Assembly (NCBI GenBank): GCA_964035545.1
Contig: OZ037766.1
Coordinates: 30,106,274-30,170,273, forward strand
Source: Bugula neritina
Taxonomy: Eukaryota > Animalia > Bryozoa
Direction: 5' to 3'
DNA length: 64,000 nucleotides
Under the pieces are notes generated by a model. That model was not told the DNA's origin. It did no database searches and was given only the letters and a program-made list of their open reading frames with translations. The translations under genes were made by a program, and so were the position numbers. This document shows positions 1 through 64,000 of this stretch, piece by piece (position 1 is the stretch's first letter; the number at the start of each line of letters is the position of its first letter).

Positions 1-751
1 AGTAGTACTAGTAGACCTACTAGTAGTTCTGATGTCTAATACCTTAATAGTTAGTTATTACTATTACTGATTACTCAATTAGTATTACCAGTAGGTAGTA
101 AGAGTAAGTCTAATCTAATGCTGTAATAGATAATTTTTATGACTATCACTACGCCCTATGACTATGAGTTGGTATCAAGTTATATTTCATTATTAATTGA
201 TTATGCGTTTGTTTACTAAGAAAAATCTAATGGTAGTCTCAGTCCGTTAACTTATATTTAGTTATAATCACTTACAGTACTGATTCTTTCTCTTTCAATT
301 TGGAACTTCGTTGTTTTCTGTTCCAATAATTATAATCATAATGCAATAAATTTAAAAGTTACCCAGTGTGAGTGACTAACTAACTACAATTTAGGTTCAT
401 TCTTGATGAAAACACTATGAGTATAACTATAAGTATTTACTCACTTATAATCGACGCAATAGTAATAAAAAGAAGTTTTGCAATGAATTGGGATCCTAGC
501 CTGGAGCTGGTGAAATTGCATATAGCTAATTAACACGGGGTATATTATGTTTCTGAATATTATTATATGTATTTAACTGTTAAGAATGTAGTGAACAATA
601 TTGGTGTATAGATAATTAGGGTTCACTATTACTATGAGTGTCCTAGTCATAGTTGAAAATAAGATGTTCATAATGGTCATTCTCAAAATATAAAAATATA
701 TGCATAACCATTAACAAGTTGAAAATATTTGTTTAAAATGATTTATAGACC

Positions 752-3700
752 ATGGATAACGATGAATAAAGCTATTCAGTCTGTTTATCCCAACTTGAGG
801 CTTTGGCAGAAAAAGGTATCGAGGAAGATAAAATCAAAAATGGTACTGAAACAATTTGCAACTTGAAAAACGATGATTGAAAAGGCGTCAAGAAAGTAAG
901 TGCATGTTATACTAACTATGATGAGTTTTGTAGCTTGGTTTTTAATCAGTTTTCTCCATACACAATATTGAATTTGTTCAATCTTTTAGAATTGTCACAA
1001 ACCTGTTAGACCAAGCTGAAAATATAAGTGATGAGTTGAAAAAAGCTGCCTCAGAGCAATTGACAGGTTATTTTTACATCTATTCTAAAGAAAAGTTCTG
1101 GTGAATACATAAATGTTGTTTTTGTACTGGCACAATTTTTGCTGCACAATTTTGATATGTTCATTTTAGATTTTGATAAACATAACCATCACACAATGAT
1201 CCTAAATGTTGTAGTACTGTAAATGGCGAAAATGAAAAATTATTGCGTGAACGTAAAGTTTCCTACCTAATTTTGTATTTTAGCCACCTAATCAACTTGT
1301 AAAAACACGAATAAATAATATTAAGTCCAAATTAGGCTTTTTACAGCCAATAAGCACCTGATAATATTCATGTATTTATGGCTCATAGAATGTAATGAAT
1401 TGTACATACAACTTCTTTATCTCACTTTCAAAATACTGTCAGACACCTATATATATGCTAACTTTTTTACTACAATTTAAGGCTGTTTATGTTTTCAGAT
1501 GTTCAACAATTGTTAGAACTCCTTGAGCAGTATGCCCGACAGCCTCAAAGAGCACCAATGTATATAGAGGCTACCTCAGTTAAATGGGACAAAATCCGAT
1601 CAATTCTTCATAGGAATACAATTACTGGCATGGGAACTAGGAAACTCTTGATTAGTAGGTAATTTTTAGTAACTTTTATTTTAATTAACCAGCCATCACC
1701 AATTTTAGGTGTTGTTACTATTATTTTGCATTTTTTATACCCAACAATTTATAATGTGTTGTTTTAAGCTAAAACACTGTTTTAGCTTGTAATCTATGTT
1801 TTAGGTGAAAGGCTGTCTCTACTCCCATCAACTTGCCAATTGTGTAACAATACAATGGTTAAAAAATTTGTAGCTTACACCCTCAAAGTCATCTCTATAA
1901 TCAATGGTAAATTATTCAAATTGTCCAATCAAATTCTAAAAAATATTTGGGTCATTTGTGTTTCAAATAATCGCTAGTATTTTATATTATATTTAAGTGA
2001 AGTGAAATTATTGGTCATCTATGTTTATTCAATCAGTTGTCAATTATGCATTTATCTGTTACATGATAACTTCTAGAGTATACATATAATTTCTTAACAT
2101 TTTTGCCTTATTTAGCTATTGTTATAATTTGCTTCTCACAATTTCATATATTGACACTATCTTTTTTCTAGGGCGCACTGAAACGGTGATTCTCCTTATT
2201 GTGAGCTATGCTCATGGACACGTGTTCAAGTGAGTGAAAATTTTCCTAAACTCAGGCTGTGGCCACTAACTCCCCAAGGAAAAGTATTCGTGACCTTCAG
2301 TTATTTGTTACACATCAGCACCTTACAGCATCATTCTCCAACTTTAAGCATGAAACGCTTGTTCTCTAGTCTAAAGTTCTTGGCAGTATTGGATGGCAGG
2401 GTTAATTTTATTAGTTTTTAATGCTTTCGAACACATTTGTTCATTTACTATTTGTTCACTGTTAAAATGTAGCATTCATTTATAAGCTTTTTATAATCGT
2501 AAATTTGCATGCTAAAAGAAGTTAGCATAATTTATTACTCCCCTGCACAGTTTTACTGGATGTGGATGCTTAACATCAAAGATGGCTTTTACTGGGCAGT
2601 GAACCCATGACTACTGGCTTACTAAACCAGATTTCTAAACCCTAGGCCACAGCTGCTCCTTGTAATGAAATTTATATCTATTTGTATTATATTTTAGACC
2701 ATTGGAAATGAAGATCATTTCTTTTTAGTCTGTTTGCTAACCACTAATAGACTATCAAAAGAACTATGAAACTAGAGGAAAACAAAATAATGTTGTACAA
2801 ATTTGAAGCTCAGAAAGTGTGGGTAGGTGTTAAATGCTATGAAAAACCTAAAATCTCCAGTATCTACTTGAGCAGATGTCTAATCTGTAGTGAGCACCAT
2901 TGTAGTACGTAATCTATTGTTTTGTGTTCACTAAGTTTAAATTCCGATTAACTATTCCAGAGGCTATCGCAAAATGCTGCTCTCTGATGTAATGCTGAAG
3001 AGGCAACCATGCATTAAAACCAGCTGAACATATGTAGGAATAGACACATATTTTCATGTGATGTTAGTTGAACAATTATTCAGTGTAGGTTTTGAATTAT
3101 TTGAGTTCAATGCTGTAAATGTATCATGTTATGTTTCATGTATTATTTTTAGTCACTTGTTAATTTTGCATCAAATAACTTTACAAAAATAGTAGTAAAT
3201 TATTATAATGGTACGCAATATCGTTAAAATGCTACAGTAGCAAGTGGCAGAGACTCGGCATGTATAGCTAATTTTGATATTGCTAGGTCTCTCTCTGCCT
3301 CCCCCCCCCTCTCTCTAGGCCTCCCCTATTTCTTTCTTCATCTTTCAATTGAGAGTAAAGCAGCTGTCTTGGTCACCAACTATTTCCCATTCTGTACACT
3401 TGGCCTAACCATCTCAGACTCTGCAAAACTTGTTGGTCATATTGCCAGAAACTTAAAAATCTGTTTCAATGTAGAAAGCAGACCTGGCAGCCATTGGTTC
3501 ATTGTTTATAGTTTGATAAAGGGCTTCATAGCTTGTTGATAATTGTTTTGACCCTAAAGGTGGCTAATTCATATTTAATGTTGGCTGATCTTGTTTGTAT
3601 TTTCCCAAAACTTCATAATTCATATTTGGTATTTTTGATTGTCATTTTAATGGTTAGTGTATAATATTCTCATGTACTATTATTTCTTTTTAGTGTTGAA

Positions 3701-4990
3701 GGAAAGTTGCCCGATCCATCTTTCACCAGGAAAACTAAGAGCTCCGATATTTGAATTATAGCATAGAAGAGGTTAGCACAAGGGTTTTCTACACCAGTTC
3801 AGGTAAACTGGCTACATGATAATGGTGCAAGGTTTTAAACTTACTATCATTCCATTTTGATTTTGCATTATGGGAATGGATGCTCATACATATGGACTTG
3901 TGCTTGTGGTTTGCATTTACTTATGGTTGGGGTCTCATCTTTCCAAACATATTTTAATGAAAAATCAATTTGGAAATGCAATGCTTGGTAACTTAGTGTA
4001 TAACATCAATCATATTTAGTGAAAATACTTAGTTTTTTCACATCTGCTCCAGTTTAACAATATGCTGCTGTGATAGACTTTTTAGTACAGGTCTGAAATC
4101 ACCTATATAACCCCATTGAAAATGTAAATTAGCATTTGGAAATGAATTATTCTTTTAATAATGTGTCACAAGCAGCCAATTATATACATTATTTTCGCTT
4201 TCTGTAAGCGTTTTATTAGGTGTTGCATTTTTGGTGTTTTAGGATTTGAGATTGACTTCAAAACTCCAATTTGCAACATTTTAGGAATGTCATGTCTAAA
4301 TATTTATTTGTTAGGTTTACCAGGAACGTACCAGATCATTTCTAGGGGTTATTTAGTGCAATTCTGCATTTAGATCATGTAAACATCCACTCAAGTTAGT
4401 GCATTGACAAATTCACAATAGTGGTAAAAACCAGGTTCATATTACGTTGTCATTATGTTGCAGCAAGTAACCTCTGATGTAAATTTATGTTTACAACCTA
4501 TCAATATGCTCTGACCTACAGTCTTTATTGCCATTCAAGGTGTTCCTCACTGCTGGTCAACCCCATTAACCCCCAACTTACTGCCTACATAGAAGACTGT
4601 CTACTCTCCCTTCATTGTACATAGCTCATACAATAATTTGGATATTTGCTTTTGCAGATTCATTACATAAAATACCAGCCATTGTGCTAAAAAGTAAAGT
4701 TTTGTTGTAGTCTCATCTACTAGTACTCATAGTTCTACCACAAGTGTTATGTTTTTTATGAAATTTTTGTTTTGAGGTTTTTCAGTTTCACTAATTACTG
4801 CTTTAATGGTCATTGTCAATCGATTTCTGGTATAGAAACAAGTTGTTTCAGAAAAGCTGTACATATAAATTCTTAATTCCCCATGTTATTTTTATTATTG
4901 TAGATATCTTGGTCTGCCTCCCAGTTTGCTCCTGATAAGTGGTGAAGAAATCGGCTGATATGTAGATGCATTAGTGGAGAAATTGAGATA
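752..4990 (+). pseudogene. Decayed intron-containing gene, probably a KDZ (Kyakuja-Dileera-Zisupton) / CxC-type transposase remnant
   Basis: AG/GT-bounded exon-like blocks at about 750-895, 990-1066, 1499-1658, 1805-1906 (LPSTCQLCNNTM) and 2172-2399 (LWPLTPQG...SPTLSMKRLFSSLKFLAVLDGR). The last recalls, from memory, the GYWP...PGxS...F...L...GR segment of animal CxC3/KDZ proteins. SGEEIG near 4940 resembles KDZ GEEVEQ. Stops and frameshifts are present. Family assignment is unverified. Confidence 0.4.
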
Positions 4991-5230
4991 GACTAAGGTC
5001 TTTAATTTTCCTAATTATCGCAATAACATAACTTTTCTTGCTAAGTTTATAACCTGTATAATACATGTTTTTCTCAATTTTCATATCACTTCACTTGCCT
5101 CAGGAAATGACACTAACTTTGAACCTAAGCATTCTAAGTGCTTGAATCTTTCACAGCAAATAATTATTATACAAATTATTCTCAGTCACTGAATAAAGGA
5201 TTTGTGAGATTCATGCTGATTGTCTTATTT

Positions 5231-8200
5231 AATACTTCTCTATTGCTCTTATAAAAATTACAGCTTTTAATTGTTGAAATATTTACAGTTAATAATTAAA
5301 GGGGTGAGCCCATCATCCGTTGTTTAGCCTCAGCATCATAACTCTATAGAGGCTGCTAATTCACTGAATACCAGGTTATTCTAGTTTATGTTTACATAAC
5401 TGGTATGACCATATCTTAGTTTAATATATGCAGCTTGAATTTTTTAAAGTCGAAGAGCTATAATAAAGTTCTAGCTAAGATTTTATAGTTCAAAGCATAA
5501 TGAATATACTGATATTATAAACTGCTGGCTCAGCCACTTGCCCAGTTTACATGTTGGTAACCCACTGCAGCATGAACTCTGACGCTAATGTGCTTTGACA
5601 TTTTAGTTTATAAAACATTGATTTGTGATGTACATTTTGATGTGCACTTGCAGAAATTGAGGAGCTGTTGATAAAGGTTGATCAATGCTTGGCCAGCCAT
5701 AATATAATTGCTGTATGAAGATATACTAGTTCTCCCAGTTATAGCATGTACATACTTACTAGTAATAAGTGAATTTCCAGACAACCTATTTAATGAAGCA
5801 ACCGCAAATGATAATAGCAGCAACAAGTGTTGGTAATAAAATCTGAATAGGAATTGCACATAGCTGTTAATTAGTTCACACAATGCTCTTATCACTTGAG
5901 TAACACAAACAAGTAGCCCATGCCAGCAACTGCTAGTAGGTTTCAGAACATAAATTTGCTATAGTGGATGGCTTTGGAATGATGAAAGTCATGAATACTC
6001 GAAGTGCTACAGTGATCAGCTTACAATTATGAAAGTTTGCACATAATATGATATCTAATTCCTATTTTAATGATGAAATTCAAACTTGACATTCCTTGAT
6101 ATGTTTTCTCTAATATCTTTCTTTGTTTTTCGAAATTATGTTTATGCTCTTCACAATTTGGTCAAAACGTACACCATTTTTCAAGTTTCACTGCAATTAT
6201 CTAAATTCTTCATATAGTGGTTCTAGTTACGCTCCTGTGACTAATTATAACGTTCCTAGTACGTTTGCTGCTCTGTGCGCTATCACAATAACATATAGTA
6301 CCCTCTCGCACAAATTGGCAATATATTGGATATCTGCCAATGTAATGTACCCTATTTTACATTAGCAGTTAGTTGCATCTTCTCACCATGTTACAATTTG
6401 TTGAAAATGCCTCAGCAAAACATAGTTCTTCGTTTGTTTGGCAGAGTTAATTTCAGCTAAATCACCTCACTTCACTTTGCAGTCTTGTCAGTAAAGGTCT
6501 GTCTATAGTGCAGCAGGTGCACTTTCAGTTTCTCTAACTCACATATAATTCATTTATGTACATTGTATTCCATAAAATCAATTTAAGGTTTAGCCCATGC
6601 AGTGTTCAGTAACTAATTAGTATGCATGTATGTTGTCCTCCTGTTGAATAATAATATTTCAAAATAGCCATATTTATTATGCATGAGTAGGATTTGCATA
6701 AGTTGACAAAAAAATTTGCCACAGAGTAGGGTTGAACCACCACCAACAAACACATCACTGGCGCCTTTAACCTCTGGACCGCACAGCCATCATGAATAGT
6801 ATGAGCACTATATTAGAAACTATCATTACATAAATATTTGGAGCCTCAAAATATGGGTTTTAATTATTAGGCTGTCAATTAATGTTGACTATAGCAGTGG
6901 CTAGCTATTTTCATAAACTGTTGCAATAGTCTCGGGTTACTAGCAAAGCTAATGGTTTTGAACAAATAACCCAAAAGTTAAAAAATAAGTATAGCTTGCA
7001 TATTACTAGCTACAAAAACAGGTCTGAAATAGACTGGTAAAGCATGCTCTTGCCTATTATTGTAGAGTTTGCAGATGTGCTCCAAAATAAAACTTGAACT
7101 GTATGTTATTACATAAGTATTTGTATGCAAAAGAGTGATGGACAAAACTGAGTTTTTGGAAAACAACATACTTGAAGTAAACTTTGACAATGGTGTGTTT
7201 TTTCTTCATAGACTAGCACAGTTATAGGGCCTATAGCATAACTCTCTAATCATATGAATGTTTATGAAGCCCACAGCTCCTGTAAGGGTGGCATTGTAAT
7301 TTGAAACTAAAAATTATGTTGCTGCATTGTGTTTAAGGTATATTATGGAGCAAAATTTGGTGTTGGTAGCCTACCCCAACTGGCAGTTGTATATAATAAG
7401 TACTGATAATAGCAAGGTTAGTATGACCACGTGCTGGCTCTCTGCAGTGTGTATATAACTAACCTCTTGAATAATTGCGCCAATTTTAAACTCTTGGAAG
7501 TTGGCCAAGTTAACAGATCACAGCCAGCCACAGGAGACAAAGCATTACAGCTAGCCATATATTATATACTGATGCACTTGGTAGCAGAGTGGCTAATCTA
7601 ATATAGTTCATATTTCAACACCCTTTACTTTGGGAATACAGCCTCTTTTTTTAGGTTTACCTAACAAACTATGAAAATATTTAAACTAATATTCTGATAA
7701 TTTAGAGGTACATTTTAAAAACTAGGTTAATTGCACTTGTTTGCGCAACAACAATAATAAAATATATATTATGCGCAATATGATAAAAAACACATGATAC
7801 TATATTATAATATATTATAATGATAATAATATATTATTATAGGTACCATTACTGTATTTAATAACTCTGATGGTTGCCAAAAAAATGTATCACACCAATT
7901 CTGTAATTACATCAAAGATTATGATAAGAAAATAGAACTAGCTAGGCAGCAGGTTGGAATATAGAGTATCAGTGGAACATTGTTCATATAGAACGTAAAG
8001 CACCTGGCAAACAGCCAGAAACTGAAAAGCACGACCTCAAACTAACTGTGAATTAAATTGATCAACATAAGCTTTGAGCTAGAATGCTGTTAAAATTCAT
8101 ATACAAACTGCAATAAAAAGGATTGAATGGCCAGTTGAGATAATTTCATGCTTTGAATATATATTATATTCTAATTGTCACCATTTAGGTGCATGCAGTA

Positions 8201-8930
8201 ACTATATAAATAATAAAACTGAGCTTGCCTAATAAGTTCTAGTTTACGTTGCTCATATAAATTCTTGTGAAAACATAAACTCTTTTGCTACGTTTCAACA
8301 TGAACATAATATGTTCATGTATATGTTCTAGTATATTATACTAGAACACTAGAATACTCGAACATGCTTTATCTGTTAACTTTGAAATTGCAGTAACCAT
8401 CAGTCAAAAAATGCATCTATAGCAGTTCAAGGAAAAAAGTTTTAAAAATAATAAATCATGCTTATATTGTATTAGATTATTTATTAATATATTATATATA
8501 TGTATATAGACGTGTGTGTGCGCGTGTATCTATAAGGACCTATAACAATAATAAACATATAGAAAACACAAAGCCAAAATTGTCTTCTTTCAATGATATA
8601 TTTTTAATGATGCTGAGGAAGAAGTTGATAATGCAACTCCTAAAAGCATATGTTGCTCAATGTTTTTTTTTGTATCTGCCAATACTTGTATGTGGTTGCC
8701 AACATGTATTTTAAGTTAAATCTTTGCAAATGTTGTTTAGCCTCAGCATATTACAACTCTATTATAGGGGCAGCTAATTCTCTAAATGGTATTTAGTGAA
8801 TTAGCAGCCTTTATAGAGTTGTGATGCTGAGGCTAAACAACAGATGGTGGGCTCGCCCCTTTAATTATTAACTGTAAATATTTCAACAATTGAATAAGCT
8901 GTAATTTTTATAAGAGCAATAGAGAAGTAT
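5231..8930. mobile_element. 3.7-kb segment bounded by ~140-bp inverted repeats (possible non-autonomous DNA element or inversion scar)
   Basis: 5231-5373 is the reverse complement, with scattered mismatches, of 8787-8930. An extra partial copy makes a hairpin at 8732-8841. No clear TSD or transposase. Confidence 0.5.
6717..6788 (-). mobile_element. tRNA-derived SINE head or tRNA pseudogene
   Basis: Minus strand GGCTGTGCGGTCCAGAGGTTAAAGGCGCCAG...GGTGGTTCAACCCTACTC has A-box-like and B-box-like motifs but no clean cloverleaf. Confidence 0.4.
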
Positions 8931-10418
8931 AATATATGCTTGCTCATGTTTATGTTCACGCATGCGTGTGGATGTCTGTGCAAGAACACAACATGGCACA
9001 TACTGAGATCGATATGTGCCATGAATTGTGTTAGTTTATATGCATGGCGTATGGCATGGCGACATAGTCACAAGAGTTTGTTATGCAAGTGCAGGCTAAA
9101 AAATAATATTCTATATAATAAAAAAGTGTTATAAGTTATTTTATTGCAAATAAATGGTATGTGATAATAAATTGCATAGCATAGCAAAAAATGCTGCACA
9201 TGTATAGTTACCACTAATCAAAAATATTAAATTATATTCATATATTTTAAATAGCATGCATGAATGCAAGATTTTAACTCAAATGTGAAACAAATTTTAC
9301 TATAGTGTTGTATTTCAATGGGTTACAGATATTTACTAAAATGTCAAAAATTATAGGTCGACTCAATTTTCATCTGTGCCATTTGCTCATTTTCTAAATT
9401 CTACGTAATAATTTATATGTGCATCTATAGGTGTGAAATAGAATGGTTACATGTGCCTGTACAACTGGTAAAAGTATAGTAAAACAAGAAAAGAATTAAT
9501 GTTTACAAGCAAATAAATTACTATTGAAATTCAATTTTGGGCATTATAAAGCTTTCCATATGCAATATTGTTTTACATTTATTCATATGCCAAAAATTAT
9601 TTATATATATATATTTCTTAAAATTATATTTTCTCTCATCAGCTTGAAAATTGTTTTTTTATATAAAAGAGTTTGAGAGTTTATATTAATAAACCAAAAA
9701 CTGTTATAACATTTTAATTTTTTACAAGAGTGTATGAATTATGGTGGCATTCAGTCTGCAAAACTATTATTTAATGAGAAGACAATTATGTTTTAATCAT
9801 GCAGATAGATTCAAGGAGTTATAAACATATATGAATTGAAATAGAGTGAGAAGACAATTATGCTTCAAGTAAAACTATAAGACCAAGTTCCTATCCAATA
9901 GATACAGTGATATGAGCCTTTCTCTAGAACAAAGTCTAAAAGGAGTGGATTTATATCAAAAAGTCAGACCTGCATCTATTAAGATTTTTCATTCAAAAGT
10001 GATAAATTTTGTTAATTTTTATTCATAACTCATAGCTTTTGAAATATTTTGGAAGAAAATATTTTTTCAAAATACAGTTACTGCTAAGAATATCTGTATT
10101 GATATCACCCCTAACTTTATCCACCACTTGTTCTAATTGCTATAATCATCACCTAGCCAATGAAATTAAACTGGCTGTAGCTACAGCCAATCAATTACTC
10201 ATAACGATTGCGCCTCGTTAGGCGAACATTGATGACCATTTCTATATAACTCAATACAAAGCCCATTACCACTGATTGACCCGAAGTTCTCTACGACTTC
10301 TATAGTGGTATAGGATAATAGATATACTGGATTTTACTTATTCAGGACTTCATTAAATACAAAAACCTAATCTCTAAGTTTATGCTAAAATAAATATTTT
10401 GTAGATACAATAATCAAA

Positions 10419-11745
10419 ATGAGAATTTGGATTCTGATAGCACTTGTGGTGAGCGTAGGAGTTGTGTTTATATCTTCACAAAATCAAGCGAGCTTTTCAT
10501 CTGGACTATCTCTATGTAAGTTCTAAAGAAACAATCTTAATCTGGACAGAGGCAATCACAAAAACTAAATATGTATTTTCCGCTAATTTTTGTGAAATTT
10601 GTAATATGATTGTTTCAATTTAGCATATGCATTTGATCAACACTTCAAACTGTTTAGTTTTTAATAAAAAATAAGTTAGGAACCCAAATAATTGTAGGCC
10701 TACTAATTTTACTCAGGCCATTTTGGTTATTTTATTAGATTTTAAATGAAAATGGCACAGGCAATAACGACACAGGTAAAAATGGCACACTGATGTTAAA
10801 CTTTCCCAAACCCCAAACCGTTATCCCAAACTCAAATCCCGGTACGAAGCCATCAAACTTTCATATGGAAAGTGCGTCATTTTCATCTGCTTTTTCATCT
10901 GCGTTATCATTACCTGTGTCATTTTACCAAACACCATGTTACTAGCATTAACTGTGTACCTTAAATTGTGATTCGATATTCGATAGGCTATTTGAAAAAA
11001 CTAGTCAAAGTGAAAGTTGTTTTTAAAATAACAAAATAAGTTTTGATACTGGTGACCAAACTTTTTTTTCTCTGAATATTTAAATAAGAAATTTCAAATT
11101 TCAATTATTTACTGCATTTCATTGTTATGGCCCAAATTTATTTGTTTTCTTTCAGATTGTCAAGACTGCTTACATACTCGTAGTCAAGCATGTCTTCGTC
11201 GTCTAGAAAATAATAGGAGAGGTAAAAGTAGTAGAAAAGCCAGAAGAAAAGGCAGAAAAAGTATAAAAAAAGGAAGTAGAAGTAGTAGAAAGAAAGGGGG
11301 CAGATCTGCAAGGAGAAATAGCAGAAGACAACAAAAGAGAGATGACAGAAGAGCTAGAAGAAGAGGTCTTGGGAACAGAGTTCAACTCTGCAATGTAGAA
11401 GCAGGACAGCTCTGTGTTACTTTTTGCCAGCTGCCTACCTCAGCAACTACACCATTTCCAATTACTCCAGCACCAATCACTGCAGCACCATTCACACCAC
11501 CCCCATTTATGCTACCTGTCATTACACCAGCTCCTATTACACCAGCTCCAGTCATCGCTGCACCACCAACTCCCGCAACAACCTCCACAACAACCTCTGC
11601 ACTAACCCCAGCACCAACGCCTTCACCAACCCCCGCACCACCCCAAGCCCCAACTCCAGCACCAACCACCACAACAACCACCACAACAACCACCACAACA
11701 ACCACCACAACAACCTCTGCACCTGGTCCAAAGGGAAAAAGATGA
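10419..11745 (+). CDS. Secreted 6-Cys / polybasic loop / Pro-Thr tail protein, copy G1 (228 aa, intact)
   Basis: Exon 10419-10515 MRIWILIALVVSVGVVFISSQNQASFSSGLSL (signal-peptide-like). Phase-1 intron gtaag...ttcag. Exon 11156-11745 CQDCLHTRSQAC-(basic 65 aa)-CNVEAGQLCVTFC-Pro/Thr-GPKGKR*. AATAAA at 11915-11920. The same exon structure recurs in paralogues. Confidence 0.9.
10745..10935. mobile_element. Short non-autonomous repeat in the G1 intron, shared with the copy psi4 intron (~40110-40285)
   Basis: AAAATGGCACAGG-type subrepeats on the left and inverted CCTGTGTCATTTTACC on the right; homologous block in the psi4 intron. Confidence 0.45.
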
Positions 11746-12269
11746 TAATAAAAAATGTGTTTGAAACCGTAGCATCTGTGCAGTTGGCTGCATGTATTAA
11801 ATTATTTTGACCGTTTGATTTCTTTTATGTTTAGCAAATTAACATGTTTTTTCTGAAACTATGATGATTTGAAAAATTTTGATGTCTATACTGAATTTGC
11901 AGTTGTAGCTATCAAATAAATTTTATTGTTTTATTTACAACTGCACAAGCTAAATTATATTCCTTTTTTACTATAACGCACTTTATAAGAATATTCATGA
12001 GCAACATCATCATTTGTTAAACATTTCTAACTAAAATAGTCAATTTCAGAATTCAAAAATTTCACAATTACTTTACACTCTATATAATATATTGTCCAGC
12101 CACAATTAATTTCCATGCATCTGTTACGCAGTGTCAAAGCTTTTAGAAGTAAGTTGTATATTCTTTAATTTGCTGCTATATTTTGTGTTGAGCTGCAATA
12201 ATATAAATTATATTTAGTTTGTGTAGTATGATTGTACTGATAGAGCACTAGATAGCAACTGACAACCAA

Positions 12270-15200
12270 CCCCACTAACAATTTACATTTATATCACATT
12301 CGAAAAAACGTTTATTAAAATATGTTTAAATGTCGACACCTTTTTTACTGCATATAATAGAATATTTAGGAAAAGCATTTTTGCCAAAACATTTCACAAA
12401 TGTTGAGTTGCATTAAGTTGCATGTAGATGTGTTTTATACAACTTTGGTAAAAAGTTGTGATTCAACATTATTTAAATGTTTAAATTTTAATGTATCTCT
12501 TTGTCTCACACAACGTTTAGGCAAAACGTTTTCTGCAAACCATTTTACCAACGTTTCATAAACAAGTCATACAAACACTGCTATAATGTAGCTTTGATAA
12601 CATTTTTATAATTTGTAAACCAACGTTAAGTTGAATGTTGAAATGTAAATGTAATTTAGCTTTTTTATCCAAATCGTTCTATAAACAACTTTTCATAAAT
12701 CTTATTATAATATGTTGTGTAAACTCTATGCAGCATTGCAAATATAGGTTATTATAACCATATGGCAAGGTTTACATAACCATTGCTATATGAAAGTATC
12801 TATATAGCAGTAAAATATTTTAAAAGTTTTGTATTGTTATTTATCAAAAGGACAAATTCATACGTGGAGAAAGGACAATTCCTCATTTCTTCTTCTCTAT
12901 TGTGCATCATAATAAGGTGTATTAACATTTGCAGCAGATCAACTATCGTGATAGTTGACAACCGTCATAGCCAATCAGCGGATTCAGATTTGATACACTA
13001 TAGGCCTCCAATTAGTAATGCATTGGGATGAGTGCTATTGACAAACATCTATATAGTTGATTGTACAAGTTTGTATAACGCGCAGTTGAATAGCAGCATT
13101 GAAGTAGCTAAGTAGTGTTTCTGCTATCAGCAATTATGTAATGTTTTCTTATTTGTGCAGTAGTTACGTATACCTGTGCATTTTTTGTATAATAAACTCT
13201 TTTTTACTTTAACTTGGCAATATTGCATTAGCTCTAAATAACCCGTAATTGATGAAAGCGCAAATTCACAACAATATTATACAAGTGAGGCTTTTATATT
13301 GGATGTGTGTTCATAACTTTATTGTTTAAAAATGAAGAACAATAATTACAAACAATGATTATTACTAAAAAAACATGTGTTACCTAAATTGAAGACATAT
13401 TTGTCAAATTAAATGACCTAAAATGAGTTACATATAAAATAAATGTGGCAATGAGCAGATAAATAAATTTTTATTGGAGCTAATGCAACAATTATAGATA
13501 GCAACAGGTCTTAAGAAGTACAGCAAAAACTTAAACAGAAAACAATTTAAACCAATTATTTTAAAATGTTGCTTTAAAACATATATAGCTATTTAGTGAA
13601 GTCAGCAAAACATACTTTTCTGTATATATATAAGCAAGTAAACGAAATAACACCAATTATCATATATATAGAACGCTACTCCCTTTATATCCAAAGCTGA
13701 ACATTAGCAACGAGCTTTATTACCACTTTGGAGATTTAAAGTTATTTTAGCTCTTTCTATTAAGCTTCATCTAAAATTGAGGCCTAACTAAATGTTTTAA
13801 AATATAAGTAGGTTTCTGAAAATTGTGAATTCAGTCTGCTCATTCTTTTCCTCAAAACATATACTTAAAACTTCAAGGTCTTGTTCTTTACAGTAAGATA
13901 GTGACCACCTACAAAGCACCAAGAATACACACTAGAAACAAAAAACATACAATGTAAATGTATATAAGCTGTGGTGAACTGAAGTGGTGTTTCAGAATAA
14001 GCTGTGAAAATGGGTGGGCAACTTCAAATTTCTGTATATTCCCCTATAAATATGACAAACAATTTGATATATTCATAAATGGGTAGGCAACTTTGAGCTT
14101 ATGTACATTTCACTATAAAAATGACAAACAAGGGTGCAGATCATAAATGGGTGACAACTTCAAGTTTATGCAAATTCTGCAATAAAGATGGCAAACAAGA
14201 CAGCTTTGATAGTGGGTGGGTAACTTCAATTTTAACTAGATTTTACTATAAAAGTGACTAACAAGAAAGTTGAAATATGGGTGGGCAACTTCAACTTTAT
14301 AAAAATTTTGCCATAAAGATGACAAACAATAAAATTAGGAAATAGGTGGGCAACTTCAATTTTATGTACATTTCACTATCAAGATAGCAAACAAGAAAGT
14401 TAGAAAATGGGTGGGCAACTTCAATTTTATGTACATTTCACTATCAAGATGGCATACAAGACTGTTCAGAGGTTGGTGGGTACTTTATATTTGATGTAAA
14501 TTTTATTTTTGAAATGACAAACAATTTGACACGTTTATAAATGGGTGGGCAACTTCAATGTTGTGTACATTCAATTATAAAAATGACCAACAAGAGTGTT
14601 CGGAATTTGGTGTACAAACTAGACTTTATGTAAATTTTACTATAAAGAAGATAAACAAGAAATTTCGAACATAGTGTAATGGATTTTCATCCCCTATCGT
14701 TTTGAAAAATTCTAGTTGCTATCACTGAAAAATACCCTGCCTTTTGTTCTCTCTCACAAAGTTACAATAGGTAGGCAACTTCACGCTATAAAGATGATTA
14801 ACAATAATATCTGATCATAAGTGGGTGACCTCAACTTTATACACACTGCTCTATAAAAATGACAAACAAATAAAAACTTGTGAAAATAGGTGGGCAATTT
14901 CTAATTCATGTACATTTTACTATAAAAATAACCAACAAGGAAATGGAAAAATGGGTAGGCAACTTTCAGTTAAATTCCAATAAATTACTTTAAACTGCGA
15001 AATATTGCACTTTTCAAACAATTATTGATATAATGTAGATTTTGACTTAACTTCGTACATAACACCATTAGTGCATAGCTTATATGTTTGCATTTAAACA
15101 AAATTTTAAACTTTTTAAAAAAAATTGATAACTATTATAATGCAAAATTTAAATTAATTAAATATGTTTCTTTCCAACATTACAAGCTTCAAATAATCAG

Positions 15201-15560
15201 AATTGGGCTCACCAACCTATCAATAAGTTCACATAGTGGCACCTGTGCATTTACTCATATACAGTGTGTAAATTACAGATAACTTCATTGGTATGACTAT
15301 AAATTTACCTGAATAGCCAAGTACATGGGAATAGCTAAACTTCTATCATTCAATACAAGCAAGGTATAGATAGATTCTTCTTGACGCATGGAGCCTGGAT
15401 GTTTCTCATATCAAGTAACCACAGATGTGAAAATGGCCTAAGGGAAATAAGAAAATATGCACAGACTAAACTAATAATTAAAATAGGCTATAACAAACTA
15501 TTTTCTGACAAAAAAGGAATATTTTGTAAAAAGCTAGAATGGTAAGTGTAACGGGAAGGG
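12270..15560 (+). repeat. Segmental duplicate A (paralogue at ~34864-38250), AACGTT-rich 5' part plus 60-bp minisatellite
   Basis: Both copies begin CCCCACTAACAATTTACATT and are colinear for over 3 kb. Copy A has an extra ~460 bp at about 12815-13278. Confidence 0.85.
14005..14970 (+). repeat. Minisatellite, ~60-bp diverged units
   Basis: Recurrent AAATGGGTGGGCAACTTCAATTTTATGTACATTTCACTATAAAGATGACAAACAAG units, roughly 15 copies. Confidence 0.9.
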
Positions 15561-16654
15561 GGAGCACAGCGGTCATATAAAGGGTACAAAAAGCTGGCCA
15601 AGTTGTAAGAGAATTTATTGACTTAGAGTTGGGATTTTTTTGTAGAAAGGTATTGACATAATTATTTAACCATTGTAGATTCAACACTTGCAGAACATAC
15701 ATGTTGAAAAGGCGAGTCAAAAACTGTATTTATACAGCTACTTTTTGTAAATCTTTTAAGATGTCGTTAAAGCTTAATAACTTTTTACACTCAAAGGTAA
15801 CAATAAAAACCTATAAAGTTTACTGATGTTGTTGCCATTGCTTGTCTCTACATTGTTTAACTAGTATAACAGCAAACTCTAAAATAGATTTCCCTTGAGC
15901 CACATTTATTTTCAAATTGGCCGCACGGGGCACAGTGGCCAAGCTGATTATTGCACCCTGATCACTGTTATTAGTTTGTTTGCCAAAAATTTTAGTTGAA
16001 ACGTTAATGAAATCTATAGATATAGCCATTTCTGAGTTGTTTGTAAAATATCAAGGACATCATGGTAAGACTACAAAGCTACAAGGTGAAGCTCCCCTAA
16101 TATACACATCTGGTGAAGTTAAAACTTCAATTGCCATTTTATACATCATACAAAACACTCTGCTGTTGCTACTATAGTATAGATAGTAATGATATTCATT
16201 TTATATTATATCATTGAGCGAATATTCATGCATATGCGTGACTAAAATAAATTGAAATTTGCTCATTTGCTCCCCCTCTCCCTTCCATATACTCCAGCCA
16301 CAAACCGAAGCCATGCACCTTAGCTACAAATTAAAGAAAAAAGTTCATTCATAATTGTGTAGTACATGTTACTAAATTTTTTTTCTGATAAAAGTTCCTC
16401 TGAAGTGAAAATAAAAAAAACATTTTTAGATCTAAACAGTAATGAAAATGGCACCATAGAACCGAGTGATTTGCATTTTATTTTGCTTTCCACTGCTATC
16501 CGTGGTGACACAAACTGTACAGCTAAAACATGAATTTTGCTGTAGGTCTGAAAGAATATTTTTATTTATTTGTAATATCAAATGAATAAAAATCAAATGC
16601 TACAAAATCCGCAAAGTTTAAATATATTTGTTGTGTCCCACCCATTGGCCATTA

Positions 16655-17640
16655 TATGTTGGTATGAAAATATTTTGCTATTCATACATGATTGGTTAAG
16701 TATACAATTGTAGACGATATCACAATATGTTGAAATTATATAAAACTAACTAACAATTTACCAACATTCAATTAGTGAAATATTTTATCTGTTATATCAT
16801 ATGTGTATATATACAGTCAAGGGAGACTGACATAATACACTGAGCTTCAACTACCACTTTGCTTTTGCGACAGTCACTTAATACAAGACAGTGCATTGAA
16901 GCTAATGAATCTGGATTAGTGTAGGACAGATAATAACAGTTAATCTCGTTATTTATGTTATAGGGATGGCTGAGGCTGAAATAATAGTAAATTATTTATA
17001 ACGCAAGCTCTGAAATCAATCATGGACAGTGGGTGGCAGCCAAGAACAGCAACTATCTCGTAAAAATTTTTTGAAATGCCAATTTTGACTATTTAAATGT
17101 TTTAAATGACAAAATTGGGCTTTGCTTTTAGAAAGATTGTGCTTTTTGACAAACCTTGAGATATCATTTGCTCTGCTAATTATACGTTTAACATATGAGG
17201 AGAGGGGCATGCACCCTATAAAACATTCACAATTATATGTGTGTAACTGCAGAATTAATGTAAATTTCTGGTGTCATCAAACAGATATTCTACATTTTAG
17301 TGTAAAACAGCATGTCTTCTGGCCCTAATTAAATTTAACCAGAAAAAAACGTGTTCAAGATGTTTTTTGGACCTGCCTATAATAAAAAAAAAATTATCTG
17401 CTGAGCCGTTCTCAACATGCAGTCACTTTATTGAAATATAAAATTTTTCAATGAATCATTAACCCCTACCCCTATTTCAAGGTATCCTGGAAAAGATGGT
17501 ATAATGTATCCAACAATATATTTCAGCCATTATAATAACACTAATGTACGTACTCCATCTCTATATCCTAACAGAGATGCATATAAAATATGTTGAGATT
17601 TTATACTGTGCAAGTCTACTATATATTAATTCACTTCATA
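16655..17640 (+). repeat. Duplicated block; inverted copy at 22634-23635, partial direct copy at ~33383-33850
   Basis: Near-identical reverse-complement match. The mirrored short ORFs 17016-17210(-) and 23044-23310(+) reflect the duplication. Confidence 0.9.
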
Positions 17641-18230
17641 TAGAGTAGAGTAGAATAGAGAAGAGAAGGGTAGAGTAGAGCAGGGCAGGGCAGGGCAGGG
17701 CAGGGCAGGGCAGGGCAGGGCAGGGCAGGGCAGGGCAGGGCAGGGCAGGGCAGGGCAGGGCAGGGCAGGGCAGGGCAGGGCAGGGCAGGGCAGGGCAGGG
17801 CAGGGCAGGGCAGGGCAGGGCAGGGCAGGGCAGGGCAGGGCAGGGCAGGGCAGGGCAGGGCAGGGCAGGGCAGGGCAGGGCAGGGCAGGGCAGGGCAGGG
17901 CAGGGCAGGGCAGGGCAGGGCAGGGCAGGGCAGGGCAGGGCAGGGCAGGGCAGGGCAGGGCAGGGCAGGGCAGGGCAGGGCAGGGCAGGGCAGGGCAGGG
18001 CAGGGCAGGGCAGGGCAGGGCAGGGCAGGGCAGGGCAGGGCCGGGCAGGGCAGGGCAGGGCAGGGCAGGGCAGGGCAGGGCAGGGCAGGGCAGGGCAGGG
18101 TAGGGTAGGGAAGGGAAGGGAAGGGTAGGGTAGGGTAGGGTAGGGTAGGGTAGGGTAGGGTAGGGAAGGGAAGGGAAGGGTAGGGTAGGGTAGAGTAGAG
18201 TAGAGAGGAGTAGAGTAGGGTAGAGTAGGG
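17641..18230 (+). repeat. Pentanucleotide satellite (CAGGG/TAGGG/TAGAG)n
   Basis: Directly visible tandem pentamers. Confidence 0.98.
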
Positions 18231-18442
18231 TAATGGTAACGGTTGGTCACGGTTGGTTACATAATAAGAAATGTTGGTCTGATATATTATAACAGTAAAG
18301 ATGAAATACAACCTGTGAGTCTCTTGGGCCTAGCAATTTACTCAACTGGCAATATTGTCACTGTTTCAAAATTAATCTCACTGAAGCATATAAAGTCAAG
18401 ATTAAGGATCTACAGGTTTAATTACTTTGAGTATATTTGGAG

Positions 18443-18449
18443 TATAAAA
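18443..18449 (+). promoter_or_regulatory. Putative TATA box of G2
   Basis: TATAAAA about 30 nt before TTAGTC (Inr-like), followed by a probable 5'-UTR intron (~18517-18632). Conserved at 59362-59368 (psi7) and as CATAAAA at 62003 (G8). Confidence 0.6.
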
Positions 18450-18641
18450 AGCCTGATTATGAAAACAAAAATTAGTCTATTGAAGGCAGAAAAGGCACAA
18501 CATCAAAAACTTTAAGGTGAAGAATGCTTTTCTTGATAACTAGTTATATATTTGTATTTTTCATATTCAAAAATTAATAAAATATAACAAACTTGATCTC
18601 TACTTATAATATACTTACAAATTTTTTTGAAGAAGCTGAAG

Positions 18642-19793
18642 ATGAGAACTTGGATCTTGATAGCATTTGTATTGAGTGTAGCAGTGGTGTTTGTCTCTTC
18701 ACAAAACCAAGCAGACTTTTCCTCTGCAGTATCTCTGTGTAAGTAATTTAATTCTTTATGATTATATGATATTTTTGTAAATTTTGTTATTATATTGCAG
18801 TAAAGTGATAGTCAAGTGATTGGGCAAATTTTTAAACTTTTTCAGACAAAAGAAATTGGAAAAAAGAATTATCTGAATGTCTTAATTGAAGCTAATTGTT
18901 TTGACTTTTCTAGCATTAGGAAATATGTCTGCTACTTTGTATACTGTTGATAAAAATATAGCAAACTAAATTTTGATACCTATTACGTAACTGCATTTTA
19001 TAGAGGTCAAAAGGAAATTATACTTTACGTCATTTCTATGGCCAAATTTTGGTTTGTTATTTCAGCATGCCAAGCTTGTTTACGTTCTCGTACTCAAGCA
19101 TGCCTTCGGCGCTTAGGAGCAGGTAGAGGAGGCAAGGGTGGTAAAGGGAAAAAGAGAAAAAATAAAAGAGGAGACAGGAGAGGCAAGAGCAAGAGAGGCA
19201 ATAAAAAAGGGGGCAAGAGAAATAAAAGAAAAGGGGGTAAAGATGGAAAGAGAAGTGGGAGGAAGGGAAGAGGAAGGGGTGGCAGAAAAAATAGAGAAAG
19301 AAATCTTAGAAACAGATCAGCTCGAATTTGCAATATAGAAGCCCAGCGACTCTGTATTAGCTTTTGTCAGCCACCAGCCCCAGCACCTACACAACCACCA
19401 ATCACACCAGCTCCAATTCGTGCAGCACGAATTACACCAGCACCAATTATGATACAACTTATTACACAAGCACCTATTAGACCAGCACGAATTACACTAC
19501 CAACAATTACTGCTGCACCAACCACCACTACTACTAAACAAGTCATCGTCGCACGATTCCCTGGCGCAATCATCTTCGCACCAGCACCCACTACAACAAC
19601 AACCACTACAACAACAACACCAACTACAACAACAACACCCACTACAACAACAACACCCACTACAACAACAACACCCACTACAACAACAACACCCACTACA
19701 ACAACAACACCCACTACAACAACAACACCCACTACAACAACAACACCCACTACAACAACAACACCCACTACAACAACACCCTTTACAAAATAA
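18642..19793 (+). CDS. Secreted 6-Cys / polybasic loop / Pro-Thr tail protein, copy G2 (274 aa, intact)
   Basis: Exon 18642-18738 MRTWILIAFVLSVAVVFVSSQNQADFSSAVSL. Phase-1 GT-AG intron. Exon 19066-19793 CQACLRSRTQAC-(basic 75 aa)-CNIEAQRLCISFC-...(PTTTTT)n. AATAAA at 19959-19964. Confidence 0.9.
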
Positions 19794-20261
19794 ACAAAAA
19801 CTACATTTGAAACATTAGCTTCTCTGCAATTAATCGGCTGTATTTTAGATTGTCTACCAATTAGCTATTTTTTTTGTTGACAAAACAATTTTTGTTGCGA
19901 AATTTAGGTAGTTTAAAAGGTATTGGTGTTATAATGCTGTTTCTCCTTTTGACTATCAAATAAAGTCTACTGGTTATTTAAAATCCTAAGTTAATATATT
20001 TTATGCTTGTTACTAGACATTTAAGGAATTCGCAACATCAGAACTTGGCAAACATTTCTAACAATACTTACCATTCCAAAAACTACAAAAAAAAATTTGA
20101 AAAAGTTATCAATTTCAGATGAAGCATGCATGTGGCTAAATTTTCAATTTGACTTCAGGAGTTTAGTATACAAACAACTTTTATATTATAGCTGAAAGCC
20201 AATTGCTAACATAAATTGTGATGTGGGAAAATATTTTTTATCTAAAATAATTGGATTAGAT

Positions 20262-20627
20262 TAGAGAAGAATAGGGTAGAAAAGAGTAGAGTAGAGTAAA
20301 GTAGAGTAGAGTAGAGTAGAGTAGAGTAGAGTAGAGTAGAGTAGAGTAGAGTAGAGTAGAGTAGAGTAGAGTAGAGTAGAGTAGAGTAGAGTAGAGTAGA
20401 GTAGAGTAGAGTAGAGTAGAGTAGAGTAGAGTAGAGTAGAGTAGAGTAGAGTAGAGTAGAGTAGAGTGGAGTGGAGTGGAGTGGAGTAGAGTGGAGTGGA
20501 GTGGAGTGGAGTGGAGTGGAGTGGAGTGGAGTGGAGTAGGGTAGGGTAGGGTAGGGTAGGGTAGGGTAGGGTAGGGTAGGGTAGGGGAGGGTAGGGTAGG
20601 GTAGGGTAGGGTAGGGAAGGGTAGAGT
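20262..20627 (+). repeat. Pentanucleotide satellite (TAGAG/TGGAG/TAGGG)n
   Basis: Directly visible. Confidence 0.98.
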
Positions 20628-20712
20628 ATAACTTAAGGTAATAAATAACAATTGTTCTAATCATGTTTTATAGCTATGAGTGAGAAAATTTGTGCTGTGA
20701 GGCCCTACACCT

Positions 20713-21995
20713 TGATTGATTGATTTTATTTCTATCACTAACCTGATATATGTTGTGCCAAAAAAAGGTGTTGAATACCGATGCCCCTGATATTAAAAAT
20801 GATAACAGTGTAACATACATGGCTTAAAAATAGGAATAAAAAGTCTCTGAGGCTGGAAATCAATTGACAAAAATTATTATACAAGTTTATTTAGCTTGAG
20901 TGCTGCCTGGCGTATAAAAGAATCTCTGCCCCATGCATGTGCTTCTGTATTTAATGGTACGATATCGTCCTGATGGGTTCTTTTCAAGAAAGTCCTTTAG
21001 AAAATGATTGTCATCATGTATATATTGCAGTAGCAAGATTTTAGTTCTGACATCTATTAGATTGTCGATATCCCCAAGATCTTTGATGCCTAGTTTGAGT
21101 GCCTCTTTAAAAAAGTGTCGGAGTTGCTTTTTATCTTTAGCATACAGGGAGATGTAAAGAATGGGCAGACAGTAAGTAAGAAGGGAGATAATAAAACTTT
21201 TAAATAGCATACTAGCCAGGGTGGTTGAACAAAGGTAAACAAAATTTCTAACAATATATAACATTCTTTGACTAGCTTTTGTTGCCACAGAGTTAATGTG
21301 CTCTTCAAAACGAAGTTTGTTGTCTATATCCATACCCCTACATATTTCACATTGTCACTAAAACTGATACTAACTTTATTCAAAATCATAGCAGGGGTGT
21401 CTGGCTAAATCCTGTTAGTGGAAAACAATATTTCTTGGGTCTTACTTGGGTTCAACAAAAGGGCTAAGGAATTACATTCATTTGATATTCTATCTACTTC
21501 AAAAAAATAATTACTCAAAGCAGACTCATCAGAAATACAACCTATTACACAAGTGTCGTCTGCATATTTTAAAATAGTGACATTATATACTAGTTTGAGA
21601 TGTAATTCCATCAGTGTAAACAGAAAACAAAAGAGGGCTTAACACAGAACCTTGGGGAGTGCCTGTAAAATTTGTGACAATAGGCTAAGACATATAGTGC
21701 CATCAACTAATGTTCTTTGAACTCGGCCACTGAGGAAACTGGTTATTCATCCTGTTACATTACAATCCAGATGTTGTAGCTTAGGTATAAGATGACTGAC
21801 GTTTATAGTATTAAAAGCTAAAGAGAAATCTAGGAACAGGCATGGTGAGTAATTACAATTAGCTTGTCCGTCAATAAAATTAGTAACAGTCGTAGCGAGG
21901 CAGAGCACTGCATCCTGGGTTGAACGGTGTGAGCGATAAGCGAACTGAAATTTATCCAAGGGAGTGTGGTTAGAGATGTAGTTCTTCATAAGTAT
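20713..21995 (-). mobile_element. 5'-truncated, degenerate non-LTR retrotransposon (Rex1/Babar-like, CR1/L2 group), RT region
   Basis: Broken RT motifs LDKFQFAYRSHRSTQDA, LFLDFSLAFNTI, GTPQGSVLSP and LKYADDT. The 3' end is AATAAA followed by ATCA repeats. The paralogous site at ~25530-25560 is empty. Confidence 0.88.
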
Positions 21996-22217
21996 CTCTA
22001 TAAATATTTATTATATAGACTATTCTGTAATTAGACTATAAGTTAACTAACTATATATATAGCACTACTATATATCTTAAAAAACAACACCACCTGTAAA
22101 AAAATTTCTTGCACTAGACTGGGCTTGAGGACTACACTTCACCTGGGCTAGGGTTTGTGCCCGTTCAACTACTGTTTTTAATTACTAATTCACTTTCAAA
22201 GCTAGCTTAACTCAGCT

Positions 22218-22633
22218 ACCCTACTCTACCGTACCCTATTCTACTCTTCCCTATTTTACCCTACTCTACTCTACCCTACCCTAGTCTACCCTACCCCACT
22301 CTACTCTACCCTACCCTACTCTACCCCACTCTACTCTACTCTGCTCTACTCCACTCTACTCTACTCTGCTCTGCTCTGCTCTGCCCTGCCCTGCCCTGCC
22401 CTGCCCTGCCCTGCCCTGCCCTGCCCTGCCCTGCCCTACCCTACCCTACCCTACCCTACCCTACTCTACCCTACTCTACTCTACCCTACTCTACCCTACT
22501 CTACTCTACCCTACTCTACTCTACTCTACTCTTCTCTACCCTACTCTACCCTACTCTACTCTACTCTACTCTACTCTACTCTATCCTACCCTTCTCTTCT
22601 CTACCCTTCTCTTCTCTATTCTACTCTACTCTA
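22218..22633 (-). repeat. Pentanucleotide satellite, inverted orientation
   Basis: (CTACC/CTACT/CTGCC)n, the reverse complement of the other pentamer blocks. Confidence 0.97.
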
Positions 22634-24255
22634 TATGAAGTGAATTAATATATAGTAGACTTACACAGTATAAAATTTTAACATATTTTATATGCATCTC
22701 TGTTAGGATATAGAGTTGGAGTACGTATATTAGTGTTATTATAATGGCTGAAATATATTGTTGGATATATTATACCATCTTTTCCAGGGTACCTTGAAGT
22801 AGGGGTAGGGGTTAATGATTCATTGAAAAATTTTATATTTCAATAAACTGACTGCATGTTGAGAACGGCTCAGCAAATAATTTTTTTTTTATTATAGGCA
22901 GGTCCAAAAAACATCTTGAACACGTTTTTTCTGGTTAAATTTAATTAGGGTCAGAAGACATGCTGTTTTACACTAAAATGTAGAATATCTGTATGATGAC
23001 GCATTTACATTAATTCTGCGCAGCTACACGCATATAATTGTGAATGCTTTATATAGGTTACATGCCCCTTTCCTCATATGTTAAACTTATTAGCAGAGCA
23101 AATGATATTTTAAGGTTTGTCAAAAAGCACAATCTTTCTAAAAGCAAAGCCCAATTTTGTCATTTAAAACTTTTAAATAGTCAAAATTTGCGTTTCAAAA
23201 GAATTTTACAAAGTTTGCTGTTTTTGGCTGCCACCCACTGGCCATGCATGATTCATTTCAGAGCTTGCATAAATAATTTACCATTATTTCAGCCTCAGAC
23301 ATTCCTATAACATAAATAACTGTAAGCGCATGCTTTAGATGATTAACTGTTATTATCTGTCCTCCACTAATCCAGATTCATTAGCTTCAATGCAAAGTCT
23401 TGTATTAAGTGCATGACTGTCGCAAAAGCAAAATGGTAATTGAAGCTCAGTATATTATGATATTATGTCAGTCTCCCTTGACTGTGCATGTATACACATA
23501 TATAGTAGATAAAATATTTTACTTCAATCTTGGTAGATTGTTAGTAATTTTTATATAATTTCAACTTGTAATATATTCTACAATTGTATACCTAACCAAT
23601 TACGTATGAATAGCAAATTATTCTCATACAAACATTTTCAACAGAAATATTTACTAAACTGTATGTGGGGGAAAGTTATTATAGACATGGAATGCATATA
23701 CAATACATGGTGCATAAAGATTCAAAAATAATATGTTCAGGGCATTACCAGTATCTAAATAAAGTGCTTCTTTCCCCAAAGATATTGGTCAGTGAAATGG
23801 TGTAGTGACCAAAGTTTAACTGAGGTGATTATTATTTACATAATTCAAATGCTATCAGTCAGAGTGTTATATAGACAGTTTATAATACACAAATAAAAAT
23901 ATGCAAATATATACTACTTGAAATTCCTAATTGGTTGTATTGTAATTATTTCTAAAGTATGCGTGCAGGACACATATATACTGTGTGCGTGTGTCTACTG
24001 TATTATACCAGTTGTCGTATTTGATTTATTGACGCTTGATTAAAGATTTCAATTAGGTTCATCTTAATAAAACTACAACACTATAAATTATCAACAAAAA
24101 GAAAGAGAATCTGAGTATAAAATAACATAATGGAATACAGAATGCCTGGTGGTTCTGTTCATAGTAAGATACTGACTACTAATTTTCATCTTATACTTGC
24201 TTGCTATAATAAATAACTATAAATAGCTATAATAGCTATAAACAGTAGCTAGCTA

Positions 24256-25442
24256 GTAAAGTAGAGAAGAGTAGGGTAGAGCAGAGTAGGGTAGGGTAGA
24301 GTAGAGTAGAGTAGAGTAGGGTAGGGTAGGGTAGAGTAGGGTAGGGTAGGGTAGAATAGGGAAGAATATATTATAGTAGGGTAGGGTACAGTAGGGTAGG
24401 GTAGAGTAAAGTGGGGTAGGGTGGAGTAGGGTAGGGTAAGGAAGAGTAGAGTAGAGTAGGGAAGAGTAGAGTAGAGTATAGAGTAGAGGTGGGTAGGGTA
24501 GGGTAGGGTAGGGTAGGGTAGGGTAGGGTAGGGTAGAGTAGGGTAGAGTAGAGTAGAGTAGAGTAGAGTAGAGTAGGGAAGGGTAGAGTAGGGTAGGGTA
24601 GAGTAGAGTAGAGCGGAGTAGGGTAGAGTAGAGTAGAGTAGAGTGGGGTAGGGTAGATCAGGGTAGGGTACTAGAGAAAAGTACAGTAGAGTAGAGTAGG
24701 GAAGAGTACAGTAGAGTAGGGTAGGGAAGAGTACAGTAGAGTAGAGTAGGGAAGAGTAGAGTATAGAGTAGAGGTGGGTAGGGTAGAGTAGGGTAGGGTA
24801 GGGTAGGGTAGAGTAGGGTAGAGTATGGAGTAGAGTAGAGTAGAAAAAAGTAGAGTAGCGTAGGGTAGAGTAGAGCGGAGTAGAGTAGGGTAGAGTAGAG
24901 TAGAGTGGGGTAGGGTAGAGTAGGGTAGAGAAGAGTAGAGTAGAGTAGAGTAGGGAAGAGTAGAGTAGAGTAGATTGGGGTAGGGTAGAGTAGGGTAGGG
25001 TAGGGTAGGGTAGAGTAGGGTAGAGTATGGAGTAGAGCAGAGTAGAGATGAGTAGAGTAGGGTAGGGTAGAATAGGGTAGAGTAGAGTAGAGTAGGGTAG
25101 TGTAGAGTAGGGTAGTGTAGGGTATGGTAGAGTAGAGCGGAGTAGAGTAGGGTAGAGTTGAGTAGCGTAGAGTGGGGTAGGGTAGAGTAGGGTATGGTAG
25201 AGTAGAGCGGAGTAGAGTAGGGTAGAGTTGAGTAGCGTAGAGTGGGGTAGGGTAGAGTAGGGTAGGGTAGAGAAGAGTACAGTAGAGTAGAGTAGGGAAG
25301 AGTAGAGTAGAGTGTAGAGTAGAGGTGGGTAGGGTAGAGTAGGGTAGGGTAGGGTAGAGTAGGGTAGAGTAGGGTAGAGTATGGAGTAGAGTAGAGTAGA
25401 GAAGAGTAGAGTAGCGTAGGGTAGTGTAGGGTAGGGTAGAGT
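24256..25442 (+). repeat. Degenerate pentanucleotide satellite (TAGGG/TAGAG)n with higher-order repeats
   Basis: Directly visible. Confidence 0.97.
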
Positions 25443-26788
25443 GTAACTTGAGGTAATAAATAACAATTAATCTAATCATGTTATATATTAAAGTTTTATG
25501 GCTATGACTGAGAAAATTTGTGCTGTGAGGCCCTACACCTAATGGTTTTTTATTATATAGGCTATTCTGAAATTAGACTATAAGTTATGTAACTATACAT
25601 ATAGCACCACTATGTATCTTAATATTACAACACCACCTGTAAAGTTTTTTCTTGCACCAGACTGGGCTTGAGTACTGCACTTCACCTGGGCTAGGGTTTG
25701 TGCTTGTTCCACCACTGTTTTTGATTACTAACTCACTTTCAAAGCTAGCTTAACTCAGCTGTATAGCTAGCTACTGTTAGCTATTATAACTATTTATAGG
25801 TATTTATTATAGCAAGCAAGTAGATGAAAATTAGTAATTAGTATCTTACTATGAACAGAACCACAAAGTATTTTTATACCATCATGTTATTCTATACTCA
25901 AGTTTTGTTTCTTTTTGTTGATAATATTTTATAGTGTTGTATATAGTTTCAATAAGAAATGATCAATTTCTTGTGTAATGTTTTGTAATGCTATCAGTCC
26001 ATCATTTATTATATAATAGTTAACATTGCTTTATAGGTGTCATGGTTGTTTGGTTGGTTACGGTTGATAACTGTTGGTAATGGTTGGTTGGTTATATAAG
26101 AAAGGTTGGTCTGTTATATAATAACAGTAAAGATGAAATTCAACCTGCGAAGTTGCGTTTATACCTCTGATGAAAGGTATAAAGGTATGAAGGTATAAAG
26201 GTATAAAGGCAACTTGAGTCTCTTGGGCCTAGTAATTCACTCAACTGGCAGACTGTGAAGTGAAAACTTCATACCACCTATGCATAGACATTATAAATGC
26301 TCAGAATAATTTGGCTGTATTTTTAATTTGTTTTAAGTAACAGTTATTTTTTATTTTATTATTTTTATAAAGAGTAATCTTTTATGGTTAACACCAGCAT
26401 GCTATTAGATTGGCAATGAGCAGCTAGTTAACTGACAATTGTATTATCAAGCAGTTACTATAGATATTATAGTTTTCATGTTCGAAGAGCTGATACTCTT
26501 CAAGCAACTTTCTGGATGAGATGGGAACGTCAAACAACAAATTGTAGCTTGTTTTTTTAATAGTGTGTCATAGCTGCTGGTCATTACTTCATATCTCATA
26601 TTTTGTTATAATTACTTTAGGCTACTATAATACCATGCAACAGCTGAAGTCATAAAGTTATTCAAATTTTGTATAGTTTCAATAACTTTATATATAGCCT
26701 ACTGCCAATTGAATTTTTTGCTATTCTCATTATAATGAAACTTTATCAATAACAAAAATTTTATTTTTCATTTGCCAGAATGATAATC

Positions 26789-27215
26789 GAGTCAGTTTAC
26801 TTCATTTAGTACACACCGGCAACTTATGACCTATCATTAAAGTTTGCTCAAAATCAATCGAAATTTACTATACACGCTATTTTTATGTGCTGGTATTAAC
26901 TATACGCAAAACAGAAAAGGCTGGAAGGGGATTCCCCAAAATTAAAGCCAGGTCATTGTCATGTGCGCTTAATATTCTATATGTGCTAACCGTTATGAAA
27001 AAAACCGTAAAGGTCCGTAACCAAAACTAGCTGAATAATTAGGAAAAAACATAGGAAATAAAGCAAAATTAAAAAGAACTTTGATTATTTAGGTGTATTT
27101 TTTGGTGTTTTACTAGTTTTGGCTAAAAGACCATGTTCAAATTACCAGCTAAATTGTGAAAAAATAGCAAAAAACTGAAGTTATCCAGTGTGTACTAAAT
27201 TAGGTAAAATGACCC
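26789..27215. mobile_element. MITE with G(A/G)GTCA termini and 4-bp TSD AATC (Sola-like)
   Basis: TIRs GAGTCAGTTTACTTCATTTAGTACAC and TGTACTAAATTAGGTAAAATGACCC, flanked by AATC on both sides. The paralogous site near 34540 is empty. A relative lies at 57695-58115. Confidence 0.7.
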
Positions 27216-27515
27216 AATCACATATCTATAGTCTCTTGATGTTGACTTAAATTACATAAAAATAGTTTATTGGGACAAAGAAGAGATTAGATTCTTTTAA
27301 TCTCGGATTAGCCAGAGGTTTGGGCCCTGCAATTGACAATAAGTATTATATATTGTCTAAGATCTACGTATTTAAATATATTATTTTATGGCATTTAATA
27401 AATATTACCAACAGAATTATAACGGTTCAGCAAGTAAATCCAACAAAATAAAACCACGCATTTTTAGCTTTAGTTTATCTGAAATAATTTTAGTTGAAAA
27501 CATCAGCTATGCCTT

Positions 27516-27931
27516 CATAGAAAAGTTAAAAGAGAAATTAGAAATAGTAAAGGGGGCATATCTGGGAGGAGAAGTAGCAGAAGGCAACAAAATAGAGATG
27601 ACAGAAGAGCTAGAAGAAGAGGTCTTGGGAACAGAATTTAAATCTGCAATATAGAAGCAGGAAAACTTTCTGCTATTTTTTGCCAGCCGCCAACCTCAGC
27701 ACCTACACCATTTTCAATCACCCCAGCATCAATCACTGCAGCACCATTCACATCATCGCCATTTATGCTACCTTTCATTACAATAGCACTCATTACACCA
27801 CCACCAATTACGTCAGCTCCCCTTACACCAGCCCCTACAGCACTGCAGCTCCAGTTACGACTGCACCAAAAACTACTGCAACAGCAACTGCTGAACCAAC
27901 TCTAGCGCACCAAATAAAAAAATGCATTTGA
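27516..27931 (+). pseudogene. Copy psi3 of the secreted 6-Cys family (3' part of exon 2 only)
   Basis: Aligns to G1 (RDDRRARRRGLGNRI*ICNIEAGKLSAIFCQ). TAA at 27639-27641, one Cys lost and a frameshift. The 3' UTR and flank are homologous to G1 out to ~28460. Confidence 0.88.
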
Positions 27932-29745
27932 AAGCGTGGCATCTGTGCAGTGGGCTGTATTGAATTTCTTCGATCAGTTGATTGTTTTCATACTATGCAA
28001 ATTAACATGTTACTTTATAAAACTATAATTATTTAGAAAGTTTTAATGTCAATACTAATTTTGTAGTTTTAGCTATGAAATAAATTTTATTAGTCAATTG
28101 AAATCATTAGCTAAATTATGTAACTTTTTTTACTATACACACTTCATTTGTTAAACATTTCTAACTTGAATAGTCATTTCAAAAATTTCACCAAAAATGT
28201 ATACTCTAATATAGTACCCAGCTACAATTAATTTCTACGCTATTATATAGTGTCCAGCCACCATTAATTTACATTCTAATCCAGCGTTCATCCACAATTA
28301 TTTTGCACGAATCTGTTACTCAGTCTCAAAGCTTTTAGAAGTAAGTTCTATATTCTTTAAATTGCTGTTATATTTTGTTTGGAGCTGCAAGAACATGGAT
28401 TATAATGAGTTTGTGTTATAGTATGACTGTATTGATAGAGCGCTATAAATAGCAGCTAACAACCAGGTTAAACCATAAATAAGTAAATAATGTAGTGGAC
28501 TCTGGCCCCTTATGTTGTCATCCTCCTGGCATATAGTTTATAATCTCACATTCTCAGTATACCTGCTAGTAGATACTAAAATAAAAGGGCTAAGTATTAT
28601 GAGTACCATAATAAGCAATTGACTGAAAGCAAAACAATTGTGCATTTGCTAGTTTTTCTTTCTTGTTATATAAAAAGCATTTAATGCTTGAAATTTGCAC
28701 TGCTTAGCTTTAATTTTTTTTTCTAATTGAAAACTTATTTCTGTTTTCAAAGATTTATAGAGAAAATTCATCACCAATATTTATTTAGTTGAAAAAACTG
28801 TAAAAAGAAGAACTTTTAGTCACAAGATTAAAAATAATTTTCTTCTAGTTGATTATTAAACTGTTTGAAAATAAGTTTATTGCACAGTTTTTCTAATAGG
28901 CTTATGAGCTTACACAGATTAGATTTACATTTTGGTCAGGGTTTATGGCCACTGGCAAATCAAATGAATACCATTAATTCAGCTGCAAAGCAATTATAGA
29001 AAGATTCAGCTGAAGATTAGTTAAAAACTACAGCTTAAGATCAGCTTAAGATCAGCTTACCACAGATTAATGAACTCTATCTTGATTTAGGTGACAAGAA
29101 ATGTAGAGTTTTAATCCAAGACTTATGGTTTAAGTTCGTTTGTGAACTAAAATGCGTCTGCTAACGTGCCTCTGGCAAGGCAAGGTTATTGCCTCCTTTA
29201 CTTATTTAATCAAAAGCATTAACATATGACTAGACCAGAGAGGGCGCACAGGTTGTGTCCACAGAGAGAAATATTGTTCCCAGCGCTTTTTATTGTTTTT
29301 ATAGCCTACACCACACCTATAATAGTTGCTACACCTGCACTTATTTTGATCGGAATAGAAATTTATCAGATTAGTATAAGCTTACCAATATTTAGTTGTA
29401 GCTCTAAAACCACTTAGTTATTCTGTCAATGCTACTTTTCACAATTATTATGTAATCATCATCACTAGCTCTGAATGAAGCTAAACAGTGGTTGGCAGAG
29501 CAAAAAGTGCGATCAATGCTACAACTAAATAATTTATGTTCAAGCAAAACTTTATTTATATAAGAATCATGGAACCATTGGCAGTTGTTCACCTAACAAC
29601 ATTATCCGTTCACATGTGCACTGATGATGACCACAAAGCTTAAAAAGAAGCTATGATAGAGTGAACACCCAAGTTGATCACTATATTTGGGCTATTTTAA
29701 ATAGTGCTTCCCAGTTAGATGCTATTTATATATTTTCATGCAATT

Positions 29746-32290
<2,545 letters not shown>

Positions 32291-32292
32291 AT

Positions 32293-33382
<1,090 letters not shown>

Positions 33383-34863
33383 TGAGAAGAGGGGCATACA
33401 ACCTACTAAGCATTCGCAATTACGTGTGCAACTGCAGAATTAATGCAACTTTCTGGTATCATCATAAAGTTATTCCACATTTCAGTGTAAAACAGCATAT
33501 TATGTTTTGTGGTCCTAATTAAATTTAGACAGAAATAACAAAAAGCAATAGTTGTTAGCTTTTCTAAAATGAAATGTTTTTTAACTTGCCCAATAAAATA
33601 AAACTTCATCTGCTAAAGTGTTTTTATAGCAGTCACTCTATTGAAATATTGCATGAAATAATGTTTCAATAAAACATAACTGATAAAAAAAGACTTACTT
33701 CAAAGTACCCTGAAAAGGATGGTATATAATCCAAAACTTTATTGCAGCCATTAAAATAACACTGATGTACGTACTCCATACCCTAATAGAGATGCACATA
33801 AAAGGCTGAGACATTATAATGTACAAGCATACTATATATAAATTCACTTAATGTATTTAAAGTAATAAATAACAATTAATCTACTGATGTTATATTAAAA
33901 TTACAGCTGTGAGTATGAAAATTTATGCTATGAGGCAATACACCTAACAGTTATAGACCATTTTGTAATTTTACTATAGGTTATATAACTATATATAGCA
34001 CTAATATATATCCTAGTAGTACAACACCACTTGTGTAAATATTATAAATGCACAGATTAATTATGTTACATTTTGCATTTGCTTTCAGTAAACGAACTTT
34101 ATTTTTTTATTTAACTTTATAAAGATTGATCATACGTACAACACACACATGATATTAGCATCTTTAAGCAATGAACAGCTTATATAGTAAACTGACAATT
34201 GTGTTATCAAGCAGTTACTATAATAGTTATAATGTTAAAGTTTTCATATATTTGAAAAGTTATTAAATGTACAGGTTTACGTACTTTTCAAGTAACTGCA
34301 TGTATATATAAAAACTGCCTGATATGAAAAGAGTTTTAAAATAAATAACTTTAGGCTAATGATATATACTCAAGGTTAAAATGAAAAATATATCTAAATT
34401 TTAAATTGTCAATAACATTTAGCTACAAGGGCTATATTATGTACTTATAATGCTTAAAGGTATGAAGTTTATTGTATAATCGTGAAACTCAAACCTAATC
34501 AATAACAGCAATTTTAATATTTATTTGCCAGAATGATAATTATTTTTCTGCAGTCTCTTCTTTACCTAAAAGATATAAAAATATAGTTAATTATTAGGAG
34601 ATTAGATTTTTTAATCTGTGATTAACCAAGAGTGTGGGATATGCAGTTGACATTAAGTGATACATAATATTATCTACCTACATGATTCCATTTGTTATGA
34701 GAAATGTATTAGTTTAAGGTTTTTAATAGATATTATCGACAGAGTTATAACGGTTTATTAAGTAAATCCAATGAAATAGAACCAGTCTCTTATACTACGC
34801 ACTTTTTAAATACATAAGCTTATCTTAAACGATTTTAACTGAAAACAACAGCTATGCGTTCCT

Positions 34864-37800
34864 CCCCACTAACAATTTACATTGATATGACGTTGTATAA
34901 ACGTTGGAAAAAACGTTTATTAAATGTTTAAATGTCGACACATTTTTGTGCTATATACAACGTTTGAAACAAACGTTTATCGCAAAACGTTTTACCAACC
35001 TTTCATAAACGTTGCGTTGCATAACGTTGTGTAAATGTTTTTCATACAACGTTGGTGAGAGGTTGCGATCCAACATTGCGTAAATGTTTAAATTTAAATC
35101 TATCTCTTTGTCTCGCACAACGTTTAGGCAACAACGTTTTCTGCAAACTATTTTACCAACGTTTCATAAACAAGTCATACAAACGTTGCCATAACATTTC
35201 TTCGGCAATGTTTTAATAATGTTGCAAAACAAGCGTTATCTAGATGTTGAAATGTAGACGGTATTTAGCTTTTTTATCTAAAACGTTCTATAAATAACTT
35301 TTCATAAATGTTATTATAATGTTGTATAATGAACTCTATGCAGCATTGCAAATTTAGGTTATTATAATTATTTGGCAAGGTTTACATAACCATTGCTATA
35401 TTAAAGTATATATAGCAGTATAATATATACAAGTGGAAGTTTTATATTGTGTATTGATAACTTTATTGTTTAAAAGTGAAGAGCAATAATTACAAAAAAT
35501 AATTGTTACTAAAAAAACATGTACAACCTAATATAAAGACTTATTTGTCAATTTAAATGAGCTAAAAAAAATTACATATAAAAAAATGTGGCTATAATAA
35601 GTAGATAAATAAATTTATATTGAAGCTGATGCAAAAATTATAGATAGCAACAGGTCATAAGAAATACACAAAAAATTTAAGCAGCCAAAAAAGTAAAGCT
35701 AGTTTACAAATGTCGATTCAAAACATAGCTATTTAGTAAAGTCAACAAAGAAAACATTTCCGTATATAAGCAAGTAAACGGAATAATACAAATTATCATT
35801 TTAGAACGTTAATCCCTTTATATCCAAAGCTGAACATTAGCAATGAGCTTTATTTACGCTTTGGAGATTTAAAGTTATTTTAGCTTTCTTATTATTAAGC
35901 TTCATCCAAAATTGAGGTCCAACTGAATGTTACAGATTATAAGCTTCTGAAGACTGTGAATTCAGTCTGCTCATTCTTTTCCTCAAAATATATATTTAAA
36001 GCTTCAAAGTCTTGCTGCTCTTTACAGTAAGATGGTGACCACCTACAAAGCAACAAGAATACTGACTAGAAACAAAAAACATTTAATGTAAATTTATATA
36101 TAAACTGTGGTAAAATGAAGTCGTGTTTAAGAATATGTTGTGAAAATGGATGGACAAATTCAAATTTTTGTATATTTTTCTATAAAGATGACAAAAAATT
36201 TGATATATTCCTAAATGGGTAAGCAACTTCGACCTTATGTGCATTTCCCTATAAAATGACAAACAAGGGTGATCAGAAATAGGTGACAACTTCAAGTTTA
36301 TGTAAGTTTTGCTATAAAGATCGCAAACAAGACAGTTCTTAAAATGGGCGGGCAACTTCAATTTTACCTAGATTTTATTATGAAAATGACTAACAAGAAA
36401 TTGTTGGAAAATGGGTGGACAACTTCAATTTTATGTACATTTCACCATAAAATAATATGACAAACAAGAAAGTTGGTAATTGATTGGCCAACTTCAATTG
36501 TATTTACATTTCACTATAAACAACTAGCAAAAGAGTTAAATGGGGGGGGCAACTTCAATTTCATGTACATTTTACTATGAAAATGACTAACAGAACATTG
36601 GAAAATGGGTGGACAACTTCAAGTTTATGAACATTTTGCCATAAATATGACAAACAATAAAATTAGGAAATGGGTGGGCAACTTCAAGATTATGTACATC
36701 TCACCATAAAATAATATGACAAACAAAAAAGTTGGTAATTGACTGGCCAACTTCAATTGAATTTACATTTCACTATAAACATAATTAGCAAAAAACTTTA
36801 AATGGGTGGGCAACTTCAATTTCATGTACATATTACTATGAAAATGACTAACAGAACATTGGAAAATGGGTGAGCAACTTCAAGTTTATGAACATTTTGC
36901 CATAGATGACAAGCAATAAAATTAGAAAATGGGTGGGCAACTTCAAGTTTATGTACATTTCACTATTAAAGTGACTAACAGAAAGTTGGAAAATGGGTAG
37001 GCAACTTCAATTTTATGTACATTTTACTATTCAGATGGCAAATAAGGGTGTTCAGAAATTGGTGGACAACCTCAATTTTATGTATATTTCACTATAAAGA
37101 TGGCAAGCAAGAGTGTTTAAATATTGGTGGGTAGCTTCATTTCATGTACAATTCACTATAAACATGACTAGCAACAATGTTTTTAATATGGGTGAGCAAC
37201 TTTAACTGTATGTATATTTCACTATCATGATGGCAAACAAGACTGTTCAGATATTGGTCAGTATTTTTAATTATTTTACATTTCACTATAAATATAAAAA
37301 AGATTGTTCAGAGATTGTGGGTACCTTCAATTTAATATAAATTTTGTGTACATTTAACTATAAAAATGACTAACAATAGTGTTTGGAATTGGGTTTGCTA
37401 GTTTTACTAAAAAGATGACTAACAAAACAGTTGGAACATAGGTAGGCAACTTCACCTACATTTTGCTATAATGATTATTAACAATAATGTCTGATCATAG
37501 GTGGGCGACCTCACCTTCATACATACTGTTCTATAAAGATGACTAATAATTGGAAACTTGTGAAAATAGGTGGGCAACTTCTAATTCATGCACATTTTAC
37601 TATAAAAATGACCAACAAGAAAATGGGGAAATGGGTAAGCAACTTCCAGTTCAATTCCAATAACCTACTTTAAACTGCTAAATATTACACTTTTCAAACA
37701 ATTATTGATATAATGACCTAACTTTGTATATAATATTATCAGTGCATAACTTATTTATTTTTATTTATAAACTGAAACTTTAGACTTTTTGAAAAGTTTG

Positions 37801-38250
37801 GTCAATATTATAAGGCAAGAGGTGATGTATTAAATACTCCTTTCAAACATTACAAGCTTCAAATAATCAGAGTTGTGCTCACCAAACTATCAATAAGTTC
37901 ACATAGTGGCACAGCTGTGCATTCCCTCATATACAGTGTGTAAATTACAGATAACTTCATTGGTATGACCATAAATTTACCTGAATAGCCAAGTACATGG
38001 AAATAGCTAAACTCCTAACATTCAATGTAAGCAAGGTATAGATAGGTTCTTCTTGATGCACAGCCTGGGTAATTTTCTTATCAAGTAATCACAGGTGTGA
38101 GAATGGCTCAAGGGAAATTATTATTTTTAGCCTACAAATAATAAAATATGCACAGATTAAACTAATAATTAAAATAGGTTTTAACAAACTATTTTCTGGC
38201 AAAAAAGAAGTATTTTGGAAAAAACTATAATGGTATAGGTTGAAGGGGTT
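34864..38250 (+). repeat. Segmental duplicate B (paralogue of 12270-15560)
   Basis: Colinear homology from CCCCACTAACAATTTAC through the minisatellite and downstream block. Confidence 0.85.
36140..37650 (+). repeat. Minisatellite, ~60-bp units (expanded relative to 14005-14970)
   Basis: Same GGGTGGGCAACTTCAA core, over 20 units, with a multi-unit internal duplication. Confidence 0.9.
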
Positions 38251-39787
38251 AGGTGCAAAATGCATAACTATGTTCATGAAAACATTAATTATACATGTGT
38301 ACAGTATTCGAGCTATAAAATTTCTATATTATATAAACTACTTGCTTGGAGCAAAATCAGCAACTTGGAATAATTTGAGGAATAAAATTTATGGAGATGA
38401 TTAAACAATTTCAATTTGATGTAGGTTATACTGTCATTTTAATTAACCTTCTTTAAATTTTATCAGTGACTTTGGCTTTAAGCCGCAAATTTAATATTTC
38501 AGTAATTAAAAAATAAATAGCAATTATATACACAGAGTTAAATAAATTGTGCCGAATTCAAATTCAAGTTTTTTTCTCTAAAATTATCTAGTAAGTATTA
38601 ATTTGTTCACAACTATGCTGATTGCATGTGTTAATCACTGTGTCGTGACATTCATGCATGAACGGATATAATCTATACACGCACATACTGCTTGTTTTTT
38701 TAATAAACACAATATGAAGTATAATCTGAATTATTCTAGAAAGAATTAGCAGTAATTTGGAGTTATTTATCCAATAAAGCTTTATAAAGTGGGTACGAAA
38801 CTTTTAATTTATGTATGATCTACTAACCACTATGCCATAACTTGATGATTTTTGTTCAATTGAACAGAATTGCATTGTCAAAAAAAGGTGCAACCTGCAT
38901 ATTTAGATAAAAGCATGAAAGATTGCCTTTAATTAGTATGTATGTTCAAACAAGGAATTAGTATACATAACATTTGATTAAATCAAAGACTATAACAAAG
39001 TTGTTATTCAAGGCGATTTTAAAGAGTAAGTAGGCAACCAAAATTTATTGTAAATTTTACTGTAATGATGACCAGCACAAATGTTGTGAAGAAAGTAGGA
39101 AACTTCAATTCAAAATAGGTAATCATGCACTCTGTCTAATGAAACTAGCACAGACTAAAAGGGCATAGGTAATAACTAATAATGGCACAAGTAATTTAAT
39201 GGAAAAATGAAATATTACAGTAATTGAGTGCCTTGATGATCAATTTAAACATGTAAAATTTTCAATCAACTCGAAAATTATTTTACAATAACCTATGAGA
39301 AAAAAAGCAAAGTACTATTTTTCAATAGTTGCCTTTAAAACTTAAAAGATTGTATTCATAATGATTATTTATAGATTGCAAGCAATCTAAGCATTGTGCC
39401 TAGCTTCACCAACATTACAAGAACAATATCGTTGGGAGTTGTGCTCACCATTTAATCAAACATGGTGGAACTTGTGCATTTCACAAATTTACAGTATGTG
39501 CATAATTGGTACTATTACAAATTACCTTCTTAGCCAAATTATACTTGGAAATTGCTGAAATCCTATTTATCCGCCTATGCAGTTCTAGTTGATGCCAAGC
39601 CTAGATATTTCTTATTAGCTTCAAGTAGTCACAGGTGTGATAATAGCCTGAAGAAAATTTATACTTGTTTGCCTGCAAATAATATACACATTTAAAGGAT
39701 TGCTCGATCTTAGTTTATTACAATCAAATTATAATTATGAGCTATAATTTAATGTGTATGCAAACAATTGTGACTTTGCAAAGGGAT

Positions 39788-41768
39788 ATAGCACTTGTTG
39801 TGAGCGTAGGAGTTGTGTTTGTATCTTCACAAAATTAACTGAGCTTTTCATCTGGACTATCTCTATGTAAGTTTTAAAAATACTATTTTCCAGACAAAGG
39901 CAATCACAAAAACTAAGTCCCTATTTTTTTGCTAATCTTTATAAAGTTTGTAATACGATTGTTGCAATTAATACCATCATATATATAGCAGCTACATTTG
40001 ATGAAAACTGTTTAATTTTTTATAAGCAAAACAAGTTCGAAAACCAAATAATTGTAGGCTAATAATTTTACTCAAGCTGATTTTTGTCATCTTAGTTACT
40101 GGATTGTAATTGAAAATAACACAGACAACATTGACACAGGTACAAATAGCACACTGATGTTATACCTTCCCAAACCCAAAACTCAGACTCTTATCCCAAA
40201 CTCAAACCCTCATTACAAACCCAAAATTCTTCATTAGGAAAATATGTCTTTATTACCTGTTTTTCCATTTATTATATATACCTGCGTTATTTTACAGAAC
40301 ACCATGTTACTGCTAGCATCAGTGTAGTTTCTATGATTTGATATTCATTTGGCTTTTTGTAAAAACTAGTCAAAATGACAATTATTTTTAAAATATTAAC
40401 AACCTGCATTGTGATAGTGATGATCACACTTCATTTTTTCTCTAAATATTTAAATAAAAACTTTTCAAAGTTCATAAACTATTTACTACTTTTCATTGTT
40501 ATATTGCCCGAATTCAATTGTTTTTTTAGCTTGCCAAGACTGCTTACGTACTTGTACTCAAGCATATGTCTTCGTCGTTTAGAAACTAGGAAGGGAGGCA
40601 AAACTGGGAGAGCAGTTAGAGGAAGAGACAAAAAGAGAAAGAAAACAAAAAGCGGGAAAAAAAGAACAAAAAAGGTGGAAAGAAAAAAGGCAAAAAAAGA
40701 GAAAAACAAAAGGGCAAAAAAGTTGGAAGAAAAGGAAGCAGAAGTAGTGGGAAAAAAGGGAGCAGATCGGATAAGAGAAAAAGAAGGAAAAGTAGCAAAA
40801 AGCAACAAAGAACTAGAAAAACTAAAAGAAGTCTTGGAAACAGAGCTCAACTCTGCAATGCAGAGGGTCAACAACTCTGTGCTATTTTTTGTCAGCCACC
40901 AACCACGGCAGCAACGCCATTTCCAATCATCCCAGCACCAATCCCTCCAGCACCATTTACATCACTATCATTTTTAATACCTTTGATTACAATAGCACCC
41001 ACTACATCAGCACCAATTGCACCAGCTCCTATTACAACAGCAACAATTACTTCTGCACCAACCACTGCTGCAACAATTGCACCAGCTCCCCTCATACGAG
41101 CTACTACTACACCAACACCAACAACCACTGCTGCACCAATCATTATTAGACAAGGTTTTGCTGGAGCAATTTTTGCTGGACCCGCACCAACCCCCGCACC
41201 AACCCCTGCACCAACTCCCGCGCCAACCCCTGCACCAACTCCCGCGCCAACCCCCGCACCAACTCCCGCGCCAACCCCTGCACCAACCCCCGCACCAACC
41301 CCCGCACCAACCCCCGCACCAACTCCCGCGCCAACCCCTGCACCAACCCCCGCACCAACCCCCGCACCAACCCCCGCACCAACCCTCGCACCAACCCCCG
41401 CACCAACCCCCGCACCAACTCCCGCACCAACCCCCGCACCAACTCCCGCACCAACCCCCGCACCAACTCCCGCACCAACCCCCGCACCAACCCCCGCACC
41501 AACCCCCGCACCAACCCCCGCACCAACTCCCGCACCAACCCCTGCACCAACCCCCGCACCAACCCCCGCACCAACCCCCGCACCAACTCCCGCACCAACC
41601 CCCGCACCAACCCCCGCACCAACCCCCGCACCAACCCCCGCACCAACTCCCGCACCAACCCCTGCACCAACCCCCGCACCAACCCCCGCACCAACCCCCG
41701 CACCAACTCCCGCACCAACCCCCGCACCAACCCCGCACCAACTCCTGCGCCGGGAAAAAGAAGATAAA
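39788..41768 (+). pseudogene. Copy psi4 of the secreted 6-Cys family with expanded (PTPA)n tail
   Basis: Exon 1 remnant 39788-39866 lacks the ATG and has TAA at 39836-38. Exon 2 from 40530 has a 2-nt insertion (GCATATGT vs GCATGT) and further frameshifts. CQDC and [13 protein letters not shown] are retained. The ancestral end reads APGKRR*. Confidence 0.88.
41181..41750 (+). repeat. 12-bp coding minisatellite (CCCGCACCAACC)n = (PAPT)n
   Basis: About 47 near-perfect units. Confidence 0.97.
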
Positions 41769-42695
41769 CAAAACTATTATTAAAAGCAGTAATCCTTGCA
41801 TGAGCAGCTGGGTGTATTTCAGTTTTTTTCAAATGATAGTTTTTACAATTGATAAACAATATTTTTTTGCAAAACTTCGTCGAGTTAACAAGTTTTAGTG
41901 CTAATACTGAATTTGTATCTGTACCTAACAAATAAAGTTCACTTGTTATTTAACATCACATTTTAATTTCATTTTTTTTCACTTTTCACTACACTTTAAG
42001 AATGAGCGACATCACAATTTGTTAAACATTTCCAACTAAAAGTGTTCTCTCAATGCTCGAAAAATTTCTTTTGAAAGCTTTACTTGTTTAAAATAGAACA
42101 AATGGCTAAGTTTTTAAATTTGACTATAGCAATGTTGAATCTAAATAGTTTCTATGATACAATTGATGGCCAATTATACTGACACAAATTGTAATGCTAA
42201 TCTTGAATTGAAATAAATTTTCATCTAAATTAGCTTTAGTATCTATAGTATGAAATTAAAAGAATACTTATTGCTGCAAAGCTTCAATTATGAAGATTTG
42301 TTTTATATCTATACACACCTATTTATGTGTCACATTTTTGCAATTTATTGCATTTAAGTTTTTTTTGGTTTCACATGACACATGCAGCATAACATTAATA
42401 TTTAAGAAGCTAAATCAGTGTTTTATGACGGTTTCTGGGCACAAAAAGTATACGTTTATTAATGCACTGACGTATAAAGTTTCATAAAACTTTAGTTGAA
42501 GACATTCTAATAACTTTTAAATGTCTAAAGAGATGGTAATTAAATTGAATGTAGCTTAGCATGCAGTTGTAGAATTTATCCAACTGCTAATTCTATTTTT
42601 AACTAACTGCTGAAGTTTCTACATTCTTATTTCATATGTTATAAAACATTTGTTATTTTAATACAAAGTTTATAATACAGTGTCAAAACTTTTAC

Positions 42696-42749
42696 AAGTA
42701 AGTTGCAGCATTTGGTTTGCTGCAGCAAACCAAATGCTGCAACTTACTT
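42696..42749. repeat. Perfect 54-bp palindrome
   Basis: AAGTAAGTTGCAGCATTTGGTTTGCTG|CAGCAAACCAAATGCTGCAACTTACTT, with no spacer. Confidence 0.95.
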
Positions 42750-43950
42750 TTGTGTTGAGTTGCAATAATATAAATTATATTTAGTTTGTGTATTGATAGA
42801 GTACCAGATAGCAACTGACAACCAAGTGAAACCAGAAATGAGTAAATGCATTAATGTCAAGTGTCCATGTGCTGCTAATTGAGTAATAAACAGCTGACAT
42901 AAGAATGACAAAACATCAGTTTGTAAAATGGAAACAACAATCGCACCACATTTTCATTTCTTCACATGCTACCCAAATGCATGGGTGCTCAGAAAAATGA
43001 ATTTAAGGTTGAGGCTTGCATAAACTTATAGTTGGGTTTTCATTCCATGTAACTGTTTACAAACATCTCATAACAATTATTTGCATAGTTTAAAGCTTGA
43101 CAACGTAGTGATTGTGAGTTCGGTTTGATGCTAGGGTAAGATTGCGTCTGGTAAAATATGTGTTACATTTTATGCAGTTTATAGTGTGTGACCCATTCTT
43201 TGTTATGTTGTGTGTAGAATATTTTAAATCAAAATGAGTATAGTTTAGTTGCATACTATATTGAATCAAAGCATGACTGCATAAAATCTGCGCAGAATGA
43301 GGTCTAATAAAAATTGATTAGTTTCTGGATTCAAATAAATATTTAAAAAGGAGAAATACCAGTATTAAAGTTTTTGACATGTTTACTGCTTGTTTTAAAA
43401 ATTGAAAATCTAAACTACTCCATGTTGAGATATTTATATTCAAATATTTACTAGTATATAGGCTGTAACTGCATTTCAAAGCCACAACGTGATTCTTGAC
43501 ACGGCGTATGTTTAAATTTGATGTAACTTTATTGACTTTTTGTTTCCTGGTGAAAACCCTGTTTTCACACTATGAGATGCAGATAATTACATTCTTTAAT
43601 TCGACTATTATATTATAGTTTCTTATATGACTGACATTCAACTTTGACAAATAAGTGTATGAAAAACTACATACTGCGTTGATTGTAGCAATAAATTTCA
43701 ACTGCCTTACTTGTATAAGTTATATGGCATTAGCGTGATCCCATTACATCACACTAAAGCCACAAGTATGATATCACTGTCAACAGAAAATAAACAAGGA
43801 TGAAGGCATAAAAGATTGCGGAGGTTAATGATGCCTGGAAATGTAATGTATGAAGGAATATGTGTAATTAACTAAAATTAATGTTATAGTATATAGGTAT
43901 CCTTTACATATGCAGTACAAAAACTTCTGTAAGGTATATATATTGTTTAG

Positions 43951-44124
43951 CTTGCCAAGTATGCTTACGTACAAAAGGGGAAAAAGATGGAGGAATGGAA
44001 GAAGAGGTGGCAACGTTAGAAGATCTGGAAGGAAAAGTCTTGCAAAAATATAGCTCAATTCTGCAACACACAAACAGGAACACTCTATACACCAGTCTTT
44101 GGATGTCAACCATTTACCGTAGCA

Positions 44125-44203
<79 letters not shown>

Positions 44204-44370
44204 TTCTTCCAATTACTTTAGCTCCAGTCATCCTATAGCTATACTCATTCTATAGCACCAAGGATACAGCTGTACCAATTATAACAGATGCATCAATTAC
44301 TGCTGCATCAAACACTGACACGCTATAACTACACCAGCACAATACATATCAAAACCTCCAGCTGCTCTAT
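43951..44370 (+). pseudogene. Copy psi5, strongly decayed exon 2 of the secreted 6-Cys family
   Basis: tttag|CT TGC CAA GTA TGC TTA CGT ACA (CQVCLRT), a shortened basic segment, AQFCN, and Pro/Thr remnants interrupted by (TA)n at 44127-44200. Confidence 0.75.
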
Positions 44371-45214
44371 GCACTGCCTATAATGCAACTTATATATTTA
44401 TATGATCATCACAGCAACTACAACTAAAAAGTTAGATATAAAGATGAAAACAAATACATAGATCAATATTATAATTTATAATTAAACTTGAAAATATTGC
44501 ACTTGCTTTTATACTGCAAATCATACACACTGTATTGTTATGGTATAATCAGAGTTATGTCGGCACATATCTTGTTTTAGTGATTTTATTTTTTTTTTAA
44601 TTTAAACTATTATTTTTCATTAATATTTCAGATACAATAAAAAGCATTTTAAAAATTGCACGTGCATTTAATCTCACATCTTCTGCTATTAAACATTAAT
44701 ATAAATAGCATTACAGCTTTTAAATTAAGTTTGCTGCAATTATAATTAACCATCTTAACTCACATCATAAAAAGCAATTATTCACTGCATGTCATTGTGT
44801 TCAAATTTGCTACTATTCTTGTTTTAGCAACTTTACAGTTGTACTAAATTAAATAAAACATTTTTTTCTTTGACCAATACTTAAATGAAATGAAATTAAA
44901 GCGAGTAATCAATGTAAAAAATTCATGTAAAGTTTTTCTTTCAGTAAAAAGGGCTCGATTGAGGACTGCATGTGCTTCATCTGTGCCAATGTCTTTGGCT
45001 GTTTCACCACAGTGGTAAATGAGCATCAGACTCTACTTGTATTGCACGACAGTTGGTCAAAAGTGTTGAGAACGCAAAGTGAAAACCTAATATAATTTCT
45101 CCCGATCAATACGAAACTCAGGAATTGCAGTTAATTACATAATTTTTTAGCCTATCAGTATCGGTATAAAATGTCAAAACCACATTCTGTTATTGATGTT
45201 CAGAATGATTTATA

Positions 45215-45425
45215 GCAGCAGTAATCTAGGAGTTAGAGCGTTTGCTTTAATTAACACGAGGTCATGGGTTCGAGCCAGGACAAAGGCCTATATTAGTGAT
45301 GTTAAGAAAAACATCCATTAATATAAATATACTCTTGTGTCACAATTAAATAAGTCTTTTGCCTGCTTTAATAAGAAACCTTTCCAATTACAGGGGTTTC
45401 TCACAGGGATAGCGACTATAAAATT
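45215..45425 (+). mobile_element. tRNA-derived SINE, degenerate (second copy ~49530-49690)
   Basis: tRNA-like head with B box GGTTCGAGCC, then a GTGATGTTAAGAAAAACATCC body shared with the 49.5-kb copy. Confidence 0.6.
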
Positions 45426-45547
45426 GCCTGAGAGTAAGTTAGAAATGATTTATTAATGAATATGTTCTAATGTAGTACCAAATCACAAGTAAAAGCCGTG
45501 CATGCTATTATTCAAATACTAAAGAGACTACAAGTAAGTTGTATTTC

Positions 45548-47578
45548 CTAATCCGCAAATACCACATTCAATACTTCGCCTTCTGCTTCTTTGGAGAAAT
45601 CTACCTCCAGCTCAGTACCATGTCTACCCCTTGAGGTGTCCTGAAATAGCAACCACGATAAGATGACTCCAAAATATTATAATTATTTAGCATACAAACT
45701 GCGTTTATAGTACCCTTATGTGAGTTGTAAAATTATACACAGCATATGCATTACGTGTTTCAAGTGCATGGTACACTGAAAGTTAAACTAACTTTATAGA
45801 TATTCTTTCAGGTTTGCACGCTACGTTATTTTGTTGAACACATAATAGATATTTTAGGAAATCTGCCCTGATGAGTCATATGAGATATTGTTTACTTATA
45901 TAATATAGGTAATACATAGTATTATACCAGAGATTTTATTACCTTGATAAAAACTTTAATGCAATATTACATGGTCAGCATGTTGGCAGGATGAAATTTG
46001 CACAAGACAATTCTAATTAGCCACCAAATTGCAAAAATATTGTAGTTGAGTTTTGCCAAACATTAATCGGTGTGGCAGAAACTGAAATATTTTGAGTATA
46101 CTGGCAAATATCTGCATGTTGTCTATTTGGTATTCAGAAAAATTCACAAAAAATATTACGCGAAGGAAGCAATTATTTATTAATTGTGACTTTTTTGCAT
46201 TGAGACTTTGGTAATGATGTTGAAGTCCTAAGTTAAATAGCAAAAATGAATTCAATGCTCAGACACGAGTATACAAACAACTGAAATACTGTAAATGACG
46301 TCAATATTATATAAGGTCATTTTCAACATATAATATTATTATCCTTAATAGTTGTGCAATAGAGTTTAATAACTGCTATCAAATTTTCAACACTGCAACA
46401 TGCTGTAACATTATGAGAAAAATGTTTATGTATGCATAATACTATGAAAAGATTATAATGTTTACCGGTTCTGTACTTGTAACTCTATCTTTCTTGTTAT
46501 CTAAAGAATTTTCTATCTTAGAAATTTGTATTGCTAATCTTGCACTACTTTCTGATGGATAACTTTTTCTTCTCTTTTTGATCTATAATGGAAAGGAGCA
46601 TTAAAACTTATTAATATAAGTGATAAAATTTTGTTTGAGCAATTCAGTTTGAGTAATAACTTTTTGCGAGTCTATATATATAGCATGCATATACATATTA
46701 ACAGAAATTACATTAAACTTTAGAAATCTTCTAAACTACTTTTGCTTTATCATAAAAGCTAAAATAGGAAAGATTGTAAATAAAACTTGTAATTTCTTAC
46801 CTCTTCTTTTGTTGTTAATCCGTAGTGTAGATTTAACAACTTGTTTTTTGCATATGTATTCAGTTTATCCGATTTTGTAATAATCAATTGCAAAAGTTCA
46901 ACTTTCTCGGAATAAGTTTTTCCTTTAAGAATGCTTGAGATGTCGATATTTTGATGTTCTATCAGCCTGCTAAAAAATTATATTCTTTGTAAATTTCTTT
47001 ACAATCAACAATTAGATTAATAATTAATAATACACAGACACATAAACATGCACAAATATATAAGACATTTACTCACCGTGCTTTATTTGCTTTACAAAGT
47101 TTTTCTATAGATCTTTTCTTGCAGTGAATAAATATTTCAATACCACAAATCACAGCAATCAATGGAATAAGGAAACCTGGGGAAAGTGAACATATAGGTA
47201 CAGCATCACTAATCACAGCTACATTATATAATATATGAGTTTACATCAGCAAACAAAAAATGTTCTAATGAGACCTGCAGTGCGTGTGCGTGTGCGTGTG
47301 CGTGTGCGTGTGTGTGCATGCTTGTGTCCGTGTCCGTGTGCGTGTTCGTGTCCGTGTCCGTGTGCGTGTGTGCATGTGTGTGTGTGTATGTATAAACTAT
47401 ATGCATGCTATAGAGGAAGACTATTTTTCTTTCTTGTTATTGATAGCAAACCTTATTTTAAATACAGTATGACTATTATAGTAGCTAGAAATAGTGAAAT
47501 ATACTCACAGATGAGTGTGAACATCATGATGGCGACGTCACTCGGGATTGCCAAGATACCATAATCTATGTCAGACAT
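45548..47578 (-). CDS. Uncharacterised single-pass membrane protein, paralogue M1 (181 aa, 5 exons)
   Basis: Exons 47578-47509, 47176-47077, 46966-46801, 46582-46466 and 45640-45548. All introns are GT-AG with phases 1,2,0,0 and the frame stays open: MSDIDYGILAIPSDVAIMMFTLICFLIPLIAVICGIEIFIHCKKR...TYAKNKLLNLHYGLTTKEE...ISKIENSLDNKK...DFSKEAEGEVLNVVFAD*. Confidence 0.85.
47281..47386. repeat. Mixed (TGCGTG)/(TG)n microsatellite in M1 intron 1
   Basis: Directly visible. Confidence 0.9.
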
Positions 47579-48493
47579 GTTCAGGCAAGTCTCAAAAGTG
47601 TTATAAGAGCTGTATCAGTATAACAGCTATCAAATTTTGTTCTAGTGTATTTTTATTAAGAAAAACAATCAAAACACTTAAAGTAAAAAATGCTCAACTC
47701 ATTTATTTTTTGGAGGAATAGGCTAATTAGTTAGGATTTGTTTTAAATAACATTTATATTCAACAAACAGAAACTTAATCAATTATGTGCATGCGCTGTG
47801 CCAAACAATAAATAGCAGCAAATTTTCATACAATATTTCTACATAGTAAATATAGCCATGAAAATTATCTATGCTCTATTAAAGTATTATAGACTGCATA
47901 TATCAAGTCTTTAAGAAAAACCAACGAAACATTTAGTTTTTCAAGTTTTATCTAAAGAGTCTGTGATTCTTTGATTTTGCTATAATTACACCATTTCAAA
48001 AATAGAATAGACAATGTTATTAATTTATAACTTAAGGTTGAATGGCAGCATAATTGTGGAAATCAAGTTTTCCTTAAAATTATCCTTTATAGTTATAAAT
48101 TTCTCTTCCAGATGTAATATAAGTTGAAGTGGCTATAAAATTACTATTTTTCTATTTGTTTTTTGACATATTTTATTACAGGTAAGTTAGCCCATTCAAT
48201 AAAAACTATAATGTCTCAATATTCTTATATTATTTGCTTTTTCACAAATTTTAATATACATGTATTTTCAATCAATATAGCAGAATTTTTATTAATAAAT
48301 ATAAACTGAAGTTCTAAATGTTTAAGGCTGAGTATAAGTATCAAATAAAGCAAATAAGAAAAATAATTTGTTTCACTGTATAATTCACTGCTTTGCTGCA
48401 TATATATAAGTTAAAATCAACCAATCACGATATACTACTAAAGAAACTAGGTCAGCTTTTCTTGCAACAAAGTTGGATCCCATGAATATCAGA

Positions 48494-51081
<2,588 letters not shown>

Positions 51082-53047
51082 TTTCTTTATAACTTTTACA
51101 CCTTTTAAATATAAATTCAGAATACATTCATACTAGCCAGTAAAGCAGGTATAAAGCTTTTTACAATCGGAAACTAAGAGACAAGTATTACATTTAAATA
51201 AAAGCCTACATTTTTTTTCAATAATCAGTACCAGAAAGTGAACAAAAATGATTGTAACTATAATAATACATGCAGCTACCCATTGAAAACACTAGCTATT
51301 ATACACATTTTAACTTGCACTTGCCCTAAATCTTATTTTCAAGCTTATGTCAAAGCAGTTTATTACAAATAAAGACAAAATATTAGTTGAGTTATATGTA
51401 TATAAATGAATAACATTTCATAAGAAAAATTCCTATACACTTATGGTAATTTCTTTTAGCAAACGTTTGTTATAAAATCCACCAGCACAAAAATAAATAT
51501 TATAGAATATAAGTGGGCTTACCTAAGAATGACTGTATGCTAAATTAAAATATATTATATCAATTTTTATTGTTCAGTATTTCCAAGAGGAAAGTGATAA
51601 TATGTATTAAAGCAATTTGTGTTGAAATTTTGTTAGCATGCTCAGAAAAACAAAACAAAACTTTGTAATATAATAAAGAAAGTTAAATTATAATGCAGTG
51701 CAACAATTATTTAAACAATATCAACTTTGTGATTAACAATAGTGCAAGAAAAGTTTAAATTTACAATAAATTACACTTTCATAGCATTGTTCTCGCTATC
51801 AAAAACCAAAGCTTAGGGTTCAGTTTTATTCTAACTTGTATTTATATAAAAAAATACATGAACCGTAAGGATTAATAAAAAATTAGCAGTATGAAAGACC
51901 TTGAATAGTTTATAGTTATTTTCAAGATTTACCTATCAACAAATTATTTTTTCATCCCATCATAAAATGTAGTTTAAAACATATCCATATGTCATCATAG
52001 ATTGTGGGCAGGATATGATAGGTATATTATACTCATATGTGAATGAGCTCAAGTAGATAATACCAATACTAAGAGTTATGTTCTCAACTCTATACAAGTA
52101 TTGAATTTCATAACTATATATATATACTGTCCAACAATGTCAATTACTATTATATATGTGTGCATAAATATGACTAGCACCACCAAACATTTTAAACTAA
52201 ACGCGTATTATAGCATTATAAATTTCATCTGTAATTATAGAGTGCAGCGAAATGTGGGCATATGACTTGATTATATTAAAATATATCTATGCCTATGAAA
52301 ATTGTATCATAATTGCATTACAATTACATGTATTTAGTTTGAAAAAATGTTTGTAACAATTGTGCAGATGATATGCTAATTTTGATTGCACTAAAACATG
52401 TTAATTAACCATGTCAAGAGCTAGTGTAGATCAAGTCATCATACTAATTTGTTTTGTGCATGTTCATTATTTATCTTCCTAGTATTTTATCAACTCTTTA
52501 AAATGCTTGTACACAATAGAAAAAAAGTTTTTTGAGTTATTAGGTTATAATGTTTTTTCTTGTTGCTTTCCTCAATTATATTCAATTTTCTAAGCATATT
52601 ACCAGAATAAATTTAGGTTGTAAGCCCAGGTTTGTCAATAAGTAAAAAAAACTTTATCCGTAGCTAAAATGCACTGAAAATTTAAATTTAAATTAAAAAA
52701 CTAGTAAAAAATCTGTAAAATATACTCTAAAGATATAAAAGGGCTGTTGACAGGAATTAAAAAGATTAGCTTTTTCTACTGGCAGCTAATTAACCATTCT
52801 TAGTTATTAAATAATCTCAAAGGAGAGGACCAGTAATAAACAAAAAATAAAATTTTATTTATTACTTAGAAATTGAAAATTATTAGCTTTTTATGCAAAT
52901 AAAAAATTTTATGTGTTAAATTATAGTGGCCTATACATCAGGAAATCCTAAATAGCAATATTAATATTGAAAAATTGCAAGTAGCTTTAAACTAATGAAA
53001 TTCTTTTTATGGTAATAGAAAAAAACTTAACACCTTGTAAACAAAAC

Positions 53048-53427
<380 letters not shown>

Positions 53428-53503
53428 ATATAATATATATATATAAATTTATTATAAATAGATATGGGAGAAAAAATTTATTTCCATTACTTCATTAATA
53501 TAT

Positions 53504-53960
<457 letters not shown>

Positions 53961-54197
53961 CTATATATATGCCGATTGAAAAATAATGCCAGTAAATAAA
54001 AAATAAATAGCTCGTTGCTAAACTTATTACAATAATTTTGGTTTTAATTTGTTTTGTCTAAAGAGCCTAAACATTTCACCAATTTTTGAACTATTTTTAA
54101 CTCAATCTAGTAGCAAAGCTCACAAACATAACAATTACATTATTCTGCCATTTTTTAAAATTACCTCTGCTTACCAGATTGCATCTTTAGAACTTAC

Positions 54198-54295
54198 ACA
54201 GAGAGATTGAAAAACAAAAAGCTGCTCTGCTTTTCTGAAAATACAAATACTACTGCTATGCTCAATACAAATGCCATCAGAATTCCAATTCTTAT
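54198..54295 (-). pseudogene. Copy psi6: orphan signal-peptide exon of the secreted family, inverted
   Basis: Minus strand CTCAAG-ATA(ex ATG)-AGAATTGGAATTCTGATGGCATTTGTATTGAGC...CTCTGT|gtaag. It is 98 nt, 1 nt longer than intact exons. No exon 2 was seen downstream. Confidence 0.8.
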
Positions 54296-54299
54296 CTTG

Positions 54300-56150
54300 A
54301 GTTTTTTTTCTAGAAAATATTTATTTTATTAGAAAACCGGAGATTAATTTTTGAGTTTAGTAAATCCATAAATAAATAAAAGTTACAAAAATAATGGTCA
54401 TTTAGAAAAGACCTTACATAAAACTGTTGATTTTACAGTTTTGCTACTTTCAGTGAACTAATGTAATTTCTTTGTTTATAATTGTCTGTTTTTACGCATT
54501 AAATACTTAAATGAAATACACTTATGGTATTTAATCCTAATTTTAACTGGTTTAGTTAGATTAAGTTTAACCTATGGATATATGTCAGGTGGGTAAGATT
54601 TATTGATTCCATAAAAAGTGACGGAGTCAACAAACTAGTAATGATTAGATGTTGCAGCTTAAAGTACTACTTTGATAAGCGTAGCTATTCCGTCTTTAAT
54701 GATGGCAAATTGGCAGTTTTTTGAGTTTGTTTTAATATTCCATGCCAGTGGAGCGCTGTTTGTCACTTCAATTATGTTCTTGTTCAAACTAAACAAAGAT
54801 TTATGCTCTGCATTATAAAATGGCCCAGATGTGAAAATTGAAGCACTAAGTTCTGCAGCAAATGTAAAGGAATTGTAGTGAAAATAAAGAGCATGATGAC
54901 TTTATCAATTCTTTCATTTAATCTAAAATATTAAATTTTCATTTCTAAGGAGAAATCATCAATTTATTTTTTGTTTTGTATTTATCATTTGGCCTTCAAT
55001 TAATAAAAAGCCTTTTAGTCTATGCAAGTTACAAGTAGATTTCTAAAACATGTTTGACTTTGTTGTCTCAATTACTATACAGCATGTTATTGCCCTATTT
55101 TTATTTTTGCAGAATTTTTCCCTCTTTAAATGTTTACAGCAACAACTAGAATAGAAAAGTTGTCCAGTAACTCATATTGTTAAAGCTTTCAACCTACACA
55201 GTATCTCAAAGCCACTCCTTGATAATTTAAGCTACGTTTACACTTTGTTAAATTTTTATATTTATAAAAGTGACAGCTTAATAGTTATTAGCATTAAGAT
55301 ACATTCATTATATACTAAAAATTAAATAATACCCTCCATGAGGTTTTCATACCATGGGAAGCTTATTTTTTTATCTGTAATAAATCAAAACATTAAGTAG
55401 GAAGTATTATTTATAGCTCTGTTAACCCACAGATTTTTAAAAATGTGGAAGACTCGACTCTAAAAAGTGTCTGGAGGGCTGCAAGATGTTAACAAAATAA
55501 TAGTCTTATACAATCTCTATAATTGGTAAAGTTATTTTGTAACAGAAGAATCACAATAGTTTCAGATATTATAGCATAACGTTATCTATCATGTCCTCAA
55601 CATTTTCAATTTAGGTCGCTGCAAGTCAACACAAACGTTTTTATATATGTATTGTAGCTTTTGATTTTTTCTTTGAAAAACTATTTAAGATAAACTGAAA
55701 CTAAAACATGTCATATAACATAATAGTTTTATTTTAACTGGTTTAAGTAACAACTTCTGTTTATAATCTTTATTAAATCTGCAGAACCCAATTTATATCT
55801 GATAACATATGAAAGGAGGTGGTTAGGCAATATATAACACTTACTGTCAATAACACGTGCCATCATTCTGTTTAATCACATATTAAAGGAATCTGATCTT
55901 TTTTCTGTCATAATGAAGTATTCCTTTCGACCATTTCAAGTCAACAGCAAATTGCAAATATTGTATTATAATTATGGCAAAAGCAAATTACAATTTTTGT
56001 TGAAAGTTTCATCTTAATCAATCTTATAGTATAAAGTGGACACAAAAATCATAGTAAAGCTGTGTTAGCTAAAGTCTTTGATAACACAATAATTTATTTA
56101 GGTAACCTTTCTATTTTGACAGTTGGTGAATTAGCCTAAAATGTTAGCAA
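54300..56150 (-). repeat. Inverted duplicate of the G8 upstream region (~57485-58500, ~60550-61060, ~61805-62200)
   Basis: Reverse-complement colinear homology in several blocks. Confidence 0.75.
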
Positions 56151-57280
56151 AATAATATAAACAATGAAAACATAATACGTGGTAACTAAAACACACTATT
56201 GTGTACATAGCACTTGTGAAGAAATACATAAGCAGCAATTTGTTCTCCAGTTCTCAGCATATTGAAATATTTTTGCTGACACATGAAGAGTTTGTAAGTA
56301 TGTTCACCAATAATTCAAATATGACAACTTGAAACATCCTATTTATAGTGACAGATGAAAAAGCTAGTCTTAATTTGAGCTCAATTTAATAGAGATCAGA
56401 AAAAGAAGAGTTGAAGGTGCACAGATTGAAGTGCATATATGCATGAATGTATATTTGCACACGTATAATTATCAATGTTTGTGTTATCCTGTGTTATCAG
56501 TAAAGATGCTCTCTCTAAAACTTAAATCCAAACTTGTTTTATTATGTACAGATTAGATAACTTCTCTATATAAAGCATCCAAATAGCTGCCGTTTAAATG
56601 ATTTACCATTATAAGTTCATTCTCATTCATTCTTATATAAATATAAATAGATGAGTAATAGTTATACATTCTGTTCCCCACTGATCCAGATTTATTAGCT
56701 CCCTTCATTATGTAATAAAAATTGGCGGAGAAGCAAAATGGTAAATAACGTTTAGCGAGGGTGAACTTGTTGAAATGAAAAAGTCATATTTTATATTAGG
56801 TACAATTACAAGTTCTATTTTTACTGGCATACTTTAGTTTTCCATGACTGCATGTACAACATGGAAAGACCAAATACTTAATTCAAAAGTTTGGTAGATT
56901 GCTGGTCAATCTTTATATATAATTTTACTTGTAGCATATTGTACAAATTTATATTTGACCAGTTGTGTATAAATAGCAAATTTTTCTGAAGCAAACGAAA
57001 ACTCAAAATAAAAATTTGCTGGATTGTATATCGGGGAAGAGAGGATACTATATGTGCACATATTATATCAATGGAACAGGATGATTCAAAAATATGTTTG
57101 ATATATTTGAAAACAGTCCACTACCATTTCTTTCTAAATAATTAGGTGCTTTTTTTAAAGATATATATTAGTGAAATTGTGCAGTAACCAAAGTTCAGAC
57201 GGATGTGTCGTGTGATTCTATAAACGGTTCGATTTTCATGTTATCAGTACAACAATAAAAAACCGTATAGGCGCAAATAT

Positions 57281-57486
<206 letters not shown>

Positions 57487-57694
57487 TTTGCTAACATTCA
57501 CCCTTAGTTAAAATTGAAAGGTTATCTATAAATATATTTTGTCATCAAAAACTTTAGCTATTACAGCTGGACTATAATTTTTGCGTTAACTTTTTCCAAG
57601 ATTGATTAAGATGAAACTTTCAACAGCAATTTTAGTTTGCTTTTGCCAGAATTATAATTAAATATCTGCTATTTCCTTTTGACTTGAAATATAT

Positions 57695-58115
57695 GGGTCA
57701 TTTTACTTAATTTAGTGCATATTCTAAATATCTTCAGTTTTTAGCTAATTTTTACAACTTATAGCTGCTAATTTATACAGGTGCTTGCCCAAAAACAATA
57801 CAATATTAATAAATACAACTATAAAATAATCAAGGTCTTTTCAATTTTTGCCTAATCTCTTTTGTTTTTTTTTAATTATTTACCTAATTTGATTTGCGGA
57901 CTATCATGGTTTGTTCGTGACGATCCGTAAATTCAAAGTAAGTAACTAAAAGATTTGGGAAATCAAGCGAAATTAAAAAATCTTTGATTATTTAGTTGTA
58001 TTTGTTGATATTTTATTAGTTTTGGACAAGAACCCATATACATTAACAGCTAAGTTCTAAAAAATAGCCTAAAACTGAAAAATTTGATTGTGTACTAAAT
58101 TAAGTAAAATGACAC
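57695..58115. mobile_element. MITE with long TIRs, same family as 26789-27215
   Basis: GGGTCATTTTACTTAATTTAGTG ... TACTAAATTAAGTAAAATGACAC, with flanks ATAT and GTAT. Absent from the inverted paralogue near 55930. Confidence 0.72.
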
Positions 58116-59558
58116 GTATGAAAGGAATAATTCATTATGAGGGAGAAAAGATTAGACTCCTTCAATGTGTGATTAACTATAAGATTAGTGGCACGTGTTT
58201 TTGACAGTAAGAGTTTTATATTGCCCAACTACCTCTTTCCACAATATGTTATCGGAAATAAATTGAGTTCTTGATTAAATAAAGATTATGAACAGAAGTT
58301 TTTTAATGATTAAATCAGTTAAAATTAAACTATTATGTTATGTGACATGTTTTAGTCTCAGTTTATCTTAAATAATTTTTCAAATAAAATCGAAAGCTAT
58401 ATAGCCTACACATATAAAACGTATGGGTTATCTTGTAGTGACCTAATTCAAAGGTGTTGAAGAACTAATAGATAGCATTACGTCATTGTGATTCTGTTGT
58501 TTCCAAGTGCCTTTACTACTTAGATAGTGCGTAAGGCTATTATATATAATTGTGCACCAACTGTTGTACAGATAAAGTGTTACATCATAGATTGATTTCC
58601 TGCATGTGAACTAGAGTCTACTTTGTTTCTCATTTATACCTTTGTACAATAGCACCTTCTATCATGGAGCTAAGTTTTTAAGATTTAATTTTACTTTTCC
58701 TTACAGCAATTGATATGCCTTAATTTTCAACATGAAGTAAACTCTGGTATAGCGCAGCACTGTATTGTAAGCATTCCAGGGGGTTTTAAATAACATAAAT
58801 GCTATTTAGGCTGTTTAAAGTTCAAAACTGCATTAAAGAACATTATAAATATACTTGTATATAGCCATTAGCGCATTGTATTGTTTACTATTTACTTATA
58901 TTTTCATTTTGCTAAAAGTATCATATGTAATGTATCTCACATAAGTCATGATAATTCAATAGTTTTTGTTTTAAGTATTCCTGAATAGAGATTATTAAAC
59001 TATTTTGTAAGTAGAACAATTATAGAAAACTTTTATGGTTCCATATTAAAACTTTGTTTTGTTGCAGCTATATTTAGCAGTTCACTCTCCACTTGTGGTT
59101 GCATATATCCCAATAACTATAAAACTGCAATCTCTATACACTTTACAGGTACTTTCATATATAACTTATTTTATCTATCACGGAGAAGTAATTTTCTATA
59201 TCAAAATAATAATAAGTTCCAGCAACTAATCTGATATGCACTTCTTATGGAATCAATAAATCAGATTCACTCAAATTTGTCACTTTTTTAAAATTATTCT
59301 CACTTAAACATTTAAAGTTAAGATAAAGGGTTTGCGAGTTTAATTACTTTGAGTATCCGGGTATAAAAAGGCCCGATTATAAAAACAGAAACTATAGTTT
59401 ATTGAAAGCAGCAAAGGCACAACATCAAAAACTTCAAGGTGAAGAATGCTTTTCTTGATAATTAGTATATTTGTAGTTTTCATATTCAAAAATTAATAAA
59501 ATATAACAAACTTGATCTCTACTTATATACTTATAAAAACTTTTTGTAGAAACTGAAG

Positions 59559-60276
59559 ATGAGAACTTGGATCTTGATAGCATTTGTATTGAGTGTTATA
59601 GCAGTCGTATTTGTCTCTTAGCAAAACCAAGCAGACTTTTCCTCTGCAGTATCTCTGCGTAAGTTATAGCTTAACTATTTATAATCATATGCTACTTTGG
59701 TAAAATTTGTTATTAGATTGCCGTAAAGTGATAGTCAAGCGATTGGTCAAACTTCTATCTTTTTTTTAAGCAAAAGAAATTAAAAAACAAAATTATCTGA
59801 ATGTTTTAATTGAAGCTATTTGCTTTGATTTTTCTAGCATTAGCAAATTTTTTTGCTGTTTTGTATTTATTGGCTTATTGAAAAAAATATATTCAAAATT
59901 ATGATTACTAATAAAAATAATATAGTAAACTAAATTTTGATATCTATGATGGAACTGCATTTAGAGGCCAAAAGTTAATTATATACTTCACATCATTTCT
60001 ATGACCAAAGTTCGATTTTTCTTTTCAGCATGCCAAGCCTGTCTACGCACTCGTACTCAAGCATGTCTTCAGCGCTTAGGAGGAGGTAGGGGAGGTAGAG
60101 GAGGTAGAGGTGGGAGGAGAGGAAATAGAAGGGGGGGGCAGAACAGGTAAAAGAAGAGAGGGCAGATCTGGAAGGAGAAGTAGCCGAAGACAACAAAGAA
60201 AAGATGGAAGAAAAGCTAGAAGAAGAGGTCTTGTGAACAAAGCTCAAATCTGCAATGCAGAAGCAGGAATACTCTC
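59559..60276 (+). pseudogene. Copy psi7 of the secreted 6-Cys family
   Basis: Exon 59559-59658 has an in-frame TAG at 59619-21. Exon 2 from 60029 has a +1 frameshift in a G run and is truncated after CNAEAGIL, so the tail is missing. Confidence 0.88.
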
Positions 60277-61059
60277 TAGAATTAAGTCTTCAACAACATT
60301 TTCTAAAAATATGTGGGTTAGTAGAGTTATAAATAATACTTCCTACTTAATGTTTTGATTTATTACAGATTAAAATGTATATAATCTTTATGGTATAAAA
60401 ATCTCATGAAAGGTATTATTTCATTCTTACAAAAATTAATGTATCTTTGCTAATAATTAAGCTGTCATTTTTATAGATATAGAAATTTAATCAAGTGTAA
60501 AGGTAGCTAAAAATATATCAAAGAGTGGCTTTGGGATACTATGAGGGTTGAAGCTCTGACAATATGAGTTACTGCGGACAACTTTTCTATTCTAATTGTT
60601 GCTGTATACATTTGAAAACGGAAAAATTTTACAAAAATAAAAACAGGGCAATAACATGCCGTGTACTAATTGAGACAACAAAGTCATTTATGTTTTAGAA
60701 ATCTACTTTATATATAACTTGTATATACTAAGAGGGTTTTTATTAATTAAAGATTATATGATAAACTATATCAACAAAAAATCTATCTATCATTTCTCCT
60801 TGGAGGTAAGACTTTATTTTTTTCAGATCAAATGAAACAATTAATAATAGTTATCATGCCCTTTTGTAGATCATTTTTACTACAATTCCTATATCAATAC
60901 AGAACTACATATATAAGTACTTCAATTTTCAGATCTGGGTTACTTTAGAATTCAGAGGATAAGACCTTGTCCATTTAAAACAAAAACATAATTAAGATGA
61001 CTGACAGTTCTTCGCTGACATAGTAAATCAAAAAACCTGAAAAATTGCCAATTCACCAA

Positions 61060-61803
61060 TGGATGATGCCGGTGAAACCTTGAAGTCCACTACATATAGA
61101 CCATGCTATAAATCTCATGGGAACCAATTGGTTGGTACTTGTGGATGCATATACCAAATATCCTTGCATTCATCCCACAAGTTCTATGTCAACCAAGGCA
61201 AAAACAGACTCACTGAAAATAAACTTCACTCATTTTGGATGCCCGCAATACCATAGTCACTGACAATAGACCAAGCTTTACATCTGCATGAGGAGTTTAA
61301 AAATTGTGCAAAGACAGAGGAGATAGATACACCTGAGAGGAGCATATTATTACTACCAATGGAGCAGCAGAATGACTATAGTAGAATCTTTCAAGCAACC
61401 ACTAACGAAGTTTGCACCATCATCTAGAGAAGCCCTGAAGGAATTCTAGATGCAATACAGGAAAAGACCCTTGTCTAATGAACTCTCACCAAGCTAAACA
61501 CATAGTGAACGCCAGATCCGAACGAAACTATAGATGCATTACTAACATCACCAGCCCATCTTGATTAAAAAAAAACAAATGCAAGAAAAAAGGAGGATTA
61601 GGAAACTACACAGCTACTGCACTGTAAGCACACATTGCTACGCTCTATAGTGTCTATAAAATTCCGAGGAAAAGGTTAGTTGCATGTGATTGATCTTATG
61701 ATTTTGTTAAAAAGCTTTTTGGAATAATGAGAAGTATGCTTGTGAGCCGGAAATGTTTAGATAGAAAGCAGCCACATTCCATATCTGAACAAGTTTGATT
61801 AAT
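61060..61803 (+). mobile_element. Old insertion, possibly the 3' part of a Penelope-like element (GIY-YIG remnant)
   Basis: Absent from the inverted paralogue near 54695. GCIYQI...KFYVNQGK resembles the GIY-YIG motif. Heavily decayed. Confidence 0.4.
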
Positions 61804-62203
61804 TGCTGAAGAATGAATAGCTATGCTTATCAAAGTTGTACTAAGCTGCAACATCTAATCAGTACTAGTCTATTGACCCCATCATTCCCTTGGAATCAAT
61901 AAATCATACTCACCTGACATATAGCCACAGTTTAAACTTAACGTAATCTTATTCAACCAATTAAAATTGAAATTAAAGACCATAAGTGTAAAAAATTTAT
62001 TGCATAAAAACAGTAATAACCAAAGAAACTACATTAGTTTACTGAGAGACGCAAAGCTTTAAAGTCAAAATTTTTAGGTGTGTAAGTTTGTTTCCTAACG
62101 ACTATTCTTTTTGTAATTTTTATTTATTCATGGATTTACTAAACTCAAAATTTAAATCCATGGGCTTATACTATAATACATATTTATAGAAACAAAACTC
62201 AAG

Positions 62204-63378
62204 ATGAGAGTTTGGATTCTGATAGCATTGATACTGAGCGCAGCAGTAGTGTTGATCTCTTCACAAAACGAAGCAGGTTTTCCCTCTGGAGTCTCTCTTC
62301 GTAAGTTCTTAAGATACAATCCTTTAGACAGAGGTAGTTATATAGCTCCAAAAACTGGCACAGTAATGTAATTGTTATGTTTGTGAACTTTGCTCCTAGA
62401 TTGTAGTAAACAAGTTTTTACAATTGGTAAAATATTTAGCTCAATAGACAAATCAAGTTAAAATTGAATTATCGTAGTAATTTTACTGATCAGTTATTTA
62501 TTTTTAATTTTTGCATGACATCAATTTTTTTTATTTTTTTTTTATTTAATATTTTATTAGTAGAAAACTAGTTGAAATTACAACTATATTGATAAAATAA
62601 ATCACTGAATTTTAATACTTATCAGGAAGTTATATTTGCATCTTCTCAGAGTATGTATTGAAAAACTACTTTCTATTTCAAAAGTTATTCACAAGTCTTA
62701 ATTTCTATGACATGCGTTTCATTTATTATTTTAGCTTGCCAGGCCTGTTTACGTACTCGTACTCAAGCATGTTTTCAGCGTTTAGGAGGTGGTAGGGGTG
62801 GTAGAGGTCGTAGGGGTGACAGAGGTGTCAGGAGAGGAAATAGAAGAGGGGGCAGGAAAGGTAGAAGAGGGGGTAGAAAAGGAGAAAGAAGAGGTAGAAG
62901 AGGGAGCAGAAGAGATAGAAGAAGAAGTAGCAGGAAAGAAGGAAGGAGAAGTAGAAAAGAGGAAAGGAGAAGTCTCAAGATCCAAGCTCAGTTCTGCAAT
63001 GTAGAAGCAGCAACACTTTGTACTAGTCTTTGTCAGCCACCAATTCAAGCACCCACCTTAGCACCAATCACTTCAGCACCAATCACTTCAGCACCAAACA
63101 CACCACCACCAATTATGCTACCTTTAATTACACCACCACCAATTACACCAGCTCCTATTACACCAGCACCAATTGCAGCTGCACCAACCACTGCTGTAAT
63201 AACCAAACCAACGTTAACCACTGCTGCACCAACTGCAGCTGCTCTAACCCCTTCAGCGTTGTTCATACCAGCAGTAGTTGTACTACCACCAACCACAACT
63301 GTACCAACAACCACAACTGTACCAACAACCACAACTGTACTAACAACTACGGTAAACCCAATGTACCAAGGTAAATGA
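62204..63378 (+). CDS. Secreted 6-Cys / polybasic loop / Pro-Thr tail protein, copy G8 (246 aa, intact)
   Basis: Exon 62204-62300 MRVWILIALILSAAVVLISSQNEAGFPSGVSL. Phase-1 intron. Exon 62735-63378 CQACLRTRTQAC-(Arg/Gly-rich 74 aa)-CNVEAATLCTSLC-Pro/Thr-YQGK*. Confidence 0.9.
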
Positions 63379-64000
63379 AGATAACCTCTGAGTAGAAATT
63401 ACTTTTTTTTTATAACGTGTATAAAACTAGAACAAAACGTATTGTGGTTATAGAAAAAATATTTAATACAAATTCCTGTATGTTAATCTTCCATATACAC
63501 TTTTGTTCAGTAGTTTATATTTAATTTTCTACATGCTCTGTTTAAAATATAACAATAATTATAATAAATATGCATATGTGGGTACTTTCATGTGTGCAGT
63601 GTGTCCAAGCATTTAAATCTGTATTTTAAATAAATTCATTTTTTACCCGCAATTATAGTCTGTTCAAACTACTAATGAGTAATTTGTCCATGTGTTCACA
63701 TTGCATCAGTTTTGACTGACCAAGCTTATAGCTGCTTTAAAGGATTATTATTTTAACTGATTATAGTTAGTTAAAATTTTAATCTATTTACCAATAAGAG
63801 TTCATGCAATAGAGCATATAATCAGTCTGTCTTACAGTGAGAAATATAAGTTTAGTAGCCAAATGATCACTATAGGATCATTCACTATTACAACTCAGTC
63901 AAACTTAATAGCTTAGTCATATATAATCAAATGTATCATGATTTTTCTAAATCTCAAAACATTTAGTTGAACATAATATCATCAGGCTCTTTTACAGAGT

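Follow-up and report, generated by a model that had tools for sequence, protein, structure and literature searches.

What does a tandem gene cluster on chromosome 2 of the bryozoan Bugula neritina encode, given that its predicted products join a six-cysteine domain, a strongly basic low-complexity loop and a Pro/Thr/Ala-rich tail? The tzBugNeri2 genome comprises 216.00 Mb, with a chromosome 2 of 33.58 Mb and a mitochondrial genome of 15.25 kb with 29% GC (PMC11480708). The mitochondrial code is the invertebrate one, which excludes a cnidarian, flatworm or tunicate origin of the DNA, and an arthropod origin was rejected because the genome shows no cuticle-protein family. The window, that is, the whole 64-kb stretch of DNA analysed here, contains three intact two-exon genes, namely G1 (10419-11745), G2 (18642-19793) and G8 (62204-63378), whose features are collected in Table 1. 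In each of them, exon 1 starts with ATG, holds 32 codons plus 1 nt (phase 1) and is directly followed by an invariant GTAAGT donor, exon 2 is preceded by a TTTCAG or TTTTAG acceptor, and an AATAAA hexamer lies 166-185 nt 3' of the stop codon. An AG is also present 8-12 nt 5' of each ATG, where, to judge by the H1 relative described below, a 5'UTR exon might be joined. The coordinates, donors and acceptors are thus in agreement with the three spliced gene models sharing a signal-peptide exon that had been proposed in the initial annotation, with splicing predicted from these sites. The only public sequencing run found to hold the locus is genomic, and its contigs cover the intron and lack the spliced joint. 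A single-exon gene starting from an ATG in the intron was considered and rejected, since this codon, although in frame in G2 and G8, is out of frame in G1.

Table 1. Family features in the 64-kb window, with positions counted from its first nucleotide
Feature	Position	Strand	Remarks
G1 exon 1, predicted signal peptide	10419-10515	+	97 nt, phase 1, GTAAGT donor
G1 exon 2	11156-11745	+	N motif 11158-11193; C motif 11389-11427; stop 11743-11745
G1 polycationic loop	11194-11388	+	65 aa, net +28
G1 P/T/A stalk	11428-11742	+	Within exon 2, after C motif
G1 candidate polyadenylation signal	11915-11920	+	AATAAA, 170 nt after stop
G2 exon 1, predicted signal peptide	18642-18738	+	97 nt
G2 exon 2	19066-19793	+	Cys clamp 19068-19367, enclosing a loop of 75 aa, net +34; stalk with nine TTTTTP repeats
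Decayed G1-like exon 2 fragment	27528-27846	+	N motif absent; in-frame stop; Ser codon in place of a Cys codon
Decayed copy D, exon 1 remnant	39788-39866	+	First 18 nt, including ATG, not conserved
Decayed copy D, exon 2	40530-41783	+	First Cys motif lost; frameshift 5' of C motif; tail of >60 APTP repeats
Orphan exon 1 relic	54198-54295	-	ATG changed to ATA; (CA)n run follows; exon 2 absent
Decayed copy E, exon 1	59559-59657	+	3-nt insertion, in-frame TAG
Decayed copy E, exon 2	60029-60273	+	C5 changed to Ser; homology stops after C motif; stalk absent
G8 exon 1, predicted signal peptide	62204-62300	+	97 nt
G8 exon 2	62735-63378	+	Cys clamp 62737-63033, enclosing an Arg/Gly-rich loop of 74 aa, net +28; P/T/A/I stalk

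The family is restricted to one locus of ~165 kb, in which duplication of a six-gene unit, about 2.5-fold, has produced 15 loci. The earlier count of three intact genes therefore holds within the window but not for the locus as a whole, where 5 of the 15 copies are intact; since the other ten are broken, the cluster is partly decaying, and four decayed copies lie beside the intact genes in the window itself. A haplotig artefact was rejected because copies of the unit differ by 3-12% and by many indels. The idea of a signal exon common to other families was likewise discarded, as this exon occurs at the family locus alone. Short collagen-like secreted open reading frames are present 16-38 kb upstream of the window.

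Hydropathy lends exon 1 the classic shape of a signal peptide, as had been claimed for it: n-, h- and c-regions are present in every intact exon 1, consisting of Met-Arg, a hydrophobic stretch some 16 residues long (Kyte-Doolittle mean of about 3.0 in a 15-aa window) and an SSQ c-region (in G1, MR, a 15-residue window mean of 2.98 and SSQ). These features correspond to a signal peptide of the classical pathway, from which we infer that the products are secreted, and the C-terminal end of the proteins carries no hydrophobic anchor. The previously described Pro/Thr/Ala tail is also borne out by composition, with stalks of 105-148 aa that are 67-81% P/T/S/A, contain 29-68 Thr and are built of repeats such as TTTTTP, T17 or PTTTTV. 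By its sequence, the stalk qualifies as a PTS domain, that is, a long, repeat-bearing Pro/Thr/Ser-rich region of a secreted protein, and it is probably heavily O-glycosylated.

Between signal peptide and stalk lies the cysteine clamp. A six-frame regular-expression scan of the window for Cx2Cx7C...Cx7Cx3C recovered G1, G2 and G8, plus one antisense low-complexity artefact and nothing else, and recounting Lys and Arg in the enclosed loops gave 31/65, 37/75 and 34/74, identical to the values first noted. In each motif, the invariant residues fall at positions i, i+3/4, i+7, i+10/11 and i+14/15, which places them on one face of a helix. The AlphaFold2 family model places both motifs in the antiparallel helices of a hairpin (H2-32 and H48-90), with motif pLDDT of 75-85; in the two models obtained, which were based on 7 and 2 sequences, a helix-turn-helix is predicted with pLDDT of 70-85 over the Cys motifs and moderate confidence overall (mean pLDDT 69 and 59, pTM 0.40 and 0.35). 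A relative located 138 kb downstream, H1, has the same exon plan as the loop-bearing genes and the family Cys pattern flanking a turn of just 10 residues, and AlphaFold2 again predicts a helix-turn-helix; it also bears its own cationic Arg/Gly/Phe tail. From the short turn of H1 it follows that the clamp is a compact domain of ~36 residues and that the polycation is an expanded turn. Model, residue pattern and the compact relative lend some support, at moderate model confidence, to the helical hairpin suggested in the initial annotation. Structure comparisons with the predicted models returned nothing significant from the PDB (Foldseek), and generic two-helix hairpins only in VIA-align and the ESM Atlas. 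The best structural matches, again generic hairpins, have Z of at most 6.9 and 4.1. One such alignment pairs residues 3-39 of the H1 model with the walnut Jug r 2 hairpinin-like leader (Z 3.3, rmsd 2.4 A over 37 residues), a weak score that indicates a generic hairpin alone.

DNA identity among the three gene types reaches 71-85% in exon 1 and the two Cys motifs, versus 56-69% in flanking non-coding DNA. At a dS of about 0.5-1.3 between types, dN/dS is 0.09-0.26 for the N motif and 0.21-0.39 for the C motif; within a type, copies have diverged too little for constraint to be measured. The loop, described at the outset as hypervariable, is indeed variable, as in-frame gains and losses of repeats alter both its sequence and its length (among G2-type copies, every length difference consists of in-frame repeat units), but its dN/dS of 0.25-0.91 gives no indication of positive selection, and its conserved feature is composition. 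Across the three diverged types, reading frame, signal peptide, all six cysteines and composition have been kept. Loop DNA is 76-83% purine, and the coding frame maximises K+R while keeping D+E to a minimum when compared with 2000 shuffles (net-charge P at most 0.0005), while the remaining two frames yield acidic residues or stops. On this evidence, the positive charge of the loop is selected and frame-specific rather than a by-product of base composition, and the genes of the window look like real, constrained genes.

The architecture had been reported as unrecognised, and extensive searches, for which all sequence queries and folds were single exons, are in keeping with that view. No match was found in Pfam with G1, G2, G8, exon 1, H1 or G2b, and neither the G8 head nor H1 retrieved a homologue when used as a query in a word-indexed search over 5.8 billion proteins. 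An exhaustive HMMER profile search of 1.84 billion protein representatives gave no accepted homologue, its sole match (E 3.9e-4) being rejected as a translated tandem repeat. Likewise, a feature-based search of the ESM Atlas, a PDB sequence search with the family profile and the compact domain (E up to 10), a search of JGI metagenome contigs and a look-up of the exact product encoded by the open frame in G2 produced no relative. The family appears, by sequence, to have no detectable homologue in these collections, which may lack entries from this genome or close kin and extend to annotated bryozoan genomes at most.

The explanation that best accommodates these observations, and that we hold at roughly even chances, is a set of lineage-restricted, tandem-amplified genes for secreted hairpin-polycation-stalk proteins that bind polyanions in a surface coat. 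Each protein of about 230-275 residues would consist of four parts, namely a signal peptide that is presumably cleaved, the six-cysteine domain, the loop and the stalk. The two amphipathic helices of the six-cysteine domain would pack antiparallel, with disulfide staples being probable, and the loop of 65-88 residues, with a net charge of +28 to +39, would have grown from the hairpin turn and is probably disordered. The clamp would join both ends of the polycation, so that the latter is displayed as a closed loop, positioned at the tip of a stiff, hydrated and protease-resistant mucin-type stalk, where it could bind polyanions electrostatically. Microbial surfaces are candidate ligands, as are glycans and mucins of acidic or sulfated type and nucleic acid outside the cell; the proteins would most likely act in the surface mucus or cuticle coat, with a role in defence or antifouling. 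Binding of polyanions outside the cell, within the surface coat, is offered as a best guess. In a bolder and rather unlikely version, these proteins would form a new class of extracellular effector, in which the turn of a stapled alpha-hairpin has been inflated into a closed polycationic loop displayed on a mucin stalk, acting as a mucus-anchored antimicrobial, a symbiont-control factor or a self-coacervating glue. If so, H1 would record the origin of the loop from a 10-residue turn, and the antimicrobial variant would be protamine-like and anchored in mucus, the glue variant a self-coacervating block polyampholyte.

Among the alternatives, an adhesive or cuticle-matrix protein is unlikely but credible. 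Together with the glycan stalk, which may be sulfated, the loop would then form a block polyampholyte that undergoes complex coacervation with itself or with acidic secreted partners, producing the cement of larvae or rhizoids or else the organic zooid wall. Both the design, a polycation joined to a probably glycosylated block, and the tandem-amplified, repeat-driven, fast-evolving character of the family, which is usual for structural secretions, are compatible with such a role; the upstream collagen-like frames also point this way, although neighbouring genes are weak evidence and the loops are devoid of Tyr/DOPA-type or aromatic residues.

A processed precursor seems doubtful. In each loop there are 14-17 dibasic pairs plus 1-3 RX[K/R]R sites, at which convertases of the secretory pathway might cut it away; furin-like convertases and carboxypeptidases would excise the basic segment as a spacer, comparable to the C-peptide of insulin, leaving a two-chain, disulfide-linked hairpin on a mucin stalk as the active product, for instance a signal or pheromone. 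H1 shows the hairpin working as a domain in the absence of the loop, and small helical, disulfide-stapled, water-borne signals are known among other lophotrochozoans, such as Aplysia attractin. On the other hand, net positive charge selected in the frame in use and a composition kept across a dS of about 1 are unexpected for a discarded spacer, and the cationic tail of H1 suggests that charge travels with the family.

It is improbable that the cluster has no function and consists of unexpressed, decaying young duplicates whose purine-rich and Pro/Thr-coding tracts are open by chance. The ten broken loci, the genomic run lacking the spliced joint and low-complexity tracts open in several frames would fit this account, but the low dN/dS of the Cys motifs between types, the frame-specific charge with stops in alternative frames, and the conserved signal exon, splice sites and poly(A) signals argue against it. 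Slightly less probable still is a biomineralisation matrix protein. As in KRMP, the lysine-rich matrix proteins of pearl oysters, its basic block would organise carbonate or an acidic matrix in the wall of the zooid, which is lightly calcified: the family is basic, low in complexity, tandemly duplicated and presumably secreted, but it lacks a Gly/Tyr block, an acidic block and a chitin-binding domain, and B. neritina is only weakly calcified.

If the genes are expressed, the family would bring together three known elements, namely a disulfide-stapled helical hairpin, a disordered polycationic segment and a mucin stalk, in a combination for which no counterpart has been described, and it would do so in a phylum with secreted proteins that have hardly been studied; if they are not, this is just another decaying orphan cluster. 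Expression would also make the family a clean natural case of a domain turn expanded into a functional low-complexity loop, with the ancestral-type form, H1, still adjoining the expanded genes for comparison. The proteins would also be candidates for antifouling, antimicrobial or wet-adhesive materials; B. neritina is a major fouling organism and the host of the bryostatin-producing symbiont.

Several known systems resemble parts of this design. Plant alpha-hairpinins are defence peptides with a CX3C-Xn-CX3C pattern (PMC7191063, PMC11591084). They resemble the proposed Bugula fold in being small, secreted helix-loop-helix proteins in which disulfides link a pair of antiparallel helices, and they are frequently cationic and antimicrobial; however, they are of plant origin, have four cysteines with CX3C spacing, a short turn and no mucin stalk, and show no sequence similarity to the Bugula family, in which six invariant cysteines follow Cx2Cx7C and Cx7Cx3C and the four-Cys hairpinin motif does not occur. 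Mirror-spaced Cys pairs that staple an antiparallel alpha-hairpin also characterise the twin CX9C (CHCH) and twin CX3C (small Tim) proteins, which lack a signal peptide and undergo oxidation in the intermembrane space of mitochondria; in contrast, the Bugula spacing differs, all intact genes carry the signal-peptide exon, and Pfam returned no match.

Six insulin-like precursors with the classical B-C-A plan have been described in B. neritina (PMC4990251). The present family has neither the Cx11C of the B chain nor the CCx3Cx8C of the A chain with an excised C-peptide, and Pfam gave no match; an insulin-like or neuropeptide precursor was thus rejected, as the Cys pattern is wrong and the pieces between basic sites are too short. 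Aplysia attractin, a water-borne pheromone, has two antiparallel helices and six cysteines in nested I-VI, II-V and III-IV disulfides. It is likewise a lophotrochozoan secreted protein, and its disulfide topology is the one that the initial annotation had proposed for the Bugula hairpin, but its Cys spacing is different, it has no polycationic loop or stalk, the Bugula proteins lack the conserved attractin heptapeptide, and no sequence similarity was detected in the PDB sequence search (E up to 10).

With protamine-like and marine adhesive polycations, the family shares a very high K/R (and G/S) content, low complexity, repeat-driven sequence and a presumed electrostatic action on polyanions, and no homology to them was detected in the word-indexed and profile searches. 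Protamines are nuclear and have no signal peptide, while sandcastle-worm cement proteins and the flatworm cohesive protein are polycationic without a Cys clamp or mucin stalk. Lubricin/PRG4-type glycoproteins, which are mucin-like and have a basic block that binds glycosaminoglycans, combine a head rich in Cys, a basic segment for binding polyanions and an O-glycosylated Pro/Thr-rich repeat domain. Although the Bugula protein is about ten times smaller, has no somatomedin-B or hemopexin domains and carries its basic segment inside the Cys domain, it shares with these and similar mucin-like glycoproteins the overall logic of a head, a basic segment and a stalk.

The window consists of AT-rich eukaryotic DNA with many microsatellites, in which three intact two-exon genes (G1, G2 and G8) are accompanied by decayed copies. 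In each intact gene, a 97-nt first exon beginning with ATG holds 32 codons plus one base, the extra base placing the intron in phase 1; the donor is invariably GTAAGT, the acceptor before exon 2 is TTTCAG or TTTTAG, and a candidate poly(A) signal (AATAAA) lies 166-185 nt 3' of the stop codon. Exon 1 is signal-peptide-shaped, with an initial M-R, a hydrophobic core of ~16 residues (Kyte-Doolittle mean ~3.0) and an SSQ end. Exon 2 encodes an N motif (Cx2Cx7C), a polycationic loop, a C motif (Cx7Cx3C) and a tail, or stalk, of 105-141 residues that is 67-81% Pro/Thr/Ser/Ala, with T17, (TTTTTP)9 or (PTTTTV)3 runs. Gene models and a motif scan confirmed the three genes, the signal exon and the Cys motifs described in the initial annotation, and a recount returned its figures for Lys plus Arg in the loop unchanged (31 of 65, 37 of 75 and 34 of 74 residues in G1, G2 and G8, respectively). 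Acidic residues number just 3-6 per loop, and net charge is +28 to +34. The sole sequencing run containing the locus is genomic.

Features of the family in the window, and of the compact relative downstream
Feature	Coordinates	Strand	Remarks
G1	exon 1 10419-10515; exon 2 11156-11745		intron 640 nt
G2	exon 1 18642-18738; exon 2 19066-19793		intron 327 nt
5'-truncated fragment (relic)	27528-27846		in-frame stop
Copy D (relic)	39788-39866 + 40530-41783		ATG absent; first Cys motif lost; frameshift ahead of second Cys motif; tail swollen to >60 APTP repeats
Orphan exon 1 (relic)	54198-54295	minus	ATG to ATA
Copy E (relic)	59559-59657 + 60029-60273		in-frame TAG in exon 1; C5 to Ser; no stalk
G8	exon 1 62204-62300; exon 2 62735-63378		intron 434 nt
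H1	L034:7344-8514 (C2:30307617-30308787)		~138 kb past window end
H1 signal-peptide exon	L034:7604-7694		91 nt, phase 1
H1 main exon	L034:8210-8514		Cx2Cx7C + Cx7Cx3C
H2 (second copy of H1)	L045:847-1743		1-nt deletion (frameshift) between C1 and C2

Whole-genome searches with protein, profile and exon-1 DNA queries confined the family to ~30.117-30.282 Mb of chromosome 2, where the 15 exon-2-like loci amount to ~2.5 copies of a six-gene unit (G1, G2, fragment, D, E, G8). Beyond the window lie two further intact G2-type genes (L008 and, on the minus strand, L009), two G1-type copies without exon 1, one of them also tail-frameshifted, and a second G8 copy with a nonsense codon. With five of the 15 loci intact, the locus is a birth-and-death cluster. 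Because the unit copies diverge by 3-12% and carry many indels, they are paralogues, and uncollapsed haplotypes are ruled out. The intergenic DNA holds long pentanucleotide satellites, (GCAGG)n and (GTAGG)n, periodic at 10 and 15 nt (17517-18320, 20190-20720, 22156-22700 and 24249-25480); they are found again 5' of the duplicated G2-type copies and are possible mediators of the unit duplication. Also recurring in the duplicated units (window-equivalent 152323 and 88254) are a C-terminal piece of a LINE reverse transcriptase (20887-21333, minus strand) and a putative Penelope-like-element nuclease-type open frame, judged by eye (30744-31274, plus strand). Three hammerhead-like cores (CTGATGA, short GC helix, GAAAC; 31880-31903 minus, 32475-32498 plus, 53181-53205 minus) sit within repeated elements beside (TA)n tracts; neither the Rfam gathering threshold nor a cutoff of E 1 yielded a hammerhead match.

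The assembly comprises 216,009,554 bases, including 33,575,671 in chromosome 2 (C2), with gaps written as 200 N; its last contig is the mitochondrial genome (15,248 bases, 29.2% GC). The Darwin Tree of Life note on Bugula neritina (tzBugNeri2) gives 216.00 Mb, 33.58 Mb for chromosome 2, and 15.25 kb with 29% GC for the mitochondrial genome (PMC11480708). A 200-N scaffold gap abuts the first base of the window (-199 to 0; C2:30106074-30106273), so that the surroundings of the cluster's left edge are not contiguous sequence. Several short open frames of collagen-like type (Gly-Pro-Pro/Gly-X-Y runs), some preceded by Cys-containing segments, occur 16-38 kb upstream of the window (L035-L037, C2:30.068-30.090 Mb), which suggests that the neighbourhood carries genes for secreted structural proteins. 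The genome lacks the arthropod cuticle-protein family. Mitochondrial predicted tRNA genes lie almost all on one strand, as do most long open frames, and the code is the invertebrate one (AGA at conserved Ser sites, ATA Met, AAA Lys, TGA Trp). Nuclear copies of mitochondrial DNA occur on contigs C6, C4, C73 and C214. A COX1 open frame at G000:C17:12213-13505 (L041) lacks TGA codons, of which the mitochondrial copy has nine, and probably belongs to a bacterial contig, symbiont or contaminant, within the assembly.

A compact relative, H1, carries the same Cys motifs as the G-type genes, spaced by just 10 residues; beyond them lie a short Thr/Pro linker, another Cx3C and a cationic tail of 38 residues rich in Arg, Gly and Phe (13 Lys plus Arg, no acidic residues). 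Its copy H2 is probably dead. In profile comparison with the G-type genes, the C motif and the start of the stalk align (E 1.3e-4, probability 54%), and further likenesses extend to the N motif, exon phases, signal-peptide shape and chromosomal position; homology is likely, short of proof. If H1 is homologous, the clamp would be a compact ~36-residue domain and the G-type polycation its expanded turn. Both forms combine charge with a Cys hairpin and a Thr/Pro linker. The H1 sequence also contains a TATA-like box, a short putative 5'UTR exon and an acceptor, suggesting a 5'UTR intron that ends immediately 5' of the ATG. G-type genes have a candidate acceptor (GTAG, ATAG or GAAG) 8-12 nt 5' of the ATG, matching the acceptor position of H1 and H2, and may therefore likewise possess a 5'UTR exon.

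Divergence between same-type copies is too small to judge constraint. Between gene types (dS 0.5-1.3), the N motif shows a dN/dS of 0.09-0.26, the C motif 0.21-0.39 and the stalk 0.39-0.46; the loop, which aligns with uncertainty, gives 0.25-0.91. Exon 1 and the motifs retain 71-85% DNA identity, against 56-69% in flanking non-coding DNA. G2-type loops differ in length by in-frame repeat units. Loop DNA is 76-83% purine, a composition that alone could yield Lys, Arg, Gly and Glu. In comparison with 2000 shuffles of the same nucleotides, the frame in use encodes far more Lys plus Arg and far less Asp plus Glu (net charge, P at most 0.0005), and both alternative frames give acidic sequence or are stop-filled. 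These results indicate that the frame has been selected for its positive charge; the loop conserves composition, not sequence.

AlphaFold2 modeled the G1 head (7-sequence alignment) as a pair of long antiparallel helices (H2-32, H48-90); pLDDT is 75-85 over the Cys motifs and drops to 53-56 mid-loop (mean 69; pTM 0.40). For H1 (2 sequences), it gave a helix at 3-16, a turn, and helices at 22-32 and 34-41, with pLDDT of 70-78 across residues 1-40 and disorder in the remainder. Invariant positions (1, 4, 5, 8, 11, 12, 15 and 16 in the N motif; 78, 79, 82, 85, 86 and 90 in the C motif) fall on a single helix face in each motif. A helical hairpin with nested disulfides had been proposed initially; together, the models and the one-face residues provide reasonable support for its hairpin component.

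On balance, there is roughly an even chance that the products are genuine secreted glycoproteins, each with an alpha-hairpin, stapled by disulfides, that would hold the polycationic loop closed at the tip of a mucin stalk, the loop binding polyanions electrostatically; the surface mucus or cuticle coat would be the most plausible site, and the role defence or antifouling. A coacervating adhesive or matrix protein is a less probable reading, and a classical marine glue is made mildly less likely by the lack of aromatic residues. Still less expected is a precursor from which the loop is excised: the loop offers 14-17 dibasic and 1-3 furin-type sites, but selection for charge counts against a discarded spacer. 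A non-functional cluster is improbable, and a mineral matrix protein slightly more so.

With single exons as queries, no relatives of the family were found in Pfam, 5.8 billion proteins, 1.84 billion representatives (HMMER), the ESM Atlas, PDB sequences or JGI metagenome contigs, collections that did not cover other bryozoan genomes and may lack the records of this one; this agrees with its initial description as unrecognised. Searches of the B. neritina literature, covering secreted proteins, neuropeptide precursors, mucins and biomineralisation, likewise found nothing similar. Fold searches with the predicted hairpin returned nothing beyond generic two-helix hairpins (Z at most 6.9 and 4.1), among them the hairpinin-like leader of walnut vicilin. 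Invertebrate genomes commonly contain orphan secreted Cys/mucin families; the present family, new and apparently lineage-restricted, combines parts of known kinds in a previously undescribed arrangement.
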